DNA of 64,000 bases from Candidatus Helarchaeota archaeon (GTDB lineage: Archaea > Asgardarchaeota > Lokiarchaeia > Helarchaeales > RDOG01), in assembly GCA_019058315.1 (NCBI GenBank), contig JAHPZH010000004.1, positions 288,001 through 352,000 on the forward strand. Direction: 5' to 3'. Each line of letters starts with the position of its first letter. Within the stretch, counting starts at the first letter, position 1. The position numbers were made by a program, and so were the translations under genes. This document shows positions 1-64,000 of this stretch, in pieces. Under the pieces are notes generated by a model. It had not been told where the DNA came from. It was given only the letters and a program-made list of their open reading frames with translations, and did not search any database.

Positions 1-501
1 ATCTAATAAGGTAGGTAAATGAAGCAGTCTTAGTGTATGACCCGTAGGAGCTGTATCAAAGACTATTTTATCATATTCAGGTGTAGTTTCTATGAATTCA
101 AGAACTTTGGAAAAAGCAAGCGTTTCATCTGTGCCAGGTGGAGTCATCGATTGTAAATCATCGAGTCCTTCCATCATAAATCCAACTTCTTTAGGGATTT
201 CCACATCAGATTCTTGCATTGTCTTCTGATATTTTGAATATTCTTTCTTTGGATCCATTTCAAAGCCATATAACCCCTTCACTCCTTTTATTGGAACGAT
301 CTCGCCACCGCTTAAATCTTGATCAAAACTATCACTTAATGAATGTGCGGGGTCTGTGGATAAAATAAGAACTTCTTTTTTAAGATTTTCAGCCATCCAG
401 ACCGATGTCGCAGCAGAACAGCTAGTTTTACCAACTCCGCCTTTACCTCCAAATAATAGGAAGCGTAAACTTTTCTGTTTCACTAAATTTTTAAGGGACA
501 T
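1..501 (-). CDS. ArsA/GET3 (TRC40) family ATPase, 5' part; runs off window start
   Basis: Manual translation from ATG at 501: MSLKNLVKQKSLRFLLFGGKGGVGKTSCSAA...STDPAHSLSD...PGTDE...FDTAPTGHTLRLL. Shows the deviant Walker A, switch I and DTAPTGH motifs. Not in the ORF track because it is truncated. Confidence 0.93.
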   Translation of the reverse strand, partial: MSLKNLVKQKSLRFLLFGGKGGVGKTSCSAATSVWMAENLKKEVLILSTDPAHSLSDSFDQDLSGGEIVPIKGVKGLYGFEMDPKKEYSKYQKTMQESDVEIPKEVGFMMEGLDDLQSMTPPGTDETLAFSKVLEFIETTPEYDKIVFDTAPTGHTLRLLHLPTLLD

Positions 502-581
502 TTTCTTTTACCTACTAAATAAATAAATTAGATTTACATTTTGGTATAATATTATATGTTAATTTTAATAAAAATATGATT

Positions 582-1022
582 TTATTGATAAAAGAACATA
601 AAAAAAATCATTGTTCCTAGAATAGCTATTAGAATAATCAGCCAATATTCATATTTATAACGCCATAACCCGATTAATAAACACCCAAAACCGGCAGCAT
701 AAAGAATATAGAAAGCTAATCTATCATATATTGTCACATTATATCCAACGAGAGACCCAAAGATGTTATAAGAAGCGACTGGAACAAAAGGATAAGTACC
801 TTGCCAGAAAGAGATTAATAGAAAAAATACGACACATATAAAAACTAAAAAGCCAAAAAAACCTATGCCATCTACTCTGGGCTCCCCTTCCTTCAGCTCG
901 ACTTCCTCTTCTTCTTCTTCCTCCTCCTCCTCATCTAATTCTTCATCTTCTTCCTCTTCATCAATATCTTCTTCTTCAGAAAGTTCCGATTCCTCATCTT
1001 TTGAGTCTTTAGGCTCATTCAA
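582..1022 (-). CDS. Hypothetical membrane protein with acidic N-terminal tract and ~3 C-terminal TM helices
   Basis: Poly-E/D N-terminus followed by hydrophobic segments; co-oriented directly upstream of GET3/ArsA. Confidence 0.7.
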   Translation of the reverse strand: MNEPKDSKDEESELSEEEDIDEEEEDEELDEEEEEEEEEEVELKEGEPRVDGIGFFGFLVFICVVFFLLISFWQGTYPFVPVASYNIFGSLVGYNVTIYDRLAFYILYAAGFGCLLIGLWRYKYEYWLIILIAILGTMIFFMFFYQ

Positions 1023-1139
1023 AGTTAAATTTCATCCTTTCAAAATGTAAAAATATTTTATAATGTTAATATGGAGAAATTATTTTAACTGTTTTCTCTC
1101 ATGTTGAAAAAGATAAAATAATTTAATTGAGGGCTAATT

Positions 1140-1832
1140 TTGGTCAATAAAGAAAAATGTAAATTGACAGCTGCGAGAGCTGCTGTTGAATATATTAAAG
1201 ATAATCAAATTGTTGGTATCGGGTCGGGTTCTACTATAGCTCATGCAATCCATTGTTTAGGAGAAAAAATCCAAAGTACAGGAATAAAAATTATGGCAGT
1301 TCCCACCTCATATCAATCTGCTATGCTATTAACAGAATATAACATTCCAATTACTACTTTAAATGAGCATCCAGTTCTAGATATCGCGATCGATGGAACT
1401 GATGAGGTGGACCCAAATTTTAATCTTATAAAAGGTGGAGGTGCGGCGTTAACTCAAGAAAAAATAATTGATTCTGCTGCCAAGAAATTAATAATAATTG
1501 CTGATGAATCTAAAAAAGTCAAATTTTTGGGGGAAAAGACCGCTTTACCGATAGAAGTTATTCCCATGGCACTTAAAACAGTAACAAATAAGATAAAAGA
1601 ATTGACTACTGAGATAAAACTACGGATGGCGGTTAAGAAATTAGGACCTGTAGTAACTGATAATGGTAATTTCATTATAGACGCTCGTTTTTCAAAAATT
1701 AAAGATCCAGAATCACTTGAGAAAGAATTAAACGTTATTCCAGGTGTTGTTGAGAACGGATTATTCGTAAATATGACAGATATTGTAATAATTGGTCAAG
1801 AAGATAAAGTGGAAATTTTAGAGAAAAAATAA
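1140..1832 (+). CDS. rpiA: Ribose-5-phosphate isomerase A
   Basis: GIGSGST, DGTDEVD, IKGGGAALTQEKI, VVTDNGNFIID and PGVVENGLF motifs. Confidence 0.97.
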   Translation: MVNKEKCKLTAARAAVEYIKDNQIVGIGSGSTIAHAIHCLGEKIQSTGIKIMAVPTSYQSAMLLTEYNIPITTLNEHPVLDIAIDGTDEVDPNFNLIKGGGAALTQEKIIDSAAKKLIIIADESKKVKFLGEKTALPIEVIPMALKTVTNKIKELTTEIKLRMAVKKLGPVVTDNGNFIIDARFSKIKDPESLEKELNVIPGVVENGLFVNMTDIVIIGQEDKVEILEKK

Positions 1833-1840
1833 GTTGAAAA

Positions 1841-1951
1841 TGGCGGACTCGCTGGGATTTGAACCCAGGATTCCAAACTTAGGAGGCTTGTGCCTTATCC
1901 ATACTAGGATCAGAGTTTTCTACTCACTGGATCTTGCTAGGCTACGAGTCC
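1841..1951 (-). tRNA. tRNA-Arg(CCT), CCA-encoded, with 33-nt intron in the D-loop
   Basis: Reverse complement folds as acceptor GGACTCG/CGAGTCC-G-CCA, D-stem GCCT/AGGC, anticodon arm CAAGC-CT CCT AA-GTTTG, T-arm CTGGG-TTCAAAT-CCCAG. There are 33 extra nt inside the D-loop. Confidence 0.93.
1902..1934 (-). other. Non-canonical tRNA intron (position ~17/17a) with bulge-helix-bulge motif
   Basis: CTAG-CAA(bulge)-GATC...GATC-CTAG-TAT(bulge). Cutting after nt 2 of each bulge gives a normal D-loop, AGCATGGATA. Confidence 0.8.
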
Positions 1952-2026
1952 TTCTTTTCTATTATTTGTAATAATATTAATCAAGATTTAAAAATTTTTT
2001 ATAAGGTATATTCTTATTGAATATAA

Positions 2027-2560
2027 ATGCAATCAAAAATTAAAATAATTCTAGCTACTGAAAAACATCTCGAATCAATAGATGAGATGTATAAGGCATG
2101 TATAAATGATTTAAATGATAAAGGGTTACTCCAATGGGATGAAACATACCCCAATAGAGAATTCTTTCTAAAATGGATAAATAATAAAGAATTATATATT
2201 TTAATGACCGAATCAAAAATAATTGGAGCTGTTGCATTAAATGAAGAACAAGCTCCTGAATGGAACTCAGTAAAATGGAAAAATAAGAAGGGCAGAGATC
2301 TTGTAATTCATGCCCTTGCAATACATCCTGACTTTCAAAATAATGGATATGGAAAAATAATTTATAATTTCTGTGAAGATTTTGCAATTAAAAATACTTA
2401 TAATGGAATACGTTTAGATGCCTTTTCTGAGAATAAAAATGCATTAGAATTTTATAAGAGAAAGGGATTTGAGAAAACAGGAGAAGTTTATTTTACATTT
2501 AAACCTAAAGGGCACCAATGTTATTTTTGTTTTGAAAAAATTTTTGATAATAAAGAATAA
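2027..2560 (+). CDS. GNAT family N-acetyltransferase
   Basis: IHALAIHPDFQNNGYGK (motif A) and N..ALEFYKRKGF (motif B). Confidence 0.92.
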   Translation: MQSKIKIILATEKHLESIDEMYKACINDLNDKGLLQWDETYPNREFFLKWINNKELYILMTESKIIGAVALNEEQAPEWNSVKWKNKKGRDLVIHALAIHPDFQNNGYGKIIYNFCEDFAIKNTYNGIRLDAFSENKNALEFYKRKGFEKTGEVYFTFKPKGHQCYFCFEKIFDNKE

Positions 2561-2627
2561 AAACTCTAGAATCTTATTAATTTAAAATTATCTAATTAAT
2601 TTTGATTTTTGATAAGAGCATAGAACC

Positions 2628-2705
2628 ATGTTACATTCATTATTTATTTTAAGGGATAACGGCGTTTGGGTTTACTACAACCATTATTTTTTGAAAAGAG
2701 TTTAG
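2628..2705 (+). pseudogene. Displaced 5' stub of the longin-domain gene (attL side of integrated element)
   Basis: Translates MLHSLFILRDNGVWVYYNHYFLKRV*, matching VLHSLFILRENGICVFERHW at 41112. Confidence 0.8.
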
Positions 2706-2851
2706 CCCCAAAATCAAGGAAATCCAAAAAAGCATAAAAAAAGTTTCCCAAACCACAATACCAAAAAATCAAAAATCGTTCACACTTTAAAAATTTTGAG
2801 ATTTTCATAAAACGAATTAGAAAAAAAGAGATAAAAGAAAAGTAAAAAAAT

Positions 2852-4981
2852 TTAGAATTTCAAAAATAGATATTCAACAAGTAGCAATAATTTCATAATT
2901 TGTCGGTATTTAACAACAGTCCTTCTACTACATTTATGTTTCTTCACTAAAGCACTAGCTTTAACATTCTTATTATTCTTTATTATGTCATGACAATCCT
3001 TCATTAATTCCAAAACATTTGACTTTTTTCCCATTCTTCCGTTTAAAGTGTTAAACTTTATTTTGAAATCATCCTTCAAAATCTTGTGCAAATAGCCATA
3101 ACTTACATCATGTTTTTCAGCAAACTTAACCCAATGTTTTTTCTCATTTGGAATTTCCTTCAATTTATGCTGTTTATTTACTTTTGTATTTAACTTTATT
3201 TCTATATCGTTAAAAAGTTCTTTTCTTTGTTCCTTTGATAACCTTTTCGACTTAGAATAATTTAGACCTCTAAATTTCTTTTTAGGAAAATAATTCTTTC
3301 GAATTGTTGAAATGTATGCTTCTGAAGTTTCAAATTGCTCTGCAAATTCTTTTTGATTTAGTTCTAAGCCATTATCTAAAATCCTTTGTAGTTCTTTGAT
3401 TATTTCCTCATTTTTATTATCCTCAGTAAATTGATTATGATATCTCTTTTTGATATAATTGTTGTAATGGTTTATATAATCGAAATTATGCTCATTTAGA
3501 AAATAATGTGTTATTGCCTTAGTTCTCCTATCCTTGAATAAAACTTTGGTTTGCCATTTCCAAGAAGCATAAATCTGTTTTGTATTTTGTAACTTATCAT
3601 AACTCTTTCGCATAGTCCTACTAACCTCTTTGTAAGTTGTATGCCCCATTAAAGCTATTGCCTCATCTGGATTCAAATGATGTTTGTGAAAATCTGAACC
3701 AATAACATACCTAATGTCATGATAATTCACCCATTTCTTTGATTGTTTAATTAATTCCTTTGGTTTAAAATTGAAATATCTCAAAAATTCATCTAATTCC
3801 TCAGATATTGCGTAATCTGTTAAGTAATATTTCTTTGAAACCTCCCGTAAATACACGTTTAAACTGTTTTCATACATTGCTTGTTCTAACTTAAATGGAG
3901 AAAATATTACATGCCTTATCTGAATCTTTGGGTTTAATTTTCCATTGATATACCTAATTCTATTTCTTGTTTTCATGGTAACAAAGCCCAATAATTTCAA
4001 TAACAAGATTAATTTGTATTCAAAGCCCTGAGGTTTAAATTCCTGAAACCTAGCCCTCGATTTACATTGAATGTTGCCATTTTTCAAAGAATCAATGTAA
4101 TATCTAATTTCCTTAAGAATGTTTCTTATAACCGGATGAATGTAAGAAAATTTCAATCCTCTTGGTTTTTTCTTATAAGAGATTACCCAATCATCTTTTT
4201 TCAAAAACCATAATTCTTTCTCATCAAATCTTAATTCGTTTATCAATTGTTCCTTAGTGTAAATATTCTCCCATTTTAACCGGCAAATTTCAATCCTTCT
4301 ACTACAAAAAGCCAAATTCATCATGAATGAAGCTAAATGTAACAAAGTTTTCAAATGAATCCCGCGTACAGTTTTTTGATCCTTGCTTTTCTTTAGTTCA
4401 ATTTCCGATTTATGAGCTAAATAGTCATCAAAGATACAATTTAGAGTTTTCATCAATAAATTTAGATTGTGATATTCTCTTTGTTTTCCAGATTCATCAA
4501 TGTCATAAGGTAATTCAAAACCCTTCATTACAAATTTCTGTAAATCCTCACTTTCAAAGAAACCTAATAGCAAAGAATAAGCCCTTGTTAAATAAGTTCT
4601 AATGGTTGTAATGTTCAATAGCCCTACTTTATTTTTAGCCATTAACCAATTATAATATTGATTAATTACTTGTTTATCAATTTCATGAACATAGTTTAAA
4701 CCTAAGTGTTTTTTTGCAAAAGTACAAATCCCATTTTTATGGTAAATTTGTTTTAATGCTTTTAATGAACTTGGTTTTCGTTTATTTTTGTAAATTCTCT
4801 TATATTCTGTTAATGCTTCATCTAATCGGATTTGTCTATAATCAGTTTTAAATCCCATTTCTTGAAAAGATTCTTTGAATGTATCTTTGAGAAAATCTTT
4901 GAATAACATAGCTTTCTCATCTTTGGATAAATCTTGTAAAACATCAGCAGTTTTTTTCTTTGGAATAATTGCATTAGCCAT
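2852..4981 (-). CDS. Tyrosine recombinase/integrase with long C-terminal multi-HTH extension
   Basis: Catalytic R (CSRRIEICRLKW), K (KKKPRG), HxxR (YHDIRY), H (LMGHT), Y (RKSYD). C-terminal HTH-like segments; located at the element end. Confidence 0.85.
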   Translation of the reverse strand: MANAIIPKKKTADVLQDLSKDEKAMLFKDFLKDTFKESFQEMGFKTDYRQIRLDEALTEYKRIYKNKRKPSSLKALKQIYHKNGICTFAKKHLGLNYVHEIDKQVINQYYNWLMAKNKVGLLNITTIRTYLTRAYSLLLGFFESEDLQKFVMKGFELPYDIDESGKQREYHNLNLLMKTLNCIFDDYLAHKSEIELKKSKDQKTVRGIHLKTLLHLASFMMNLAFCSRRIEICRLKWENIYTKEQLINELRFDEKELWFLKKDDWVISYKKKPRGLKFSYIHPVIRNILKEIRYYIDSLKNGNIQCKSRARFQEFKPQGFEYKLILLLKLLGFVTMKTRNRIRYINGKLNPKIQIRHVIFSPFKLEQAMYENSLNVYLREVSKKYYLTDYAISEELDEFLRYFNFKPKELIKQSKKWVNYHDIRYVIGSDFHKHHLNPDEAIALMGHTTYKEVSRTMRKSYDKLQNTKQIYASWKWQTKVLFKDRRTKAITHYFLNEHNFDYINHYNNYIKKRYHNQFTEDNKNEEIIKELQRILDNGLELNQKEFAEQFETSEAYISTIRKNYFPKKKFRGLNYSKSKRLSKEQRKELFNDIEIKLNTKVNKQHKLKEIPNEKKHWVKFAEKHDVSYGYLHKILKDDFKIKFNTLNGRMGKKSNVLELMKDCHDIIKNNKNVKASALVKKHKCSRRTVVKYRQIMKLLLLVEYLFLKF

Positions 4982-4982
4982 T

Positions 4983-5186
4983 TTATTTAACCTCCATATT
5001 AATCTTTTTTAATATATCATTCAAATTCAACTTATTTTCTTGGTATAGCTTAATCTCATTATTGGATAACCTATACAGAATTTTGTCTTTCGACCTCTTA
5101 CGGATTCTATCATACTTATCCACAATGAGATAGCCATAAACCTTTTCTTTCCAATACACAAGTTTAATTCTTACCGAAATAGCCAC
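4983..5186 (-). CDS. Small basic hypothetical protein (possible excisionase/recombination directionality factor)
   Basis: 67 aa, basic, 1 bp upstream of the integrase start. Function is a guess from position. Confidence 0.55.
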   Translation of the reverse strand: MAISVRIKLVYWKEKVYGYLIVDKYDRIRKRSKDKILYRLSNNEIKLYQENKLNLNDILKKINMEVK

Positions 5187-5219
5187 CTTCTTAAAATTTT
5201 TTTATTAACCATTTTGTAA

Positions 5220-5293
5220 ATATACGGAAATTATATTTTATAAATATTTCCGCATATCATCAGAAAACCGATTAAATTAACGATATACGGAAA
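5220..5293. promoter_or_regulatory. Three copies of the ATAT(A/G)CGGAAA motif, two as an inverted repeat around a TATA-like box
   Basis: ATATACGGAAA 5220-5230, TTTCCGCATAT 5247-5257, ATATACGGAAA 5283-5293, in a divergent intergenic region. Confidence 0.6.
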
Positions 5294-5421
5294 ACCTCCT
5301 ATCTCATTCAAAATCAAAAAATGGGAATTTCTAATCAAAATGGACACTTTTCGATTAATCGAAAAGTTTTTGTTTCAAGCTTACAAGATATATAGTTAGT
5401 TAGATTCAGGATCTGCTATCT

Positions 5422-5958
5422 TTGGTATTGATGATTTATTATAGAGATAAAAAAACAGGCATGGTTTCGGCTTTAAAGAAATATGCTGGAGAAAAGTTGA
5501 TCAATAAGCAACCGGAAGGTGAAGGACTTATCATTATCTATTGGCTTGGAGGTAAAAGGAAATATCCAAAGATTAAGGGGAAAGGAAAGGCAAAGTCAAG
5601 AATAACCTATATCGGAGAATGGGAATATTTCAAACCAATTCCATACAATTTAGCCAAAAAAATTAATTATAAAATCATAAATGATGAGATTATAATGAAA
5701 AAAATAACTGATAAAAAAGATATTCTAACAAACTTTGCTTTAAACTGCATTGATTTATATTCCGGTAAAAAACTATCAGATGAGTTGAAAGAGGGGATAA
5801 AAGAAGAATTCATTGACTTATATAACGAATTGAGGAAATTGATAATCGAACCTGCTGACTCTCCAAAAATTTATGATTCAAAAATACTAAAAAAGCAGGA
5901 TATTACTAAAAAAATTAAGGCACAAGATAAATGGGATGAATATATTCACGGTACTTGA
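5422..5958 (+). CDS. Hypothetical protein, basic beta-rich N-terminus (possible DNA-binding)
   Basis: 178-aa ORF; IYWLGGKRKY...ITYIG pattern resembles three-stranded DNA-binding modules of archaeal MGEs. Confidence 0.6.
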   Translation: MVLMIYYRDKKTGMVSALKKYAGEKLINKQPEGEGLIIIYWLGGKRKYPKIKGKGKAKSRITYIGEWEYFKPIPYNLAKKINYKIINDEIIMKKITDKKDILTNFALNCIDLYSGKKLSDELKEGIKEEFIDLYNELRKLIIEPADSPKIYDSKILKKQDITKKIKAQDKWDEYIHGT

Positions 5959-5959
5959 A

Positions 5960-6148
5960 ATGACTGAAAGTAAAAAAGATATTTTGGTAAGATTAATAGA
6001 TATCGAATTCGAATTAAACGCTACTAAAAAAATAGTTAAGAACTTAGAAAAAAAGATTGATGGATTAGTCGAATTATTGAAAAAATTCATAATAGTTAGT
6101 GAATCATTCCAAGCTTGTAAGGAATCTCTAGCAGAATTCGAATTTTGA
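5960..6148 (+). CDS. Small coiled-coil hypothetical protein
   Basis: ATG at 5960, 1 bp after the previous stop (ORF track start 5936); heptad pattern. Confidence 0.55.
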   Translation: MTESKKDILVRLIDIEFELNATKKIVKNLEKKIDGLVELLKKFIIVSESFQACKESLAEFEF

Positions 6149-6326
6149 AATGATTTAATTTCTTTTATCAGATTTCAATTGTCCAGGATTATTTATTTTA
6201 AAAATAGGTAATAATAATTATTAACTCACACAAAATCTAGAGAGATTTTGAATTAAAATATAGGAGATAGAAAAGATTAAACCTTCAAATACATATCTAT
6301 TAGATATAAAAGAATACTTAAACGAT

Positions 6327-7007
6327 ATGGTAATAATTTTTCCTAATAATAAACTTCATAATGCCAATCTAAAAATTTTAAATTCATTTTTAGAAGTGAA
6401 AAATCGTAAGAAACCCTTTAATTGTCAAAAATGTGGATTTTGTTGTTATTTTGATCCAAAAAGGGAATCAAAAGCCGGAATTACACTTCTTAAGGATGAA
6501 TATAAATTCTTTAGGAAATTAGCTGAAAAAGAGCAAATTGATATAAGATTAGATCATCGTGAGAGAGGATTCTTTTCATATTCATCTATTGATGAACCTC
6601 AATATTGTTTTTTATTTGATAAACAAAATAAGCTTTGTAAAATTTATGATAAGCGACCATTATATTGTAAACATTATCCATTATATCTTATGGATTCAAA
6701 TCCAATATTTGATAAAATTAGGATAAATCAGTCTATAATTTTTTCTTATATTCTTATTAATACAGTTTATTCTTGTAGAGAAATTAATCGTTTGTATGGA
6801 AAAAGCACAAAAATGAATTTATTTGAACTATATCTAACTTTAGATTTCTATTTCCCATCAACACTTCTAAATGATTTAAGAAAATTAGCAAAAATATATG
6901 AAAATGAATATTCAGATTTAAATGTAAAAGTAATTCTAAATTTTGAAGACTATATTGAGATTATATATAAAAATTACGTTGGAAATAAACCAGAATGGGA
7001 AATTTGA
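6327..7007 (+). CDS. YkgJ family (CxxCxxCC) cysteine-cluster protein
   Basis: FNCQKCGFCC...CFLFD...CKIYDKRPLYCKHYP signature. Confidence 0.88.
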   Translation: MVIIFPNNKLHNANLKILNSFLEVKNRKKPFNCQKCGFCCYFDPKRESKAGITLLKDEYKFFRKLAEKEQIDIRLDHRERGFFSYSSIDEPQYCFLFDKQNKLCKIYDKRPLYCKHYPLYLMDSNPIFDKIRINQSIIFSYILINTVYSCREINRLYGKSTKMNLFELYLTLDFYFPSTLLNDLRKLAKIYENEYSDLNVKVILNFEDYIEIIYKNYVGNKPEWEI

Positions 7008-7035
7008 ATAAATTTTTTCCCTCATTCAATATCAT

Positions 7036-7248
7036 TTATTTCTTCTCCCAAAAATAAAACTCGATAGCATCTCCCAGACTTTTAATCTTATTCTCAATCA
7101 AATCCTTTAACTCGGTAAGAAAATTTCTTAATTCAAAATTCTCATCAGTAATTTTTTTGCAAAAATCAACAATCTGATTATTTTTAACCCTTCTCCTGAC
7201 AAACTCTTCAAACGATAATTTCTTTTCATTTTCATCCATGTCGAACAA
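7036..7248 (-). CDS. Small coiled-coil hypothetical protein
   Basis: 70-aa ORF with plausible composition, converging on YkgJ. Confidence 0.5.
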   Translation of the reverse strand: MFDMDENEKKLSFEEFVRRRVKNNQIVDFCKKITDENFELRNFLTELKDLIENKIKSLGDAIEFYFWEKK

Positions 7249-7849
7249 CTCTTAATTATTGAGGGAAATCAAAAGTTTGACCAAATCGGGAACACTAAAG
7301 TTCTTGATAGACAAATTTACTTAACAAATGAAAATATTAAGCAACCTAATAAAGTTTGTGGAGTATCTGATAAGTAATAAGTGGAGAATCAGAGTATCTC
7401 AAAAGTATCAGAGAGTTAGAGTATTGTGAAAGTAAAACGGTAAATTTTAAAAAGAAGATTTTCTTGTTTTCTAATATATTATCTGGTTTATATAAAAACC
7501 CGACAATATATTAGTAAATCCCCAAACCACCGTTGGATCCTCAGATATTGAATTATTGAATTTCCCCTGTCACTTTTCAAAGTTAAAATTTCAAAATATG
7601 TTTCAGGACATCACAAATTTTAATTCTCAAAAACCCTAATATCATCAGATTAATTGCAAAAATTGGATATACAAACTTAATTTCATTATTTTAATTTCTC
7701 GGTTTAATTAAATCATTTTTTTTAGTTATAATAAGTATTTAATTATTTAAATAAGAATAATATCAAACAATAAATAGGTAAAATCAAAATTTTTTTTTGT
7801 CATTAATGTAAATAATAACTATTGTAATTTTTGGGAATTTGGTGAGATT

Positions 7850-9187
7850 TTGTCGAAACGATTATCATTGGAAGTAAAATCGATTAATGATTTGAAAATT
7901 CTTGATAAATACCCTCAATACTGGAAGGATATTACATCATTTTTAGTAATTAGCTCAAAAACCCTATCAATAAAAGATAAACAAGGTCTAATAAAAAGAT
8001 TAAAACAAATTAACATACCAATTCATGTTGAATCTTATTCTTGGTGGTTCACACATCCAAGAACTAAACAGAAATTATCAGATCCCGATAATAACCCAAA
8101 TTTTGAAAAAAACCCAAATTTATTATTTGCTATTCAAAATATCTCTGAAGATTTAATCTTAGAAGGATGGGAATCAACAATTCTCCATGATAAAAATTTT
8201 GATTGTATTGATAATTGGATAGGATATCAACGAAACTTGAATAAAAATTTTAGAAAAAAACAACAATCCCTAAATAAAATAAAATCTTTACGCTCAAGAT
8301 TAGTTAAAAAAGATGATGCGTGTGCTGAACTTGAGTCATTTTCCCTTCCATATATTCCAATTATCGATATTTCAGGTCATAAAGAAGAAGTAACAAATGC
8401 TATAAATGCAAATATTGAAATTATTAAATATTTCAATAATAAAAATACTCAAACATTTAAGAAGCAAGTGTGCCCATCAATAGTAATTAATTTTAAAGCA
8501 ATTGAATGTAAAAGTCTAGAAAAATTGGTAAATTTGATTAAAGATAATTTTGAAATGTGCTGGATTTGGTTCGTTGATATAGACGATAGAAAACTTCCAG
8601 AAATTGATATAAGAAAATTATGGAAATATATCAGATATCTAAATAGAGGGAGTAAAAAAATCTTTAGACTAAGATTGGGAGGATTTTTATCCCATAGATT
8701 CTTAAAAAATGAATTTCCATCAATTTGTTCTTTCATAGATGGTTGGGGTGCTTATAATTTTACACCAAATTATTATCAAGATGAAGAAGATATAACTTAT
8801 TATGGAAGAAAGAGACATGTTTTCTCCCCACAATTAGGAAGATTTGTTTCAGGCAATACTTTAAGTAAAGAGTTAGAGCAGAAAAAATGTAATTTCAAAT
8901 GTGATTGTTTTGCTTGTAAAAAACTAATTGCGGAATCAAAATTAACAATTCCAGAGATGGAGTATAAAAGAAATGAAGCTAGAAAAGAAGAGAAAAGATT
9001 GAACATAGAGTCAGTTGGTGTATCCCAAAATAAGCAATCAGAATTTTTAAGACTTCATGGTATGATATGTTTTTATAATTTATTAAAAATTAGTGATAAA
9101 GAATTCAGTAATCTTGAAAAAAAGTGGGTCAATCCAGGATTAAAAAAATGGAAAATCATAGAAAAAGAAATGAGTAGAGGTGATTAG
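7850..9187 (+). CDS. Hypothetical protein, possible TGT-like/beta-protein-like TIM barrel with CxCxxC...H Zn site
   Basis: Alternating beta/alpha pattern; CDCFAC followed later by LRLHG near the C-terminus; no DSGG motif. Confidence 0.5.
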   Translation: MSKRLSLEVKSINDLKILDKYPQYWKDITSFLVISSKTLSIKDKQGLIKRLKQINIPIHVESYSWWFTHPRTKQKLSDPDNNPNFEKNPNLLFAIQNISEDLILEGWESTILHDKNFDCIDNWIGYQRNLNKNFRKKQQSLNKIKSLRSRLVKKDDACAELESFSLPYIPIIDISGHKEEVTNAINANIEIIKYFNNKNTQTFKKQVCPSIVINFKAIECKSLEKLVNLIKDNFEMCWIWFVDIDDRKLPEIDIRKLWKYIRYLNRGSKKIFRLRLGGFLSHRFLKNEFPSICSFIDGWGAYNFTPNYYQDEEDITYYGRKRHVFSPQLGRFVSGNTLSKELEQKKCNFKCDCFACKKLIAESKLTIPEMEYKRNEARKEEKRLNIESVGVSQNKQSEFLRLHGMICFYNLLKISDKEFSNLEKKWVNPGLKKWKIIEKEMSRGD

Positions 9188-10223
9188 AATTAATCAATTA
9201 ATAGAAGAAAGTGAAGAAGATTTTAACGAAGATAATTATGATTTATTATTGATATTATTAAATAGTCTTTATCCAAAAACTATTCTAAAGACTCGTTTAA
9301 TGAAATTAAGTTGGTTTTTTTTTGAACTTGGAAATCTACCAAAGATATTAAATTTAGAAAATTACTCAATGGACTTTGAACCTCATTTACTTGGTGGAAG
9401 CGATTATGCTATTGATAATAATCTATCTATTATGGAAAATGATGGATTAATAGAAACAACACAGAGAGTATCAAACCAAGCAAATGATTATGAAGTAATT
9501 TCAATTAGAAAAGATAAACATGATGAAATTTCAGAAAATATAAAACAATATTGGATTGATAAAGAAGCAGATAAATTTATTAATTTAAATGATTTTAAAA
9601 ATTCCCTTGATATTTTTAATTCATTATTTAAAGATGATAATAGCCTGATTGGATTTTTATATAGATTAGATCCTGAAAGAACCAAGAACTCAATTATTAT
9701 TTCAAAAGTAAAGAAAATCATGACACCTGAAAAATTTAAGGATTGCATTTACAATATATTTCAAAATTTACGACCAATTTTTTCATTAACTTTGTTTTAT
9801 TCAAGAAAACAAGCGAATTCAGTAGTAAGAATTTTAAATAACGAAGAAAAAATCATTGAAATTAATACAGAATGGTTATATAATTTATCTGAAGCTTTGG
9901 TAAACCATTATTTAAAGAATGAAAATGAAATAATGAATAGAATAATAAGTAAACTAGCTGGTCAGATATCATTAAAATGTCGAACAGGAGGGTACGAACA
10001 ACTTGAGAAATATTTTGTTATTATTGAAGGATTATGGAGGTATAATTTATCGTCAGATATCCCAGTTGAATTCTTAAGACAAATAACCGTTAATCTTTTG
10101 TTTAATATTGAAAATAAACAATTATTAGAAACAGAGATTATAAATTTACAACAATTATTCAAAAAGCATGATCTTGAAATTACACCAAAAATTGACCTCT
10201 TTAAAACTTATTTACAGGTTTAG
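9180..10223 (+). CDS. Panacea/SocA (DUF4065)-like winged-helix protein with helical C-terminal extension
   Basis: KTRLMKLSWFF...FEPHLLGG...IDNNLSIMENDGLI pattern; overlaps the upstream gene by 8 bp. Confidence 0.6.
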   Translation: MIRINQLIEESEEDFNEDNYDLLLILLNSLYPKTILKTRLMKLSWFFFELGNLPKILNLENYSMDFEPHLLGGSDYAIDNNLSIMENDGLIETTQRVSNQANDYEVISIRKDKHDEISENIKQYWIDKEADKFINLNDFKNSLDIFNSLFKDDNSLIGFLYRLDPERTKNSIIISKVKKIMTPEKFKDCIYNIFQNLRPIFSLTLFYSRKQANSVVRILNNEEKIIEINTEWLYNLSEALVNHYLKNENEIMNRIISKLAGQISLKCRTGGYEQLEKYFVIIEGLWRYNLSSDIPVEFLRQITVNLLFNIENKQLLETEIINLQQLFKKHDLEITPKIDLFKTYLQV

Positions 10224-10226
10224 AAT

Positions 10227-11102
10227 TTGGATGAACGCACAAAAAGTATAAATTCATTAATTATTGACTCAGACGCCATTATCAATCTTTTTTTTGGGAC
10301 AGAAAACGCACGAAAAGACATAAAAACCATCATTAAAGATAGTGAGAATGTTTTCATCACCACTTACACAATAGGTGAGTTAAAAAGAGTCATCTTAAGT
10401 ACTTTAATAAATATTCATTATACAATCCAAAATTGGATCATTAAGGAGAAATGGGAAGATTTTAATAAAAAATTATTAATCCAGAGAAGTAGAGATATTT
10501 TTCTAAAACTATATGGAGGAAGCGAACGGAAAACTTTACGATTAAAAGAATTTTATATGTCGATATTTCTCGATTTCTTATCAGATACTTTTGATTTACC
10601 AATAAGAGATTCTAGAACTGTATTTTTAAAAAGATTAGAGAACTATATCGAGAATTTTGATGTTCTATTTATTAATGATGATTTTGAAAAAAGGAATAGT
10701 TCAATGAATTGTAATTGGCTAAATTATAAAATTCAAATAGAAAATAAGGAATTAAAATTTTATAAAAAGGGCTTTGGATGTTTAAAATTAAAATGTAATA
10801 CATTAAATGAGATATTGAAGTATTTTACATCAAATAAGGAAAGATTGCTAAAGGTTTATAAAATAAAAAATTTTAAACCAATTCCGAATTGGTATCCTAA
10901 TTTCAAAATGTTATTTAATTTATTTTTAAACAAGATGTTGGATAAAAGCTATAAAAGATTATCTTATAAATGTAAATCGTTAGGAGACTTAATTCTAATT
11001 ATCGACACTAATGAAAATGAAACTATCCTTACTTCAAATAATCGAGATTTTCAAGCTACAACTCATATTCTTGGAATCAATTTAATAATTTTTAAAAGAT
11101 GA
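10227..11102 (+). CDS. PIN-domain ribonuclease with large Cys-containing insertion
   Basis: IIDSDAII, TYTIGEL, LGDLIL and ILTSNNRDF supply the PIN acidic residues. Confidence 0.78.
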   Translation: MDERTKSINSLIIDSDAIINLFFGTENARKDIKTIIKDSENVFITTYTIGELKRVILSTLINIHYTIQNWIIKEKWEDFNKKLLIQRSRDIFLKLYGGSERKTLRLKEFYMSIFLDFLSDTFDLPIRDSRTVFLKRLENYIENFDVLFINDDFEKRNSSMNCNWLNYKIQIENKELKFYKKGFGCLKLKCNTLNEILKYFTSNKERLLKVYKIKNFKPIPNWYPNFKMLFNLFLNKMLDKSYKRLSYKCKSLGDLILIIDTNENETILTSNNRDFQATTHILGINLIIFKR

Positions 11103-11251
11103 TTGTTAATTTTAAAAATTAAATTTTATCGGCTTTTTCTAAACCCTAGATTCTCTAAAAGCTATTAGACTTGAAAAGGTATTAAGTTTAGCTCAGCTAA
11201 CCTGAAAGGTTCAAATTATTGTATGGTCGAATGTTTATAACCCAAAAATAA

Positions 11252-11686
11252 TTATTGTTGCTGGGGAATTGATTTCAAAAAAATAGCCAAATTTTCTAAA
11301 AAATTTCCAAGATAAGCAGGATTATAAAGCAATTCTTTAACTTCTTGTGCAATTTTGGGTTTATCTTTCTCTTTATCGGTAACTCCTATTGTAAAAAACT
11401 TTAAACCCCTTAAAGTATCAATCCCGACCTTTTTATAATCAAACCTTTCTTCTGCTGTAACTTCTGTTATCTTTCCCCTCTTAATCATTGCTTTGAATTT
11501 CTTTGGTTTCTCCTTTTTGACTTTCTTTATCGGTTTTTTCTTTGGTACAACTTCATCTTTTTTAATAACTTCCTCATAAGCTTTTATTTTAGTTTCAACA
11601 TGGGTTTCTACACTTTTTTTAATGTAATCTTCTGTTGATTCCGGTTCTTCTTCCTTATCCTCAAAAAAATCCCAATCATCAGGCAC
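11252..11686 (-). CDS. Hypothetical protein (acidic N-terminus, Lys-rich middle)
   Basis: 144-aa ORF overlapping the upstream gene by 8 bp. Confidence 0.65.
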   Translation of the reverse strand: MPDDWDFFEDKEEEPESTEDYIKKSVETHVETKIKAYEEVIKKDEVVPKKKPIKKVKKEKPKKFKAMIKRGKITEVTAEERFDYKKVGIDTLRGLKFFTIGVTDKEKDKPKIAQEVKELLYNPAYLGNFLENLAIFLKSIPQQQ

Positions 11687-11996
11687 TTTTATAACGCCCC
11701 ACTATATCTTTAAAGAATTGTTTATCTTCCGTACTTAAAATTAAAGCCCCTTTATTCTTTTGAAAAAAATCCATGAAATATTTAATATCTTCTTTTTTCC
11801 ATTTCTCATTTTCTTTTGTTTTGGTTTCAATCTTTTTTATATCATTGCCTAGCCCTTCCAACTCCATAAGCAACGATTTGTCATTGATATCTGCTATCAT
11901 AGTAACTTTCTCAAAATCAATCCCATTCCTTTTTAGCAATCTACGGGTTTTATTCTTTAAGACTTTATTTTCGGGATATTTTATTACAACCTTCAA
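11679..11996 (-). CDS. Hypothetical protein
   Basis: 105-aa ORF, TTG start with GGAAG upstream. Confidence 0.6.
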   Translation of the reverse strand: MKVVIKYPENKVLKNKTRRLLKRNGIDFEKVTMIADINDKSLLMELEGLGNDIKKIETKTKENEKWKKEDIKYFMDFFQKNKGALILSTEDKQFFKDIVGRYKSA

Positions 11997-12025
11997 ATTC
12001 TAACTTCCTAAAAGTTAATTAATTA

Positions 12026-12146
12026 TGATACTTAGTGTCAAATCAAGATTTAAAGCTTTCGGAAATATACGGAAACCCACAAATCCAACACTTCCCCAAT
12101 AAACTAATTGATACTAAGTGTCAAACCAAACGATACAAAGTATCAA
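12026..12146. promoter_or_regulatory. Three palindromic operator-like sites plus tandem CGGAAA motif
   Basis: TGATACTTAGTGTCAAA 12026-12042, TGATACTAAGTGTCAAA 12109-12125, CGATACAAAGTATCAA 12131-12146; ATATACGGAAA 12065-12075. Confidence 0.6.
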
Positions 12147-12252
12147 CACAAAATTACAAGTTCAAAAATTTGAATGATTTCTATATTAAGGTTTAAATCT
12201 AATTAAGATTTAAAATAAAATATTTAATCAATAAAATAAAAGAGGGTGTTAA

Positions 12253-13383
12253 ATGAATAAAACAGCACTTTTTAAAATTCTAGATAATTTAAAAACTAAA
12301 TTAGATAGCTTCTCCAAGAAGTATGATGAGACGCTTAAGAAAAACTATGAAAACTTAAGTAAACTCAGCGATATTCTTTGGGAGATCCACGAAGCTTCTA
12401 GCTATTCTTGGATTGGACATCAATCTGAAGCATACCACCTAATTGGTAATGAATTTACGATCCCTCCCCCTAGTGAGGGATTTGATATAATGTCTGGACA
12501 TCCAAGATCAGTAAATTGGAAAAGAATACCATATATTGGTATTCAACAATGGATTGAGAATAAAACAGGGTTAAATATCTCAACTATTAGAAAACAAATA
12601 ATCGAAATAATGAATGAAACCCAACAAATACAAGAAGAAATTATTACCGATTTATCTATTTTGAAAGAGTTAAACCAATATAAAACTGAAATAGCGACTT
12701 TAGACGAAATAAATAATATGAAATGGGGTGTTCCAGAATCTTATCTTGTTAAGCAAAAAAGACCAAGTAATTTTTTTACAAGAGATATGCAAGCACTTAA
12801 TCTAGGGATGAGAACTCCTCCACATATAGAATACCTAGTCAATGTGGAATCAAGTCAAACAAAAATTTATTCAATTCGAAATTTTATAAAATTAGCAAAT
12901 AGATTAATAACACAGATTAAAATTAGAGAGGATTTAGAAATCAAGGTTCAACCTACGGATTTAGAAACTTATTATAATCTTATCGAGGAGACTAAAGAAA
13001 ATTTCAGAGCCACAATCATAAAAGAACCAATTAATGAATCTGATGTTCAAGATTATTATGAAAGCTTTTTGAAATCCAATAAATTTGATTTTAACCGCGA
13101 AAAAGATCAAGTCCTTTTTTCTGAGAAATTATTTGTTCCCGACTTCACAAGTGATGAATTTAAAATGGCAATCGAAGTTAAGTTCGTAAAAGATAACAAA
13201 ACTAAATCTGTTGTTATTGAAGGAATGAGTGCAGACTTGAAACCTTACTCTAAAAAGTGGGACAAAATCCTATACATTGTATATGATAAGGGTGGTAATA
13301 TTAACGATGGTAGGAAATTTACAAAAGATTTTAACGAAGAAACAGACGAATTAAGGACAGTATGTTTAGTAATTAAACATTAA
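12253..13383 (+). CDS. Helical N-terminal domain fused to C-terminal PD-(D/E)XK nuclease (REase DpnII/MboI-like)
   Basis: ESDVQD...FVPDF...IEVKFV...ADLKPY...YIVYD motif set. Confidence 0.78.
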   Translation: MNKTALFKILDNLKTKLDSFSKKYDETLKKNYENLSKLSDILWEIHEASSYSWIGHQSEAYHLIGNEFTIPPPSEGFDIMSGHPRSVNWKRIPYIGIQQWIENKTGLNISTIRKQIIEIMNETQQIQEEIITDLSILKELNQYKTEIATLDEINNMKWGVPESYLVKQKRPSNFFTRDMQALNLGMRTPPHIEYLVNVESSQTKIYSIRNFIKLANRLITQIKIREDLEIKVQPTDLETYYNLIEETKENFRATIIKEPINESDVQDYYESFLKSNKFDFNREKDQVLFSEKLFVPDFTSDEFKMAIEVKFVKDNKTKSVVIEGMSADLKPYSKKWDKILYIVYDKGGNINDGRKFTKDFNEETDELRTVCLVIKH

Positions 13384-13399
13384 ATAGGAGAAACTATAT

Positions 13400-13978
13400 T
13401 TGGAAACACATAGCAAATATCTGTTATCATTTATTATAGTTCTTATTACTATAATCATTATAATATCATTAACCTTCTTCTCAACTTTTATCCTAATATC
13501 TGATCGGGAATGTGGTGTTACTATAAATGGAATCTCAATAATTAACATTGACAAAAAAATATTCCTATTTAATATAATTTCTCCTATTTCATCGCTTTTA
13601 ATAGCAATCATTTTACCTTTCTTTATCTTAAAATATCAGACCGAAAGAGAAAATAATGATAAAAAACAACTTGCAAATTTCATTTTTAACCAAGAAAAAC
13701 AATCAATAAATAATATGATTAAAGAATTTCATCCTTTATATGAAAGACATATCTTAAAACATACACCTACAACTATTTCGGTTGAATCAAAATTCCAAGA
13801 AGCTAAATTTAGCATTTCTCGTTGGAATATTTTAATATCTAAAGGATTATTTATCTATTTATCAAAAAAAGATACGCTTTTCAACATATATCAAAAAATC
13901 GAGGATTTCAATGTATCCACACCATTGAAAAAACTGAATAAAATAAACGACATTAAGATTGAATTTGATAAATTATGA
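13400..13978 (+). CDS. Hypothetical protein with two N-terminal TM helices
   Basis: Two hydrophobic segments then a soluble helical domain; GGAG upstream. Confidence 0.6.
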   Translation: METHSKYLLSFIIVLITIIIIISLTFFSTFILISDRECGVTINGISIINIDKKIFLFNIISPISSLLIAIILPFFILKYQTERENNDKKQLANFIFNQEKQSINNMIKEFHPLYERHILKHTPTTISVESKFQEAKFSISRWNILISKGLFIYLSKKDTLFNIYQKIEDFNVSTPLKKLNKINDIKIEFDKL

Positions 13979-14269
13979 AATTTATTCTATAACTTTTTTT
14001 GAATACTTTTGAATAATAGTATGGTAAAAAAGTCTGAAATAGTTGAAAATAAGCCAATTTCTCTAAAAAACTTATCTTCTTACTCGTAAGCTTCCAAATT
14101 TCGTATTTTGGCGATTTTTCCAATAGAAATAAGGGGGTTTTTGAGAAAATTTACTTAAAAAAAATAAACTAAATACAGGAAAGAAAAAGTAAAATCAAAA
14201 AAGAAAAAACTTAAAATTAGTGATAGGTTTATTCAAAATTCTTATCTTGAAAACAAGATTAACTCTAAA

Positions 14270-16105
14270 TTATTTAAACATTAACTGAAAATATTCACTT
14301 GTTTCATTTCCAAAAATGTCTACGACGGTTAAAACTACTGTATAACTTCCTGCATTCTCATATTTATGCCTTATTTTAGTTTTCGCTGTTTTTATTATTT
14401 TTCTTCCCGAACCAATTTGTCTAAATGAATAATCACTTGCTCTAAATAATTTTTCTTCGTTATAGTCCCAATCTATTGCCCAGAAATCTATTAAATCTAA
14501 TGATTCTTCATCTTTTAAATCCAGACCATAAAGAGTTGTATGATAATTCGAATGAAATCTTATAAATTCGATATCAATTGTTAGATTAATTGGATTGATA
14601 GACTGTCGAAATTCTAAGAATGGTAATTCAGAAAAATGATGTTCATTTTCTTCCTCATCATTAATTAAAGATTGAGGAATAATTCTCAGTTCTACTTCTA
14701 TTTTTTGATCTTCTTGGAATAATTTTTTAAAGAAACCAACTTCCATAAAATATTCCCAACCCAAAATTATCAATTTATTTTTATTTAAACTCTTGACTTC
14801 TTCAATTGCATTTTGAATTTCTTTTGGAGAAATTATTGTATCAATACCACCGATATGGATATATGCATCGTTTATTTCGCCATGTAAGTGATCGTAACCA
14901 TCCAAATAAGAACCTTTAAATTGTTTCAAGATATACTCATAATATTTTTTATGGGTTTCGCCAATGTATTCTTCTGATTTTAGTTTCAAAAAGAGAAGAT
15001 GCTTGTTATACATCTCTAAATTTAATAATTGAAATGGGAAACTCGTAGATTTCGAATTTAAGAGAATTCGTTTTCTAATTTCATTTATAGAATATCTACT
15101 AATATCAACTGCTATCCATTTTCGCCCTAATTCTTGACCTGTTGCAACAGTTGTTCCTGACCCGCAAAAAAAATCTGCAATGATGTCATTTTTATTAGAA
15201 CATTGACGAATGATTCTATCAAGTAAAGAAATAGAATTTTCTGTGGGGTAAAGAGTCTTTTTTGTTTTTTCATATCCTGGTATATCAATCCAAATATTAT
15301 CATCATCAGCTTCATATTCAATAGGATCTGCAGTTTTTCGTTTCTTTTTTTCAAATTTTTCAAAAAATTTTGCGTTATTGCTCTTTCGATATAAAAATAA
15401 ACTGTCAACTTGAATAATTAAATGTTTTTGTCGTTCTAATGCTTTATCTGATACTGGTTTATAAATTCTTCTTACAAGATATTCACAAATAAAGTTATTC
15501 TCACCAAAAATTTCATCTAAAATTACTTTAATATAATGCCCATAATGATAATCAAATCTTACAGCCATAAAACCAATATCTTTTAATAATTTATAGATGA
15601 GAAAAGCTCTTTCATAAAACCATTGACATAAATTTTGGATATGATTTGAACCAGTCCATATATTTTTGTATGCAATATCCTTTATTGGACTTGGAAATTG
15701 TTTAATCGTTTTTTTAGTGCCTAATCCAATAGGAATATCAATATATTCATTAGCTCCAGTATAAAAAGGAGGATCAATATATACGAATTGAATTTTATTG
15801 CGGAATTTTCCCTCTAAACTCTTTAATACATATAAATTATCTCCCCAAATGAGTAAATTTTTCCAATTTTTTAAATAATCTTCTTCTTTTTCTTCTTTTT
15901 TTTTCTCATCAGACTCGAAATACTGCATTAAAGTTCTTGGAACTATTTTTTTTATCTTCTTTTTCTTTGATCTCTTCTGTTTTTGTTTTTGCAATAGTGA
16001 ATCATCATCATTTTTAGAGAGATATGTTTCTAAAAATTGTAAGTTTAATTTTGGAATTTCTCGAATATTTTTTTTCCATTTTAATTTTAAAGGGAATTCA
16101 TTCAT
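14270..16105 (-). CDS. Type III R-M Mod-like beta-class N6-adenine DNA methyltransferase (motifs IV/I intact, TRD nearly absent)
   Basis: IWGDNL, YIDPPF (IV), YPTEN, ADFFCGSGTT (I). Only ~26 aa between LYRKS and DNIW. Long C-terminal extension ending VVDIFGNET. Confidence 0.88.
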   Translation of the reverse strand: MNEFPLKLKWKKNIREIPKLNLQFLETYLSKNDDDSLLQKQKQKRSKKKKIKKIVPRTLMQYFESDEKKKEEKEEDYLKNWKNLLIWGDNLYVLKSLEGKFRNKIQFVYIDPPFYTGANEYIDIPIGLGTKKTIKQFPSPIKDIAYKNIWTGSNHIQNLCQWFYERAFLIYKLLKDIGFMAVRFDYHYGHYIKVILDEIFGENNFICEYLVRRIYKPVSDKALERQKHLIIQVDSLFLYRKSNNAKFFEKFEKKKRKTADPIEYEADDDNIWIDIPGYEKTKKTLYPTENSISLLDRIIRQCSNKNDIIADFFCGSGTTVATGQELGRKWIAVDISRYSINEIRKRILLNSKSTSFPFQLLNLEMYNKHLLFLKLKSEEYIGETHKKYYEYILKQFKGSYLDGYDHLHGEINDAYIHIGGIDTIISPKEIQNAIEEVKSLNKNKLIILGWEYFMEVGFFKKLFQEDQKIEVELRIIPQSLINDEEENEHHFSELPFLEFRQSINPINLTIDIEFIRFHSNYHTTLYGLDLKDEESLDLIDFWAIDWDYNEEKLFRASDYSFRQIGSGRKIIKTAKTKIRHKYENAGSYTVVLTVVDIFGNETSEYFQLMFK

Positions 16106-18716
16106 TTTTATTCTCCAAAATGAACTTTGCCATTTCCAAAAATGGAATCTTTTGAAATGTATTGTAAAATAAATTCTCTTCTACAAACAGATAATTCCAG
16201 TTTTCACCCGCTTTTCTAACCCAATCTTCAGCAACTTTTCTCTTGAGTTTAGTACTTTGTTTATCAATGAATACCTCTCCTTTTGTTTCAATAATATAAT
16301 ATTGATTGTTTGTTGTTAAAACAAAAAAATCTGGTATATATCTTTTAAGAAAACCCTTTTCGTTATAATATAAATAAAATTTCATCTGCTTACTGACTTT
16401 ACAGAAACTTTTAACATCATTATCAGTATCTAAATATAATGCAAATTCTCTCTCTAACGCACTATCAAATGAGATATAATTAAAAATTGTCTTTTTAAAA
16501 CTCTCAACATTTTTACTCGTGAATTGGTGTCCACTTTCAGAAATTTTATAAATTTTTCCAGATTTTTTAAATTCGGTTTCTTTAATGTTTACATCAGAAA
16601 AAATCCTAGTCACTATGTCATAAATTTTCTTAATTACTAAAGGGTGATTTAATTTTAACATGATATTTTCATCTAAAAAGTCAATAGACCTTTCAAAGAA
16701 ATGATTTTTTAAATATTTTTTGAATTTAGGTAAGAAGGGTTGATAAGAATTTGAGATATGGAATTTTTTGAAAAAATGTTTTGTTAAATGGACTATATAA
16801 TCATTAATATCTTGAAAAAATGAAAAATCGATGTTTAATTCTCTTATAATTTCATCATTTCCATATTCCTTTTCATAGTATTTAGGCAGTTGAATTTTTA
16901 TTTCATCAATTTTCATTACTTGTTTTTCTAATTTCTCCCATGGAAAATCTTCTAAAGAGTTAATATGATAAAAAAAACCTCCTGACAATATTGGAATCTC
17001 AATGTCCAATTCTTTTTTTGAATGTAAAGGAAAAATTAATATTTCACTTGGTCTGAAGTCACCTATTTTACTAGTTTCAATATCAAAGAAGGTAAAATCA
17101 TCTTCACTTATACCTTCCTTCTTCAAAGCATTCACTATTAATGGTTCAAACCGTTCATGTTCAATTACCGTTAAATATTCATCTTGATCTTGAAATTGTT
17201 TCCTTAGTCCTCTTCCAAGAGTCTGTTCAACAAGAATATTCGATTCATAGGATCTTAATGGAACGATTACCTTAACACTTTTTACATCCCATCCTTCTTT
17301 CAACATCATAACACTTACAATAATTTTATAAGGATTAGTTGATTCATCGATAGTTTCAGCTGCATCCATAAGGTCGTCTATTTCCTCATCTAAGATTTCT
17401 CCTGCATTAACTCCTTTTTCTATCGTATGAATTAACAATACATTTCTTTTCGTATAGTTAGGATATTCTTCAACTATAAACTTCCAAACTTCATCAGCAT
17501 GTTTATTTTTATCTGTCATAATAAAAAGTATTGCTTTTTTATTTAAGGGCGTTAATAATTCTTCATATTCTTCGAGAATTCTAATACCTGCTTGAATCTG
17601 ATATTGGTTTATATATGCAAAATTATCAGATGATACTTCAGGAATATGAGTCAATTTTCCTATTTTAGGAATTTTCACAATTTTGTTATGAATAGCCTTA
17701 GAAAGAGGATAGTCTATAATGATATGTTCAAAGAATTTAGTCTGATCAGTCTGATATCTTGGCGTTGCAGTAAAATCTAATTGGAATTTAATATTATTTA
17801 AGTTATTACGGGTTTTTAGAGCTTTATTAATTTCTATAATGATTCTATTCCATGCTAAATATTCCGAATGGACATGATGAGCTTCATCATTAATAACCAT
17901 TATATTATCTCTAGTGCTTACACTTGAAAATAAAGGATTTTCAGTTGAAGATTTATTTATTAAATCATTTTTATCTATTGAATAATCCGAACTAGACATC
18001 AAACTAGCTTTCTTTAATATAGCAGGTATTGAATCTTGTTTTGAATATAGTTGATGAACATTAGTTAAGAAAATAACTCCTTTTTTATTTATTGGAGTAA
18101 TTTCAGAGCGATAGATAATTTGGATATCAAAGAACTTTTCCCAACCTTTTGGTATGAAAGGATACTTACGAAAAATAGAATTTGCACTGGAAATTGGTAA
18201 AAAATCTTTTTTTAATCTTTTATAAACAATCTTATTTGGAGCTATGACAAGAAAAGTATTAGCTAATCTATCACATATAGGTTCTTTATTTATAAAATTA
18301 AAATAACTCCAAATAATAGCAAGAACCATAATAAAAGTTTTCCCAGAGCCAGTTGCCATTTTAAAGCAATATTTAGGAAATTCGGATTGTTCGGCTTTTT
18401 TATCATATATTTGAGCTAAACTATCATCCCAAAATTTATTAAAAATATCTAGAATGTCTTTAGCTTCTAAAATTTCAACAATATAAATTAGAGTTTCTAT
18501 AGCTAATTGTTGAATTGGATAAAAAGAAAAAATATTTCCATCTGTTGTCTCATGATCAGTTTCAAACCAAAATCCTAAGAGTTGTTTAGTGGTTTTAGTT
18601 ACGCCTTTGTACCTTTCTTCCCAATTTGCATCGGAGTTTCTCCATTCAATTACTTTTTCTAATAATTGTTGAACTATTGGAAATTGGGAAGATGTCAAAT
18701 AATCATTACTATTCAA
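16098..18716 (-). CDS. Type III R-M Res subunit (SF2 helicase + PD-(D/E)XK nuclease)
   Basis: KMATGSGKT, INDEAHH, FTATP, LKEGWDV, QTLGRGLR; C-terminal YIPDF...IIETKG. Confidence 0.92.
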   Translation of the reverse strand: MNSNDYLTSSQFPIVQQLLEKVIEWRNSDANWEERYKGVTKTTKQLLGFWFETDHETTDGNIFSFYPIQQLAIETLIYIVEILEAKDILDIFNKFWDDSLAQIYDKKAEQSEFPKYCFKMATGSGKTFIMVLAIIWSYFNFINKEPICDRLANTFLVIAPNKIVYKRLKKDFLPISSANSIFRKYPFIPKGWEKFFDIQIIYRSEITPINKKGVIFLTNVHQLYSKQDSIPAILKKASLMSSSDYSIDKNDLINKSSTENPLFSSVSTRDNIMVINDEAHHVHSEYLAWNRIIIEINKALKTRNNLNNIKFQLDFTATPRYQTDQTKFFEHIIIDYPLSKAIHNKIVKIPKIGKLTHIPEVSSDNFAYINQYQIQAGIRILEEYEELLTPLNKKAILFIMTDKNKHADEVWKFIVEEYPNYTKRNVLLIHTIEKGVNAGEILDEEIDDLMDAAETIDESTNPYKIIVSVMMLKEGWDVKSVKVIVPLRSYESNILVEQTLGRGLRKQFQDQDEYLTVIEHERFEPLIVNALKKEGISEDDFTFFDIETSKIGDFRPSEILIFPLHSKKELDIEIPILSGGFFYHINSLEDFPWEKLEKQVMKIDEIKIQLPKYYEKEYGNDEIIRELNIDFSFFQDINDYIVHLTKHFFKKFHISNSYQPFLPKFKKYLKNHFFERSIDFLDENIMLKLNHPLVIKKIYDIVTRIFSDVNIKETEFKKSGKIYKISESGHQFTSKNVESFKKTIFNYISFDSALEREFALYLDTDNDVKSFCKVSKQMKFYLYYNEKGFLKRYIPDFFVLTTNNQYYIIETKGEVFIDKQSTKLKRKVAEDWVRKAGENWNYLFVEENLFYNTFQKIPFLEMAKFILENKNE

Positions 18717-18718
18717 AT

Positions 18719-20518
18719 TTATGTCCCCTTTTCTAATTTATAACATGCACCACATATATCGTAAATCTCTAATTTAATTAATTTAATCTCTTTTTCTAAT
18801 GTTATTTTTATTAATTTTTCAAGATTTAGTACATCAATCTTACGATGAAATATTTTTGAAAAGACAATATTACCTCTATTATCTAATAGTTGTAAGATCC
18901 AATGGCTTAATCTTCCAAAAGTTAATTTAGTATGATCAAATTCTATTATCTTTAATGAAATGATTTGATCATTCAAGAAAAAAAAATCTTCAATTTCACA
19001 TTTAAATTCAGAATTAATTATATCCATATTCACTTCCACAACTGGAGCTTTTAAAAATATCCCATTAGTTTTCGACTTTTCCCATATTTGTTCGAGTTTC
19101 CAGAACTGAACTTTTTGTCTCTTATTAGATAGTTCGCTTTTTAACTGATCCCATTTCTCATCTTCAAGAAAATCAGGTGCAATAATGATAAAAGATTCAA
19201 ATATGTGTTTAAAATCTCCAAATTCGGAAATACATATTTCTAATTCATGAGCCGTAAACGTGTGGTGTGGCGGTGAAATATGTAGAAGAGAATTATTGTA
19301 AATTGCTGAAAATATTAATGAATTTGAGATTACTTTTGCATTTAAGAGTTTGCATATAAATTCTATGAATCCATTTTCAAAATACTCTTCTATATAATCA
19401 TATTGATATGAACCTATGGCAATTGACTCAATTGAAAATTTATTCGTTATAAAAAAGTTTTGACATAACGAAATGCCTAACATTCTGGGATCAATGCCTA
19501 CATAATTTCTATTTAACTCGGTAGTTACTTTTGCACAAGTTCCAGATCCTACGAAAATATGCAATAGAATTCCATTTTCTTCCGAAAAGCTTTGTATTAT
19601 TCGTTCATAAACTTTATCTTGTAATTCCCAACCCAAATGAGATAGGGCGAAAGCTTCTAAATCAAGCCAGTTATTATCAACAATATGACCTTGTTTTGGT
19701 TCAACCCAATAAACCGGTTTTCCTTCTGTATTTAACTTAATAGTCCCATTGGCACATCTTTTGTCTATGGTAGCTTGTTTGAATTTCCAATGACTGCCAA
19801 CAGGTGGTGCAATTTTATGTTCTTTTCCGTTAATTTTAAATATACGGGGAGGTCCTTGTCCTTTTGAATGCATTGTGTGCCAATATCCGCCAGATTCTTT
19901 TTCTTTATAACTTGGAATTATTTTGGGATTTTCACTTTTAGTATATATAAAAAAGCAAGAAGTAACTTCTTTTGTAAGAGAATTTGAATCATCAGAGTTT
20001 TTTTGGTAAAATGGAGATTGAATAAAAACCTCATTTAAAAACTTATCATAGCCCAAAGTGTTATCTAATAAAATTTTTAAGTAATGTCTGTACCTTCCAA
20101 TATATTTAATAATAAAGAAACCTTGTTCGCTTAAAAGATCCCAAGTTTCTTTTATTAAAGACTCCAAATTCGTGAAATATTCTTCTATCGAACCTTTAAA
20201 ATAAACTTCTGCTGGCAGACCTATTGGATTATAAAAATTATGAAATTTATTTGGGTCATATAGATTTGGTCTTTTTAAAATAGATGCTTTGTCCTCACTT
20301 TCCTCTTTATAAGGTAAATCAATAAGTATGATTTGATAATCTTTTGGTATTTTACATCGTTCATTAGAAAATTTTAATCCTTTAATAACAGTTATTAAAT
20401 TATGACCCCATAGGAGGAAATTTTGTTTTTTATCAAATTTCTTTGAAAATATTTTTATTAGTGGAGGTAAATTATTTAATCCTGCCAAATTTTGTTTATT
20501 TTTGTTCCAATTTAGCAT
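18719..20518 (-). CDS. Second Mod-like subunit: TRD present, catalytic motifs degenerate
   Basis: LWGHNL, IDLPY (for DPPY), no PTQKP-like motif, HIFVGSGT (for DFFxGSGT). ~85-aa TRD-like insert with PPVGSHW. Confidence 0.8.
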   Translation of the reverse strand: MLNWNKNKQNLAGLNNLPPLIKIFSKKFDKKQNFLLWGHNLITVIKGLKFSNERCKIPKDYQIILIDLPYKEESEDKASILKRPNLYDPNKFHNFYNPIGLPAEVYFKGSIEEYFTNLESLIKETWDLLSEQGFFIIKYIGRYRHYLKILLDNTLGYDKFLNEVFIQSPFYQKNSDDSNSLTKEVTSCFFIYTKSENPKIIPSYKEKESGGYWHTMHSKGQGPPRIFKINGKEHKIAPPVGSHWKFKQATIDKRCANGTIKLNTEGKPVYWVEPKQGHIVDNNWLDLEAFALSHLGWELQDKVYERIIQSFSEENGILLHIFVGSGTCAKVTTELNRNYVGIDPRMLGISLCQNFFITNKFSIESIAIGSYQYDYIEEYFENGFIEFICKLLNAKVISNSLIFSAIYNNSLLHISPPHHTFTAHELEICISEFGDFKHIFESFIIIAPDFLEDEKWDQLKSELSNKRQKVQFWKLEQIWEKSKTNGIFLKAPVVEVNMDIINSEFKCEIEDFFFLNDQIISLKIIEFDHTKLTFGRLSHWILQLLDNRGNIVFSKIFHRKIDVLNLEKLIKITLEKEIKLIKLEIYDICGACYKLEKGT

Positions 20519-20749
20519 ATTTTGCCTCTTTTACGTTATTCCCTCAATATATATTAACTTTTATTTAACTTAAAAATCAAAATTTATTATGTTTCAATGA
20601 TTATGAAAATTAATTATTTAGATTTAACTATCAATTAAAATTATATGAAAAGATTTTACCAAATCCTTAAATTTGTTTTTAAATTACTTATAAATAATTC
20701 TTAACTCAATAAGTATAGAATTAACATTCTATTTAAAGGAGGAAATTAG

Positions 20750-21019
20750 TTGTCTGATAGAGGAATTGAAGTAATTAATCAATTAATTGAGACTGGAGAA
20801 AAATTAGCAAAAAAAGAAAAAGTAACCGAAACTGAATATGCTCACTGGTATTTTAACTGCAATTTTGTAGTGAAAGGTTTTTATGTATCTAAAAAAGAGC
20901 TAAATGTAATTATGACTGAATTTAATGAGCAATTCTCAATGGCAAATAATAATATGAAAATTAAAATGATAATTGGCTTATTATTATCATTGAAAGATCG
21001 GAAGGAAAAGAAACTTTAA
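20750..21019 (+). CDS. Small hypothetical protein
   Basis: 89 aa, AGGAGG RBS before the TTG start. Confidence 0.65.
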   Translation: MSDRGIEVINQLIETGEKLAKKEKVTETEYAHWYFNCNFVVKGFYVSKKELNVIMTEFNEQFSMANNNMKIKMIIGLLLSLKDRKEKKL

Positions 21020-21045
21020 ATCAGATTAATAAGTTAAACATTTAC

Positions 21046-22206
21046 TCACTTATTCAATAACTCTAATTCTAAATTATGAATTTTAACGTCTTTCTCTTTT
21101 ATTTGCTTTTCTAATTCATTAATTTTAGCTTCATCAGTCCGTACAAAAAGCATGACCGCATTTTCCCACTTTAAAAATTGTTCATAAAGCCAACTATCCG
21201 ATTTAATTAAGTCATTGTAATGATCGATTTGCTTATCATAGTGAAAGGTAATCAATTTTAAGTACCAATCATCTAATTTCGGTTTTACATATAATCTAAT
21301 GGAAGTTTCCATGTATCTACGAAAACAATTTGAAGAAAGGGATTCTCTCTTAATTAAATTTAATTTATTGTGAAAATAATTTAACGTATCATTGAAATTT
21401 TTTTCTGAAATTCGTTTCCCATGCCTAGTTAAAAATAATTGTTGTAAATCCAACTCTCTTAAATCCTCTAAATTAAAAAACAACTTCAATTTCTGCTCTA
21501 TTTCTTTTGTAATAAACAGTTTCTTTAACCCCACCATTCTTTTAGAACTCATGAACTCAACTTCCCCTTTTTTTGTCGTTATGTGGTATCTTTCTTGAAA
21601 TTTATTAAGAAAATAATTTCCATTAGTAATTTTATTTAAAATATCATCAATTCGTAACCCTGTTTGACTTAGAAATAAATGTAATAACGCATAATCTTTA
21701 GACCTAAAGCATAAATGGATTTTTCTGTTCAATTTTTTATCCACAAGAACAAAGTTCTTTTCTGAACCATATTTATTTGAATCAATATACCCTTCTATTC
21801 TTTTATTAATAGAAGAAAAATAACTCATTACCCTAGATTGTATCGTGTTCAATATGGTAGTTTCCCCAAACTTCCTCACACCTTTAATTTTAGAATCTCT
21901 AGAAATTTCTAATAAATGGTTAATAAAAGCAATGAAAATTTCACTCCTTTTAGTATCTTCTAATTCTGCAAATCTTTCAATATCCGAATTATGATTATTC
22001 TCTAAAAATTGATTAAACAAGTTCAAATAGTCTATATATTGCCGAAATTTGAATTTATGAATATTTTTTGTGAATTTGCTTCTTGAATGGTATTGACTTA
22101 CTCTTATTCTTAACCAAGAATTCACCTTTTCAGGAAACTTTTTATAAACTCCAAACCTTCTAGCCCAAGTATCCCTGTTATTTTCAATAATTTTATCAAT
22201 TGACAT
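21046..22206 (-). CDS. Second tyrosine recombinase-family protein
   Basis: QTGLRIDD (R), SNCFRR (HxxR with H>N), TFH...DHY (H, Y). Probable start MSIDK at 22206; ORF track start 22254. Confidence 0.78.
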   Translation of the reverse strand: MSIDKIIENNRDTWARRFGVYKKFPEKVNSWLRIRVSQYHSRSKFTKNIHKFKFRQYIDYLNLFNQFLENNHNSDIERFAELEDTKRSEIFIAFINHLLEISRDSKIKGVRKFGETTILNTIQSRVMSYFSSINKRIEGYIDSNKYGSEKNFVLVDKKLNRKIHLCFRSKDYALLHLFLSQTGLRIDDILNKITNGNYFLNKFQERYHITTKKGEVEFMSSKRMVGLKKLFITKEIEQKLKLFFNLEDLRELDLQQLFLTRHGKRISEKNFNDTLNYFHNKLNLIKRESLSSNCFRRYMETSIRLYVKPKLDDWYLKLITFHYDKQIDHYNDLIKSDSWLYEQFLKWENAVMLFVRTDEAKINELEKQIKEKDVKIHNLELELLNK

Positions 22207-22211
22207 TTTAG

Positions 22212-22439
22212 TTACTCCCTTTTTTTCATCAAAGGTATTATTTGAATTATACAACTTGGATTCAAATAAATTGGTTGTTTCTTATCCGGTGTACTGATTT
22301 CTACGAATTTTACATCCCCTATTACCCTAATTTTATCAAAAAAAGCATAGTAAGTCATTCCTTCTATTTGAAAAATGTATTGCATGTCTTTAATCAGACC
22401 GCCTTCTTGCTCATCTAATAACTTTAAATACTCACTCAT
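22212..22439 (-). CDS. Small beta-rich hypothetical protein (Sm/SH3-like pattern)
   Basis: 75 aa; FVEI...IYLNPSCIIQI pattern; operonic with the recombinase. Confidence 0.55.
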   Translation of the reverse strand: MSEYLKLLDEQEGGLIKDMQYIFQIEGMTYYAFFDKIRVIGDVKFVEISTPDKKQPIYLNPSCIIQIIPLMKKRE

Positions 22440-22443
22440 TAAA

Positions 22444-22689
22444 TCACCTCAAAAAATTAGTTATTTTGGATTGTTTCGAAACCGATTTTTTAAGTTTCGC
22501 TTGTTTTGGAACAAATGAAAATAAGGAGTCGAAGAATTGCGGATTTAAACAAACTGATAAATGATAAATGTTGTTTTTATATTGCTTACAATAACCTTTA
22601 TTTCCTTTATTATCAAAACAACGACACCCTTTACAAACTTTCAAGCTAGGTCTAAAACCCTCAGTTCCGTACCAATCGATCTTGCTCAT
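22444..22689 (-). CDS. Small Cys-rich (Zn-finger-like) protein
   Basis: CKGCRC...YC...VC; GGAG upstream. Confidence 0.6.
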   Translation of the reverse strand: MSKIDWYGTEGFRPSLKVCKGCRCFDNKGNKGYCKQYKNNIYHLSVCLNPQFFDSLFSFVPKQAKLKKSVSKQSKITNFLR

Positions 22690-23084
22690 GGGAAATTTTC
22701 TCCTTATTTCCGTCTACGACTAATATACGGGAAATTTCAATTTATTAATTTTCTGAAATATTATCGGGTTTTCATGTAAATCCGATAATATGTTAGCAAT
22801 CAAACAAATCCTTGCTCTTTTGTCAAAATACCCAAGATATCAAACTTCTAACCAACCTCCCAGGTTTTTTGAACGGTTATTCGGTGGTAGCGATAGAGGA
22901 GGAAATGGTCTATGAAAGGAGAAAAAGAGTGGAAAAGACCTTTACGACATTGAAATGAGCCATTGTTATTAACCTTTTCATTTATTTATTTAAAAATTAG
23001 AAATAAATTGATTTCAAAATTAAACTATAAGATTTAATAGTCAATTATTTCAAATATTAAATTTGTATATACTTGGTGGGATAA

Positions 23085-23393
23085 ATGTCGATTGAAGATG
23101 CAATTGAGGAAAGTATGGTTAAACAAAAGAAAAAGGAACAAGAAGAATTACCTTGGAAAATGTGTTTTTGTGTAATCAGCGTAATAATAGTAATAATTGT
23201 TTCTGTTTGGGCGGGAGTTTATTATGCTGATGACCAATCAAAATCTGATTTAGTCTGGTTATTAACATTCGCTGGTTTATCTGGATTCCTTGGAGATATT
23301 ACTGTTGGAGAATGGTTTATAATTGCTTATGCAATACATCCCCAAACTGCAATGACAGCATTATTCTTTGTTTTTGATTTATTTGGAGGTTAG
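23085..23393 (+). CDS. Small membrane protein
   Basis: 102 aa with 2-3 hydrophobic segments; GGTGG upstream. Confidence 0.65.
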   Translation: MSIEDAIEESMVKQKKKEQEELPWKMCFCVISVIIVIIVSVWAGVYYADDQSKSDLVWLLTFAGLSGFLGDITVGEWFIIAYAIHPQTAMTALFFVFDLFGG

Positions 23394-23398
23394 ATAAT

Positions 23399-23590
23399 AT
23401 GGCAGAAGAATATAGAGTAATCGAAGTAAGTTTAGGCGGAATGAGAGGACCAGAAATAAATATTAAAAAGTGGGACGATTTTATAGCCGCAATTAAATTA
23501 AACAATATCAAAACAGTATTTAAAACAGGGAAAACTTTTTTCTTTCATTTAGGCGGTGCCGAAATAAAGTGCAAATATAAGAATGCGTAA
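23399..23590 (+). CDS. Small hypothetical protein, tandem paralog 1
   Basis: Shares EEY.V.E...IK.WDDFI.AIKLNN.KTVFK.GK.FFF.L.G with 23605-23796. Confidence 0.75.
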   Translation: MAEEYRVIEVSLGGMRGPEINIKKWDDFIAAIKLNNIKTVFKTGKTFFFHLGGAEIKCKYKNA

Positions 23591-23604
23591 GAAGGAAGAA
23601 AATT

Positions 23605-23796
23605 ATGAGTGAAGAATATAAAGTAGTTGAAATGAGTCATTCGACATCAATGGCAGGACATACATTTTATATTAAGAATTGGGATGATTTCATAAAAGCA
23701 ATAAAATTAAACAATGTTAAAACGGTATTTAAAAGCGGAAAGGAATTTTTCTTTCCTTTAGAAGGCGTAGTAATAAGGTGTAAATATAAAAAATAA
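23605..23796 (+). CDS. Small hypothetical protein, tandem paralog 2
   Basis: Paralog of 23399-23590; followed by a T-rich tract. Confidence 0.75.
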   Translation: MSEEYKVVEMSHSTSMAGHTFYIKNWDDFIKAIKLNNVKTVFKSGKEFFFPLEGVVIRCKYKK

Positions 23797-23920
23797 ACAA
23801 TTTTTTTTATTTTTTACTGAAAAAAGGGAATGTGTAAAATATATGAGTGTTAAAAACAATAAAAAAGTTTTACTACTGATTTTTAGCTTCGTCATTATTA
23901 ATATTTTAAAGTGATTAAAA

Positions 23921-24178
23921 ATGGTAAAACAAATTACTATAGAAGATAGGTTTAGAGAATGGGAAAGAATGCTTGGAATTGCAGAAAATCTGAAAAAGGA
24001 CAGAGATTCTTTAGAAGATAATACTAAACGAAATCTATTTGATAAAATTATTTTACATTATAAAGGAGAAATAGAGCCATTAGAAGATAACGTAAGAAGA
24101 GAATTAAGAGCTAACCCTGAATTAAAAAAGAAATATGAAGGATTAGCAAAAAGAACTAATGCAGTATTTAAGAGTTAA
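23921..24178 (+). CDS. Small helical hypothetical protein
   Basis: 85-aa charged helical ORF. Confidence 0.6.
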   Translation: MVKQITIEDRFREWERMLGIAENLKKDRDSLEDNTKRNLFDKIILHYKGEIEPLEDNVRRELRANPELKKKYEGLAKRTNAVFKS

Positions 24179-24496
24179 GGGAGTTGAAATTGAGTGAAAC
24201 GAGACTCCAATTTTTTTCATAAGAGATATAAACAAATTGAAGACGCTATGGTTAAAGTAAACTTCAATTCATTGATTTTCATATATTGATACTTTGAAAT
24301 TATTCTATTTATTTGCTAAAATCCCAAAAATCAAATTTGCAATCTGCAATAAATCAAAAAAGATTAAAAATCCTTGAATCTAATCAATCCCCCTTTTTTT
24401 ATCTTCTTTCAATATAAAATACGATCCAAATGAGAAACAAAGGAATTTTTAGGTTTTAAAAGTCGTTCTTGATCTTACAGTCAAATTATCCTCTCA

Positions 24497-25168
24497 TTAT
24501 CCCAATAAGTTCCCTAAGAATAAAAAATATACGACATCCCTAATATCAATCGAATCATAAAATTCGAAAGGAACAAAGAAAATATGTAAATAAATATCAT
24601 GCAAAGCCACCCCTAAACAAAAGCTACACAATAAAGCAAAAAAAATATTTTGATTTACAGTTAAACCCTTTGCATTATAGAAAATAAACAATAAAAGTAG
24701 AAAACCACCAATGCCCCAATACAAATGATGAATATGAACTCCATTAAATATTAATTCCCCATAATTAAAAACTCTAATGAATACTTCTGCAATAAAAAAT
24801 CCTAAAAACAATCCCAAACTAAAAAAAATGCTATATCTTCTAACCCTTCTTTCCTTAACATACAATTTTTCATATTCCTCATCAATATATTTATCTAAAA
24901 GGGTTTCTTTTTTCTGAAAATTGCTCCAAAAAATTATTTTAAATAAATAAATAAATCCGACAATTCCGATCCCTGTTGCAATGGGAAATAAAATAAACTC
25001 AAATAGAGCTTCATTAAAGTTATTTATATGAATGATTACCCAATAATCGTTATTCCATGCTATCAAAAATGTATAATATAAAACAAACCACTCTAATAGG
25101 AGAAAAAAATAACCAAATGCAACTAAAGAATATATTACTCTTCTCTTATTCAACATTTCAATCCCCAT
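24497..25168 (-). CDS. Multi-pass membrane protein with HIHH...HD motif
   Basis: ~5 TM segments; GVHIHHLYWG and LGVALHD. Confidence 0.7.
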   Translation of the reverse strand: MGIEMLNKRRVIYSLVAFGYFFLLLEWFVLYYTFLIAWNNDYWVIIHINNFNEALFEFILFPIATGIGIVGFIYLFKIIFWSNFQKKETLLDKYIDEEYEKLYVKERRVRRYSIFFSLGLFLGFFIAEVFIRVFNYGELIFNGVHIHHLYWGIGGFLLLLFIFYNAKGLTVNQNIFFALLCSFCLGVALHDIYLHIFFVPFEFYDSIDIRDVVYFLFLGNLLG

Positions 25169-25282
25169 TCATGCTTTAAACTAAAATTTCTAATTGTATT
25201 AACATTTATTTGAAATAAGGAAAATAAAGCAAAAACTGAATGTAGGCCAACAAAGAAATTTTTTTGATTTTTATACATTTTT

Positions 25283-26596
25283 TCACCAAAATAGATAATC
25301 AAAAGGATTAAAGTTGTCCTCCACTGTAAATAAGGGATAAGCATAAATTTCTCCTAAAGTTAGATTGTGTCCTGCTTTATAGTAATAAGTATAAAGTCCA
25401 TGAATCGTTATAGTTTTAGATATTGGTGTATTTTCGATGAAAAACGGGAAAAAACCCCTTCCCCAAGCCAATTCATCAGTATAATTATATTTGTATAAAA
25501 ACCAAACCGTTAAACCCATTATATTATGAGATTTGGGGATTTTAACGGTAAATTCCAAGTTTCCTAAATAAAACATATTCAAAGCCATTGGTTTGATAAC
25601 GCTTAAGAATGGAATTGAAAGATCCACTATAGTTCCATTGCTAAATTGTGATAAATCCATTGCCATTAAATCAATCAAATCAAATGGTAATGAATACAAA
25701 CCCACACCTGTCATAAAACCCCAACTTGTAACATTCCTATATTCTCCATACACATTAAAGGAAGGTGAAAACCTAATTCTAATTGTGGTATCTTTGCTCA
25801 AAACGAAATTAGCTATGACTGTAGAGGAAAAAACAATAAATGCGATTAAAAAGATTGTTGCAACTTTAGATAATTGAGTTTTATCAGAAAATTTAATTCC
25901 TAATTTCGAACTAACTTTCTTTTCAAATTCTAGTTCTTGTTTTGTTGTTATGCCCGTAACCTTCCTTTTTCGATAAAACTTTCTCTTGCTCAACTTATAA
26001 TAAACATAAAAACCTAAATCCACGATTAAAACTCCTAAATAGCCAAAAAGTAACCCCGAAACCCCAATAGATAGAGCAAATTCGATTATATGTTTAAAAT
26101 AATCCTTTACATTCATAACGAATATCGTGATGATATTGAAATTGAATAGATTTTCCATTCTAAAAGTAGAAACAACTAAATAAACTCCTATTCCTAAACC
26201 ACCGTACAACCCCAACAATTTTCCTATTTTGTGATTTTTAGTTCTTTTTACTTCTACTCCAATTTGATTTATAATGGTATGTACAAAGAAATAAGCAATA
26301 CCCACGATTAGTATTATGATAGAAATGATGATAACACTTGACTGAAACATGAAATAGCCACCCCAAGCAAAAAGCAACGACAAATCTAAGCCAATAGCAA
26401 TGGGGAATAATATAATGAAGATTGCAACAAATTGGATATTAACCGTACCTCCTAGCAAAGGAAATAATATGTAAAATATTGGTTCGACATAGTAAAATAC
26501 TAAAACCAAAACAATAGCAGTTACAAAGACTATAAAAATATGTGTGAAATCTTTTGAAAATATTTCTTTCATACGACTTGGTTTTGTTTCTTCCAT
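25283..26596 (-). CDS. Multi-pass membrane protein with C-terminal extracellular beta domain
   Basis: ~6 TM segments then a domain with N-x-S/T sequons; ATG overlaps the upstream stop. Confidence 0.75.
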   Translation of the reverse strand: MEETKPSRMKEIFSKDFTHIFIVFVTAIVLVLVFYYVEPIFYILFPLLGGTVNIQFVAIFIILFPIAIGLDLSLLFAWGGYFMFQSSVIIISIIILIVGIAYFFVHTIINQIGVEVKRTKNHKIGKLLGLYGGLGIGVYLVVSTFRMENLFNFNIITIFVMNVKDYFKHIIEFALSIGVSGLLFGYLGVLIVDLGFYVYYKLSKRKFYRKRKVTGITTKQELEFEKKVSSKLGIKFSDKTQLSKVATIFLIAFIVFSSTVIANFVLSKDTTIRIRFSPSFNVYGEYRNVTSWGFMTGVGLYSLPFDLIDLMAMDLSQFSNGTIVDLSIPFLSVIKPMALNMFYLGNLEFTVKIPKSHNIMGLTVWFLYKYNYTDELAWGRGFFPFFIENTPISKTITIHGLYTYYYKAGHNLTLGEIYAYPLFTVEDNFNPFDYLFW

Positions 26597-27384
26597 TATC
26601 CTTCACTCTTTGAATAATATTCCCATTCCTCAATGCTTACTACTTGTTGCTTTGTTAATTTTCTAAAAATCCAAAAAATTGAATCAACTATGAAAACTGA
26701 AATTAGGACTATCAGGAACAAGAAAAAAATTCTAACAAGCATATCAATGGCTACAATTCCACCCATGAACCAAAGAGGAATTGCATAAGCAAAGGGCAAT
26801 ATATAAATAGTTGTTAAATCCGCTAAATCAATCGTAATGTCAACATTAAAAATCCCAAAAGATCCAAATGTAGCTAATGAATATTCAAAAAAGGGGAACA
26901 TATAGAAAATTAATACTATTCCAACTCCAACCCCAACAGATTCTATCAAAATTTTTACTATATTTTGCCCTCTAGTCCTTTTAACCTTATACCTAAATGA
27001 AATTGGGGTGGATAATCCCCAAAAAGCAATAATAACGAAAATAGAAATAACAACTGAATAAACTAAAATTCCAAGATAATTCAAAATAAGGTAATCAACA
27101 AAATGAAACAGTATCCAAATAATATCACCTAAAGTACTTATTGCCGGTGCAAGTAAAACCAATTCTATTGGTAAATACAAAGCGAAATAAGTAATTTGGC
27201 TAAATACTTGGACATAAGAAAATGTAATTTGTGGAATATAGGTTAAAATCATAAAAGAAATTATAAAAATCGTTATCAAAACAAGAATTTTCGTGATATC
27301 ACCTGAAATTATTCCTCTAACATCCTCAGGCACTAGATTCCAACCTTCCTTTATTTTTTCCTCAAATTTTTTCTCTATTTCCAT
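26596..27384 (-). CDS. Multi-pass membrane protein
   Basis: Highly hydrophobic 262 aa; hydropathy layout resembles the N-half of 25283-26596 (KVKRTR vs EVKRTK linker). Confidence 0.75.
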   Translation of the reverse strand: MEIEKKFEEKIKEGWNLVPEDVRGIISGDITKILVLITIFIISFMILTYIPQITFSYVQVFSQITYFALYLPIELVLLAPAISTLGDIIWILFHFVDYLILNYLGILVYSVVISIFVIIAFWGLSTPISFRYKVKRTRGQNIVKILIESVGVGVGIVLIFYMFPFFEYSLATFGSFGIFNVDITIDLADLTTIYILPFAYAIPLWFMGGIVAIDMLVRIFFLFLIVLISVFIVDSIFWIFRKLTKQQVVSIEEWEYYSKSEG

Positions 27385-27399
27385 TACGATAACCTCATT

Positions 27400-28245
27400 T
27401 TAAATTAAAAATTGGAAAATACTAAGTGTGGGTGTTGCACTTCGATAAGCTAATACATTGTTTAGAATGTGAGCTAAACAGCAAGATGAAATTCTCCTAC
27501 CATAAACATAATCAATCGCATAAACGCCTCTCGCAATTGCTGTAAAAAGTAGTTTACTCAGTTCACCACCATAAACCGAGAGATGATAAACCCCAAATAA
27601 AAAAACTACTAATGGGATTGTTAAACCGTCAATGTGTGGCAAAAAGAAGGTTTCAAATCCCCATGTAAACAATAATTCCTCTCCAACTGCAATTATTATG
27701 CTAACCACATATTGATTATAGCTTAAATTGAAAAATGATAAAGCTGTACTAAAGAAAAAAACTGAAATAAAAGAATTGATTACAAACATTAAAAGCAAAT
27801 GTAAACCAACTTCGCCAAACTCTCTTAAAGAAAATAAACCCTCAATTGTTGTTCTTGTTGTTGTTAAAGGTATTTGATTGCCTTTTTCATCTTTATAAAA
27901 AATCTGTACCCATCTTGTTTTTTCTTTCTTGGTTTCCTCATCAACATATTTTTCTTTCTTTTTCGCTAATATTATATTGCTCACAATCTTTAAGCAAATC
28001 CCAAAAATCCCCAACAAGCCGATAATCATTAATTTAATGACCATTTTTTGAATTTCAAACATTATGGGGTTCAATTGGGGATATTGGAACGTAATGATAT
28101 TGATTAGAGTAAAATTATAGGTAATAACGATTGCAAAAACTCCTAAAATTAGAATAAACGGAAAATCCACCTTATCAGGTCTAAACCACCTATTTTTTGG
28201 GTGGTAATCCCAACCATATTCTAAAATAAATTCCTCTAAACTCAT
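27400..28245 (-). CDS. CPBP (CAAX/Rce1-like) intramembrane glutamic protease
   Basis: GEELLF (EExxxR with R>T), FGVYH (FxxxH), AHILNN (HxxxN). Confidence 0.82.
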   Translation of the reverse strand: MSLEEFILEYGWDYHPKNRWFRPDKVDFPFILILGVFAIVITYNFTLINIITFQYPQLNPIMFEIQKMVIKLMIIGLLGIFGICLKIVSNIILAKKKEKYVDEETKKEKTRWVQIFYKDEKGNQIPLTTTRTTIEGLFSLREFGEVGLHLLLMFVINSFISVFFFSTALSFFNLSYNQYVVSIIIAVGEELLFTWGFETFFLPHIDGLTIPLVVFLFGVYHLSVYGGELSKLLFTAIARGVYAIDYVYGRRISSCCLAHILNNVLAYRSATPTLSIFQFLI

Positions 28246-29138
28246 TTATACTTCCCTTTCACTACCTTTTCCTTTTTTAATTTGAGAAATTTGTTTCTTA
28301 ATATTGCATACTGAATTAATAAGCCAATAGTAATGCTACCATAAACTAACCCCATTATACTCCCGATTCCAATAACAAAATAAAGTAAATCGTCTTTCTC
28401 TTTTAATAAAAAAGGTAATAACAATAATTGCTCTAGAGTTGGTTCTTTAACGATTGTTTGATTTACTATTTCAAATGAATAAATTGGGGTTTGGTTTATA
28501 TTATTAAAAGAATCATTGCACCACCAAAAATAATAATGAGTTCCGATTGAGAAATTCCCTAAAACAATATAATAATCGCTTGAAATATCGTCTATTACTA
28601 CATATTCAACATAATCTAAATGTAAAATGACTTTTGAAATATTTGAATCCTGATCAATCCACCTGGCACTAAAATTTATTTTTAGATCAAGAGTCCAGTT
28701 CAATGGTGAACTTATATTTATTGTAACATGGGAATATTCTGGAGCTAGAGAATCAAAGGGATATAATTTATATTCAAGCAATTCATTACTTTGATGATTG
28801 ATTGTTTCACTAATATTAGTATATTGAAATTTAGAAATAGAAAGGTTATAATGTCCCTTTTTCAATCTTTTCCATTGACTATGACCACTAGAACTAGTGA
28901 ATTTAGTATCAACCCACAAATTTTGTTGCAGAGTTACGTTTGCATTTTCAATGGGTACTCCTTCTTTATCGGTTACATATATAATTAAGTCATTTTTGTG
29001 ATGTCCCCATCCCCAACTAGCTACCATTAACTCATTTGTTGGTGCAGGGTTAGAATTAAAAAAACTATATCCACCTAATAACAGAAGGGCAATGATAAAA
29101 CCACCACCAAATTTAACTTTATTTTTAAACGAAATCAT
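28242..29138 (-). CDS. Membrane-anchored glycoprotein with carboxypeptidase-regulatory-like and Ig-like beta domains
   Basis: N-terminal TM; VTDKEGVPIENANVTL...T.SSG...GHYNLSISKFQY; 11 N-x-S/T sequons; C-terminal TM. Confidence 0.72.
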   Translation of the reverse strand: MISFKNKVKFGGGFIIALLLLGGYSFFNSNPAPTNELMVASWGWGHHKNDLIIYVTDKEGVPIENANVTLQQNLWVDTKFTSSSGHSQWKRLKKGHYNLSISKFQYTNISETINHQSNELLEYKLYPFDSLAPEYSHVTINISSPLNWTLDLKINFSARWIDQDSNISKVILHLDYVEYVVIDDISSDYYIVLGNFSIGTHYYFWWCNDSFNNINQTPIYSFEIVNQTIVKEPTLEQLLLLPFLLKEKDDLLYFVIGIGSIMGLVYGSITIGLLIQYAILRNKFLKLKKEKVVKGKYK

Positions 29139-29154
29139 TTATCCAACCACTTTA

Positions 29155-29577
29155 CTAAACCAAAACCAAGAATTGAACAACACCACAATTTAAAATTTCT
29201 TCAAATATTCTCAAATATGCATTGTAACACCAAATTTTAGAAATTTCAGAATCCACCCATGATAATAAGGTTAAACTCCCAAGAATCCAAGAAAAATCCC
29301 AAAAATAGATTAAACTCAATATTGCAATTAATAATCTAGTTCCAAATAAAAAATTAACCAAACCAAATTCTTTCTTTTTGCTTAATCTCTTACATTTTGG
29401 TTTCTCATTTGAGGATTTAAAATATTTTTCAAAAAGTAATGATAATAATATGGAAATAATAACAATCGCTAAAATTAACGGAATAAAAGGAATTTTGAGG
29501 AAAAATAAACTAACCCAATAACTTTCCAAAAATACCAAAATCAAAAATAACTCCTTTCTGCTAATCTCATACGACAT
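29155..29577 (-). CDS. Small membrane protein
   Basis: 140 aa, 3-4 hydrophobic segments; GGGTGA upstream. Confidence 0.6.
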   Translation of the reverse strand: MSYEISRKELFLILVFLESYWVSLFFLKIPFIPLILAIVIISILLSLLFEKYFKSSNEKPKCKRLSKKKEFGLVNFLFGTRLLIAILSLIYFWDFSWILGSLTLLSWVDSEISKIWCYNAYLRIFEEILNCGVVQFLVLV

Positions 29578-29606
29578 TAAGAAAAATCACCCTAAAAAAA
29601 AATAAA

Positions 29607-31532
29607 TTATAAGAAAAGTAACCAAAGGTTAGGAATTATTAGCCAAAGTACTAATATAACACCACTTAAACCAATACTGAATAACATTAACTTTTGAAAT
29701 TGTTTTTGCCTATCCTTTTCTATTTGATAATCAATTTCCTTCTCTGTTGGCGGTCTTTGATATTCCTTTTCTAATTTTATTGATATATCAGTTCTATGAC
29801 CTGCCATTTCTCTTTTCTTTTGACCACGTTTATAGAGATAATAGCCAATTACAACGATTATAGCTATCACAACACCAATTATAACATAAACCCAAATATT
29901 CTTAAACCAATTCAAAGAACTAAATGGATTTTGTGCCATTTCCAAAGCATCAGCTACCGCATCAACCCATTGAGGATTAACTAAAACTCCACCCGCCAAA
30001 ACTCCACGTGGTAACCCGTCAAATATATCATCACCCCGTTCTTCATCATAGTAACCCAATTGACCATTTACATTAGAACTATGTGGAGTATAGTTGTAAT
30101 ATGCACCAAAATAAATATCAGCTTGAAAAGTTTCCCAAAGATAGACATTTCTAACTTCATAACCGTTGATTGTTACAGGATATATGTCGTGCGACCAATC
30201 ACCCGAAGTATGCGGGGTTATTATCAATGGCGGTATTGTTGCACAAACTCCATAATCAACCCGTTTATGTTCATAGTGTATCTTGTGTTGAAGTTGATAT
30301 AACTGTAACATAGGTCGCATTTTAAACCAATCAGCAAAGAGCAAACTATCTAATTGACCAATTGAAGAATCTATAAATCTACCGCGTATTGTAATATCTT
30401 GAGAATTATTGATTTGGTCTTTGAATGTTCTTGGTGATGAATTTTCTGGCAAACCCGCAATTATATGACCGCGTTGTATTGTGTTTAATGTTGGCGGTGC
30501 ATCATAATAACCGTATGCAGAAGTACCTTTTTTACTTACTCCGTCTAAAGCTCTTGAAAATGGTACTAATGGATTACCGCCAAGCACCAAATCAAGAACA
30601 TCCCCAATTTGATCATTTCGGGTATAGGTTTCAAAACCGCCCTGATCAACATCAGTCATTAATCGGTTTATCTGTACCGTTGATTCATTATGAACTAATC
30701 CCATTTCCGATTGCTTCTTTGCCACATCACCTATATAGGTATAGGTTTTACCCGTATAACTGTAATTTCCTAATTCGTGAGCTATTACCCGTTTAAAGTA
30801 ATCGGGTAAGGTTTCGCTATTCACAAACAGTCTAAATAAGACATTGGAATGTAAGATTTTTTGGCTAATATTATCTAATTGTGCTTCACCAATCTGATAG
30901 CTTGGCATTGAGAAATATTTTTTTCCAACGACATTAGAATCCGTAAAGCAAACGGGAATGATACCAACCATTCCCCCCGCTGTTACCCGTTCATCTAATC
31001 TACAAATCTCATAAGTTTCCTCTATTCGTTCAGGTCGCCCAAGATAATCAAATGCTTCACACATTGTTACATATAGGATTTGCCATTCTACCGTAAATCG
31101 CTTTACAAATAGAGTTTCACCGTCAATAAAAATTTGTCCTTCATACCCTTCGTCAATAATATACGGGGTATTCTGAAATATCTTAAAACTTGGATCATTC
31201 GTCAATTCTCCATTATAATAATCGCTTTGTATATCTACCGCGACAGTTGGCTTGTTAGTTACAGGATCAAGAGAATCTAAATCCAAAAATTTAACAGGTC
31301 GTACAGAAATCCAACTTCTAATATCCTCAGTCAGTTCTATACCTGTTGTTGGCGGTATATAGAAAAAATCTGGAATTGTCGCGTTATCTTGAAGTATTCT
31401 TGTAACGAAATCATTATTAGCTTGGTCTAAATTCATTTGAAATATCGTATTTCCGATTGTCATTTGTCCCATTGAAATAAAAAAAGGTAAAAGGATTAAA
31501 AGAGCTATTATTTTTTTCCGAATTGGTTTCAA
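29607..31532 (-). CDS. Large secreted/surface protein with two C-terminal TM helices (spike-like)
   Basis: Signal peptide MKPIRKKIIALLILL, ~510-aa beta-rich ectodomain, aromatic membrane-proximal segment, two TMs. Confidence 0.7.
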   Translation of the reverse strand: MKPIRKKIIALLILLPFFISMGQMTIGNTIFQMNLDQANNDFVTRILQDNATIPDFFYIPPTTGIELTEDIRSWISVRPVKFLDLDSLDPVTNKPTVAVDIQSDYYNGELTNDPSFKIFQNTPYIIDEGYEGQIFIDGETLFVKRFTVEWQILYVTMCEAFDYLGRPERIEETYEICRLDERVTAGGMVGIIPVCFTDSNVVGKKYFSMPSYQIGEAQLDNISQKILHSNVLFRLFVNSETLPDYFKRVIAHELGNYSYTGKTYTYIGDVAKKQSEMGLVHNESTVQINRLMTDVDQGGFETYTRNDQIGDVLDLVLGGNPLVPFSRALDGVSKKGTSAYGYYDAPPTLNTIQRGHIIAGLPENSSPRTFKDQINNSQDITIRGRFIDSSIGQLDSLLFADWFKMRPMLQLYQLQHKIHYEHKRVDYGVCATIPPLIITPHTSGDWSHDIYPVTINGYEVRNVYLWETFQADIYFGAYYNYTPHSSNVNGQLGYYDEERGDDIFDGLPRGVLAGGVLVNPQWVDAVADALEMAQNPFSSLNWFKNIWVYVIIGVVIAIIVVIGYYLYKRGQKKREMAGHRTDISIKLEKEYQRPPTEKEIDYQIEKDRQKQFQKLMLFSIGLSGVILVLWLIIPNLWLLFL

Positions 31533-32464
31533 AGTGTTTCACCTTCCAATAACACATAGTTATCATAGGGATCATCTATCCAATCTTGACCTAATATTAC
31601 TCCTACTCCAGATATTTTGTAAAAGTAACCACTTACAAAGAATGTTTCACAACAATAGCATAATTGACCTGTTGTAACATTAAAACTTCCAATATTGTAA
31701 ATTGGGCTTAAGAATCCGTCAATCTCCATATTGGTAACCGTACCGTTCCAATACATCCAAGAATTAGTTCCCTTAGTGTTTTTACTGACTGTTAGAGCTT
31801 TATGTTGATAAGTTCCATTGGGTAAATAAAATCCTTCACCCCAAAGTGATAAATTCGTGGCGAAACCGTCATTTGTTATTTCAAAGGTTATTTGGTGAAA
31901 TCCATCAGTAATATCGCTTACTGAATTTTTTGAAAAATTCCCGTCAATAGCTTTAATCTCAAAACTCATGGTTGTATTCATAGCTCTCCTTTTTAGAAAA
32001 TAGGTATTGACATAAGGATCACCTGTTGAACTTCCACTTCCATTAACCCCAAAAGCCATATAGTGATAACCCGTCAAATTAACAAATGCAGTCAAAGAGC
32101 TATTTGATAGGAATGTTACATTTGTTAAAACCGTTGTATGATAAGATTCATTTCCGTAATGGTATAGTTCTATCGGTACGTTATCAAAATATGTGTTATT
32201 TACTGAATCTTTTAGTCTAATCTTAGCTAAACCGTACGGCATTGCTGGTGGTTCTGGTTTTGGAAGCAACCCTTCAAGCAAATAGTAGTTAGTTGCATCT
32301 TGGTACGCTTCTAATTGAGGGTTTAAAGCTACAATACCACCAACAACAGCTAGAGGAACTAAAACAATAAGTAAATAGGTTACATTCTTACGGGAAAGTA
32401 TTTTATAACCATTCCCCGCCTTTTCAACCCCTTTAGATTTTTCTTTAGGTTCTGTTAAACTCAT
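31529..32464 (-). CDS. N-terminally anchored, heavily N-glycosylated beta-rich protein
   Basis: Single N-terminal TM; about a dozen N-x-S/T sequons. Confidence 0.72.
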   Translation of the reverse strand: MSLTEPKEKSKGVEKAGNGYKILSRKNVTYLLIVLVPLAVVGGIVALNPQLEAYQDATNYYLLEGLLPKPEPPAMPYGLAKIRLKDSVNNTYFDNVPIELYHYGNESYHTTVLTNVTFLSNSSLTAFVNLTGYHYMAFGVNGSGSSTGDPYVNTYFLKRRAMNTTMSFEIKAIDGNFSKNSVSDITDGFHQITFEITNDGFATNLSLWGEGFYLPNGTYQHKALTVSKNTKGTNSWMYWNGTVTNMEIDGFLSPIYNIGSFNVTTGQLCYCCETFFVSGYFYKISGVGVILGQDWIDDPYDNYVLLEGETL

Positions 32465-33288
32465 TATAATTCCTCCCGCATTTCACCTTCTATTAATGTT
32501 CGATATTCCTTTTTTCCAATATAGATCCTTCGAATAGCCATAGCAGATAAGTACCAAAAAGACCAAACAAACATTAGGACAACAAAGAATCCAGAACTTT
32601 CGATTAAAAATAATTGCAACGCGGGTACGTTGGGGTAATAATACCATTCTAACCCTGTAAAAGTTAAATCTAAAGCAGAAACCACTAGTGCCGAAGCAAC
32701 TAAAATTATTGACATTATACCCATGTATTTCGGTTTAAAATCCCTAACTCCTGCAACAACACCAAAAACAAATGTTACAAATGTTATTATTCCACCAAAT
32801 ATAAAACCCCATTTCAAAATCTTATTTACAAAGAAAAACGAATATAGAACTTGATCCACTCTTAAAAAATAATGGGAACTTAAAATTCCGATGTAATAAA
32901 GTCCAACGAATGTTATTGTCGAAGTTCTAGCTATTGGTTGCCTTATTCCTAATGTTAAAAGCATGACAAAAGAAAATATCCAACCGATTTCCGCTTTTGG
33001 TATGAACCAACTTGAAGCAAAGGTTATTATTGATATAAATATGATTAACCAATCTACTAAATGCTCTTTAGCAAACAAGTCTAACTTACCTTTAGTCTTT
33101 CCGTATTTTTTTTCCTCCAATTCGTCATCAATCATAGCTAAAGTTTCCATATCTGAAAATTCGGGTAAATCCTCACCTTTTTCCGAAGCTTTAATTATTG
33201 CTTTGGTTTGTTCTACCTCTACGTTCTCCATTGCTTTCTCTATTTCCTTTTTTTCTTTAATTTTTTCTTTTAAAAACATTTGATTCAC
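32464..33288 (-). CDS. Multi-pass membrane protein, first gene of the membrane operon
   Basis: Charged N-terminal domain then ~6 TM segments. Confidence 0.75.
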   Translation of the reverse strand: MNQMFLKEKIKEKKEIEKAMENVEVEQTKAIIKASEKGEDLPEFSDMETLAMIDDELEEKKYGKTKGKLDLFAKEHLVDWLIIFISIITFASSWFIPKAEIGWIFSFVMLLTLGIRQPIARTSTITFVGLYYIGILSSHYFLRVDQVLYSFFFVNKILKWGFIFGGIITFVTFVFGVVAGVRDFKPKYMGIMSIILVASALVVSALDLTFTGLEWYYYPNVPALQLFLIESSGFFVVLMFVWSFWYLSAMAIRRIYIGKKEYRTLIEGEMREEL

Positions 33289-33437
33289 CGAATCCTTGTC
33301 TTACTTATATTCGATTTTACAAAATAAAAAATAATATGGGGTAAAAATGGGTAAAATCCCCCCATTTTATACAAAAATACCCTAAAATACCATTTAATTT
33401 AGGTTACAAATAAATTGATAAAAACGAATTATGAATT

Positions 33438-33890
33438 ATGGTTTATTATTTATCTTACATTTTATCGCTATTAGGTATGATTGCTTGGATTATCTCAATT
33501 AAATTTTCAATATTTAGAACAAATTGGGTTTATATATTATTCATTTTCACATATATTTTATCAATTTTAAATTATATTTTTCTAATTTATGAATTAATCA
33601 TTTCTAAACAATTTAACATTCTCTATTTCTGGAGTTTTGAGGATTACATGAATGTTTTCTTGTTAAATATAACAACCTATATTTACATAGGAATTTTAGG
33701 GGTTGGATTGATAGTTATTAAATTGATACCTTATTCAATTAATAAAATGAAACAGATACAAATAAGAACTAGAAAAAAATTAAAAGAAACTAATTTAAAT
33801 GAAGAATTAATAGCAATCGGTACGCTCTACGGGTTTTATTTGGAATTGAAGGATGATTTAGAAGAACATAAGAAGAAAAAAAAAGTTTAA
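33438..33890 (+). CDS. Membrane protein (3 TM)
   Basis: 150-aa hydrophobic ORF, very AT-rich. Confidence 0.55.
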   Translation: MVYYLSYILSLLGMIAWIISIKFSIFRTNWVYILFIFTYILSILNYIFLIYELIISKQFNILYFWSFEDYMNVFLLNITTYIYIGILGVGLIVIKLIPYSINKMKQIQIRTRKKLKETNLNEELIAIGTLYGFYLELKDDLEEHKKKKKV

Positions 33891-33930
33891 TTTCTTTTTA
33901 AATCATCTTTAATAACATTATTATTTTCCT

Positions 33931-34509
33931 TCACTTTTTCCCATATATTTTACCATTATGCTTTTTATCAAAACAATACAATTGCTCATCAATTTCGTGT
34001 AATGGTAAATTAATTTTGTCTTTTAAATCATAGATTTTTTTTGCATATTTTAAGTAAACATCTAAATCGTATTCATAATTCTGAATCGTTTTACCTGTCA
34101 AAGCCCTATTAGCCCTAACATCCAATATAGGAAAAATATCAGGTCTCAAGAACTTAAGAATCGTACTCGCCATTGGAACATTAACACCTTGACAATCAAG
34201 TAATTCAGATATGACTTTTTTAGTGTTTGAATCATCTATACTGAGTTTTTTAGATTTTGCTAATTTATCAAGATTTTGGATTACATTATCCGGAATATTC
34301 AATACTCTATTAATTTTCCATAAAGCGACTCTTCTTAAGTCATTAATAGATAATTTATTATTATTTCTTATTTCTGAAAACAATTCCTTCAAAGCATTTT
34401 TTTCCTCAAGATTGTAGTTATATGGAAAGTCTAACTTATCTTTTTTCGGATCATAAACCCTAATCTCATTTGAATTAACTTTTTTTTCTCCTTCCAATAA
34501 AAACACCAA
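33931..34509 (-). CDS. HhH-GPD/DNA-glycosylase-like protein
   Basis: LLDCQGVNVPMASTIL (HhH) followed by FPILDVRA (conserved Asp). Confidence 0.65.
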   Translation of the reverse strand: MVFLLEGEKKVNSNEIRVYDPKKDKLDFPYNYNLEEKNALKELFSEIRNNNKLSINDLRRVALWKINRVLNIPDNVIQNLDKLAKSKKLSIDDSNTKKVISELLDCQGVNVPMASTILKFLRPDIFPILDVRANRALTGKTIQNYEYDLDVYLKYAKKIYDLKDKINLPLHEIDEQLYCFDKKHNGKIYGKK

Positions 34510-34651
34510 TAAAACTAAATTTATTAAATCAATCGTTAAATTAATTAATTCAGGATTATTTTTACTTTTTCAAAAATTGAAAAATAATCCAGGAAGAAAT
34601 ACTTAGATATTTTATGACTTTTTAGCTTAAAATTGTAAAAAGAGAAAAATA

Positions 34652-34942
34652 TCAAAAGGTGTTATATTTTTCTTTATTAGAATTTTTTTTCTTCTTTAAT
34701 TTTTCAATGGTCTTTTTATAAGAATCCAAATTCTCGTCAATGTGTTTAATTAGAATGATAAAAAGGTCAGTCCACGATAAGCTAGGCAATCCTCCAACAT
34801 CTTTAATCTTAGTCTTTCTAACATCAAAAGCATTGTAAATAGGAAGCGGAATATTTCTAATATCTTTCTCCTTAATATCCCAATTCTTATCTAAGTTAAA
34901 TTTCTCCTCATTAAATTCGGAAACCATTAAAATAAACTCCAA
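34652..34942 (-). CDS. Small hypothetical protein (possible ribbon-helix-helix regulator)
   Basis: KDIRNIPLPIYNAF...LSWTDLFIILI fits a strand-helix-helix layout; likely ATG at 34927. Confidence 0.5.
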   Translation of the reverse strand: MEFILMVSEFNEEKFNLDKNWDIKEKDIRNIPLPIYNAFDVRKTKIKDVGGLPSLSWTDLFIILIKHIDENLDSYKKTIEKLKKKKNSNKEKYNTF

Positions 34943-35162
34943 ATACTAATTTTGACGTATATTTCTAATAACGGAAATAAACCTATATTTATAATAAAAT
35001 TACTTAGCTTCTGACATAAAAACTTAATGTATTATTGGGATAATGTACAGTATTTTTACTGTTAAAAGGGGCAAAAATATCCAAAAAAACCACTTACAAA
35101 TTTAAAATGGGTAAAGCCATATAAAATAGTAGCTAAATTCATAATATCAACCTTAAGGATTG

Positions 35163-35444
35163 ATGAAATTGGTTAGTTATAAAGACTTAATGAAAGAAAA
35201 ATGGTTTTTAGAAGCTTTTTCAAAACTTAAACAAAGTCAGGGAAACGCTAAAGCTTGTGCAAAACTAGCTGAAAAATTAAACATTCCAAGTTCAAACCGA
35301 ATGGGTTTTACAATTGCATGTCTAAAACATCTTAAGGATTTCGGCAAAATGCCAACAGAAGCAGAAGCTAAAGGTTGGGGTTTGGGAACTCCAATAAAAC
35401 AAGAAGATTTAGAGAAAGCTTTAGCAGAACTCGCTACCGTCTAA
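35163..35444 (+). CDS. Small basic helical protein; candidate nucleocapsid/major capsid protein
   Basis: 93 aa, Lys/Ala-rich, followed by a T-tract. Weak by-eye resemblance to the SIRV2-type MCP (see findings). Confidence 0.5.
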   Translation: MKLVSYKDLMKEKWFLEAFSKLKQSQGNAKACAKLAEKLNIPSSNRMGFTIACLKHLKDFGKMPTEAEAKGWGLGTPIKQEDLEKALAELATV

Positions 35445-35449
35445 CTTCA

Positions 35450-35471
35450 TTTTCCAATTTTTATTTTTTTT
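35450..35471 (+). terminator. Archaeal oligo-T terminator-like tract
   Basis: T-rich run (ttttccaatttttatttttttt) right after the 35444 stop. Confidence 0.4.
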
Positions 35472-35487
35472 ATATGGGATTTTCAAA

Positions 35488-36369
35488 TTGATGATAATAG
35501 AAGAATCAAAATTATTTATTAGTGTATTTTTAAATTATTTTTTCATAATTGCTTTCGCCATAGCTATTTCCTTATTCGTATTTTTCTTTATTATATATTA
35601 TAAATTCAGATATGACACATTAAAAAAGAAACTAAAAAAGAATAAGCATGTTATTTTAATGGATTTTATTGGAAATTGGGAGGATTTAGGGGAATACAAA
35701 AAAACTTCCTTATATAAAGGTGATTGGGCTATCTTTGTTGATAGACCTGAATATGAAACCTATAAAGGATATGTAATTGAGGTAGCAGATGGGGAATTGA
35801 GAAAATCAATGCTTGAATATGAAAATCATTATATTATTTTGACTGATTTTAAAGGATCTGATTTAGATAAAAGAAGGGTTAAGTGTCTAATTCACCAAGA
35901 TATTATTATTTGGGGTTTTAAAAAAGGAATTGAGAGAATTTATGAAAAATTAAATCCATTTATTCAAAAAATTAAGGATTTAGAAATAATTAACAAAGAA
36001 ATCAGCGATAGATATAATGTAACGGTAAAAAATGCCATATTAGACCGTTACATAACTACTAGAAAACAAGAAGATTCCATGCAACCATTCTGGAATGAAA
36101 TGGATAAAAGAATTTACGCCCCAAGTATAATAATAGCAGGAGAAATGAAAAAAGTAATGGATAAAGAAGAAAGTTTGTCAGAAGACATTATTAATGTTGC
36201 AAAACTGAAAGAAGAAGAAATTAACCCATTTAGGAAGCTAGAAATTAAAGAATCAAGCTTATCCAATTTAGAAGAAGTTAAGGAGTTAGAAATTGCCAAA
36301 AAAGAAGCAAAAACCAAAGAGAATAATAAAAAAAGTAAAAAAGATAAAAAAAACCATAAAGACAACTAA
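35488..36369 (+). CDS. Single-pass membrane protein with coiled-coil cytoplasmic region
   Basis: N-terminal TM, soluble domain, charged tail. Confidence 0.7.
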   Translation: MMIIEESKLFISVFLNYFFIIAFAIAISLFVFFFIIYYKFRYDTLKKKLKKNKHVILMDFIGNWEDLGEYKKTSLYKGDWAIFVDRPEYETYKGYVIEVADGELRKSMLEYENHYIILTDFKGSDLDKRRVKCLIHQDIIIWGFKKGIERIYEKLNPFIQKIKDLEIINKEISDRYNVTVKNAILDRYITTRKQEDSMQPFWNEMDKRIYAPSIIIAGEMKKVMDKEESLSEDIINVAKLKEEEINPFRKLEIKESSLSNLEEVKELEIAKKEAKTKENNKKSKKDKKNHKDN

Positions 36370-37885
36370 AAAATTAGAGTTTTCAACTGAACCTGACAAA
36401 ATAACTATTAAAAAAATTGAATTTGGGCTTAAAATTTTATCAGAAGATAGAATAACTTTCTTACATGCGATTACACACACCCAAAGAAATAAATATCTTG
36501 AACAAAGATACCCCGATTTTCCAAAACAAATTAAAATTGAAATTGCAAAGGCAATTCACGATGTAATGAACGGAATTATCCAGCATTTAAGCCAATTGAA
36601 TGTTTTTCTTGATGATTACAAAGATGATAAGGATATACCTTTTCTTCTTGAAAATATAAAAGAACATGCTAAAAATATAATTTCATTTGTTAATCTTTCG
36701 GGTTTTTCTATTTTAGATGATATGCAATTAAGGGCAAATTATTATCAAATTACATTTGATTTAATAAAGATTTTAGGATTAATTGAATGTTTAAAAAATC
36801 CTCAAGATAGTGAAATAGCTAAAATTTTCGATTTAAATTTAAGTTCAATCCGATTTAATGAGAAATTAATAATCTTAATTAGTGAAATAAACCAAGAATC
36901 GTTAAAAGATAACATTTTAATTGATAAATGGGTAATGGGGTTAGAAACAACTAATGAAATGATGATCCATTTTAAATACATGGTTAAAAACCTTAGTAGC
37001 TATTTTTTCCTTATTCGATCAAGCAATTACCCCATAAAAGAATATATCATTTCAGCAATTTTCAGGGTAATTTATTTTATTAATGAATTAATTTTACCAA
37101 TAAATTTTGATGAAGGAAGGGTTTATGTTTCTCCAAGAGATTACATTGAAATCTTTGCAAAATATGAAAATAATCTGAGGGAATTAATAGGTTTATTGGA
37201 AATATTTTTTCAAAACTTCAATCATTTAGCCATAAAACCAACTGAAAGTAATGTGATTGAATTATATGTTGCAAAAGATTGTAGATTATGCAAGATTTTT
37301 TTTGAAAACAAGTTATTTGAGTACATACAAAATATGTCTATTAATCTGGATAAAGGATTAGCAATTTACGACTCAACAGATGATATTAACGCTTTAGCTA
37401 GACGTTTCTTTTATACAATTAAATTTGTTCCTTCAATTAGATTTCCAAGCATTTCAAATAATTGGAAATGGTTAAATATATTCCCATTTAAAGATGAGGA
37501 ACAAGATGAAAAGTTAGATATTGCACCTTCAGAAGCTTGTAAAACTGCCACTATTGAAATAAATAATTATCTCTTTGGGGCTTTTTCAAATATCATTCCA
37601 ACTCTTAATAAAAGCAAAACTCAGAAAAAAGGAAAAAATAAGAATAGGGAAAAATATTTGGTTAAATTGAATAAAATAATGGAGATATTTCAAAAAGATC
37701 CTGAAACTCCATTAACAATTAAAGAAATTACTGATGAAATAAAAGAAAATTACAGCAATACTAATTATTTTTGTAAGAAATTAATCAAAAAAGGGATTTT
37801 ATATACCGAAGATCCGAAAAGTCTGAGGGTTAAAGCTTATAGATTAAATTTTGATAAATACAATTTCGAAGTTCAAAGGAGTTAA
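36293..37885 (+). CDS. Hypothetical protein: helical N-terminus, thioredoxin-like CxxC segment, C-terminal winged helix
   Basis: IELYVAKDCRLCK...IKFVPSIRF (Trx-like, cis-Pro VP); PLTIKEITDEI...CKKLIKKGIL...AYRL (wHTH); AGGAG before TTG. Confidence 0.62.
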   Translation: MPKKKQKPKRIIKKVKKIKKTIKTTKKLEFSTEPDKITIKKIEFGLKILSEDRITFLHAITHTQRNKYLEQRYPDFPKQIKIEIAKAIHDVMNGIIQHLSQLNVFLDDYKDDKDIPFLLENIKEHAKNIISFVNLSGFSILDDMQLRANYYQITFDLIKILGLIECLKNPQDSEIAKIFDLNLSSIRFNEKLIILISEINQESLKDNILIDKWVMGLETTNEMMIHFKYMVKNLSSYFFLIRSSNYPIKEYIISAIFRVIYFINELILPINFDEGRVYVSPRDYIEIFAKYENNLRELIGLLEIFFQNFNHLAIKPTESNVIELYVAKDCRLCKIFFENKLFEYIQNMSINLDKGLAIYDSTDDINALARRFFYTIKFVPSIRFPSISNNWKWLNIFPFKDEEQDEKLDIAPSEACKTATIEINNYLFGAFSNIIPTLNKSKTQKKGKNKNREKYLVKLNKIMEIFQKDPETPLTIKEITDEIKENYSNTNYFCKKLIKKGILYTEDPKSLRVKAYRLNFDKYNFEVQRS

Positions 37886-37980
37886 AAGTTTGAAGTACAG
37901 ATTAAAAGATTTTTCAAAAACCATTAATTTAATCTCGAACTTCTACCCACCAATCAATTCAAAATCTATCGAGTCAGGGA

Positions 37981-38574
37981 TTGAAATTGGAAATAAGTTA
38001 TAATCAATACGGATTGCAAATAAACAAGAAAGTTTTCAGCATATTACAATTTTACAGATTAGAAACCTTTAATACCGATTTATTAGAAATAATCAAAGAA
38101 TCCATTAAAGAAAAGAAAGCTAATTCAATAATTTTAAAAAATAATGCAGAAATTAAAGCTTATGAGAAAATAAAAACCGATAAACCAATAAAAAATCTTG
38201 GTTATACGAATATAGGGTTAAATGTTGAAAAAAATCTTTATCATTTATGTAATTTGACTGAAAATCATAAAGAACTAAATGAAAAGCTTATTTTATTAAT
38301 TAAAGACTCAATTAAAACGCTTAAAAATAACTCTATAATCCTAAAGAATGATAAAAAGATTGAAGCGATACATGAAAACATCTATAATGAAATTACAAAT
38401 GAATTATGTTGGGGAAAATTAGCTTATTGTTGTCATTGTAAAAAAGATGATTGCATCAGAGTTATTGTTCTTAAGGAATTGGGAATTTCTAATAAAGAAT
38501 ATACAGAAATTAAAGATAAAATGGAGTTGGAATTTCAAAAATTAGTTAGAAAAAAGAAACCCGAATGGTTTTGA
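37981..38574 (+). CDS. Internally duplicated (RHH-like) protein with C-terminal Cys cluster
   Basis: Repeat IIKESIKEKKANSIILKN / LIKDSIKTLKNNSIILKN; CWGKLAYCCHCKKDDCIR. Confidence 0.62.
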   Translation: MKLEISYNQYGLQINKKVFSILQFYRLETFNTDLLEIIKESIKEKKANSIILKNNAEIKAYEKIKTDKPIKNLGYTNIGLNVEKNLYHLCNLTENHKELNEKLILLIKDSIKTLKNNSIILKNDKKIEAIHENIYNEITNELCWGKLAYCCHCKKDDCIRVIVLKELGISNKEYTEIKDKMELEFQKLVRKKKPEWF

Positions 38575-38616
38575 ATATTATAACAATTAATAATAAATGA
38601 AATTCTAACCTATCAA

Positions 38617-39591
38617 TTATTTTATCTCCAAATCTTTAAGAAATTCGTCTAAAAAAGAAAAATCTTGTTCAGTCGGTTTGTATTTTCGAGTAGGATGTTT
38701 CACATTATTTCTAAGGATGTTTAATTCATCAATACTTCTTAAAAATGCTTTTTTATTGCTTTGAAAGTTTGAAAATGGTTTTTGGTTTATAAAATGTTTC
38801 CAATTTTTATCTATAATTTCTTTTAATTCTACTATATCCGTATAGTCATATACTTTTCCTTGACCCTTAGCCTTCTCATATTTTTTACTACACTCTATTC
38901 TAATACGTTCAGGAATTCCTTCAAACCACCAATCCCGATTATCTGGGAATACATCTTTTAAAATTATTTCAATTTTTTTATGAATACAATTTTCAATTTT
39001 ATCCATTTTATCAATTGCTTGATGTTTCTCCACATCTTGTGGCTCGGTATATTTTTCTTTTTTTATTGATTTATTTTTAAATTCTTTTAAATAATTCCTG
39101 CCAAGATTTGAAATAGTCCAAAAATAATGATGCTTTCTATCAATCATCCCAAGATCTTCTAAATATCTCCCAATCCTCCAAAATAAAGCTGTTTTTATTT
39201 GTTCATCTTCCATTTCGTTAATTTCTTTTAAAAGTTTTTTATACTCCACATCGCATCTTGAAGGATTTACATTCCATTTATTATTCAGGATTTCTAAAAT
39301 TTTAATTCCCACACTAAAAAATAGTGGCTTTTCTAACGATTCTTCATGTATTAATATACCGATAGAGCCAATCTGTATATCTGCAAATTCCGTTCCCAAA
39401 TAACGTTTCCACCTAAAATAGTCTTTAGATTGTCCATCATAAAGTTCTTTTTTCAAGTTTTTTTCATCAATATTTTGATCAAAGTTTGATATTTTTGTTA
39501 AAAGTTCGTTAAATGATATAACCTCATCATTTAATTCATTTTGATATAAAATTTTTAAAATTACTTCTTGAATTACACTAGTTTCCATCAT
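38617..39591 (-). CDS. Tandem winged-helix + Swt1-like HEPN domain protein
   Basis: C-terminal IENCIH...DWW...YDYTDIVELKEII.KNW..F...LRNNVKHP (RxxxxH). Confidence 0.78.
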   Translation of the reverse strand: MMETSVIQEVILKILYQNELNDEVISFNELLTKISNFDQNIDEKNLKKELYDGQSKDYFRWKRYLGTEFADIQIGSIGILIHEESLEKPLFFSVGIKILEILNNKWNVNPSRCDVEYKKLLKEINEMEDEQIKTALFWRIGRYLEDLGMIDRKHHYFWTISNLGRNYLKEFKNKSIKKEKYTEPQDVEKHQAIDKMDKIENCIHKKIEIILKDVFPDNRDWWFEGIPERIRIECSKKYEKAKGQGKVYDYTDIVELKEIIDKNWKHFINQKPFSNFQSNKKAFLRSIDELNILRNNVKHPTRKYKPTEQDFSFLDEFLKDLEIK

Positions 39592-39592
39592 T

Positions 39593-39889
39593 TTATGCGA
39601 CTTCTAAACCTGTTTTTCTCAATTCTTCACGTAATATTCTTAAAAATTGCGTTTTCAATTCAAATTTTGTTTGTTGATAGAATGAATCTTGAATAGATGT
39701 TTTTAAACTGACTGATATAGATCCAGATTCAAACTTAACTTTAATATCTAAATCTGAAAGTTTTGAAAACTTCGGATAGATATTCTTTACGATTAAGAAA
39801 AATTTCTTTTTAGCTGTTTCAACTGCATCATTAACCGCTTTCATTATATTTTGTCCACCGATTATATTGCCAGATTTCAATTTTATCAA
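39593..39889 (-). CDS. Hypothetical protein
   Basis: 98 aa; 1 bp upstream of the HEPN gene. Confidence 0.55.
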   Translation of the reverse strand: MIKLKSGNIIGGQNIMKAVNDAVETAKKKFFLIVKNIYPKFSKLSDLDIKVKFESGSISVSLKTSIQDSFYQQTKFELKTQFLRILREELRKTGLEVA

Positions 39890-39918
39890 AATAATTCGCC
39901 TTGAGATTAATTATATTT

Positions 39919-40272
39919 TTAATATTGGGGAATAATTTCCATTTTTTTTAATTTTCTTCCATCAATTTCTTCTATGTCCCTAATGGTTTTTAATCTATTA
40001 GCCAAACCTTTGATTAATATACTATGACTGTTATAATCCGTTGTTACCTCTTCTCCATCATCAAATATCATCTTCAACTGAAATTTTACGGGTTCTTCTT
40101 CCTCTTTATCATCCAAAGCTTGTAATTCCCCACTCTCAAACTTTTTGACTTCTTCAGGTGTAGCTTTTCTAATCGTAACAGTTGTTGATCTCCTCAATTT
40201 TGGCTTATACACGTCTTTAACCCAATAATAATAATATTTTTTTCCCGATTTGATTTTTTTTATTCTTGGCAT
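39919..40272 (-). CDS. Hypothetical protein with basic GKKYYY beta-sheet DNA-binding-like N-terminus
   Basis: MPRIKKIKSGKKYYYYWVKDVY pattern; C-half similar to 40478-40705. Confidence 0.65.
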   Translation of the reverse strand: MPRIKKIKSGKKYYYYWVKDVYKPKLRRSTTVTIRKATPEEVKKFESGELQALDDKEEEEPVKFQLKMIFDDGEEVTTDYNSHSILIKGLANRLKTIRDIEEIDGRKLKKMEIIPQY

Positions 40273-40477
40273 TGATTAACCTATGGGAAGGAAGTATTTT
40301 AAAGTTCACATTCGACAAAATCAACCGACAATATGCGGAACTATTCTCTTATACTAAAATATTCGATAAATCTTTAATTAATTAAATAACCAATTAAAAT
40401 TATTGTCGGAAATTTGCGGAAAAAACCATCTCGAAAAAAGCTCAATTTCATGTTGTAATAGCAATATATCAAAAAAA

Positions 40478-40705
40478 TTAGTTTATTGGAATTGGTTCAA
40501 TTATTAATTTCCTATACATTCTTTTTTTTTGCATAAATTTATCTAATTTAAATAATCTGTTTACCAAAGCCCCCATACTTTTATAAGAAACTCTTTCAAG
40601 ATTCCCATTTCCCCAATTAATGATTAGCCGGTATTTCAAACCATCTTTTTTATTTTGCAAGTAATTGCCTCCTGAATGGAAACTGTATTTCAAATGAGAT
40701 CCCAT
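40478..40705 (-). CDS. Small hypothetical protein
   Basis: 75 aa; KYRL..NWGNG...YKS...L similar to the C-half of 39919-40272. Confidence 0.55.
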   Translation of the reverse strand: MGSHLKYSFHSGGNYLQNKKDGLKYRLIINWGNGNLERVSYKSMGALVNRLFKLDKFMQKKRMYRKLIIEPIPIN

Positions 40706-41111
40706 CTTGGCATTAACTTCTTAATATTTTTATTGTAAATGATTCTAATATAAAAACTTTATATATAATCTTATTAGGTAACATACGGAAATTCTCATAA
40801 TCTTTATATAAATGATGTAGAAAACTTCTTATTTTACTTGACAAAAACGTAAGTTTAACTTTAATTGGTCTATTTTTGCTCTAATTACCGATAAATTAAG
40901 AATATAATTATATACTTATTGCTAACATAGTATTAATATTATAATACTCTCTATTTTTAGCCCTAACATGCAAAAAACCTTCATACCCATACTTTCTTAT
41001 TCCCGCCCTCCCACCCTTTTCAATGGGTAACAATTTTTGATTTAGTCATAAGGCGGTTTTAGAAACTTTTGAACCTTGTACTCTTCTAAATTTAACGGAA
41101 TGACGAAAAAA

Positions 41112-42083
41112 GTGTTGCATAGTTTATTTATACTTAGAGAAAACGGCATTTGTGTATTTGAGAGGCACTGGATTGAGACGGACATCGACGCACATCTGTT
41201 CTCTGGCTTTATAACTGCCTTAAGCGCCTTTGCAGTCGAATCTATGGGTAAAACATTCCAATCGCTGAAATTGGTTAAAGAGCAGAGACTTGCAATTTTA
41301 AAACATCCCTATGCACCTATTATAGGTGTCATAATCGCGGATTACAGGGATAATGGGTATTTATTAAATAAAATTCTTGAGAAAATTTTGAATAAGTTTT
41401 ATCAGATCTTTCAAACTGAAATAAAAATTGAAGATGCCTCATTAATTGGCAAAACAAAAGAGAAATTCCCACAAGAAATTGATATCATACTAAAAGGAAA
41501 AACTGCAGAGCGGAGTTTTGTTTCATTATTTATTGGTTTCTTAGCTGGGAGTGGTCTTTCAGTAATAATAATTCTATTTATTTTAAGTTGGGGAATAAAT
41601 TTTGCCTATGGGGGTGGAATACAAAATTTATTTTTTGCTCCTATTTTTATTAATCTATTTGATGGTATGCAACCCTGGGAATTTCTAGACATTCAACAAA
41701 TTGCTGTTATCGCTATGGGACTCGTTTTTGTATTTTTCCTTCTTACATATTTCGGTCCTGGTTTATTAGGCGCTTATATTGCTGGCAATCGGAAATTAGG
41801 GGTAATTAATGGACTATTATCTGTCATAGGAGGATTATTAATTGCCCTAATTTTTCAAAATATACAATTATTTCTATATTCAATTAATATGCTACCTGTA
41901 TTTGTTGGATTTTCTCCATTAATAATAATATTAAATATATTAACAGGATATTTTGGAGGTCTATTAAGAGAAATATATAGGTTATATCCCTTACCTGGGA
42001 AAGATATATCAGAAAAAGTAATGAAACATGTAACAATCTTAGTTAAAAAAACCTTTCCATCGTTAGATAAATCTGAAGATTGA
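41112..42083 (+). CDS. Longin-like domain protein with C-terminal multi-TM region (integration target, restored)
   Basis: LHSLFILRENGICVF...LFSGFITALSAFA...IGVIIAD...LEKILNKF is the Asgard longin-like pattern; ~5 TMs follow. GTG 41112 aligns with ATG 2628; alternative starts 41100 or 41076. Confidence 0.78.
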   Translation: MLHSLFILRENGICVFERHWIETDIDAHLFSGFITALSAFAVESMGKTFQSLKLVKEQRLAILKHPYAPIIGVIIADYRDNGYLLNKILEKILNKFYQIFQTEIKIEDASLIGKTKEKFPQEIDIILKGKTAERSFVSLFIGFLAGSGLSVIIILFILSWGINFAYGGGIQNLFFAPIFINLFDGMQPWEFLDIQQIAVIAMGLVFVFFLLTYFGPGLLGAYIAGNRKLGVINGLLSVIGGLLIALIFQNIQLFLYSINMLPVFVGFSPLIIILNILTGYFGGLLREIYRLYPLPGKDISEKVMKHVTILVKKTFPSLDKSED

Positions 42084-43391
42084 TCATTTTTTACTTATTT
42101 CTAAAATTTTTAACGCTTCTTTGAATGAAACTGTTTTTTGTTCTCCACTTTTCATATCACGAATACCAAATTTATTATCCTTAAGTTCTTTAGGAGCTAC
42201 AATAATTACAAATCGAAAATGTTGAGAGTCTGCATATTGTAGAGCTTTTTTTAAATTATTTCTAACTATCTCCAATTCTATACATTTTCCATTTTCCCGA
42301 AATTGGTTTGATATTTCTATGGCTTTTAGCAACATCTCATCGTTAAAAGGAACTATTAAAATTTTATCAGGACTTAGAACAATATTTGAAAATATTTTTA
42401 TTTGGTCCATTGCTAATAGAATCCTATCTATTCCTAAAGCACATCCTACGGCAGGAGTCGGATTTCCACCAAATATTTCAATTAAGCGGTCATATCTTCC
42501 TCCTCCACCTACTGCTATATCTAAATCGGGTATAAAAATCTCAAATATCATACCGGTATAATATTCAAGTCCCCTGGCGAATCCTAAATTTAGATCGATA
42601 TAATTAGATATATTATTAATTTCAGCAAATTTAATTAACTCTTTCAAGTTTTCTAAAGATTTCATTGATTCACTATAATTAGATAATAATTTTGATGCTT
42701 GCTTAATTATATTTGATAAATTCTTACCTTTTAATTCAAATAATTTTTCTAATATATTCGAACAATTTTTGGAAACTTTTAATTCTATTAATATATCAAA
42801 AACTTGTTCTATTTCTCCTTTATCTATCAATCCAAAGATTCTATCTTGCTGATTTTCTTCTATATTTTCTTGCTTTAAAATATTTCTTAATATGCCTACA
42901 TGTCCTATTTTTATTGAAAAATCTTTAAAATTCAAATTTTTCATTAAATTACAACAAATTGTAATGATTTCTACATCACTAACTACATTAGAAGAACCAA
43001 TAAATTCAAACCCAGCTTGAAAAAATTCTCTATATCTACCAAATTGCGGATTATCATAACGGTAACATTGTCCGATATATCCCAATTTTACAGGTTTGGG
43101 TTGTGCTTTCATAAAATTTGATATATATGTTCTTGCAATTGATGCCGTCATTTCTGGTCTTAGAGCTAAAGTCCTTTCTGCTTTATCTTTAAATACATAC
43201 ATAGTTTTTCTGATTTCTTCACCTGCTTTTTCGGCAATTAAATCGAAATCTTCAACTATTGGCATATTAATTTCTTGATAATTATAAACTTGGAATAAGT
43301 CTCGAACTTTTTGAATAATATAATGAAATTTTTTAAAATCTAGAGGTAAAAAATCACGCATTCCTTTTACAGTTTGAAATTTCTTTGGCAA
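42084..43391 (-). CDS. hisS: Histidyl-tRNA synthetase
   Basis: KGMRDF, LALRPEMTASIAR, YRYDNPQFGRYREFFQ, ARGLEYYTG, GGGRYD. Probable TTG start at 43391; ORF track start 43451. Confidence 0.97.
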   Translation of the reverse strand: MPKKFQTVKGMRDFLPLDFKKFHYIIQKVRDLFQVYNYQEINMPIVEDFDLIAEKAGEEIRKTMYVFKDKAERTLALRPEMTASIARTYISNFMKAQPKPVKLGYIGQCYRYDNPQFGRYREFFQAGFEFIGSSNVVSDVEIITICCNLMKNLNFKDFSIKIGHVGILRNILKQENIEENQQDRIFGLIDKGEIEQVFDILIELKVSKNCSNILEKLFELKGKNLSNIIKQASKLLSNYSESMKSLENLKELIKFAEINNISNYIDLNLGFARGLEYYTGMIFEIFIPDLDIAVGGGGRYDRLIEIFGGNPTPAVGCALGIDRILLAMDQIKIFSNIVLSPDKILIVPFNDEMLLKAIEISNQFRENGKCIELEIVRNNLKKALQYADSQHFRFVIIVAPKELKDNKFGIRDMKSGEQKTVSFKEALKILEISKK

Positions 43392-43410
43392 TTCATCACA
43401 TCTTATAATA

Positions 43411-44016
43411 TTATAAATCGACAGCGTTACATTTATAATACGTAACTTCACCTTGACGATCTATAACTGCTAGTACAAGATTTTTACGGATACCTTTCGC
43501 AGCCTTTACTATTTTCTCAAGGTCTGTTAAATTTAATGATATTCCTTCTGTTATAATGGAAACTACAAATTTAGAAGGATTTACACCAATTTTTGCACCC
43601 CGTCCATAAATTCGATAAGTTGATGATTCTCCAAACCCTGGACGGACAATATATCCCCGACTTCTTAAATCTTTATAAACTAGATAATTCACCCAAAAAT
43701 CTGGATTAGATTCAAGAAATTTATTTATCATTTCCTCATATAGATATTCTTTTCCAGCCTTATTTAGAATTCTAATTCGATTTCTCTCAAGAAGTAATAG
43801 GGTTTCAACTTGATCAAGAGTTAAAGAACCATTTTCTTGCTTGGTTCCGTAATAACCATGCTCAATAAAAAATTCTGCGTTATTTGGGGGAATTTGTATT
43901 TGCCCACCTTCATAAAGCGCATCTACAGTTTCAAATTCCCTTTTTTTTTCTAAATCTTCTTCCTCTTCTTCATTAGAGTTGATTTTTTCGTTTGGTTCCA
44001 AAAATATTTTCTCCAT
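43411..44016 (-). CDS. endA: tRNA-splicing endonuclease subunit, probably structural (non-catalytic)
   Basis: YLVYKDLRSRGYIVRPG...YRIY...RKNLVLAVID..GEVTYY. The catalytic His position reads P (NPSKF). Confidence 0.85.
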   Translation of the reverse strand: MEKIFLEPNEKINSNEEEEEDLEKKREFETVDALYEGGQIQIPPNNAEFFIEHGYYGTKQENGSLTLDQVETLLLLERNRIRILNKAGKEYLYEEMINKFLESNPDFWVNYLVYKDLRSRGYIVRPGFGESSTYRIYGRGAKIGVNPSKFVVSIITEGISLNLTDLEKIVKAAKGIRKNLVLAVIDRQGEVTYYKCNAVDL

Positions 44017-44344
44017 ATAAGAATATCAAAGATATGAAACTCATTTAAAATAAAATTTCAGTAATTTTCTCTTAAATTTATGGTTTTTTCAATATTAAAT
44101 GATAGTAAAATTACTATATTATCAGAATTTATTTTTCTACAAATATTTATGGGAAAAACAAAAATTCTAAATATTCACTAATAAATTTATTCAATTTTCT
44201 TCTATTAATTACGAAATTTTCAATTTTTATCATATTAATTCAAATTCTTCGCATATTTGCTATAATATAAACATAGACTAAGAGAAAACCTTAAAATTGT
44301 TTTAAAAAATTGTTAATGATAATAAAAAAAAGAGAGGATAAGCA

Positions 44345-45499
44345 TTGCACACCTATGCTGAAATTCCTGATACAATGCGAACAAAGGCATTTTTGCCCTT
44401 TAATCGTCATTTATGGAAAGTTTACCAAGAATTAGGGTTAGAATATTATGAAAATACTCTTGATAGAATATCAGATGTGTTGATGTTCGACGTGATCTCA
44501 AGTCGTCTAGATGTGACAATTAAGACTGCTGGAGCTGTATTTAATGGTGAAATTGAACAGCCCGATAAGGTTCTATCTTATCTTCTATTTCCACCAGTTT
44601 TACCCATAAGAGGCGATTTAAGTCAAGGAGGTTTAAAGCTTGTTTATGGTGATTCGTGCGATATAACCTTTGTTATATGTGATGATATAAACCAAGAGGT
44701 TCTTCTTCTCCTTAATGGACATTGTGAAGATGGTATTCCCGTCGATTGGTGGCTTATTGGTCAAGATGATGAAACGATGGAACGGAGACATCAGAAGTAT
44801 GGGTATAAACTTAAAGAAATGCCGGGTCGATTTAAAAAGTTTTTTGATACGGGAGAAAAGTTAACAGACATATTAAAAGATATTCGCAACGAACGAACTC
44901 CACAATGGGCAAAATCTTCATATATTGTTTGTATGGTTTGGGGTAGTGCTCTTCTTAACTTACTTGAAGAATGTTCTAATTTCGAGCAATTTGGAACAAT
45001 TTGGGATGCCGCAAATCCAAAGAAATATGGTTTACCAGATAAATATTTTGGCTACATACCTTGGACTGCCACACTCAATATGCTTATGGTAGGTGGTAGG
45101 AATAAATGGACTATGGGATTGACCGGTATTACCACTGGACATCATGCATACTTTATGCCTTTAGAGGAAGCTGGTAGAGATTGGATCAAGGAAAATATAC
45201 CAGAATTCTGGGAAAAAGGCTTCCTCGATGCAAGAGCGGAAGGTATGCCATATCCATGGCAAAGTCTAGGAGTTACAATACCTAACTTTAAAAAGAAATC
45301 AACATATGAAAATGAAGCATTCGATTATAAATATCCATCTGGTGATTGGATTACTCCCGAAGCTTTGGGTTTAACTCCCGAAGAAACTTGTCAAGGAGTT
45401 TATCTAGATGTTAAACCTCAAACACCTAAAAATGAAAAAGTAAACAAATCGCACATTTTATCTATGGGAATTGGAATAGATACTGAATTTATGAGTTAA
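44345..45499 (+). CDS. Conserved hypothetical protein, paralog A
   Basis: Full-length paralog of 51215-52372 (GEIEQPDKVLSY, LLNGHCEDGIPVDWW, RNERTPQWA). Confidence 0.85.
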   Translation: MHTYAEIPDTMRTKAFLPFNRHLWKVYQELGLEYYENTLDRISDVLMFDVISSRLDVTIKTAGAVFNGEIEQPDKVLSYLLFPPVLPIRGDLSQGGLKLVYGDSCDITFVICDDINQEVLLLLNGHCEDGIPVDWWLIGQDDETMERRHQKYGYKLKEMPGRFKKFFDTGEKLTDILKDIRNERTPQWAKSSYIVCMVWGSALLNLLEECSNFEQFGTIWDAANPKKYGLPDKYFGYIPWTATLNMLMVGGRNKWTMGLTGITTGHHAYFMPLEEAGRDWIKENIPEFWEKGFLDARAEGMPYPWQSLGVTIPNFKKKSTYENEAFDYKYPSGDWITPEALGLTPEETCQGVYLDVKPQTPKNEKVNKSHILSMGIGIDTEFMS

Positions 45500-45563
45500 C
45501 AGAATCTTTATTTAGATATTTTTACTAACTGTAAAAGAACCCGAAAAAAATGGAGATAAAACT

Positions 45564-46337
45564 ATGACAGTTTCTTTAGAATATTATCTTTATTTTATAT
45601 CGAGTAAAATAGCTGGAACTACTTTTTTCAACCAGCCATTCGAAATTCTTATGCTTGTTATACTTCTTATAGCTGCAGCTTTTTTAGTTGGGATAATTTA
45701 TGAATTATATAAGAATTATAAAAGGACTGAATCAACTGAGACCTTATTATTTTTGATAGGAATGATCTCATTGATACCCGCTAATGTTCTGCTTGTACTT
45801 ATGGGTTTATGCTATTCAGTATATGGATTATTTGAACTCGGAAAACTTATAATAATTCTTACACAAATTCCTGCTCAATTCACGTATTTATGTGTGAATT
45901 TATTTGCAATTCGGATGACTTTTCCAAAAAAATATAAAATAGTTTTAATTATTTTAGTAAGTCTATCAGTTTTATTAATAGGAACTGTAACTTGGGCAAC
46001 TCTTCAAGGAACTCCATATTTTCATTATAATTTTGGGGTAGTTTATTCTACTGAGATTCAAATTATTAGATTTATTTGTCTTATACCTATTGCAGTAATT
46101 CCAATCTCAGTTTTCTATTATTATGCTGTAAAAATTAGAGAAGAAAATAGAGCTAGAAGCAACCGTTCCTTATGGTTAGGGACAGGAATTTTATTTTTTT
46201 GTGTTATAATTATTTTAACATCAGTTGCAACTATATTTAGATTATCTCAGATATTATATGTTCCCTCTGCAATTATTTTGTATGTTTGTTTTTCAATGCC
46301 AGAATGGTTTAAAACTAGAATTGGTTGGACTGATTAA
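45564..46337 (+). CDS. 7TM membrane protein, tandem paralog 1
   Basis: Seven hydrophobic segments; LFAIRMTFPK, FYYYA.KIREEN, YVCFSMPEWFK.RIGW. Confidence 0.85.
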   Translation: MTVSLEYYLYFISSKIAGTTFFNQPFEILMLVILLIAAAFLVGIIYELYKNYKRTESTETLLFLIGMISLIPANVLLVLMGLCYSVYGLFELGKLIIILTQIPAQFTYLCVNLFAIRMTFPKKYKIVLIILVSLSVLLIGTVTWATLQGTPYFHYNFGVVYSTEIQIIRFICLIPIAVIPISVFYYYAVKIREENRARSNRSLWLGTGILFFCVIIILTSVATIFRLSQILYVPSAIILYVCFSMPEWFKTRIGWTD

Positions 46338-46464
46338 AAGTCATACAAAATTTTCATATTATAAAAATTTTTAAATAAAGTCACAAAAAATTCACATATT
46401 ATTATTAATTTATTTAGATTCTTATTCAAAATAAAGTTTAAATAAAATATAATGAGGAAAGAAT

Positions 46465-47241
46465 ATGGCAGTATCATGGATTTATTATATTGAATATATT
46501 TCAACTACCTTATTTGGAGTTGATATATATAGACAACCAATGCAGGTCTTTTTGCTCTTGATTCTTCTTATAGCTGGCTGTTTTTTAATTGGTATAATAT
46601 ATGAACTAAATAAAGATTATAAAAAAAGGCAATCTACTGAGACCTTATTGTTTTTAATAGGGCTTATATTTTTAATTCCTGTCATTATTCTTGGCATTAT
46701 ATCAGGTTTGTGTTATTCAGTTCTTGGTTTACCTGATCTCGGAATACTTTTAACAATAATTGGAATGTTTCCAGTTCAAATTACGTATTTATGTGTTAAT
46801 TTATTCGCAATTCGGATGACATTTCCCAAGCGTTATAAAGTAATATTAGTTATTTTGGTATTATTATCTGTTATTACAGTAGGATCTCAATTATGGGCAA
46901 TAGATCAAGGTCCCCCTCACTTTGATATTATCAATTTTGGAATAATTTATTCTTTAGAAGTTCAAATAGTGAGATTCACCGCTCTTATTCTTGCAGCAGT
47001 ATTTCCAATTTCGGTTTTTTATTATTATGCTGCTAAAATTCGAGAGGAAAATAAACCTAGAAGTAATCTCTCATTATGGTTAGGAACCGGAATATTATGT
47101 TTCGTTTTAGCCTTTCAAATTCCTACAATTGCACCCATTTTTAGAATTATTCAAGCCTTTTATCTCCCAGCAGCCATTATTTTTTATGTTTGTTTTTCAA
47201 TGCCAGAATGGTTTAAGAAAAGAATTGGATGGGTCGACTAA
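46465..47241 (+). CDS. 7TM membrane protein, tandem paralog 2
   Basis: Same conserved motifs as paralog 1. Confidence 0.85.
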   Translation: MAVSWIYYIEYISTTLFGVDIYRQPMQVFLLLILLIAGCFLIGIIYELNKDYKKRQSTETLLFLIGLIFLIPVIILGIISGLCYSVLGLPDLGILLTIIGMFPVQITYLCVNLFAIRMTFPKRYKVILVILVLLSVITVGSQLWAIDQGPPHFDIINFGIIYSLEVQIVRFTALILAAVFPISVFYYYAAKIREENKPRSNLSLWLGTGILCFVLAFQIPTIAPIFRIIQAFYLPAAIIFYVCFSMPEWFKKRIGWVD

Positions 47242-47325
47242 TCTCGTTCAATTCTTTACATTAGATTTATAAATAATATCATATGCAAATATAAAATAAA
47301 TAATGTAAAACAAAGAGGTAACACT

Positions 47326-48102
47326 ATGCCAGTTACATGGGAATATTATTTTCAATTTGTATCAAATAAGTTGTTTGGGCTTTCAATTTTTGAACAACCA
47401 TTTGAACTTATTCTACTCGGCGCACTTCTTATAGCTTTGGTTTTTTTACTTGGTATAATTTATGAATTGTATAAAGATTATAAAAAAACAAAGACCATTG
47501 AGACTTTACTATTCCTATTGGGCATGATAACTTTAATTCCTGCGAATATTTTTGGTATCGTTTATAGTCTATGTTATTCGACTTTCGGGTTGCCTGAATT
47601 AGCAGAATTTTTAATAATTTTCAATTTATTTCCAATGCAATTTACTTATTTGTGTGTTAATTTATTTGCAATTCGGATGACTTTTCCAAAACGATACAAA
47701 ATAATTTTAGTGATTTTATTAATCTTATCAGTTATTCTGATAGGAACTATGACTTGGGCGATTTTAAATGGTTCGCCATATTTTAGTATTGTTAATTTTG
47801 CACCAGTCTATTCTCTTGATATTCAAATAATACGATTTATCTGTTTAATCCCTGTAGCAGTAATCCCTATTTCAGTTTTTTATTATTATGCTACAAAAGT
47901 TCGTGAAGAAAATAGAGCCACCAGTAATCGCTCCATATGGTTAGGGACGGGAATTTTATGCTTTGCATTAGCAGTAATTGTTACTTCAGTAGCAACTGAA
48001 TTTAGAATGTTTCAGATGTTATATGTTCCTGCGGCAATTATTTTTTACGTTTGTTTTTCAATGCCAGAGTGGTTTAAAAGAAGAATTGGTTGGACTGAAT
48101 AA
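47326..48102 (+). CDS. 7TM membrane protein, tandem paralog 3
   Basis: Same conserved motifs as paralog 1. Confidence 0.85.
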   Translation: MPVTWEYYFQFVSNKLFGLSIFEQPFELILLGALLIALVFLLGIIYELYKDYKKTKTIETLLFLLGMITLIPANIFGIVYSLCYSTFGLPELAEFLIIFNLFPMQFTYLCVNLFAIRMTFPKRYKIILVILLILSVILIGTMTWAILNGSPYFSIVNFAPVYSLDIQIIRFICLIPVAVIPISVFYYYATKVREENRATSNRSIWLGTGILCFALAVIVTSVATEFRMFQMLYVPAAIIFYVCFSMPEWFKRRIGWTE

Positions 48103-48218
48103 AAATCTCCATACTTTTTTTTTTACAACTATAAAAAAGATTAAATTTTTAAATATTAATTTATAAGATTTGAATATTCAATTCATAAAATCTAATAATA
48201 AATTTAAAGTGGTAAAAA

Positions 48219-48995
48219 ATGGCTGTATCTTGGGAATATTATGTTCAAATTGCATTGAATTCAATATTCGGACCTTCTCCTTCTTTTCAACTTTTAAGTT
48301 TAATTTCGTTGATAATATTTATTATAGCTGGAGCTTTCTCAATTGGTATAATTAATGAATTATATAAAAATTATAAACAAAGGGCAACAGTTGAAACATT
48401 ATTATTTTTGATAGGAATAATTACACTTATACCAAGTAATATTTTTTTGGTTCTTGTAAATTTATTTTATTGGATTCTTGTTTTACCTGAAATCGCAGAA
48501 ATTTGTATTTTAATTACACTACTTCTTACTCAAGTCACAGTTTTATGTATAGATTTATTCGCAATTCGAATGACCTTCCCAAAGAGATATAAAATAGTTT
48601 TGTTTGTTCTATTATTACTTGCCGTTATTAATATAACCACTCAATATTGGGCAACGCTTCAAGGACCCCCATATCTCATTTTCTATGAATATACTACAAT
48701 ATATTCTATAGATATCCAAATAATACGTTTCATTACTCTTGTGCCAGTAATGGTTATCCCTATTTCTGTTTTTTATTATTATGCTGTAAAAATTCGAGAA
48801 GAAAACCGAGCTCAAAGTAATCGCTCTTTATGGCTTGGAACAGGAATTTTATTTTTCGCTTTTGCCCTTCTTATGCTCTCGATTGCATCTGTGACTAGAA
48901 TATTCGTAATTTTATTTATTCCTTCTGCAATTATTTTTTATGTCTGTTTTTCTATGCCAGAGTGGTTTAAAAGAAGAATTGGTTGGACTGAATAA
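48219..48995 (+). CDS. 7TM membrane protein, tandem paralog 4
   Basis: Same conserved motifs as paralog 1. Confidence 0.85.
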   Translation: MAVSWEYYVQIALNSIFGPSPSFQLLSLISLIIFIIAGAFSIGIINELYKNYKQRATVETLLFLIGIITLIPSNIFLVLVNLFYWILVLPEIAEICILITLLLTQVTVLCIDLFAIRMTFPKRYKIVLFVLLLLAVINITTQYWATLQGPPYLIFYEYTTIYSIDIQIIRFITLVPVMVIPISVFYYYAVKIREENRAQSNRSLWLGTGILFFAFALLMLSIASVTRIFVILFIPSAIIFYVCFSMPEWFKRRIGWTE

Positions 48996-49050
48996 AAATA
49001 CGTATTTTTTAGAAGTAAATCAGAAATAATTAAATATTTTTTAAGTAAAA

Positions 49051-49314
49051 TTATTTTTCATCCTTTGAGAGGTCGCCTTTTAAATTTTTGGCATAAAAAT
49101 TTGCTAGATTACAAGTTCTTATAACTATTTCGGTTAATTTTTTACTACTAAATAATATTTCTTCATTTTCCCCATCAAAATATAATTTAAAACACTCATA
49201 AACTTTATTTTTTTCATTCCATCTTATAGTTAGTCTAAATTCTTTCTGATTATCCCCCCAAACTCCATAATCTTTTTCTTTTCCCTCCTGAATTTCTAAT
49301 GAATCTAATTTCAA
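49051..49314 (-). CDS. Small hypothetical protein
   Basis: 87-aa ORF with normal composition. Confidence 0.5.
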   Translation of the reverse strand: MKLDSLEIQEGKEKDYGVWGDNQKEFRLTIRWNEKNKVYECFKLYFDGENEEILFSSKKLTEIVIRTCNLANFYAKNLKGDLSKDEK

Positions 49315-49656
49315 CTTTTTATTCGCTTCAATTTATTATTTATAATAATTTTGTCGGTATAAATCAAATTATAACGTTATAATTTAATTATCCTTCCTCA
49401 TATATTACTTAATTGCTAAAAAAATTGAACAAGATAAACAAATATCACTTAATATATGAACATATTATTATAAAAAAAGATTATGTTTCAAATTTAATAT
49501 TGCAAATTTGCTATTTTTTTTAAAAATGAGTGATTTTACCAAATATTCTTGAATTTTTAAATGATCTTTATATTTCTATACCAAATTATTTATAAGGTCG
49601 TTGACCACTTTTTAGTCTAGTAAAGACCAATTTTCTACCTAAGAAAATTGTAGGAG

Positions 49657-51183
49657 ATGGATTTTATTTCAATAGTTCTAACTGCAGATCGTTCTCTTAT
49701 GAGTAATTATTCAAATAATATATATATTGGGTTTTTATCTTGTATTCCACACAATATTTGCCCCGATATACTTTATAATCGTTTTTGCCCTCCCGTTCCA
49801 GTTAATTCTGATGGAACTACATCTTATCCTATATTAGCACTTCGTACAGTTGAGTCTATTTGTAATCATGCAGGATTTAAAGATGTAAAAATAGCTCATC
49901 CTGATTGTCTTAATAAAGTAATTAACTTTAAAACAAAGATAGTGGGAGTTTCATGTGAAGATCCTTTAGGTATAGGACCTGCAACTACTTCATGGAGTTC
50001 CATTTTTCACGGGATTCCTCATAATCGAATAAAGTTTCTTCAGTTAATGAAAAATATTAGGCAATTAAAAGAAATATTCGATTTTAAAGTAGTGCTAGGG
50101 GGTCCTGGCTGTTGGCAATTTAATGAAGATAAGATGAAAATTTTAGGAATTGATTATCTTCTACCAGGTGAGGGGGAAAGATCGATACCACCTTTTTTTC
50201 AGTCCTTATTTGAGAGAGACTTTCCTTCCCAACTAATTCAGCCAGATTCCCCAACCCCAAATGCGGAAGAAATATTACCAATTCTTGGACCAACTAATTC
50301 AAACTTTATTGAAATTAGCCGTGGTTGTGGTAGGGGCTGCAAATTCTGCGCTCCTACAACCAGCGGACAAATGCGTAATTTTCCTATTGATAAAATAGTC
50401 ACAGATGCGAAAATGTATCTTAAATATGGAATTAAAAATATTGTCTTACAATCCGAAGATTCGCTACGATATGGTTCACTAAATAAAGATTTTTCAATTG
50501 ATATTGATATAATTTTAAATCTTTTTAGCACATTATTCTCTTTGGGTATGAAATCAATTGCAATTACACATGCATCTCTTATAAACTTTGCAGAACAACC
50601 CGAAGATATTATAAAATTCACTCGATTTCTTCGTAAAAATGGTATGCGTTATTATGGTTGTCAACCAGGAATAGAAACTGGTAGTCCTCGACTAATGAAA
50701 AAATATATGAAGGGTAAATGTTATCCGCATTCTCCTGAAGAGTGGCATGAAATTGTGATTGATGCACTTAAATTGATGAAAGAAAATCATTGGTATCCTG
50801 CATGTACTCTTATTATGGGTCTGCCGGACGAAGAAAATTATGATACTCAGTTAACACTTGAATTAATTCAAAAAATTGATGACTTTCCTGCTCTTTATAT
50901 TCCTCTATTTTTCGTCCCGATGAGTATGACAAGTTTAAGAGAGAGGGAGAAATTTATATCAGAAAAAATGACCGCTCTTCAATGGAAACTTTTACTTTCA
51001 TGTTGGAAACATAATCTAAAATATATCCTTAAATTGTATAACTTAGAAACAGCACCTAAAAAATCAATTCAAATATTAGTAAAGATATTAACTAGTGCTT
51101 TGAATTTTATAATACGTCATAAAGGTCCTAAAATGATTAATAGGAAGTTTTACGAAAATAAAAGGGCAATTATTGTAAAATAA
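49657..51183 (+). CDS. B12-binding-like/radical SAM protein
   Basis: EISRGCGRGCKFC (CxxxCxxC), LGGPG, GIETGSPRL, IMGLPDE. Confidence 0.9.
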   Translation: MDFISIVLTADRSLMSNYSNNIYIGFLSCIPHNICPDILYNRFCPPVPVNSDGTTSYPILALRTVESICNHAGFKDVKIAHPDCLNKVINFKTKIVGVSCEDPLGIGPATTSWSSIFHGIPHNRIKFLQLMKNIRQLKEIFDFKVVLGGPGCWQFNEDKMKILGIDYLLPGEGERSIPPFFQSLFERDFPSQLIQPDSPTPNAEEILPILGPTNSNFIEISRGCGRGCKFCAPTTSGQMRNFPIDKIVTDAKMYLKYGIKNIVLQSEDSLRYGSLNKDFSIDIDIILNLFSTLFSLGMKSIAITHASLINFAEQPEDIIKFTRFLRKNGMRYYGCQPGIETGSPRLMKKYMKGKCYPHSPEEWHEIVIDALKLMKENHWYPACTLIMGLPDEENYDTQLTLELIQKIDDFPALYIPLFFVPMSMTSLREREKFISEKMTALQWKLLLSCWKHNLKYILKLYNLETAPKKSIQILVKILTSALNFIIRHKGPKMINRKFYENKRAIIVK

Positions 51184-51214
51184 TTCGATGAAAAAAAGAA
51201 TAAATAATATTTAG

Positions 51215-52372
51215 CTATTTCAAATATTCTGTATCTCGTCCTATACCCATTGAAATTATATGATCCTTTGTTGCTTTTTCATTTTTTGGGGTATCGTGCG
51301 TTATATCTAAATAAATTCCTTGATAGGTTTCTTCTACAGTCTTATCCAGGGCTGTTGGAGTGATCCAATCTCCGGATGGATAGTTAAAGTCAAATTTCTC
51401 CTTCTCATAAGTAGATTTTTTCTTGAATTCAGGTAAGTTGACTTTGAGTGTTTGCCAAGGATAAGGAATTCCCATTTTACGTCCTTCAACTATGCCCTTA
51501 TCCCATAGTTCTGGAAATTGTGAACCTAGCCAATCTACTACCTTTTGCTCTAATGGCATGAAATAAATTTTATGTTCTGTAGTAAGACCACACAAACCTA
51601 AAGTCCATTTTTCTCGACCACCCATGAGTAACATATTGAGAAAACTGGGCCATGGAACATAACTCATCCAAGTATCAGGTAAACCTATTTTTTTAGCATT
51701 GATTCCATCAAAGATTCCAGCAAAAGCTTCGTAACTCGAGGGTTCAGAAACAAAATTTAAAACTCCACTTGCCCATACCATGCAAATAATATAAGAAGCG
51801 TCTGCCCATTGTGGAGTTCGTTCATTTCGCATATCTTTCAAAACGTCCGTTAATTTTTCGCCAGCTTTTATTAACTCTTTAAAACGTTTAGGCATTTCTC
51901 TAAGTTTAAATCCAAGTTTTAAGTGTCTTCTATCTAGAGTATCATCTTCAGGTCCTATGAACCACCAATCAACAGGAATTCCATCTTCACAATGCCCATT
52001 TAGGAGGAAAAAAATCTCCTCATCTAAATCATTAGCGCAAACAAAGGTCACATCAGTCGAACCTCCGTAAACTAATTTTGTCGAACCTTGGTTTAAATCA
52101 GCTCTAATTGGTACGACAGGAGGAAATAACATGTAAGATAAAACCTTATCTGGCTGTTCAATTTCACCATCTATAACATATTTTGCGGTTCTTATTGTAT
52201 CATCCATACGAATTCGAAAAAGGTCATAGAGGAAATCTCCAGATAGTTCTGCAATAGTATCTTCAACATAATCCATACCTAATTCCTTAAAAGATCTCCA
52301 TATATGTCTCCCTAAGGGCATATATGGCTTGGTTCGTATAGTGTCTGGAATTTCGCCATAATTATGGACCAT
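51215..52372 (-). CDS. Conserved hypothetical protein, paralog B
   Basis: Full-length paralog of 44345-45499. Confidence 0.85.
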   Translation of the reverse strand: MVHNYGEIPDTIRTKPYMPLGRHIWRSFKELGMDYVEDTIAELSGDFLYDLFRIRMDDTIRTAKYVIDGEIEQPDKVLSYMLFPPVVPIRADLNQGSTKLVYGGSTDVTFVCANDLDEEIFFLLNGHCEDGIPVDWWFIGPEDDTLDRRHLKLGFKLREMPKRFKELIKAGEKLTDVLKDMRNERTPQWADASYIICMVWASGVLNFVSEPSSYEAFAGIFDGINAKKIGLPDTWMSYVPWPSFLNMLLMGGREKWTLGLCGLTTEHKIYFMPLEQKVVDWLGSQFPELWDKGIVEGRKMGIPYPWQTLKVNLPEFKKKSTYEKEKFDFNYPSGDWITPTALDKTVEETYQGIYLDITHDTPKNEKATKDHIISMGIGRDTEYLK

Positions 52373-52513
52373 TTTTTTTTCTCCATTGCTATAAATTCTT
52401 ACTATCTTATAAAATTATAAATTACGAATAAAGGAAAATATAAAAGAATAATTAAATAAATTTCTATTTCCTTTCATTCTTCCAGTTTGTTAACACTAAA
52501 CTCCAAAGTAGCC

Positions 52514-53107
52514 TTACTCAAAGTCTTCTGTATCAGCTAACGCGATTTCTATTATTCTTGGTAATTTCTCCACCCTTGCTATTAAGAAAACAATTTCATT
52601 ACTTAAGCCAAACAGTCTACTGACCCCCTTTCCAAGTAAACCGGAAAATGGAACTACTCTCTTTCCTTTTTCTTCCATTCTTAATTCATTTTCAACTAAA
52701 TTCCAAAAAAGGAAATCTTTTGGTGCTATATCTGAAATCGCATAAGAAACTACTGGAGCTCCTCTTTCTTCAAAAAATTCTGAAATAACAAATAAACGAT
52801 AGTAGCAAAACTTATCGTTACTTAATTGATAGACTTTTATATGTCCCATATTTTCCGTTGTACTTGATTTATCGTATACAATTTTACAAAGGTCTTTTAA
52901 ATCAATAAACTTCTCGAGATAGATTTCAACTTCTGATTCATAATCTTCCTCTTCTTCCTCTTCCTCCACCTCCTCTTCCGAACCCTCTAAATCTTTTACC
53001 AATTCTTCTACTTCTGGTTCCTCTATCTCTACTTTTGACTTTTTTGTTTTTTCGCTATCAATGTTCTCATCTTCAGACTTTTCAATATCCTCACTATTTG
53101 GATTCAA
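52514..53107 (-). CDS. Hypothetical protein with acidic N-terminus
   Basis: 197 aa; GGAG upstream of TTG. Confidence 0.7.
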   Translation of the reverse strand: MNPNSEDIEKSEDENIDSEKTKKSKVEIEEPEVEELVKDLEGSEEEVEEEEEEEDYESEVEIYLEKFIDLKDLCKIVYDKSSTTENMGHIKVYQLSNDKFCYYRLFVISEFFEERGAPVVSYAISDIAPKDFLFWNLVENELRMEEKGKRVVPFSGLLGKGVSRLFGLSNEIVFLIARVEKLPRIIEIALADTEDFE

Positions 53108-53333
53108 TAAATCATCTCCATAGCTGAGTGTTTATAGTAATTTATTTCCATCATGTTAATATTTATGTAAGTATCAATATTGGATTAATTTTTTTTGGAA
53201 AATTTGAATTTTTGGACAATCTAAATAAGTTATTTATCCAATAAATTGAAAGAAAAAATCAAAAAAGGAAAAATTAAAAATAAAGGATATTGAAATCAAA
53301 ATAAATAATAATATTATAAGGTAGTGGTAAATC

Positions 53334-54470
53334 TTGACAGAAGTTGATTATTACGAAAATGTAAGACAAAAATTATCTCTTGGAAGATTTGTTACTCCAA
53401 AACACGATAAAATAATTGAATTATTAAAGATTTTTTGGGATGAAAAAACTATAGAAATCCTTAATCATTTCCCAAATGCTGGGAAATTAATTACTGTAAA
53501 AGAATTAGTTGAAAAAACAGGAAAACCAAAGAGTGAAATTAAAACGCTTTTGAAAAAAGCGGTGAAAAAAAGAACAATAGCAAAAATTGGACGTAGTTAT
53601 GGATTAGTACCCCTCTTACCCGGTGTATTCGAAGCTTATTATGTTAACCAGCAAGATTCTGAAGAAAATCTTAAAGAAGCTGCTAAAATATACCGGTATA
53701 TCTTCGAAACTGCTTTGGTATCTCGTGCTAGAGAACAAATTAAAGATGAAGAAAGAGGATTTTTCGAATTTACTCCCTTACTTCCCCTCGAAGCCAAAGA
53801 AAGACTGATTAAAATTGATGAAACGGTGGATTTTGAATCACAAATCCTTTCTTATGAATTAGTAGAAGAAATGATTAATAGAAATGAAGCTTTTGCAGTT
53901 ATTCCATGCCAATGTCGAATAATTGGGGAATTAACTGGGGAGCCTTGTAGAGTGCCTTCTGAGATGGGATGCTTTGCTGTTGGACTTTTAGCAAAAGGGT
54001 TCGTAAGTATGGGTGTTGGTAGAGAATTAACTAAGGAAGAAGCAATTGAATTCATTAAAGAAACCGAGAAGGAAGGACTTGTCCACAACGTTACAGCTGC
54101 AACTGTTACAGATAATATAATTATTTGCAATTGTTGCAATTGTCATTGCGGGGCCCTCTTACCAATGAAAAAATTCCAAATAAAATCAGTCAGACAAAGC
54201 AATTTTGCACCTAAAAATGATCCAGAGCTTTGCGTTTTATGTGAGACATGCCTAAAAATTTGCCCTGTGGAAGCAATTTCTCATGCATCAGATGATAAAA
54301 TGATAACAAACTATGATATGTGTATAGGTTGCGGTTTATGCGCTTCAAATTGTCCAGAAAACGCGATCAAGATGGAAAAAGTTCGTTCTAAAATTCGTAA
54401 ACCAAGTGATCAACAAACTGAAGAAGTTAAGTTTGCAGAACTTTTTAGTGGTCTTCTAACCGGAAATTAA
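53334..54470 (+). CDS. 4Fe-4S dicluster protein with N-terminal wHTH-like and Cys-rich middle domain
   Basis: CQCR, ICNCCNCHC, CVLCETCLKICP, CIGCGLCASNCP. Confidence 0.9.
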   Translation: MTEVDYYENVRQKLSLGRFVTPKHDKIIELLKIFWDEKTIEILNHFPNAGKLITVKELVEKTGKPKSEIKTLLKKAVKKRTIAKIGRSYGLVPLLPGVFEAYYVNQQDSEENLKEAAKIYRYIFETALVSRAREQIKDEERGFFEFTPLLPLEAKERLIKIDETVDFESQILSYELVEEMINRNEAFAVIPCQCRIIGELTGEPCRVPSEMGCFAVGLLAKGFVSMGVGRELTKEEAIEFIKETEKEGLVHNVTAATVTDNIIICNCCNCHCGALLPMKKFQIKSVRQSNFAPKNDPELCVLCETCLKICPVEAISHASDDKMITNYDMCIGCGLCASNCPENAIKMEKVRSKIRKPSDQQTEEVKFAELFSGLLTGN

Positions 54471-54517
54471 TATTAATTTTTTTAAAAAAATGAAAAAATT
54501 AAGGTAACACTTTTATT

Positions 54518-54787
54518 TTATCCAAAAGTATATTTTTTTCTGATTTTTTTCTTTACATCCCACGTGCACTTTAGTCCCTTTGGGAATGTGACTAAATCAC
54601 CTTTATTGATCTCCATTTCTCCAGTAGGGGTTTTTACTATTACTTTGCCTTCTAGAACAAAGGCTGTTTCCTGAGTATCGTATTCCCAATCAAATATACT
54701 TGGGTCACATTCCCAAGGACTCCAATTCTCGATTTTTAATGATTCTAATTTTTCTTTTGATGGTTTTTCTTTCTTAATTTCTGACAT
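54518..54787 (-). CDS. Cupin (DUF861/cupin_3-type)
   Basis: WECDPSIFDWEY...ETAFVLEG...GDLVTFPKG..CTW. Confidence 0.9.
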   Translation of the reverse strand: MSEIKKEKPSKEKLESLKIENWSPWECDPSIFDWEYDTQETAFVLEGKVIVKTPTGEMEINKGDLVTFPKGLKCTWDVKKKIRKKYTFG

Positions 54788-54929
54788 AAATATCTGACCT
54801 CAATTTTAATCTATCATTTTAGCTTTATCTTATTTTAATTGAGCGAATAAATAATGGAATATCCCTTAAAAGGGTGACATCTAAGATAATTCTCTTTCTG
54901 AATTTATCTAAATTGGAATGATAAGATAG

Positions 54930-54987
54930 ATAATAATATTGTGGTAAGGTAATGGTGAATCTTACCTGAAGTTGATTATTAGCAAAA
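54930..54987 (+). pseudogene. Relic copy of the promoter/5' end of the 4Fe-4S gene at 53334
   Basis: ataataatatt..taaggtaatggtgaatcttacctgaagttgattattag vs 53305-53359 ataataatatt.taaggtagtggtaaatcttgacagaagttgattattac. Confidence 0.65.
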
Positions 54988-54999
54988 AAAGATTTTAAA

Positions 55000-57816
55000 T
55001 TAGATTTTTTTTGTCTTTTCTTTTTTTATTTGAGAAACCTGCTTTTTTTCGATTTTTGCTGAAAGTTCCTTAATTGTTCTATTTTTATTGACGTTGGATC
55101 TTACTGCAATAATTGCTATGGCTGATATTGCCACAATGCCTGCTATTAATCCCAAACCTACTGGAGACAACAAGAAATCCATTATATTCGTGGTGCTTAT
55201 TGGAGGAATAAACGGAACGTTGTCATCTCCCGATCCTGGTCCTGGGTCATTAGGATCGGTGCCTGATAGAATCTCATCATAATCATTAACTCCATCTCCA
55301 TCTGTATCTTGTAAAAACGGATGTGTAAAATACACAAAAAGTTCATCGTAATCATTCAAACCCTCACCGTCAGTATCGCTATTTGTTGCATTAGTTAGGT
55401 AGAGAAAAAGTTCATCGTAATCATTTAATCCTTCGCCGTCCGTATCGTTATTTGTCGCATTTGTTTGATAAACCATTATTTCATCGTAATCATTCAAACT
55501 ATCAGCATCAGTATCGTTATTCGTCGCGTTTGTATGATACACCAGAATTTCATCGCCGTCAATCAACCCATCGCCTTCCGTGTCGTTATTTGTTGCATTA
55601 GTAATATAGACAAAAAGTTCATCATAATCATTTAAGTTATCGTCATCCGTATCGGAATCGGTTGGATCAGTAGGATAGATAAAAAGTTCAGCGGAATCAT
55701 TTAAGTTATCGCCATCCGTGTCGTTAGTTGCTGGATTAGTAAAATAGATAAAAACTTCATCGCCATCATATAAAGTATCATCATCCGTGTCATTATCATG
55801 TGGATCTGAATCATATTCCCATATTTCTTGTATGAATGTTAGACCATCCGAATCAAAATCATCCGAATTTCCCTCTCTAATTTTGATGCATCGCAAGCCT
55901 TGATCATAATCTCCAACGTATGCCACGTTTCCTGCGACAACTATGCCGAGTGCCTCTCCCGTGGTGTTATAAAAGTCGATTTCAGAGGGACTGGTAGGAT
56001 CGGATATGTTCACACACCGTAAACCCTGAAAATCATTCGTAACGTACGCTAGGTCTCCCGAGACAGCCACTTTAAATGCATTTCCCGGGGTGATGTAATA
56101 GCCTATCTCGGAGGGGGTGGTAGGGTCGCTTATGTCGACACACCGCAAACCTTGGGCAGCAGAGGCAACGTATGCTACGTCTCCCGAGATTGCCACTCCT
56201 ATTGCCATTCCTGGGGTGGGGTAATAACCTATCTCGGAGGGGTTTGTAGGGTCACTTATATTCACGCACCGTAAGCCTGAAGTAAAACCAGCAATGTATG
56301 CTACATCTCCCGAGATTGCCACATCACGTGCTTGTCCTGGAGTGTTATTATATCCTATTTCGGAGGGATTGGTCGGGTCACTTATATCAATGCACCGCAA
56401 ACCTTGCGTATTATCAGCAACGTATGCCACGTCTCCCGAGACCGCCACTCCAAATGCATATCCAGTGGTGTTGAACCAGCCTATTGAAGAGGGATTGGAG
56501 GGGTCGCTTATGTTCACGCACCGCAAACCTTGGGTATTATCAGCAACGTACGCCACGTCTCCCGCGATTGCTACATCACGTGCATATCCAGTGGTGTTGT
56601 AGGAGCCCATTAAAGAAGGGTTGGTAGGGTAACTTATATTCAGGCATCGTAAGCCTTCCCAACCATATGCAACGTAAGCCACATCTCCCGAGACTGCCAA
56701 TTCATTTGCTTCACCAGAGGTATTATAGTAACCTATTTCAGAGGGACTGGTAAAGTCGCTTATATCGATGCATCGCAAGCCTGCACCAGAAGCAGCAACG
56801 TATGCCACGTCTCCTGAGACAACCACTTTTGAAGCCCAATTCGGGATGTTACAAGAGCCTATTAAGGAAATACTGGTTGGATCGCTTATATCAAAGCAGT
56901 GCAAACCATCAGAACCATCTGCAACGTACGCCACGTTCCCCGAAATCGCCACTCCACCCGCCCCTCCTGGTGTGTCGTAAGAGTCTAATGAAGAGGGGCT
57001 AGTAGGGTCGCTTATATTGATGCAGCGAAAGCCGCCTGAATACCAATCGGCAATGTACGCCACATCTCCTGAGACTACTACATCGTATGAATTTCCTGGA
57101 GTGATTAAAAAACCTATTTCAGAGGGACCAGTAGGGTCGCTTATATCGATGCAGCGTAAGTTTGAACTGAAATCGGCGACGTATGCCACGTCTCCCGAGA
57201 CTTCTACGGCCCTCGCATTTGTCGTGTCATTAACTCCTATTGGAACGGGGTTGGTGGGGTCGCTAATATTAACGCACCGCAATCCTTGAGAACCGTCGGC
57301 AACGTATGCCACATCTCCCGAGATTGCCACATCCATTGCATTTCCTGGTGAATTATATCTTCCTATATAAGAGGGGTTGGTAGGGTCGCTTATGTCTACG
57401 CAATGCAAGCCTGATGCCGCATCAGCAACATATGCCACGTCTCCAGAGACTGCCACTCCTTGTGCTCCAAAAGTATTATCCAGTGTGTCGTACCAGCCTA
57501 TTGGATAGGGGTTGGTAGGATCACTTATGTTTACACACCGTAAACCTTGAATACCATCTGCAACGTATGCCACGTCTCCAGAGATTGCTATATCATTTGC
57601 AGATCCTGGCGTGTCATAATACCCGAGCTCCGCCTCTGCGGGTTGGAGCTCTAAAGGAATAGATGGAATGATTGTTTCTTGGTTAGAAGTATTACTAAAC
57701 CAACTCGGTGTTATCAAATCTGAATTAATAATAGAAGAAGTCGTTAACATGAAAAATATCGAAAATAAAGTTAATATTGTTAAGATCTGAAATTTCTTTC
57801 CTTTATTAAGGTTCAT
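55000..57816 (-). CDS. Cell-surface LVIVD-repeat protein with Asp-rich (TSP3-like) Ca-binding repeats and C-terminal TM anchor
   Basis: Signal/TM, ~14 repeats of VAISGDVAYVAD...GLRCVNISDPTNP, ~9 repeats of DTDGDGLND.DE, C-terminal TM plus basic tail. Confidence 0.92.
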   Translation of the reverse strand: MNLNKGKKFQILTILTLFSIFFMLTTSSIINSDLITPSWFSNTSNQETIIPSIPLELQPAEAELGYYDTPGSANDIAISGDVAYVADGIQGLRCVNISDPTNPYPIGWYDTLDNTFGAQGVAVSGDVAYVADAASGLHCVDISDPTNPSYIGRYNSPGNAMDVAISGDVAYVADGSQGLRCVNISDPTNPVPIGVNDTTNARAVEVSGDVAYVADFSSNLRCIDISDPTGPSEIGFLITPGNSYDVVVSGDVAYIADWYSGGFRCINISDPTSPSSLDSYDTPGGAGGVAISGNVAYVADGSDGLHCFDISDPTSISLIGSCNIPNWASKVVVSGDVAYVAASGAGLRCIDISDFTSPSEIGYYNTSGEANELAVSGDVAYVAYGWEGLRCLNISYPTNPSLMGSYNTTGYARDVAIAGDVAYVADNTQGLRCVNISDPSNPSSIGWFNTTGYAFGVAVSGDVAYVADNTQGLRCIDISDPTNPSEIGYNNTPGQARDVAISGDVAYIAGFTSGLRCVNISDPTNPSEIGYYPTPGMAIGVAISGDVAYVASAAQGLRCVDISDPTTPSEIGYYITPGNAFKVAVSGDLAYVTNDFQGLRCVNISDPTSPSEIDFYNTTGEALGIVVAGNVAYVGDYDQGLRCIKIREGNSDDFDSDGLTFIQEIWEYDSDPHDNDTDDDTLYDGDEVFIYFTNPATNDTDGDNLNDSAELFIYPTDPTDSDTDDDNLNDYDELFVYITNATNNDTEGDGLIDGDEILVYHTNATNNDTDADSLNDYDEIMVYQTNATNNDTDGEGLNDYDELFLYLTNATNSDTDGEGLNDYDELFVYFTHPFLQDTDGDGVNDYDEILSGTDPNDPGPGSGDDNVPFIPPISTTNIMDFLLSPVGLGLIAGIVAISAIAIIAVRSNVNKNRTIKELSAKIEKKQVSQIKKEKTKKI

Positions 57817-57970
57817 AAATTATCTCTCCTTAAAACACAATTAAAAAATTCATGATTTATATAATTATTTATAAAATTTATTTTGAAATTTAATTTTAAT
57901 TATTTTTTACTTAAAATAAAAGATAAATAATATTGATGGTGAATTTAAAAAAATTATTTATGAGTTTATT

Positions 57971-59560
57971 CTAACTTTGTCTAATATTAATTGATCGAAT
58001 AAAAGAGGGAATATCTCTTAAAAGTGCAACATCTGACATTATTCTTTTTCTGAATTTATCTAAATTAGAATTTCCCCATCTGTATTTAAATAAATAAATT
58101 CCTCCAAAAACAAATCTAGTAAGCAATTCTAACGATTTACTTTTCAACCATTCTTTTTTCATGATATGGAAGTTATATTCCCAGCATCTAGTAAAGAATT
58201 CCATCTGTATATCACTCATCTCATCAAAATTAGGTCTTCTTTCTTTCCTTAACATACATTCATGGAGATTAGCGAAGAGTAGAGGGACAAGAAAAACTTT
58301 ATAATTAAACATTTCATCAACAAGCTCAATGGACTTAATACAGTCTTCATCAGTTTCACCAGGCAGTCCAGTTATTAAAGTTGCCACAAGATTCCAATTA
58401 TTATCATTTAAAATACCGATCCCTTGTGTGACTACTTCCGGCCATTCTTTTGGGGTAAAAGGCAGCGGTTTACCACGCATATATTTTTCTATAAGTCGTG
58501 GACTGGCAGTTTCAATTCCTGTTTCTGCAGCTATAATTCCTTTTCCGCCATAGTGGAATCGGCAATAATCTTGCATTATATGTGAAATTTCAGATACCAT
58601 TTCTGGATCTGCCACTGCAGGGGCTAGACTTATATGTGCTGGTTGAACCCCTTTAACTCCTGGAACAGATGTAATCTCTTTAATTAGTTTATGGACTGCG
58701 AGTCCATTAGGAATAAATTTACCATCCATTTTACATCCATATAAAAATAAATCTTCAGTTGCCAAAGTAATTAAACCAGTTCCATTTCGAACATTGATCT
58801 CGACTTCTTTTTTAACCCTATCAATTGGCAAATCCCGTTTTTTCCGCATTGTTGGGGTGCAAAACTGGCAATTTCTTCCGCAACCTCTCGAAATCTCAAC
58901 TGAGCCATGAATTGCACTATTTCTGATCATAGGGATTTCTTCAATTTTTGGGGATTTTCGAACTTGGACTATTGGAGGAAGTTGTTCTCCTTTAACAGCC
59001 TTTTCAAACAATTTTGGAGCAATTACATCCCCTTCACCAATAACTACACAATCTATTCCAAGCTTTTTCATCGCTTTCTTTCCAACTTGCCACGCACCTG
59101 GTCCTCCTAAAATAACCTTAGGTTTATACTTCTTAAAACATTTATTTTTAAAAATTTTTAGAAAATAATATTGTGTTGATGACATTGATCCAAAAGCTAA
59201 AGAAGAATAAGTAAAACTTACATATGCTAAACCAAGAGGGTCCATGGAAGATATTCCAATAACTCGGGTTTCAAGTCCGACAAATTTCTTTAAATGTGCT
59301 GGAGTAGTCACGACTATATCATTTGGGTCGAAACCATATTTGATTAATGCAGCTTCTATTTTTCTCAAACCATAAGGTGCCAATTTTGCTGTATAATCTT
59401 CATGTACTGCAGTAGTAGGATAGAAGAAACTTTTCCAAGACCAAATTGGAATTCTATGTGAGAAGCTAGCCGAAAATGCAACAAAAGGATTATCATTAAA
59501 ATCACTCATTTCAACTTCAGAACTGGTTAAAACAATCTTTTTTCCCCTAATCTTTGCCAT
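57971..59560 (-). CDS. B12-binding-like/radical SAM protein (paralog of 49657-51183)
   Basis: APYGLRKIEAAL, MDPLG, EISRGCGRNCQFC, GIETASPRL. Confidence 0.9.
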   Translation of the reverse strand: MAKIRGKKIVLTSSEVEMSDFNDNPFVAFSASFSHRIPIWSWKSFFYPTTAVHEDYTAKLAPYGLRKIEAALIKYGFDPNDIVVTTPAHLKKFVGLETRVIGISSMDPLGLAYVSFTYSSLAFGSMSSTQYYFLKIFKNKCFKKYKPKVILGGPGAWQVGKKAMKKLGIDCVVIGEGDVIAPKLFEKAVKGEQLPPIVQVRKSPKIEEIPMIRNSAIHGSVEISRGCGRNCQFCTPTMRKKRDLPIDRVKKEVEINVRNGTGLITLATEDLFLYGCKMDGKFIPNGLAVHKLIKEITSVPGVKGVQPAHISLAPAVADPEMVSEISHIMQDYCRFHYGGKGIIAAETGIETASPRLIEKYMRGKPLPFTPKEWPEVVTQGIGILNDNNWNLVATLITGLPGETDEDCIKSIELVDEMFNYKVFLVPLLFANLHECMLRKERRPNFDEMSDIQMEFFTRCWEYNFHIMKKEWLKSKSLELLTRFVFGGIYLFKYRWGNSNLDKFRKRIMSDVALLRDIPSFIRSINIRQS

Positions 59561-59735
59561 TTCTATTACATCTCATATATTATTTTAGAATTAATTACTA
59601 AGTGGTAATAAAAAATATGGCTTTTTGTTTTAAAAAAGATAGGTCTTATCGATGTCTTTTTATCTTTTCAATTAGTTTCTTATTAAGAATATCAACAATT
59701 TATATTCCTAAAAATGAAGAATTTTTGATTTTAAA

Positions 59736-60503
59736 ATGAAATTGAATCCTACGTTTAAACGAGCAATCACCAAGACATTTTCTCGGTATATTGAAATTAA
59801 TATGCTCACAATTTTAAAATTTTTTGAAAAAATTACCAGAATTAATTTCCTTCCTTATGTAACTCGTGCCCTAAAACACAGTTTTGGGGGTAAAGTAGTT
59901 CCGATTAACACTGCAATCCATCCTTCAGTGCAGGTAGCTAGAAATCAAGATATTATAGAAATTGCTAAAAGTTCTAATGTATATGGAATTGGGAAATGTT
60001 ACTGCAGATCCTTTCCTTTTTATCATAATAAAAAGTGTAATGCGCCAAAAGAAACATGTATCTATATAGGAGATCCGGAATTCTTGGATGAAATTGAGAA
60101 AAAAGGATATATTTCAAAAGTTCCATATAAAAAAATCGAAGAAACAATCCGAATGGCGGATAAGATGGGGCTTGTTCATCAACTTATCTATTTTCCTCAT
60201 CCTAATTTATATTATGTTATCTGCAATTGTTGTTCTTGTTGCTGTGCAGTTATAAGCACATATAAGAAATTTAAAAATACCGTACCTTATCTTGTAATTC
60301 CCTCTGATTTTATAGCGCGAGTCGATAAGAGTTTATGTACTAATTGTGGTGTTTGCGTCGAAAGGTGCCACTTTGGAGCCAGAATAAAGGGTAAAAATAA
60401 TAAAATCATATTTATTGAAGAAAACTGTAAAGGTTGTGGGCTTTGCGCTACAAAATGTCCTAAGGAAGCCATAAAGTTAGTTCCCAGAACAAAGAAAAAT
60501 TAA
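59736..60503 (+). CDS. 4Fe-4S dicluster protein
   Basis: CYCR, ICNCCSCCC, CTNCGVCVERC, CKGCGLCATKCP. Confidence 0.9.
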   Translation: MKLNPTFKRAITKTFSRYIEINMLTILKFFEKITRINFLPYVTRALKHSFGGKVVPINTAIHPSVQVARNQDIIEIAKSSNVYGIGKCYCRSFPFYHNKKCNAPKETCIYIGDPEFLDEIEKKGYISKVPYKKIEETIRMADKMGLVHQLIYFPHPNLYYVICNCCSCCCAVISTYKKFKNTVPYLVIPSDFIARVDKSLCTNCGVCVERCHFGARIKGKNNKIIFIEENCKGCGLCATKCPKEAIKLVPRTKKN

Positions 60504-60716
60504 AAAATAAAAATTTTTAATTTAAGCCACTTATTTCATCTTGGGAAATCGATTTTAAATCAATTATATTCTTTTCTCCTTTTAAGCATTAAATTCAAAT
60601 TATCATTTTGTTAATTTAGTTTAAAAATAACCAAATATTGTGAATTATAGTAAAATTTCATTAATACACTATAAAATTAAGAGAATTAATTAAATAAAAT
60701 AAAAAATGGTGATAAA

Positions 60717-62261
60717 ATGGTTGAATCATTCCCTTGGTGGACTGAAGAAAATAAAAAACTTGCTAAAGACTTAGAAACATTTGTGCTTAATCATTATGAA
60801 GAAGCTGAACGCCATTATTTTATGAAAAAATTTCCGCACGGCATCCTCAATGAACTCAAAGAATTAGGATATTTTGGAGCCGGAGTCCCAAAAAAGTATG
60901 GTGGAATGGAATTAGGTGCAACTGGAGCTTGTATAGTAGCAGAACAGTTAGGCAGACTTTATTGTGTAGGGCACTGTTTCACTGTTTCAATGTTAGGGGG
61001 TCTCCATCAGCTTATTGAGTTTGGGACTGAAGAACAAAAAGAATATTGGTTGACAAAGATTGCAAAAGGGCAATTAGGTGCTGTTTGTATAACAGAACCT
61101 TTCGCTGGGTCAGATGCAGCTAATGTATATACAAGTGCCGTGAAAGATGGTGATGAATGGGTAATAAATGGTAAAAAGAGATATATTACGAACGCTGGAA
61201 CAGGTCATCGATATTTTATGTATATTAAAACTTCTGATGACCCAAAGGATAGGGCAGCATATAGACATCTCTCCACATTTGTTTTTGAACGAGGAACAAA
61301 AGGATTTTCTCTAGAAAAAATTAATGATTTAATAGGTTTTGATAACGTTCCAAATGGATATTTGAATATGAAAGATGTTCATTTACCTGAGAGTGCAATG
61401 GTCGGAGAACAAGGACAGGGTTGGGAAATAATGATGTCCGGTCTAAACTTTGAACGAATGATTGGCTCTGCTGGAGTAGGTGGTTCACTCCTTGATGCTG
61501 CAAGATTATTGCATTTTCATTCTCAAAGACGTATTCAATTCGGAAAGCCACTTAAATTCATAGAAAATGTCTCTTTTACACTTGCTAGATTAGTTGCTCG
61601 ATTGAAATATGCAAGATTAATGTCTTTTTATACTGCATATCTACTAGATTTAGGTAAACAACCAATTATCGAATCTTCCATCGCAAAATGGTTTAATGTG
61701 GATTGGGCTATGCAATCTGGAATTGAAACTGTGCAAGCGATGGGTGGTGATGCTCTAACAAGATTCTATCCCGTTGAAAGAATGATAAGAGAAGCTAAAA
61801 TTGGACAATTGGTTGCGGGAACTAATGAAGTGATGGCATATCTCGTTTATAGAGTAGCCACATCTATGGCGATGACAAAAGAACTTGAAACTCCTTTTAG
61901 ATTTAAGATGGATGAAGAGGCTGGTTATCCAATTGCAACATTAGATAAAGGTCCATATGTAGAGCAAGAAGCAACATCTGAATTGGTCTTAAAAATCCTT
62001 GCAGAGGATTATAGGGTTAATCCATCTTTATATATGATGATTGATGACATTAAAAAACAATGTAAAGGTAGCAGAAAGAAAATTAGGGAAATTTGCAAAG
62101 AACTGGAAAATAATGGCTTGGTTGTTGCATTTTATGATAGAAAAGGCGAGATTAAAATGGTAAAAGCCAATTATAAAGGTCTTGATAAAGCATATCCGCC
62201 AGAACACTACAGATGGTTTCCTGATTGGTATGATATTGAAAGAGACGCATTTTTTGGCTAA
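60717..62261 (+). CDS. Acyl-CoA dehydrogenase with C-terminal winged-helix-like extension
   Basis: CITEPFAGSDA, INGKKRYITNA, RIQFGKP, QAMGGD, AGTNEV; ~120 extra C-terminal aa. Confidence 0.92.
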   Translation: MVESFPWWTEENKKLAKDLETFVLNHYEEAERHYFMKKFPHGILNELKELGYFGAGVPKKYGGMELGATGACIVAEQLGRLYCVGHCFTVSMLGGLHQLIEFGTEEQKEYWLTKIAKGQLGAVCITEPFAGSDAANVYTSAVKDGDEWVINGKKRYITNAGTGHRYFMYIKTSDDPKDRAAYRHLSTFVFERGTKGFSLEKINDLIGFDNVPNGYLNMKDVHLPESAMVGEQGQGWEIMMSGLNFERMIGSAGVGGSLLDAARLLHFHSQRRIQFGKPLKFIENVSFTLARLVARLKYARLMSFYTAYLLDLGKQPIIESSIAKWFNVDWAMQSGIETVQAMGGDALTRFYPVERMIREAKIGQLVAGTNEVMAYLVYRVATSMAMTKELETPFRFKMDEEAGYPIATLDKGPYVEQEATSELVLKILAEDYRVNPSLYMMIDDIKKQCKGSRKKIREICKELENNGLVVAFYDRKGEIKMVKANYKGLDKAYPPEHYRWFPDWYDIERDAFFG

Positions 62262-62470
62262 ATAAAAAAAAGATAATAACATTATCCTTTCTTTTTTTCC
62301 TATTTTTTCAATAAAAAGTTTTATTTTTTTTTCAAATTCAAATAAAATTCAAAAATATTATAAAATTTAGTAAATCAATTTTCCATAATATAAAATTTTA
62401 TAATTTATCAATTCCTTTTTTAACAAAATAAAATTAAAAATTAAAAATAAATTAATTAAGAGTGAATTAA

Positions 62471-63370
62471 ATGCCAGAACCATCTAACCGTCTAGGAGAT
62501 TTGGATTTATGCTTCATGGTAGACGAAACAGGTAGTATGGGTCCGTATATAAACACAGTAAAACAAAAAATTTTGGAAATTATTCACAATATTCGTTCAA
62601 AGGAGCTTTGTTCTTCTTTAAAAATAGCTTTAGTTGGGTACCGTGACCATCCTCCAGAAGATTCTACTTTTGTAACCAGAGTCTCTCGATTTAATGAGAA
62701 TGCAGAGGAAATAAAAAAAGATGTGCTTAAAATGGCAGCATCAGGTGGAGGTGATGGTCCAGAAGCAGTTACAGATGGACTTTATGATGCTAATCGTTTA
62801 AGTTGGCGAGAGAAAGCAGCAAAAATTATCATTTGGATGGGAGATGCACCCCCGCACGGAGTGGAACCATCAGGAGATAATTTCAAGAAAGGTTGTCCGG
62901 ATGGCAAGGATTGGAAAAAAGAGGCAAATTATTCTTATGACAGGGGCATTTTAATCTATCCTGTTGGATGTTATCCTGAAATTCAAAATTATAAAAAAGC
63001 TATAAAAGTATATAAGAAAATTGCTGAAATAACCAAAGGAAAATTTATTCCCCTTGAGAAAGCCCATCTCCTTGTTACCCTAATTACTGGTGTGGCAGAA
63101 AGTGAGCTTGAAAAATTAAAAATAGAAGGATTAGTCGCTCAGGAAATGCAAGAAGTAATGACCGCAGCCCCTTCAGCTAGTGCTGCAGAAGTAGAGGAAA
63201 TGGTTTATAAAAGACTTAAGAAAAAAGATATTAGCTTGAGATCACTGTCTGCAGCTAAATTAGGAGCAGGTGCCCCAGTCGAAGAAGAAGATCTCAAAGT
63301 CGAAAACCGCAAACTTGAAAAAGATGATGTTAAAGAAGCAATTAGACAAGCTAAATTAAAAAAATTATAG
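62471..63370 (+). CDS. von Willebrand factor A domain protein
   Basis: DLCFMVDETGSMG (MIDAS variant), VGYRDH, GGGDGPEAV, GDAPPHG. Confidence 0.9.
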   Translation: MPEPSNRLGDLDLCFMVDETGSMGPYINTVKQKILEIIHNIRSKELCSSLKIALVGYRDHPPEDSTFVTRVSRFNENAEEIKKDVLKMAASGGGDGPEAVTDGLYDANRLSWREKAAKIIIWMGDAPPHGVEPSGDNFKKGCPDGKDWKKEANYSYDRGILIYPVGCYPEIQNYKKAIKVYKKIAEITKGKFIPLEKAHLLVTLITGVAESELEKLKIEGLVAQEMQEVMTAAPSASAAEVEEMVYKRLKKKDISLRSLSAAKLGAGAPVEEEDLKVENRKLEKDDVKEAIRQAKLKKL

Positions 63371-63504
63371 AATAATTTATATTCTCTTAACCCCCTCTCA
63401 TTTTTTTAAAATTATTTTTACAAAAGGAAAAAATAGTATAATAAAATAGTTTAATAATATTAATCATTATAAATTTGCAAATCGAAGGAGCGTGCAATTA
63501 AAAA

Positions 63505-64000
63505 ATGGAAGGTGAAGCTAAAAATTTATATAAACAAGCAAAAGAAGACATGGATGAAAGAGATTATGATAAAGCAATTGATCGTTTAAATAGAGCTTTA
63601 GAGATTTTTAGAGATTTAGGAAGACAAAAAGATGTCACTAAATGTGCAAAAGAATTAGAAAAAGCATATGAAAAACAAGCAGATGCCATTAATAAAATTG
63701 CCGATGAATTATTTAAACAGCAAAAATATGAAGAAGCTATTACCTATTACCGACAATCTGTTGAACTTATCAAAGAAACTAGTAAAAAGAAAGATCAAAG
63801 CAAATATGATAAAGAACTTCGAAAATCTTATGAAAAATTTGCCCAAGAAATAAATAAACAGGCTGATCAATTAAGGAAAGAAAAAAATTATGATGAAGCA
63901 ATTGAGCTATATCATAAAAGTATCGATTTAATGAAAAAATCTTATAACTCGGATAAAGTAAACGATTTTATGAAAGAATTAGGAAAATTGGCTGGAGAAT
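63505..64000 (+). CDS. TPR-repeat protein, 5' part; runs off window end
   Basis: Manual translation MEGEAKNLYKQAKEDMDERDYDKAIDRLNRALEIF...YEEAITYYRQSVEL...YDEAIELYHKSIDL; open to the window end. Confidence 0.85.
   Translation, partial: MEGEAKNLYKQAKEDMDERDYDKAIDRLNRALEIFRDLGRQKDVTKCAKELEKAYEKQADAINKIADELFKQQKYEEAITYYRQSVELIKETSKKKDQSKYDKELRKSYEKFAQEINKQADQLRKEKNYDEAIELYHKSIDLMKKSYNSDKVNDFMKELGKLAGE

Follow-up and report, generated by a model that had tools for sequence, protein, structure and literature searches.

Phages 21 and e14 integrate into the icd gene of Escherichia coli, which stays functional because the replacement end supplied by their attP differs from that of the host mostly at synonymous positions. 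These phages have a bacterial host and replace the 3' end of their target, supplying neither a start nor a promoter, whereas the element described here occupies a 5' end. The nearest known analogue would appear to be the dusA-specific islands of bacteria, dusA-specific integrases being found in genomic islands and prophages of Proteobacteria (Farrugia et al. 2015, PMC4482086). As in our element, a remnant of the original 5' end lies at the other junction of these islands, and putative promoters exist in both the unintegrated and the integrated state (PMC4482086). The islands are bacterial, target a tRNA-modification enzyme, encode a recognisable integrase clade and have been shown by PCR to excise (PMC4482086), whereas our element has an Asgard host, a longin-like membrane-protein target and a nearly orphan putative recombinase and is known from sequence alone. 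Two hallmarks of dusA-type integration were found at our locus: the junctions overlapped the end of the target (stub at 2628-2705) with the target ORF intact (gene from 41100 or 41112), and the same junction was present in independent hosts, with empty sites elsewhere. Among 68 thaumarchaeal elements, 39 were located in tRNA genes, 15 in intergenic DNA and 14 in 3'-distal regions of protein genes; no 5'-end site with replacement of the start was reported (Krupovic et al. 2019, PMC6563490). These elements resemble ours in being site specific with short att sites; they form tandem arrays at reused sites, and their boundaries were verified by comparison of occupied and empty loci (PMC6563490). 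SSV-type (type I) integration, mediated by tyrosine recombinases of archaeal integrative viruses and plasmids, is described in PMC7253208 as splitting the integrase gene itself; in our element, the putative integrase is encoded by an unbroken ORF, with the att site outside. No 5'-end insertion with a rebuilt start is described in the archaeal papers on integration targets that were consulted.

The window, a stretch of 64,000 nt, derives from Candidatus Helarchaeota archaeon (GCA_019058315.1 JAHPZH010000004.1:288001-352000), an Asgard archaeon with a 5.79-Mb genome, and its features are listed in Table 1. Our favoured reading, to which we assign a probability of roughly 0.8, is that a ~38.5-kb element underwent site-specific recombination with a chromosomal longin-like/TM gene at its first codons. 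The attachment site of the element would imitate the 5' region of this gene over a stretch that begins ~35 nt before the start and extends to about codon 25. At attR, the P arm, ending in the start cassette ATG ACG AAA AAA GTG TTG CAT AGT (41100-41123), would have been joined to the host gene body to give a complete ORF driven by element DNA, with the P arm as the putative promoter. The start differs accordingly, from ATG TTA CAT TCA to GTG TTG CAT AGT behind a new in-frame ATG ACG AAA AAA. At attL, the old upstream region of the host and codons 1 to ~4-7 would have been joined to the P' arm, which ends in a stop codon, to produce a 25-codon stub. Catalysis may have been performed by the adjacent 709-aa divergent tyrosine recombinase. 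As the element brings a new upstream region and start, the longin-like gene would remain whole.

Table 1. Positions of host and element features in the window
Feature	Position	Strand	Remarks
tRNA-Arg(CCU)-like gene, host flank	1841-1950	-	Non-canonical intron in D-arm region; Rfam tRNA match
GNAT acetyltransferase, host flank	2027-2560	+	Pfam PF00583, E 6.5e-15
B arm of attL	2561-2639	+	Native upstream region and native codons 1-4 (ATG TTA CAT TCA)
Stub ORF, 25 codons	2628-2705	+	Probable chimera of host codons 1 to ~7 and element relic
Best candidate crossover core TTATTTAT, attL copy	2640-2647	+	Longest identical run between the two junctions
Integrated element	2648-41131		~38.5 kb counting one core copy
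P' arm	2648-2830	+	Codons 8-25 of the gene in decayed copy, followed by conserved non-coding DNA
Candidate arm-type site in P'	2739-2793		Inverted relative to 41017-41070; presumed function
Putative tyrosine recombinase (integrase), 709 aa	2852-4981	-	147 nt from stub
P arm	39935-41123	+	93.8% identity with L034 across 1190 aligned columns
Repaired longin-like/TM gene	41100-42083	+	Element-borne start and host body from ~41132; intact ORF
Best candidate crossover core TTATTTAT, attR copy	41124-41131	+	
Alternative crossover core AACGGC, attR copy	41142-41147	+	attL copy at 2658-2663
HisRS, host right flank	42084-43451	-	Pfam PF13393, 2e-67
tRNA-splicing endonuclease (EndA), host right flank	43411-44016	-	Pfam PF01974, 1.7e-21

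Direct reading of both junctions reproduced the sequences given in the earlier note, namely, ATG TTA CAT TCA TTA TTT ATT TTA AGG GAT AAC GGC GTT TGG GTT TAC for the stub (from 2628, with a stop codon at 2703-2705) and GTG TTG CAT AGT TTA TTT ATA CTT AGA GAA AAC GGC ATT TGT GTA TTT for the gene start (from 41112). DNA identity, counted from these sequences, was ~69% over the first 48 nt. The peptide similarity between stub and gene reported in that note was present, but spanned 20 residues rather than 16 (MLHSLFILRDNGVWVYYNHY versus VLHSLFILRENGICVFERHW; 12/20 identical). In a six-frame tblastn search of the 5.79-Mb genome, the best match of the stub was the gene start at 41112 (E 4.5e-4), while the next matches had E values of at least 0.13, the best of these not being at gene starts; the similarity therefore exceeds chance. 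A reverse search from the gene start ranked the stub above the two nearest paralogues (C2:73081 and C2:74027). Stub and gene start were reciprocal best matches genome-wide, ahead of ~68 longin-like paralogues, and in neither search did the stub match a different paralogue better, an outcome which the earlier note had considered damaging.

The stub retained 7/13 consensus residues compared to 10-12/13 in real genes. A second stub was located in a related Helarchaeota MAG, L034 (GCA_054384095.1), at 6578-6652 and read VLHNLFILRENGVWI*DVQ*FLKRI. Both stubs had TGG, encoding a Trp in place of the Cys of the family, and an FLKR tail, and the window P' arm was 77% identical to L034 6598-6765, with ~160 nt of arm shared at this level downstream of the stubs. 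Upstream of the start, the B arm had no similarity to the P arm, its 42% identity to the DNA upstream of the L034 stub being at background level, and its ATG lacked the 4-codon extension, as in native orthologues. Host DNA in the stub would be limited to the first ~4-7 codons; codons 8-25 would represent the decayed gene copy of the element. Further into the P' arm, the candidate arm-type site matched 41017-41070 in inverted orientation (74.5% identity over 55 nt, blastn E 0.002), and its core motif, GTRAACRATTTTTGATTT, was retained in L034 and in a third MAG, L029 (GCA_054384215.1).

A repeat search detected no long direct repeat joining the two element ends, as had been predicted for this att pair. 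The statement that only AACGGC.TTTG is shared proved incorrect, as the longest run common to attL and attR was TTATTTAT (8 nt; 2640-2647 and 41124-41131), with AACGGC (6 nt) second. With no more than 8 identical bases common to attL and attR, the crossover was located by comparisons between distant hosts, which would bound it to 2640-2666/41124-41150, between codons 5 and 13. Sliding identity dropped from 0.9-1.0 to ~0.5-0.8 within 41105-41150, and crossover at TTATTTAT, the best candidate, would fit this fall better than crossover at AACGGC. The latter, an alternative core, also falls within this interval and precedes the TGG/TGT difference at 2667-2669/41151-41153. The motif TATTTAT was found in all five junction sequences and in the empty site of L032, and the two junctions of L034 share a 40-nt repeat with one mismatch.

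The 709-aa recombinase-like ORF was intact and present as a single copy in the genome. Only three distant relatives were detected among 1.84 billion representative proteins, including P0010 and P0011 (E values of 3.7e-7 and 1.2e-5, respectively). These two homologues matched PHROG integrase families (E values of 4.2e-5 and 1.2e-8) and, below the Pfam cut-off, PF00589 (E values of 8e-4 and 3.6e-4). The full 709-aa protein had no Pfam match at threshold, PF00589 included, and a fragment gave an E value of 0.033 for PF00589; no integrase was retrieved from the PDB by sequence or profile search. Candidate catalytic residues were assigned by eye as R229, K271/272, H421-x-x-R424, H447 and Y461, and the motifs RR.E, H.IRY, GH/AH and a Y before D recurred in P0010 and P0011. 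An AlphaFold2 model built on a 4-sequence alignment was unusable (mean pLDDT of 40). The protein is putatively a very distant and nearly orphan relative of tyrosine recombinases. Short contigs with 96-100% identity to its gene were present in two other studies. Neither a circular attP nor an excised attB of the element was detected in scans of viral, metagenome and genome contigs and of Logan contigs; as the contigs were short, this negative result carries little weight.

An element with a copy of the gene 5' end could also have entered by a RadA-mediated single crossover of the Campbell type and not by its own recombinase. A truncated and a full copy are the outcome of a single crossover with a 5' fragment, and a mini-element of L035 and L037, in which no recombinase is recognisable, is nearly identical to its target over ~195 nt of homology. 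In the window, however, homology extends over only ~60 nt at ~69% identity with runs of no more than 8 nt, which is generally too little for homologous recombination; the recombinase-like gene adjoins attL, and hosts with differing sequences have the junction at the same codons. We consider this mode of entry unlikely.

Site-specific integration by the element was examined further by comparison with other Helarchaeota. Outer synteny was kept on the left (ArsA, a 146-aa gene, RpiA and tRNA-Arg) and on the right (longin-TM, HisRS and EndA), and the variable part of the locus was only the segment between the tRNA and the longin-like gene. The order of gene, HisRS and EndA was seen in L029, L030, L031 and L034, and the L035 contig ends after HisRS. 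Occupied sites were present in the window, L034 and L029, with the same upstream arm at the same first codons and a common cassette, ATG RCG AAA AAM GTG TTG CAT ART. At least four orthologues (L030/L031, L032, L010 and L011) represented empty sites, none of them from the host species itself, with an ordinary ATG start (ATG TTx xAT TCN) and unrelated upstream DNA. The P arm contains a 117-aa gene (39919-40272, minus strand) and a 75-aa ORF (40478-40705, minus strand) followed by ~400 nt of non-coding DNA. Its identity to L034 was 93.8% over 1.19 kb, compared to 64.2% for the gene body, and its promoter-proximal 252 nt were 94% identical to L029 and 90% identical to L028/L034. The L034 copy lacked the 709-aa integrase, and only ~0.7 kb of recognisable element DNA was left in L029, in two segments. 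On a gene tree, the window gene grouped weakly with the empty-site L032 and not with L034 or L029, and the occupied hosts were non-monophyletic with weak support; this grouping suggests that the arm moved horizontally. At the level of sequence, these comparisons document the anatomy of the junctions, a P arm on the same codons in three hosts, a P' stub in L034, empty sites and horizontal spread of the arm.

The fused arms of L034 and L029 and the empty sites bear out the proposal of the earlier note that a longin-like gene has the element in its 5' end and that the right arm of the element provides a synonymously recoded start; this start and its promoter may, as was also proposed, have been selected. 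The empty site expected in relatives was present, with native ATG starts, but without a GNAT gene directly upstream, the neighbour there being a GH2 gene or a tRNA. As GNAT adjacency is not conserved, it is invalid as a test, and its absence does not refute the reading, since it is the outer synteny that is conserved, the GNAT region being variable.

The same comparisons bear on the idea that the stub is what remains of an old pseudogene or tandem duplicate, with an island inserted between the copies by unrelated events and the upstream arm being conserved host DNA. The ~68 longin-like paralogues in the genome include a tandem pair on contig 2, and the lack of a long att repeat would agree with such an origin. 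This explanation is already contradicted by the contrast in identity between the arm (94% between hosts) and the adjacent gene (64%). The arm is also contiguous with other element genes and missing from native orthologues, the stub tail and downstream arm recur beside a related element in L034, and the stub is nearer to this gene than to any paralogue, making a duplicate relic very improbable.

In the left flank, the tRNA-Arg-like gene was missed by ARAGORN and by a gathering-level Rfam scan; its Rfam tRNA match (1852-1910) scored 28 bits against a gathering score of 29, with an anticodon loop of CUCCUAA. A homologue adjoins RpiA in L029 and L034 and lies ~190 bp upstream of the native longin-like gene in L032. 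Contigs from other sediment runs with ~97-98% identity covered the tRNA and GNAT (X2; 1700-2553) or RpiA, the tRNA and part of GNAT (X3; 1230-2016 and 1991-2247). That the true target was this tRNA gene or intergenic DNA, with GNAT as cargo and the stub as a chance ORF, is scarcely credible: tRNA genes are the usual archaeal target (PMC6563490) and the intron-bearing tRNA lies 700 nt to the left, but the right end of the element contains neither a tRNA fragment nor a repeat, the tRNA and GNAT share a contig in run X2, identity drops sharply within the first codons of the gene and not at the tRNA, and the genome-wide stub match (E 4.5e-4) is repeated in L034.

The repaired gene encodes 323 aa from the GTG at 41112 (323-327 aa across the 41112 and 41100 starts) and has 58-67% identity to its Helarchaeota orthologues. 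In a structural model, the N-terminal domain (pLDDT of 56-80) had a beta-beta-alpha-beta-beta-beta-alpha order (E2-9, E14-19, H27-45, E50-54, E58-64, E70-77 and H82-106), and the helices that follow are presumed to span the membrane. The best Foldseek matches were the longin domains of AP-2 sigma, TRAPP Bet5/Trs23 and zeta-COP (E values of 4e-4 to 7e-4; target-length-normalised TM of 0.53-0.74), with LAMTOR and MglB roadblocks next. The domain is thus predicted to fold as a longin/roadblock. No Pfam family, longin and roadblock families included, was detected at an E value of ≤0.01, and hence the label longin-like derives from the predicted fold alone.

Integration at this gene defines the attachment site of a nearly orphan putative recombinase family to within ~27 nt and so provides a testable attP/attB pair for Asgard genetics. 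Such pairs can escape DNA repeat searches; the one in the window was found only via the peptide and the comparison of occupied and empty sites. If the element arm drives the gene, then mobile elements alter the regulation of a longin family in the closest archaeal relatives of eukaryotes. Tentatively, and at somewhat less than even odds, Helarchaeota elements may carry a promoter and start-codon cassette that permanently takes over both transcription and translation initiation of the longin-like gene and stays fused even after element decay, the 5' end being a hot spot for two or more unrelated elements. In that case, mobile elements would be recurrent agents of regulatory rewiring of such eukaryotic-signature-family genes in Asgard archaea.

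The element had a GC content of 24-30% in all 2-kb bins but one (35%, 30001-32000), while most flanking bins had 30-44%. Neither a second copy of it nor a spacer-like match was detected in the host genome. As cargo, it carries genes for restriction-modification, another integrase-like gene, one for a HEPN protein and a cluster encoding unknown membrane proteins. The mini-element of L035/L037, which is unrelated, occupies the 5' end of the same gene, and the P-O-P' form was seen only for this mini-element (L037). The class of the Ser codon (TCN versus AGY) is no universal native marker, the L035 host having AGC and its element TCT.

Direct reading of the window confirmed the two sequences on which the earlier note rested, the stub and the start of the longin-like/TM gene (see table). 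The two peptides were identical at 12 of the 20 residues spanned by their similarity, DNA identity counted from the two sequences was ∼69% across the first 48 nt, and the longest identical runs were TTATTTAT and AACGGC. When 1500-3000 and 39500-42200 were compared by direct repeats and by k-mers in search of a conventional att pair, nothing longer than AT-rich 12-mers emerged, bearing out the claim that a DNA direct-repeat search would miss the pair. As the 5.79-Mb genome (12 contigs, the window being C1:288001-352000) contained ∼68 matches to the longin-like N terminus, a chance match or a fragment of a paralogue needed to be ruled out. In a six-frame tblastn search of the whole genome, the best match of the stub was the gene start (E = 4.5e-4); the next matches had E values of at least 0.13, and the best of those were not gene starts. 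When the gene start was searched against the genome, the stub ranked above the two closest paralogues. This reciprocal search favoured the gene at 41112, and no other longin paralogue fitted the stub better.

Coordinates of the junctions, genes and comparison loci (window positions unless a contig is named)
Feature	Location	Strand	Remarks
Stub ORF	2628-2705	+	reads MLHSLFILRDNGVWVYYNHYFLKRV
Longin-like gene	41112-42083	+	323 aa counted from GTG; begins VLHSLFILRENGICVFERHW...
Identical run TTATTTAT	2640-2647 / 41124-41131		preferred crossover core
Identical run AACGGC	2658-2663 / 41142-41147		possible alternative core
Interval bounding the crossover	2640-2666 / 41124-41150
P arm	39935-41123
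Element-borne start region	41100-41123; L034:17939-17962; L029:7914-7937		GTG where native genes have ATG
Inverted match between arms	2739-2793 / 41017-41070
709-aa protein gene	2852-4981	-	adjoins stub
Three-gene block	7667-11123		445, 347, 291 aa
tRNA-Arg(CCU)-like gene	1841-1950	-
Four tandem paralogues	45564-48995
Tandem-repeat ORF	55000-57816
Stub in L034	L034:6578-6652		VLHNLFILRENGVWI*DVQ*FLKRI
Split GH2 glycosidase	L034:2700-5144		ORFs of 213, 217, 367 aa
MazE-PIN pair and element segments	L029:5903-7926		between GH2 and P arm
Mini-element	L035:1124-3474 (same as L036)		65-codon stub, two ORFs (62, 243 aa, no family), full gene; HisRS follows
Joined mini-element arms	L037:1-886

Orthologues of the longin-like/TM gene (58 to 67% identity) were annotated Candidatus Helarchaeota, and their contigs kept the outer synteny, with the tRNA-to-gene segment alone varying. 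The left flank of the island runs ArsA/Get3, a 146-aa gene, RpiA, an intron-bearing tRNA-Arg(CCU) (- strand) and a GNAT gene, and the right flank runs HisRS and a tRNA-splicing endonuclease. The order in L029 (a Helarchaeota contig of GCA_054384215.1) was ArsA, 146-aa gene, RpiA, tRNA, GH2, MazE-PIN, longin-like gene, HisRS and EndA. Among the empty sites, L030/L031 had GH2, then 120 nt, then the longin-like gene, and L032 had a tRNA ∼190 nt upstream of that gene. Because this segment varies among relatives, the GNAT-longin adjacency by which the empty site was to have been recognized was not conserved. The stretch from RpiA to GNAT was covered by ∼97 to 98% identical contigs from X2 and X3, two runs belonging to one other study, and GNAT is therefore host DNA there.

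A shorter relative of the window element was present at the same place in L034 (the extended form of L028, from GCA_054384095.1). Over the 1.19 kb immediately preceding the gene, DNA identity between the window and L034 was 93.8%, whereas the gene body was only 64.2% identical, and sliding identity dropped from 0.9-1.0 to ∼0.5-0.8 within 41105-41150. The gene-proximal part of the same arm was retained in L029 (88 to 94% identity), and in all three contigs the arm ended within the first codons of the same longin-like gene. The cassette ATG RCG AAA AAM GTG TTG CAT ART preceded the gene in all three, with an in-frame ATG 4 codons upstream of the GTG (at 41100 in the window, where the protein would begin MTKKV...) that gives MTKK, MAKN or MAKK. 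Native orthologues (L030, L032, L010 and L011) begin ATG TTx xAT TCN, and their upstream DNA was unrelated to the arm. In a gene-body tree L034 and L029 were sisters and the window grouped weakly with the empty-site L032. This tree and the contrast between arm and gene body indicated that the shared arm is mobile and has passed between diverged hosts. That the arm is native host DNA, or the stub an old duplicate, is a less likely explanation, being contradicted by the 94% against 64% identity and by the empty sites. In L029 neither a stub nor a P' arm was left, and thus the element there appears to have been largely deleted with its start cassette kept; a MazE-PIN toxin-antitoxin pair and two recognizable element segments (∼0.3 kb each) were found in that contig. 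The class of serine codon (TCN in native genes, AGY in the element) was rejected as a general marker since L035, a contig described below, shows the opposite pattern, and it counts as local evidence only.

The L034 stub matched the window stub along its whole length, and common to both were a TGG codon (Trp; Cys in every real gene) and an FLKR tail. The ∼160 nt downstream of the stubs were 77% identical, and the DNA upstream was unrelated (42%). As the stub tail and downstream DNA recur in L034, the stub is element DNA on its right-hand side, here called the P' arm. This arm is a copy of target codons 8-25 that no longer keeps its coding shape: 7 of 13 consensus residues were retained in the window, and the L034 copy retained 6 of 13 and had two stops, against 10 to 12 of 13 in real genes. 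The left part of the stub, ATG TTA CAT TCA, is host DNA: it lacks the four-codon extension, and the sequence upstream of it does not resemble the arm. A host left part joined to an element right part bounds the crossover, and TTATTTAT is the preferred candidate for its core because identity among the three P arms begins decaying there. AACGGC, which is part of the shared run named in the earlier note, also lies inside the bounded interval and may be an alternative core. The two L034 junctions had a 40-nt repeat in common, with one mismatch, which may represent a normal attL, the native 5' end of that host being similar to the 5' end carried by the element, or may have been left behind by an element that was there before. 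The left junction of L034 does not prove a tandem arrangement of elements (old P arm, core, P'), since a plain attL whose core spans 40 nt would explain it just as well. The two arms of the window element also contain an imperfect inverted match of 55 nt (74.5% identity, E = 0.002), which may be an arm-type recombinase binding site and whose core motif, GTRAACRATTTTTGATTT, was kept in L034 and L029.

We assign a probability of roughly 0.8 to an integration-and-repair anatomy for the window element. On the best-supported reading, integrase-type site-specific recombination would have occurred between the first codons of the gene and an attP imitating its 5' region, and the P arm would then supply the start and, presumably, the promoter. 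The chances that the arm does serve as the promoter are about even. A sigma-70 scan of the P arm, a model that does not apply to archaea, was not above shuffles. Rfam gave only a chance-level snoRNA match there. A tRNA as the true target is less likely, being contradicted by where identity falls. Homologous recombination is unlikely to have brought in the element, the identical runs in the window being at most 8 nt.

The 709-aa protein encoded beside the stub was single copy in the genome and a near-orphan. A word-index protein search returned only the protein itself, and exhaustive HMMER searching against 1.84 billion representative proteins yielded three relatives, all distant, two of which matched PHROG integrase families (E = 1.2e-8 and 4.2e-5), with Pfam PF00589 below cut-off. 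Motifs fitting R-K-HxxR-H-Y were present (R229, K271/272, H421, R424, H447 and Y461). The predicted structure was unusable (pLDDT 40), and neither sequence nor profile searches of the PDB returned a match. Judged by motifs and distant homology, the protein is probably a very divergent tyrosine recombinase. The loci of distant integrase homologues (L039 and L040) carried no longin stub, and nothing in them resembled the arms. Short contigs from runs X3 and X4, of two other sediment-metagenome studies, were 96 to 100% identical to parts of the integrase gene (3288-4684); the element or its recombinase is therefore not confined to the source sample.

Exact scans with a P-arm 22-mer (viral, metagenome and genome collections) and a P'-arm 24-mer (viral contigs), and a metagenome scan with a degenerate junction pattern, gave no match. 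Logan contigs from four runs aligned to window 1-6000 were all short, and neither these nor the collection scans contained an excised or circular form of this element or an empty site from the same species. Only contigs of the source run itself crossed attL, with no informative joint; loose contig ends at 2557 came from short spurious matches.

Phage 21 at icd is a classical case of 3'-end substitution with synonymous differences. The closest described system is that of the dusA-specific islands of Proteobacteria, which share the principle of the Helarchaeota element (Farrugia et al. 2015, PMC4482086). The targets in a Thaumarchaeota survey were tRNA, intergenic and 3'-distal only (Krupovic et al. 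2019, PMC6563490), and the passages matched by search terms in two papers on Asgard mobile elements contained no comparable case. Relative to dusA-type systems, the domain of life is new, as are the recombinase lineage and the target, and the att pair is visible at the peptide level only.

The target protein had no Pfam match. Its model, built with eight homologues, had a beta-beta-alpha-beta-beta-beta-alpha N-domain followed by helices, which we take to be membrane spanning. The best PDB matches in Foldseek were the longin domains of AP-2 sigma, TRAPP Bet5/Trs23 and zeta-COP, with roadblock proteins next, and on the strength of the model the label longin-like is justified at the fold level.

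A mini-element unrelated to the window element was found in the same gene in L035/L036, with ∼1.2 kb from stub to gene. The full gene there begins TTG TTA AAC TCT, its TTG following a GAGGT Shine-Dalgarno-like motif; both elements replace ATG with a non-ATG codon. In L037, from another sample, the left part was identical to L035 sequence upstream of the gene and the right part to L035 sequence downstream of the stub, the switch point lying within a 31-nt stretch common to all three sequences. L037 has a P-O-P' arrangement, either attP or a tandem junction. No recombinase was recognizable in the mini-element, and its homology with the target extends over ∼195 nt, so that homologous recombination is possible in this case. 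The presence of both elements in one gene indicated that its 5' end is a recurrent landing site.

The stub-to-gene interval of 38.5 kb had a GC content of 24 to 30% in every 2-kb bin but one, against 30 to 44% in most flanking bins. Besides the recombinase-like gene, the island carries a DpnII/MboI-type endonuclease, a type III-like methylase-helicase-methylase set, a second, weak integrase-like gene, a HEPN protein and many proteins without family. No PHROGs match to virion, terminase or conjugation proteins was obtained among ten element proteins tested. A three-gene block without Pfam or PHROG family was ∼94% identical in protein to the L034 element, from which the restriction-modification cargo was absent, and on this comparison the block resembles a core module conserved within the element family. 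The GH2 glycosidase adjoining the island in L034 was split into three ORFs and was intact (750 to 813 aa) in L029 and L030. The tRNA-Arg(CCU)-like gene was missed by ARAGORN and by a gathering-level Rfam scan and was recovered by a permissive one (28 bits, gathering 29); an intron at a non-canonical position sets its 5' half, with the acceptor and D arm, apart from the rest. Outside the island were four tandem paralogues of ∼258 aa each at ∼0.9-kb spacing and, in a patch of 44% GC, a 938-aa ORF made of 126-nt and 69-nt tandem repeats.

Follow-up and report, generated by a model that had tools for sequence, protein, structure and literature searches.

A 38.5-kb insertion, probably a composite integrative genomic island, in the chromosome of a Candidatus Helarchaeota archaeon

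The insertion site and its end repeats

The window, by which we mean the whole stretch of DNA analysed, is 64,000 nucleotides from a Candidatus Helarchaeota archaeon (GCA_019058315.1, JAHPZH010000004.1:288001-352000). Here a GNAT gene (2027-2560) and a 38.5-kb region separate RpiA from a plus-strand gene (41076-42083) that we call the target gene. Its product is a 335-residue protein with an N-terminal domain and four transmembrane (TM) helices. By eye the N-terminal domain is roadblock-like, and paralogs of it are spread over the genome. The target-gene family also has tandem paralogs, at C2:73081-74944.

We compared the locus with two relatives, one from the same family (G001) and one from another family of the same order (G005). 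In both, the best ortholog of the target gene lies ~40-240 bp after RpiA, a conserved empty site that holds a single target-family gene and no tandem pair. The outer flanks are also syntenic (Get3 and an acidic TM protein in G005, EndA in G001), and synteny with both relatives is lost exactly at the repeats that end the region. The 38.5 kb is an insertion into the otherwise conserved junction between RpiA and the roadblock-TM gene; the empty sites and the end repeats confirm the integrated element proposed in the preliminary description. The GNAT gene, located between RpiA and the left repeat, is missing at that site in both relatives, so the locus has been altered more than once. No close relative of the genus has been sequenced; the nearest shows ~60% amino-acid identity.

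The left, attL-like end (2628-2705, plus strand) is an orphan copy of the 5' end of the target gene, an open reading frame (ORF) that ends after 25 codons. The right, attR-like end runs from the GTG at 41112 onward on the same strand and forms the intact start of the target gene. The best genome-wide tblastn match of the left ORF is the N terminus of the 41076 gene (E 4.5e-4; next E 0.13), and the two repeats, which have the same orientation, are mutually best matches in the genome. Both contain an AACGGC core (2658-2663 and 41146-41151) within an imperfect direct repeat of ~45 nt. The boundaries first given for the element, 2658 and 41152, fall at this shared core.

Before the core, most differences between the copies are synonymous (Ser TCA/AGT, Leu TTA/CTT, Arg AGG/AGA); after it, the ortholog consensus C-V/I-F/Y-x-R-H-Y/W is kept in the right copy only. 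The first 12-15 codons of the target gene are duplicated at the ends, in diverged form. The left fragment keeps these codons and then loses the consensus, exactly as an att crossover predicts. Identity of the repeats is ~72% across the first 36 nt, with exact runs of 6-8 nt, and there is no long exact att repeat; at this level of identity we infer att function rather than observe it.

Recombinases, defence genes and small ORFs

The gene 150 nt from the left-end fragment (2852-4981, minus strand) encodes a 709-residue ORFan, Int1. Its motifs follow the order R..K..HxxR..GH..Y (assigned by eye), its ESM-Atlas features score 0.98 against Phage_integrase clusters, and HTH-like segments lie in its C-terminal extension of ~230 residues. 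Pfam/HMM, PDB and hhalign comparisons gave no support, and homologs were found neither among 5.8e9 proteins nor in 300 Asgard genomes. The second recombinase, Int2, is unrelated to Int1 and lies inside the element (21046-22254, minus strand), in an operon (21046-22689, minus strand) that encodes an 81-residue Cys-rich protein, a 75-residue protein and the 402-residue Int2. Its own Pfam match is weak (E 0.008), and its ESM features score 0.98 against archaeal integrases. Homologs in two Asgard genomes (G183 and G213) score above the Pfam cut-off and conserve R201, R312, H338 and Y346 of Int2. Where two tyrosine recombinases had been proposed, sequence comparison confirms Int2; Int1 is probably a very divergent member of the family.

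Two palindromes bracket a 15.3-kb inner block that holds Int2 and defence genes. Palindrome 1 (7476-7509; 14-6-14) is the left bracket and palindrome 2 (22758-22791), ~70 nt upstream of the Int2 operon, is the right. These are the only two copies in the 5.8-Mb genome, and none arose in 100 shuffles. The arms differ at 2 of 28 positions and the 6-nt spacers at 5 of 6, a spacer difference that argues against a recent attL/attR pair.

The left part of the inner block (7850-13978) contains three coupled ORFs of 445, 347 and 291 residues that belong to no known family, two small ORFs on the minus strand, a 192-residue TM protein and a 376-residue REase-domain protein (Pfam DpnII-MboI E 1.8e-12; weak PADLOC match to Aga_Helical-REase). 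A paralog is present at C5:906219. To its right, a minus-strand operon (14270-20518) encodes Mod (599 residues), Res (872 residues) and a second Mod (611 residues), with Pfam matches to N6_N4_Mtase (E 5e-33 and 3e-16), ResIII (E 3e-20) and RE_endonuc (E 5e-9). With Mod and Res in one operon, it is a predicted type III restriction-modification (R-M) system. Outside the block, a minus-strand module (38617-39889) encodes a 98-residue protein and then a 324-residue HEPN (Swt1-like) protein; paralogous pairs lie at C1:390216-391059 and C11:742737-743549. The 324-residue protein matches Pfam HEPN_Swt1 below cut-off (E 2.9e-5) and PADLOC PDC-M34B weakly. The defence modules noted earlier are borne out by the type III R-M operon and the DpnII/MboI-type REase protein, with a weak match for HEPN.

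Small ORFs occupy much of the rest. Those at 4983-7248 encode proteins of 67 (coupled to Int1), 178, 70, 226 and 70 residues; the 226-residue protein matches Pfam CxxCxxCC (E 2.4e-10), a Zn/Fe-binding type, and the other four have no family match. Four plus-strand ORFs at 23085-24178 encode a 102-residue protein (23085-23393) with two TM helices, two 63-residue tandem paralogs (63% identical) and an 85-residue protein; none has a significant PHROG match. At the right end, two small basic minus-strand ORFs (39919-40705) of 117 and 75 residues have no family match and, from their composition, may be DNA-binding accessory proteins.

A conserved membrane system

The nine-gene membrane operon of the preliminary description is present as nine minus-strand ORFs (24497-33288), all nine with TM segments. 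In order of transcription they encode a 274-residue TM protein, glycoproteins of 311 and 641 residues, a 140-residue TM protein, a 298-residue CarboxypepD_reg glycoprotein, a 281-residue CPBP/Rce1-like protease and three polytopic proteins of 262, 437 and 223 residues. N-glycosylation sequons are abundant in three of the nine.

A divergent arm (35488-38574, plus strand) encodes a 293-residue TM-anchored protein, a 530-residue CxxC protein and a 197-residue Cys-rich protein. The 530-residue protein (439 residues by gene caller) has a thioredoxin-like CxxC...cis-Pro motif, with C330, C333 and P380 invariant in our alignment (A7), and a wHTH-like C-terminal tail; its best PDB profile matches are to thioredoxin (E 0.023) and to a glutaredoxin-related protein (E 0.14). 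Four small genes lie between the two arms (33438-35444) and encode a 150-residue TM protein and proteins of 192, 96 and 94 residues. The 192-residue protein matches phrog_24538, whose function is not known (E 1.8e-7), and the 94-residue protein matched nothing in PDB or PHROGs.

Metagenome contigs of 31-50% GC also carry the system. The operon has the same gene order at L009, L018/L019 and L025 and a partial one at L017, L027 and L016; at L018 the CarboxypepD_reg protein is fused to the CPBP protease. At L018 and L025, homologs of the divergent arm (E 1e-6 to 1e-10) keep its gene order and orientation. The system has 15 representative clusters in 1.84e9 proteins and is present in one of 301 Asgard species genomes; neither the 641-residue protein nor its profile was found in the 300 others. 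At other loci its neighbours are mostly small ORFans. Contigs with its relatives reach 154-202 kb, and one relative adjoins a host ubiquitin/ESCRT-type gene. Judged from sequence, the operon and the divergent gene pair are a rare, conserved and undescribed system of ~14 kb and 11-12 genes. The operon belongs to a system conserved in other organisms and is therefore not merely random cargo.

Three of its predicted products are membrane-anchored proteins with N-glycosylated ectodomains, and five or six are polytopic membrane proteins. The remainder are an intramembrane protease of the CPBP/Rce1-like type, a protein with a TM anchor and a CxxC protein that resembles thioredoxin. Together these could form a cell-surface glycoprotein complex that alters the host envelope, with the protease and the redox protein serving in its maturation. 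We infer that the system may serve adhesion, exclusion or contact.

Nature and origin of the island

The region has a GC content of 27.6%, at the 2.3rd percentile of 38.5-kb windows in the genome, ranging from 26.5% at the left to 31% in the operon; its tetranucleotide distance is at the 89th-95th percentile. Nearly all of its ORFs are single-copy. In the source run, one 55.7-kb contig reaches from the flank 17 kb into the island, with a depth that is flat across the junction (19.5-21). The source-run contigs, which drop rare variants, contain no credible excision joint at 2660, no excised, circular or empty-site form and no small circular contig, so mobility is historical at best. The island behaves as a single-copy element, fixed and quiescent in the sampled population. 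It had also been suggested that the island is decaying; this does not fit its intact, tightly packed genes, yet the end repeats have diverged and excision went unobserved.

As first reported, no capsid, terminase, replicase or VirB4/FtsK transfer ATPase was recognized at the level of sequence profiles (Pfam, PHROGs, NCBIfam and PADLOC). The Walker A motif [GA]xxxxGK[ST] is absent from every region ORF of at least 40 residues. Pfam and PHROGs profiles gave no HK97 capsid, portal or large terminase, as in tailed proviruses and verdandiviruses, among ORFs of at least 60 residues. No profile matched the DJR capsid of skuldviruses, and there was no P-loop ATPase for FtsK/HerA-type packaging. Similarly, we found no B251/pI-like assembly ATPase of the kind in spindle-shaped viruses and wyrdviruses, and no P-loop ATPase or Pfam/NCBIfam family indicating the VirB4/TraG/HerA-type ATPase or relaxase of integrative conjugative elements. 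No region ORF matched a PHROG structural family, and IMG/VR and GenBank virus records held no relative. Fold-level comparison covered one of the ~45 ORFs, the 641-residue protein, whose ectodomain model matched no fusion, spike or capsid fold.

We conclude that the region is probably a composite integrative genomic island of ~38.5 kb. The terms integrative element and composite island, both offered earlier, are supported by the empty site, the duplicated target 5' end, the probable recombinase at the left repeat and the nested integrase block. Genomic islands and prophages that integrate at a gene end and bring a surrogate for that end leave a direct repeat, an integrase gene beside one repeat and an intact gene, an arrangement that the island resembles. 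They usually target 3' ends, either of tRNA genes or of protein genes. In the island the duplicated part is a 5' end, that of a membrane-protein gene, and the two copies have diverged to an unusual degree. A circular form would have recombined into the chromosome through Int1, with the crossover at or near AACGGC, in a short identical core within an attP mimicking the 5' end of the target gene. Because of this mimicry, the element would supply the interrupted gene with a surrogate start (GTG 41112), stranding the original start at 2628. The mostly synonymous differences before the core and the consensus in the right copy alone fit this model.

Three layers can be proposed. The first would be an Int1 backbone of small ORFan genes. 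The second would be the palindrome-bracketed 15.3-kb block with Int2, the type III R-M system, the REase-domain protein and the three-gene operon, either a second element that had inserted itself into the first, or a co-regulated defence cassette. The third would be the ~14-kb membrane system of 11-12 genes, which is also conserved in other organisms.

An unlikely alternative is a provirus with a membrane coat and no capsid, or an integrative plasmid transmitted in vesicles, with the membrane system as its particle-building module. The glycoproteins would be spikes, the other membrane proteins would belong to the envelope, the protease would act in maturation, and the small ORFs would package or regulate DNA. 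The rare and patchy occurrence of the system, over contigs of widely differing GC, suits the core of a mobile element; here it lies within an integrase-bounded insertion, and at other loci its neighbours are mostly ORFans. Pleolipoviruses and haloarchaeal vesicle-borne plasmids such as pR1SE are capsid-less, form membrane particles with element-encoded proteins and can integrate. Pleolipoviruses possess a conserved NTPase, and the fold of their spike is known, whereas the island has no NTPase with a Walker A motif, no spike match and no sequence link to them that we could find. Wyrdviruses and other spindle-shaped archaeal viruses have non-lytic, membrane-associated virions with small two-helix hydrophobic proteins and an adhesin, genomes of at most 20 kb in which >90% of genes lack known relatives and, in some, integrases (Medvedeva et al., bioRxiv 10.1101/2021.07.29.453957). 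The 102-residue two-TM protein beside the operon resembles in size and layout their His1/SSV-type capsid protein of ~80 residues with two hydrophobic helices (bioRxiv 10.1101/2021.07.29.453957). In the island, no significant PHROG match points to the His1-like capsid protein that defines these viruses, and no assembly ATPase was recognized. HeimV1, a 30-kb integrative putative virus of Ca. Heimdallarchaeum endolithica, is similar to the island in size, in having an integrase, in residing in an Asgard chromosome and in consisting largely of genes of no known function (Wu et al. 2022, PMC8813620). It integrates beside a tRNA gene, circularizes, replicates (V-shaped coverage) and carries genes predicted to encode tail-fibre and ParB-like proteins (PMC8813620), and none of these features was found for the island. 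Provirus nature is not demonstrated: no packaging, replication or structural family is recognized, depth equals that of the chromosome, the system's relatives sit on long contigs, one beside a host gene, and there is no sign of a virus or of current activity.

It is also improbable that the junction is an insertion hotspot where unrelated pieces (GNAT, the Int1 piece, the Int2 block, the membrane system and the HEPN pair) piled up, with the 2628 fragment as the remnant of a lost tandem paralog. Tandem paralogs in the target-gene family, the additional GNAT gene, the variable internal GC, the two unrelated integrases and the diverged end repeats all speak for this. Against it, the fragment loses the consensus just where a crossover predicts, its mostly synonymous differences before the core do not look like decay in a dead paralog, its neighbour is a probable recombinase gene, and both relatives have one gene at the site. 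A lineage-specific, vertically inherited accessory region of ordinary host chromosome, consistent with intact genes, flank-like depth and the isolation of the genus, is very improbable given the synteny break exactly at the repeats, the atypical composition, the two integrases and region proteins that, Int2 homologs in G183 and G213 excepted, were not found in 300 Asgard genomes.

The composite island that we favour can be set beside the integrated mobile elements of Atabeyarchaeia, which are 1.3-40 kb in size, lie in Asgard chromosomes and encode divergent tyrosine integrases (Valentin-Alvarado et al. 2024, Genome Res, PMC11529989). As outlined in the parts of that paper considered here, these have R-M cargo, nested elements and mostly unannotatable genes; their classes include 'defense islands' and two unclassified elements, and they show 11-bp exact att motifs, read evidence of excision and circles and, in some, SF3 helicases (PMC11529989). 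The island differs from them, as there outlined, in its 45-nt diverged repeats at a gene 5' end, with no excised form seen and no helicase or replicase found. Its largest module, the conserved membrane system, goes without mention in those parts of the paper (PMC11529989). It resembles them, on the same outline, in its probable divergent integrase, R-M cargo, nesting and mostly unannotatable genes.

Insertion site and target gene

The preliminary description proposed an integrated element of 38.5 kb (about 2658-41152), and this is borne out by a syntenic empty site in two relatives and by atypical composition. The window (C1:288001-352000) comes from a 5.79-Mb genome of about 30% GC in 12 contigs. 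In both relatives, G001 from the family of this archaeon and G005 from a different family of its order, RpiA lies within about 40-240 bp of the best ortholog of the gene at 41076-42083 (+), hereafter the target gene. The gene order in G005 is Get3, an acidic TM protein, RpiA and the target-gene ortholog; in G001 it runs from EndA to the target-gene ortholog, RpiA and the acidic TM protein. These flanks are kept in the window, but a GNAT gene and 38.5 kb separate RpiA from the target gene. The neighbours of the island are of an ordinary host kind: Get3/ArsA, RpiA and the GNAT acetyltransferase on the left, and on the right HisRS, a tRNA-splicing endonuclease, radical-SAM enzymes, ferredoxins and an acyl-CoA dehydrogenase. 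The insert has a GC content of 27.6% (2.3rd percentile among 38.5-kb windows of its own genome) and a tetranucleotide distance in the 89th-95th percentile. Moreover, almost all of its ORFs are single-copy in that genome. Among 300 other Asgard species genomes, we found no match to the 641-aa membrane protein, to its family profile or to the recombinase Int1, and two distant homologs of the recombinase Int2. Synteny, composition, copy number and absence from relatives therefore show that the island is not conserved core genome: both relatives have the junction without it.

The GNAT gene (2027-2560), between RpiA and the left repeat, is also missing at the junction in G001 and G005. DNA was therefore gained at this site at least twice, or the gene was lost in the relatives.

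The 64-kb window contains no tRNA gene or Rfam family that could have served as the integration target. Exact flanking repeats of at least 16 nt are absent, and matches of 9-11 nt occur at the chance level for the AT-rich DNA of the region. The hexamer AACGGC is common to the two ends first proposed for the element. Around its left copy lies an orphan 25-codon ORF (2628-2705, beginning MLHSLFILRDNG), whose strongest tblastn match genome-wide falls on the N-terminus of the target gene (VLHSLFILRENG..., read from the GTG at 41112; E 4.5e-4, next match E 0.13). The two are in the same orientation. Their DNA is identical at 26/36 positions up to and including the AACGGC core and at 11/24 beyond it, and the differences 5' of the core are mostly synonymous (Ser TCA/AGT, Leu TTA/CTT, Arg AGG/AGA). 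Beyond the core, the ortholog consensus of G001 and G005 is kept by the right copy only; the left copy drifts and then stops.

From this pattern we infer an att crossover into the 5' end of the target gene, with a repeat too diverged to prove a recent event. An attP resembling the 5' end of the gene would have crossed over at or near the AACGGC core; the element would thus hand the target gene a surrogate start and leave the original start stranded. A rival reading makes the orphan ORF the relic of a tandem paralog of the target gene, and the family does form tandem pairs on contig C2. The att crossover is the reading we carry forward. Iterons are lacking, apart from weak short tandem repeats.

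Full-length orthologs of the target gene occur as tandem pairs in the own genome and in several relatives, and its N-terminal domain has more than 20 paralogs across the own genome.

The integrated form dominates, in single copy, as judged from contigs that are blind to rare forms. Island DNA was found in the probable source run alone among sequencing runs, with no RNA run listed. A 55.7-kb contig from that run covers window positions 1-20000, and its depth stays flat at 19.5-21 through the junction. No credible joints or loose ends were seen at 2660 or 7490 in the source-run contigs, which cannot show rare forms; the joints reported, with sides of 21-31 nt or from other runs, are taken as noise. 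A k-mer scan of the own genome found no CRISPR arrays, and a candidate at C10:1 proved to be a coding repeat.

One secure and one probable recombinase

Two tyrosine recombinases had been proposed for the island. The assignment is secure for Int2 (402 aa, 21046-22254) and probable only for Int1 (709 aa, 2852-4981, -).

By itself, Int2 matches Pfam weakly (E 0.008), but two Asgard homologs to which it aligns score above the Phage_integrase cut-off, and R201, R312, H338 and Y346 are common to all three. Its ESM features agree with the assignment, and it is one of just three matches in a six-frame PF00589 search of the whole genome. Int2 has no relative in IMG/VR, and its family HMM detected no integrase in any related locus that we fetched.

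Int1, encoded 150 nt away from the left repeat, lacks homologs among 5.8e9 proteins, has no match in Pfam, PHROG, NCBIfam or PDB, and shows no similarity to the Int2 family by BLASTP or hhalign. Its ESM features place it at 0.98 with integrase clusters, and by eye its motifs follow the order R, K, HxxR, GH, Y, ahead of a C-terminal extension that spans about 230 aa and includes HTH-like segments. Features and motif order suggest that Int1 is probably a tyrosine recombinase.

A conserved membrane system

The best lead in the island is its conserved membrane system, not the missing hallmark genes as such. The system consists of a nine-gene operon (24497-33288, -) and a divergent arm (35488-38574, +). 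All nine operon ORFs have TM segments. Large sequon-rich ectodomains characterize the proteins of 311 aa (13 sequons), 641 aa (7) and 298 aa (11), and the last of these has a CarboxypepD_reg domain. Another product of the operon is a CPBP/Rce1-like protease.

Relatives are few. The 641-aa protein has four, about 32% identical to it and carried by contigs of 110-154 kb, and its profile recovered only 15 clusters from 1.84e9 representatives. The family is absent from IMG/VR, GTDB species genomes and GenBank viruses; the 311-aa protein likewise has no relative in IMG/VR. The gene order recurs. Metagenome locus L009 has counterparts of the 311-, 641-, 140- and 298-aa genes in the order of the window (34-41% identity), and the whole arrangement is present in L018/L019 (50% GC) and L025 (44% GC). 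The opposite strand of these last loci carries homologs of 35488-36369 and 36293-37885 (pairwise E 1e-6 to 1e-10) with the same order and divergent orientation. In L018 (13053-14591, JGI 3300033149), which is only distantly related to the operon, the CarboxypepD_reg surface protein and the CPBP/Rce1-like protease are fused in one 512-aa protein, which points to a functional tie between the corresponding window genes, separate and adjacent at 27400-29138. Gene order conserved across few loci argues that the membrane system is real, under selection, rare and patchy.

Homologs of the 530-aa protein (36293-37885) were reached through synteny only; word-indexed search found none. All have an invariant CxxC, a downstream Pro and a thioredoxin-like layout, and the two best PDB profile matches of the family are thioredoxin (E 0.023) and a glutaredoxin-related protein (E 0.14). 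The family (also L018:5893-7326 and L025:1702-2988) has no family assignment and is always divergent to the membrane operon. A wHTH-like tail at the C-terminus is peculiar to the copy in the window.

In loci L006 and L011 the system takes a second, larger form, in which the glycoprotein pair is accompanied by a CPBP protease, a radical-SAM SPL-like enzyme and a protein of about 1000 aa. These two loci (27-29% GC) share more than 15 kb of unknown genes, including a run of small ORFs. In L016 the glycoprotein pair adjoins a UQ_con/EAP30 gene, which is host-type in Asgard. The recorded families of the related loci include no ATPase.

The 641-aa protein, as modelled, matches no known fold. The full model has a pLDDT of 65.8, and its structure search was swamped by the C-terminal helices, so the ectodomain was folded alone. 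The resulting model is all-beta with very long strands (pLDDT 72.8, pTM 0.67). Foldseek against PDB gave TM values of at most 0.13 for the protein, the ESM Atlas gave at most 0.26 for the ectodomain model, and the sequence profile matched nothing in PDB. The ectodomain model, of modest quality, lends no support to a fusexin, a class II fusion protein, a pleolipovirus spike or a capsid.

Nature of the island and its inner block

Of the readings first offered, the integrative element or composite island is the one that stands: the region is a real composite integrative island. The reported lack of hallmark genes is upheld at the profile level, with the fold level covering one protein. No capsid, portal, terminase, replicase, primase, MCM, Rep or transfer ATPase was detected with Pfam, PHROGs, NCBIfam or PADLOC. 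No island ORF of at least 40 aa has a Walker A motif, and Res has an SF2 helicase motif only. The idea that the 94-aa protein is a SIRV2-like capsid found no PDB or PHROG match.

Three known groups invite comparison. HeimV1 is a 30-kb integrative putative virus for which circularisation and replication were demonstrated (PMC8813620), and the defining features of wyrdviruses are a His1-like capsid protein together with an assembly ATPase (bioRxiv 10.1101/2021.07.29.453957). The best fit is with the Atabeyarchaeia integrated elements. These measure 1.3-40 kb, encode divergent tyrosine integrases, carry R-M genes and have mini-elements nested within them; some are defence islands, and two defied classification (PMC11529989). 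Compared with the elements described there, the island differs in having a protein-gene 5' end as target, diverged repeats, an ORFan that is a probable recombinase, and the membrane system.

We consider a provirus improbable. A related proposal is that the membrane system is the particle-forming core of undescribed capsid-less, membrane-wrapped elements of Asgard and related archaea, which would spread as enveloped particles or vesicles without an ATPase, the island being an integrated member. The putative core would have 11-12 genes: two or three glycoproteins, the CPBP protease, polytopic proteins, a TM-anchored protein and the thioredoxin-like protein. We regard this proposal as a long shot.

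The mobile elements of Asgard archaea, few in number and little understood, nevertheless shape the genomes nearest the eukaryotic ancestor. The island offers a cleanly bounded integration at a protein-gene start with a putative element-supplied surrogate start, a likely recombinase without detectable relative in 5.8 billion proteins, and a rare conserved membrane-glycoprotein gene system in which the CPBP protease and CarboxypepD_reg domains are the sole recognised families. Should that system turn out to be a particle or vesicle module, it would define a new mode of transfer for archaeal DNA; as a surface complex, it would be new Asgard cell-envelope biology moved by horizontal transfer.

Within the island, 14-6-14 palindromes at 7476-7509 and 22758-22791, the sole two copies in the 5.8-Mb genome, bound a 15.3-kb inner block. 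The block contains a three-gene operon without known family, a DpnII/MboI REase-domain protein, a type III R-M system (Mod-Res-Mod) and the Int2 operon. Both palindromes are in divergent intergenic regions; their arms differ at 2/28 positions and their spacers at 5/6. Because the arms are conserved and the spacers diverged, the palindromes appear more like binding sites of one protein than a recently formed attL/attR pair. A single regulator might use them as operators, or Int2 as heterospecific recombination sites; the block is either a nested element of older date or a cassette under common regulation.

Outside the island, the gene at 55000-57816, which encodes a 938-aa protein with 13 LVIVD repeats, has 43-44% GC against about 30% for the genome and looks like a recent foreign gene.

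A gene pair encoding a 98-aa protein and a HEPN protein (38617-39889) is probably a mobile toxin-antitoxin or defence pair. It also occurs at C1:390216-391059 and C11:742737-743549 (41-50% identity), and on C11 one copy lies 8 kb from a paralog of the 63-aa protein encoded at 23605-23796 in the window.

Follow-up and report, generated by a model that had tools for sequence, protein, structure and literature searches.

A putative TRD-bearing pseudo-methyltransferase and a TRD-less methyltransferase flank res in an Asgard Type III-like operon and may act as an obligate pair

Three genes follow one another on the minus strand of the window, the whole stretch of 64,000 nucleotides analysed here (Candidatus Helarchaeota archaeon, assembly GCA_019058315.1, contig JAHPZH010000004.1, positions 288,001 to 352,000). 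They are modA, res and modB (Table 1). A gap of 2 bp separates modA from res, and res overlaps modB by 8 bp, ATGAATGA. Judged by this gap and overlap, the three are one tightly coupled operon and would be co-transcribed. The open reading frames and both junctions are exactly as given in a preliminary description of this DNA. A repeat search of positions 7000-23500 (seed 12, minimum 20 nt) returned weak AT-rich matches and nothing stronger.

Table 1. Genes, motifs and other features of the operon, in window coordinates.
Feature	Position	Strand	Description
modA	18719-20518	minus	599 aa; Type III Mod paralog with eroded catalytic motifs (putative pseudo-methyltransferase)
ModA motif IV	20309-20320	minus	DLPY in place of (D/N/S)PP(Y/F/W), read from DNA
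ModA interface helix	20063-20098	minus	GRYRHYLKILLD; predicted core of the ModA-ModB interface
ModA TRD block	19676-19933	minus	86 aa, residues 196-281, between motif VIII and the NNW element / motif X site
ModA motif X site	19610-19639	minus	HLGWELQDKV where YPTENS is expected; motif X absent
ModA motif I remnant	19538-19561	minus	HIFVGSGT, weakened
res	16098-18716	minus	872 aa, TTG start; Type III-like restriction subunit
Res GSGKT	18336-18350	minus	intact, read from DNA
Res DEAH	17877-17888	minus	intact, read from DNA
Res PD...ExK	16281-16334	minus	intact, read from DNA
modB	14270-16105	minus	611 aa; catalytic Mod with motifs IV, X and I intact and TRD block deleted
ModB motif IV	15764-15775	minus	DPPF, catalytic pocket, read from DNA
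ModB linker	15302-15379	minus	26 aa, residues 243-268, where relatives and ModA have the TRD block
ModB motif X	15233-15250	minus	YPTENS, read from DNA
ModB motif I	15149-15175	minus	DFFCGSGTT, read from DNA

The res product has the architecture of a Type III restriction subunit: an SF2 ATPase followed by a C-terminal PD-(D/E)xK nuclease, with all three motifs intact, as had been claimed. It matches Pfam ResIII (3.2e-20) and RE_endonuc (4.9e-09), and PADLOC assigns it to REase_III. Its match to the NCBIfam BPTD_3080 family (3.4e-78) scores 263.6 bits, under that family's cut-off of 800 bits.

ModB has the motifs of a catalytic Mod. It matches Pfam N6_N4_Mtase (5.2e-33), PADLOC MTase_III (6.5e-67) and, by phmmer, EcoP15I Mod (1.4e-16). 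Its motifs run in the beta-class order of Type III Mods (IV-VIII, TRD, X, I-III), from DPPF through YPTENS to DFFCGSGTT, and it has a C-terminal domain (CTD) of 250 aa with a PKD-like end. The piece that is missing is the target-recognition (TRD) block: the linker of about 26 aa noted earlier at this place, alongside DPPF and DFFCGSGTT, is indeed 26 aa. The distance from motif IV to motif I is 202 aa, against 247-298 aa in most of the single-Mod relatives listed and 210-217 aa in three of them. The preliminary description had hesitated over ModB's activity, as it reads YPTENS rather than YPTQKP. That caveat falls away: YPTENS is the family-wide motif X, and because intact single-Mod relatives carry it too, it is no defect in ModB.

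ModA presents the reciprocal picture. It matches N6_N4_Mtase (3.4e-16), and this assignment, like the Pfam assignments of ModB and Res, lies well outside chance. Its AF2 model has a pLDDT of 77, and the best Foldseek matches of that model are the Type III Mods 6k0w, 4zcf and 7dsu, over ~560-600 columns. The N-terminal domain (NTD), the MTase fold, the TRD block and the CTD are all present. The state described for it earlier (a TRD-like region of about 85 aa, DLPY, a lost PTQKP segment and HIFVGSGT) is what we find, the block measuring 86 aa. With D..PY, FxGSG and the motif II Asp in place, the window's ModA may retain some SAM binding or even activity. Erosion is not confined to this protein. 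In ModA orthologs motif IV is canonical in none (DIPY, ELPY, DLPA, NLTH, DLPI, DLPV, DLS., DIS. and similar), and motif I is degraded further (GNES, GSDA, MDNKN, VRNEK, SEIGQ). The best-conserved part of the family is the TRD block, where 23 of the 26 columns invariant in alignment A1 fall; canonical single-Mod relatives have a homologous block. We propose the ModA block as the DNA-reading element. The block is strongly conserved even against bacterial relatives, and the seat of specificity differences is hard to place.

Those canonical relatives show what an intact ancestor may have looked like. They occur in Thermoplasmata, DPANN and bacteria, in two-gene mod-res operons whose single Mod has DPPF, the TRD block, YPTENS and FxGSGTT together. 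The YPTENS-type operons (L054 and L055, for example) encode a Mod of the same family, 43-47% identical to ModB, with a TRD block like that of ModA and a shared CTD, and a Res of the same family that is 33% identical to ours over its full length. They have one Mod gene with all motifs and the TRD and no second Mod, whereas the window's locus has two. Measured against this intact type, the loss is reciprocal at the level of sequence: ModA keeps the TRD block and ModB keeps all but the TRD block. A Type III Mod carries recognition and catalysis together; in this operon the TRD block and the catalytic motifs appear on separate proteins. Eight longer Mods (L040-L047, 706-834 aa) were considered as fusions of the two and left out of the fusion set: once aligned, they proved to be ordinary Mods preceded by ~390 unrelated N-terminal residues.

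We propose, with a probability of about 0.65, that ModA and ModB form an obligate pseudoenzyme-enzyme heterodimer in place of the usual Mod homodimer of a Type III-like restriction-modification system. ModA, keeping the fold, the dimer interface, the target-recognition block and the CTD, would read the DNA site and dock Res. ModB would flip and methylate the target base, probably adenine, and Res would cleave unmethylated DNA as EcoP15I does. Type III cleavage depends on ATP and on two unmethylated sites in inverse orientation, and Type III methylation is hemimethylation of one strand. The complex would have the stoichiometry ModA1-ModB1-Res1. The ModA/ModB pair would also serve without Res, encoded by neighbouring genes or joined into a single polypeptide.

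Structure prediction supports the notion that ModA and ModB bind each other. The predicted complex scored 0.82, and the best of three controls 0.00; of 80 solved complexes 58 come up to that mark, and of 110 mismatched pairs 2 do, counts that are approximate here, a custom alignment having been used. The runs agree in at least 93% of contacts, with a partner pLDDT of at least 71. The predicted interface pairs equivalent helices, RYRHYLK and YHYGHYIKV, and the contacts of lowest error join ModA 145-149 with ModB 189-194. The score may echo likeness to solved beta-class MTase dimers, EcoP15I Mod2 among them, rather than the pair's own behaviour. The ModA-ModB part of the structural check suggested in the preliminary description came out in favour of binding.

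The ModA family was detected in Asgard archaea only, always adjoining or fused with a TRD-less ModB. In an exhaustive profile search of 1.84 billion representatives, we checked the best 31 matches (E about 1e-60 or better). Each of the 31 has an eroded motif IV, and none of those that cover the motif X region retains motif X; matches that score below these switch to canonical enzymes. ModA orthologs with intact catalytic motifs, which the preliminary description had named as evidence that would speak against it, are not found among the 31. A search of forty same-class relatives for ModA gave weak motif-I-level matches and nothing better, so the system is not vertically shared with near relatives.

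The pair occurs in three architectures. The first is modA-res-modB, at four complete and four partial loci. This order, with the reciprocal losses that we had been advised to look for, is kept in independent contigs of Hel-, Prometh- and other Asgard archaea whose ModA is 34-57% identical to the window's. In the second, a short modA lies immediately 5' of modB. The third is a fused ModA::ModB orphan protein of 763-859 aa, with a ModA-like N-half and a ModB-like C-half. In one Asgard family 20 of 22 genomes encode it, and several other lineages have it too. Going by contig names, that family is Hodarchaeota-type. DPPF, YPTENS and motif I are invariant across all ModB-type proteins and the C-halves of the fusions. 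The predicted fold of one fused member (pLDDT 82, pTM 0.82) has a disordered linker between its two modules. The association also proved predictive: we expected a ModA neighbour for P0025, a divergent ModB that lacks the TRD, and the gene directly upstream of it is indeed ModA-like, with a product of 342 aa.

Is modA simply a functionless duplicate in decay, leaving res-modB with an upstream relic? The eroded catalytic motifs would fit, and one Heimdall locus is clearly decaying, its res truncated beside an IS66 transposase. However, the modA frame is open over its full length, both here and in orthologs down to 33% identity, as had been argued for the window from its full-length frames. The dN/dS ratio is 0.26 for a split ModA pair (0.16 for its Res), and the estimates as a whole run from 0.06 to 0.36, which bears out the expected values below 1 and indicates purifying rather than neutral evolution. 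Moreover, 26 columns are invariant across the ModA family, the fusions to ModB are kept across a genus and the ModA model is confident. We regard decay as hardly credible. Catalytic residues lost family-wide under purifying selection are, as far as sequences can tell, the mark of a pseudoenzyme.

A different objection is that both Mods are active, each on a different strand or site, in the manner of two-methyltransferase Type IIS or two-HsdM Type I systems. The window's ModA keeps the motif IV Asp, Pro and Tyr, the FxGSG loop and the motif II Asp, and a Type I restriction complex with two non-identical methyltransferase subunits has been described (PMC5100572); there, one active subunit makes m6A and the other m4C, while a separate S subunit confers specificity. 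Against this reading, motif X is absent from ModA, and orthologs swap the motif IV aromatic for A, I, V or H. Several orthologs lose the glycine loop as well. Because the family has lost these elements yet stays conserved elsewhere, it has a pseudoenzyme signature, and activity of both Mods seems improbable to us.

The forms without Res bear on what ModA is for. No Res-like ORF was found in the 7 kb around each of nine fused loci. At all loci with readable context the ModA CTD is present with Res and absent in the Res-less adjacent and fused forms, in line with the precedent of EcoP15I. Because fusions are kept where there is no Res at all, methylation must be among the tasks of the ModA module, which cannot be restriction alone. 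The fused ModA::ModB protein is probably an orphan methyltransferase, and its retention throughout most of one Asgard family hints that DNA methylation may be a housekeeping mark in that group. In two genomes of family f16 its neighbours are an MFS transporter and UPF0047. We considered whether a conserved nuclease accompanies the Res-less forms and rejected the idea, the 426-aa ORF after the Hermod gene pair being unrelated to the 421-424-aa ORFs beside the Odin fusions. The latter are alike among themselves and rich in hydrophobic and Thr/Ser stretches.

It could also be that ModB is an autonomous homodimeric methyltransferase that finds its site through other loops or its CTD, with ModA an accessory that does no more than link Res to DNA or adjust activity. 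Some small Type II enzymes of the beta class, M.MboIIA and M1.HpyAVI among them, function without a large TRD, and structures of small enzymes of this kind have been solved. These two and M.RsrI resemble the ModB core in this respect, although they are homodimers without a pseudoenzyme partner and without Res, and ModB has its 250-aa CTD besides. Closer to our locus, a related Asgard short-TRD Mod (203 aa from motif IV to motif I, without the TRD block) is the sole Mod of an intact mod-res operon, and no ModA-like gene was found in its genome. Furthermore, 30 of the 135 genomes in another Asgard family encode TRD-less relatives of ~370 aa, and a ModA gene is absent from the three flanks inspected. 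On these grounds ModB could be autonomous. Yet in the ModB clade proper, wherever the context is readable, the protein adjoins or is fused to a ModA module. The persistence of the fused form without Res argues against a ModA devoted to restriction alone, and the strongest constraint in the fused genes falls on the ModA-type TRD block (dN/dS 0.06; the N-scaffold has 0.22, the catalytic half 0.12). We therefore consider an autonomous ModB unlikely and favour the heterodimer.

The phylogeny agrees with a fixed partnership. A quick LG+G4 search, with SH-aLRT support only, separates three clades: ModA modules (support 100), ModB modules (100) and canonical relatives (98). Branching orders within the ModA and ModB clades largely match, and in most pairs ModA has a longer terminal branch than its ModB. 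The base of the tree is a trichotomy that leaves the sister relation of ModA and ModB unresolved. Taken as a whole, we think it probable that these proteins are an obligate heterodimeric DNA methyltransferase family of Asgard archaea, made of a TRD-bearing pseudoenzyme reader and a TRD-less writer, which has a single origin, a canonical Type III Mod that was duplicated and whose copies then lost complementary parts, and which now exists in three-gene, adjacent-pair and fused forms. The preliminary description had proposed such a fixed asymmetry; conserved losses, fusions, purifying selection and predicted binding all support it.

How does this arrangement compare with known systems? The closest is EcoP15I (Mod2Res1; PDB 4zcf), in which, according to the structural report, one Mod protomer reads the site and the other methylates. 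Like the window's locus, EcoP15I combines a beta-class Mod (NTD, MTase domain, TRD between motifs VIII and X, CTD) with a Res made of an SF2 ATPase and a PD-(D/E)xK nuclease, and its Mod dimerizes through the NTD and MTase core with labour divided between protomers. The two Mod chains of EcoP15I are identical and come from one gene upstream of res, whereas the window has two paralogs, 20-25% identical, flanking res. Unlike EcoP15I, ModA and ModB bear reciprocal and fixed losses, and the TRD is ~86 aa rather than ~120 aa. The EcoP15I structure suggests that in a beta-class methyltransferase the subunit which reads the site is unable to methylate it as well, an idea that a homodimer makes hard to test. 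If the two jobs lie on two genes here (rejoined in one chain in relatives), reading and writing can be mutated, swapped and expressed independently. On our reading, evolution has taken the EcoP15I division of labour apart at the level of genes, and a reader subunit that can be separated would offer a way to direct a methyltransferase or a Type III nuclease to new targets.

The ModA-ModB pair looks like a natural prokaryotic counterpart of METTL3-METTL14. In the literature outside subscription journals and REBASE, we found neither a hetero-Mod Type III system nor a prokaryotic pseudo-methyltransferase partner, and ours, if confirmed, would be the first such counterpart of METTL3-METTL14 and of ciliate MTA1-MTA9. 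In METTL14, motif IV is eroded to EPPL, and the protein partners the active subunit and supports substrate binding (PMC7544214). Both eukaryotic complexes pair an active subunit with a paralog whose motif IV is eroded, as in ModA-ModB. They belong to the MT-A70 family, whereas ModA and ModB are N6_N4_Mtase proteins: PF01555 alone was matched at E values up to 0.1, MT-A70 (PF05063) was not, and the Foldseek match to MTA1c reached 3.8e-4 only. The eukaryotic complexes act on RNA or ApT DNA targets and use separate DNA- or RNA-binding modules, whereas in the window the TRD is kept in the putatively dead subunit. Because family, host domain, targets and binding modules all differ, the likeness is one of convergence and not of ancestry. 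The dead-partner solution of the eukaryotic m6A writers would then have arisen independently in prokaryotes.

The two Mod proteins of the modA-res-modB operon have lost complementary parts. ModB, with which EcoP15I Mod aligns (1.4e-16), has the motifs DPPF, YPTENS and DFFCGSGTT when read from the DNA, and only 26 residues at the TRD position, flanked by motif VIII and the DNIW element. ModA has an 86-residue block from motif VIII to NNW; its motif IV reads DLPY, its motif I reads HIFVGSGT, and HLGWELQ stands where motif X is expected. The preliminary description had claimed all of these losses, together with a TRD-like region of ~85 aa in ModA, and we found them as described. From these motifs, ModA in the window has likely lost catalytic activity, although its retained D..PY and FxGSG count against a sure loss. 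The AlphaFold model of ModA (pLDDT 77, pTM 0.77) matches its closest solved structures, the Type III Mods 6k0w, EcoP15I 4zcf and Mbo45V 7dsu, almost end to end, which makes ModA a whole Mod-like protein rather than a fragment.

The layout of the operon, in a window of ~26% G+C that can be assigned to an Asgard archaeon from the names of its homologs, also stood up to inspection of the DNA. A 2-bp gap separates the modA stop from the res start, res shares 8 bp (ATGAATGA) with modB, and Res has intact GSGKT, DEAH and PD...ExK nuclease motifs, each as previously claimed. The surroundings suggest a mobile defence island; a search for long repeats flanking the operon found none. No recognisable methyltransferase adjoins the DpnII/MboI-type ORF just downstream.

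Features of the operon, its neighbours and the related loci discussed in the text
Feature	Position	Strand	Description
modA-res-modB operon	14270-20518	minus	three ORFs fill the region
modA		minus	599 aa; Pfam N6_N4_Mtase; PADLOC Type III component
res		minus	872 aa, TTG start; Pfam ResIII + RE_endonuc; PADLOC Type III component
modB		minus	611 aa; Pfam N6_N4_Mtase; PADLOC Type III component
DpnII/MboI-type ORF, window	12253-13383	plus	376 aa; restriction endonuclease domain (Pfam 1.8e-12); just downstream of operon
Next ORF, window	13400-13978		192 aa; no Pfam match
ORF upstream of modA, window	21046-22254	minus	402 aa; faint tyrosine-recombinase match only (Phage_integrase, E 0.008)
L014, Heimdallarchaeota	8001-11231		582-aa ModA, then 208-aa Res fragment and IS66 transposase at contig end
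L053 (G282:C57), window's own class	3143-8250		778-aa ModA::ModB, then dCTP-deaminase-like ORF (214 aa) and second N6_N4 methyltransferase (733 aa)
L056, Hermodarchaeota	9772-11052		426-aa ORF, no Pfam match, N-terminal CxxC pattern; directly downstream of short-modA/modB pair
L087 (G303:C1) mod-res operon	7110-11509		intact two-gene operon; Mod 621 aa, short spacing as in ModB

Canonical single-Mod relatives combine in one protein what ModA and ModB divide. In alignment A3, the canonical enzymes have DPPF, YPTENS and FxGSGTT as well as a block clearly homologous to that of ModA (GxW.H...GQG, PPxGxHWKFxQ..ID, G.P.YWV, D.NW.DI), and it is exactly this common block that ModB lacks. YPTENS is therefore the normal motif X of the family, and the earlier caveat that its departure from YPTQKP cast doubt on ModB falls. 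The motif IV-to-I spacing is 255 residues in ModA and 199-206 in the Asgard ModB type; among the listed relatives of 574-690 aa, from Thermoplasmata, Micrarchaeota, Parvarchaeota and several bacterial phyla, it is 247-298 in most and 210-217 in three. Both canonical relatives inspected (Cuniculiplasma and Firestonebacteria) lie in plain mod-res operons, and the window Res shares 33% identity with that of Cuniculiplasma over the full length (E 1e-118).

ModB homologs number in the thousands. A word-based search with ModA returned eleven proteins, the query included, and every match with a source name was Asgard (Hel-, Prometh-, Sigyn-, Heimdall- or Odinarchaeota). When 1.84 billion representatives were searched exhaustively with a profile, 78 matches fell below 1e-30, with an abrupt shift at ~1e-60; those just under this level are canonical enzymes with all motifs. 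We checked motifs in the top 31 matches (E ~1e-60 or better). Motif IV is non-canonical in 31 of 31, so ModA orthologs do not have intact catalytic motifs; motif X is missing wherever the region is present, the glycine loop is destroyed in many, and the TRD block is nearly invariant across all. Moreover, 23 of the 26 invariant columns in the ModA family alignment (A1) fall in this block.

The pair occurs in three architectures. The conserved modA-res-modB loci that the preliminary description proposed to seek are present in several Asgard contigs, with the reciprocal losses kept: complete in the window, L009, L010/L011 and L012 (ModA identities 57%, 54% and 34% for the last three), and partial in L013, L048 and L049, where modA is followed by a res cut by the contig end. 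The L014 locus is a decaying copy, and its ModA motifs are the most eroded (NLTH and MDNKN). We tested the pairing idea on P0025, a divergent TRD-less ModB from Hermodarchaeota, for which a ModA neighbour was expected. Indeed, a 342-aa ModA-like protein with DLPP, the conserved TRD block and 37% identity to ModA is encoded directly upstream, at a locus with no res. The ORF downstream of this pair (L056) is a candidate partner nuclease; it was rejected as a shared partner because the ORFs next to the Odin fusions show no relationship to it.

In the third architecture, a ModA-like N-half and a ModB-like C-half form one polypeptide of 763-859 aa. Across 400 Asgard species genomes, one family has the fusion in 20 of its 22 genomes and a single genome from the window's own class has it too; full-length split ModA occurs in the window's genome only. 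A ModB-based search of the same genomes recovered the same ORFs; each additional ModB-type match was either truncated at a contig end or on a 3.2-kb contig without room for neighbours. A model of a fused member (pLDDT 82, pTM 0.82) has its modules joined by a disordered linker (352-376). No Res-like ORF lies within 7 kb of the fused gene in nine loci, a UPF0047 gene follows it in two genomes of the fusion-rich family and an MFS transporter gene precedes it in one, which together suggest an orphan chromosomal methyltransferase. The L053 locus, with a fusion of its own, is possibly a further defence cluster.

Three clades emerge from a quick maximum-likelihood tree (LG+G4, SH-aLRT support), which gives no branching order among them: one of canonical relatives (98), one with every ModA module (100) and one with every ModB module (100). 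Several sub-groupings are common to the ModA and ModB clades (the Odin pair; P0033/P0134/P0137; P0009 near the split forms), and split and fused forms are interleaved. This pattern fits module types that each arose once, were inherited together as a pair and fused or split repeatedly. ModA mostly has longer terminal branches than the paired ModB. Selection is purifying by the dN/dS<1 measure proposed earlier, at 0.26 for split ModA and 0.16 for the adjacent Res in one close pair. Regional values from ten fused-gene pairs (dS <1.5) are 0.06 for the TRD block, 0.12 for the catalytic half, 0.22 for the N-half scaffold, 0.33 for the CTD and 0.36 for the eroded post-TRD region.

Structure prediction, another check proposed at the outset, supports binding of ModA 1-370 to ModB 1-365. 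Against 0.00 for the highest of three controls, the complex scored 0.82; among solved complexes 58 of 80 reached that mark, and among mismatched pairs 2 of 110, counts that are rough because we used our own alignment. Runs share at least 93% of contacts, with partner pLDDT of at least 71. The lowest-error contacts join equivalent helices (ModA 145-149 with ModB 189-194), and the predicted contact is a pseudo-two-fold MTase-MTase interface. Since beta-class dimers, EcoP15I Mod2 included, are already solved, the score may reflect likeness to them and not the pair's own behaviour.

For EcoP15I, the authors consider it impossible for one subunit both to read and to methylate (PMC4490356). By mapping from this enzyme, we infer that ModA would read the site and dock Res, ModB would write, and Res would be motor and nuclease. 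In every locus with readable context, the ~240-aa ModA CTD is present with Res and missing from adjacent and fused Res-less forms, which fits a docking role. One point against this division of roles is that the TRD block is strongly conserved, bacterial relatives included, with no obvious place for sequence specificity to vary.

A live rival is that ModB is an autonomous methyltransferase, since TRD-less enzymes of its wider family can apparently function by themselves. The L087 Mod has a 203-aa motif IV-to-I spacing and no TRD block, yet is the sole Mod of its operon, in a 1.4-Mb genome with no ModA match. L087 offers a natural comparison for the question whether a short-TRD Mod suffices by itself. 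TRD-less relatives of ~370 aa are present in another Asgard family: stand-alone methyltransferases of ~360-390 aa, found in 30 of its 135 genomes (L084-L086 and ~27 other matches); they are 40-44% identical to the ModB core, with PTQKH at motif X, no CTD and no TRD block.

A split of roles between ModA and ModB would be of high interest for restriction-modification enzymology and of moderate interest more broadly. In the openly accessible literature, reviews included, we found no account of a hetero-Mod Type III system. The parts are Type III-like, whereas the defining feature of Type III systems, recognition and catalysis in one Mod, is absent here. Among prokaryotes, the nearest precedent for a mixed complex of methyltransferases is found in Type I systems that have two HsdM types, both active (PMC5100572). 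The functional parallel is with METTL3-METTL14 and MTA1-MTA9, both eukaryotic and the only beta-class heterodimers in a 2020 review (PMC7544214). These are MT-A70 enzymes, whereas ModA and ModB belong to the N6_N4_Mtase family, and the parallel is therefore convergent.
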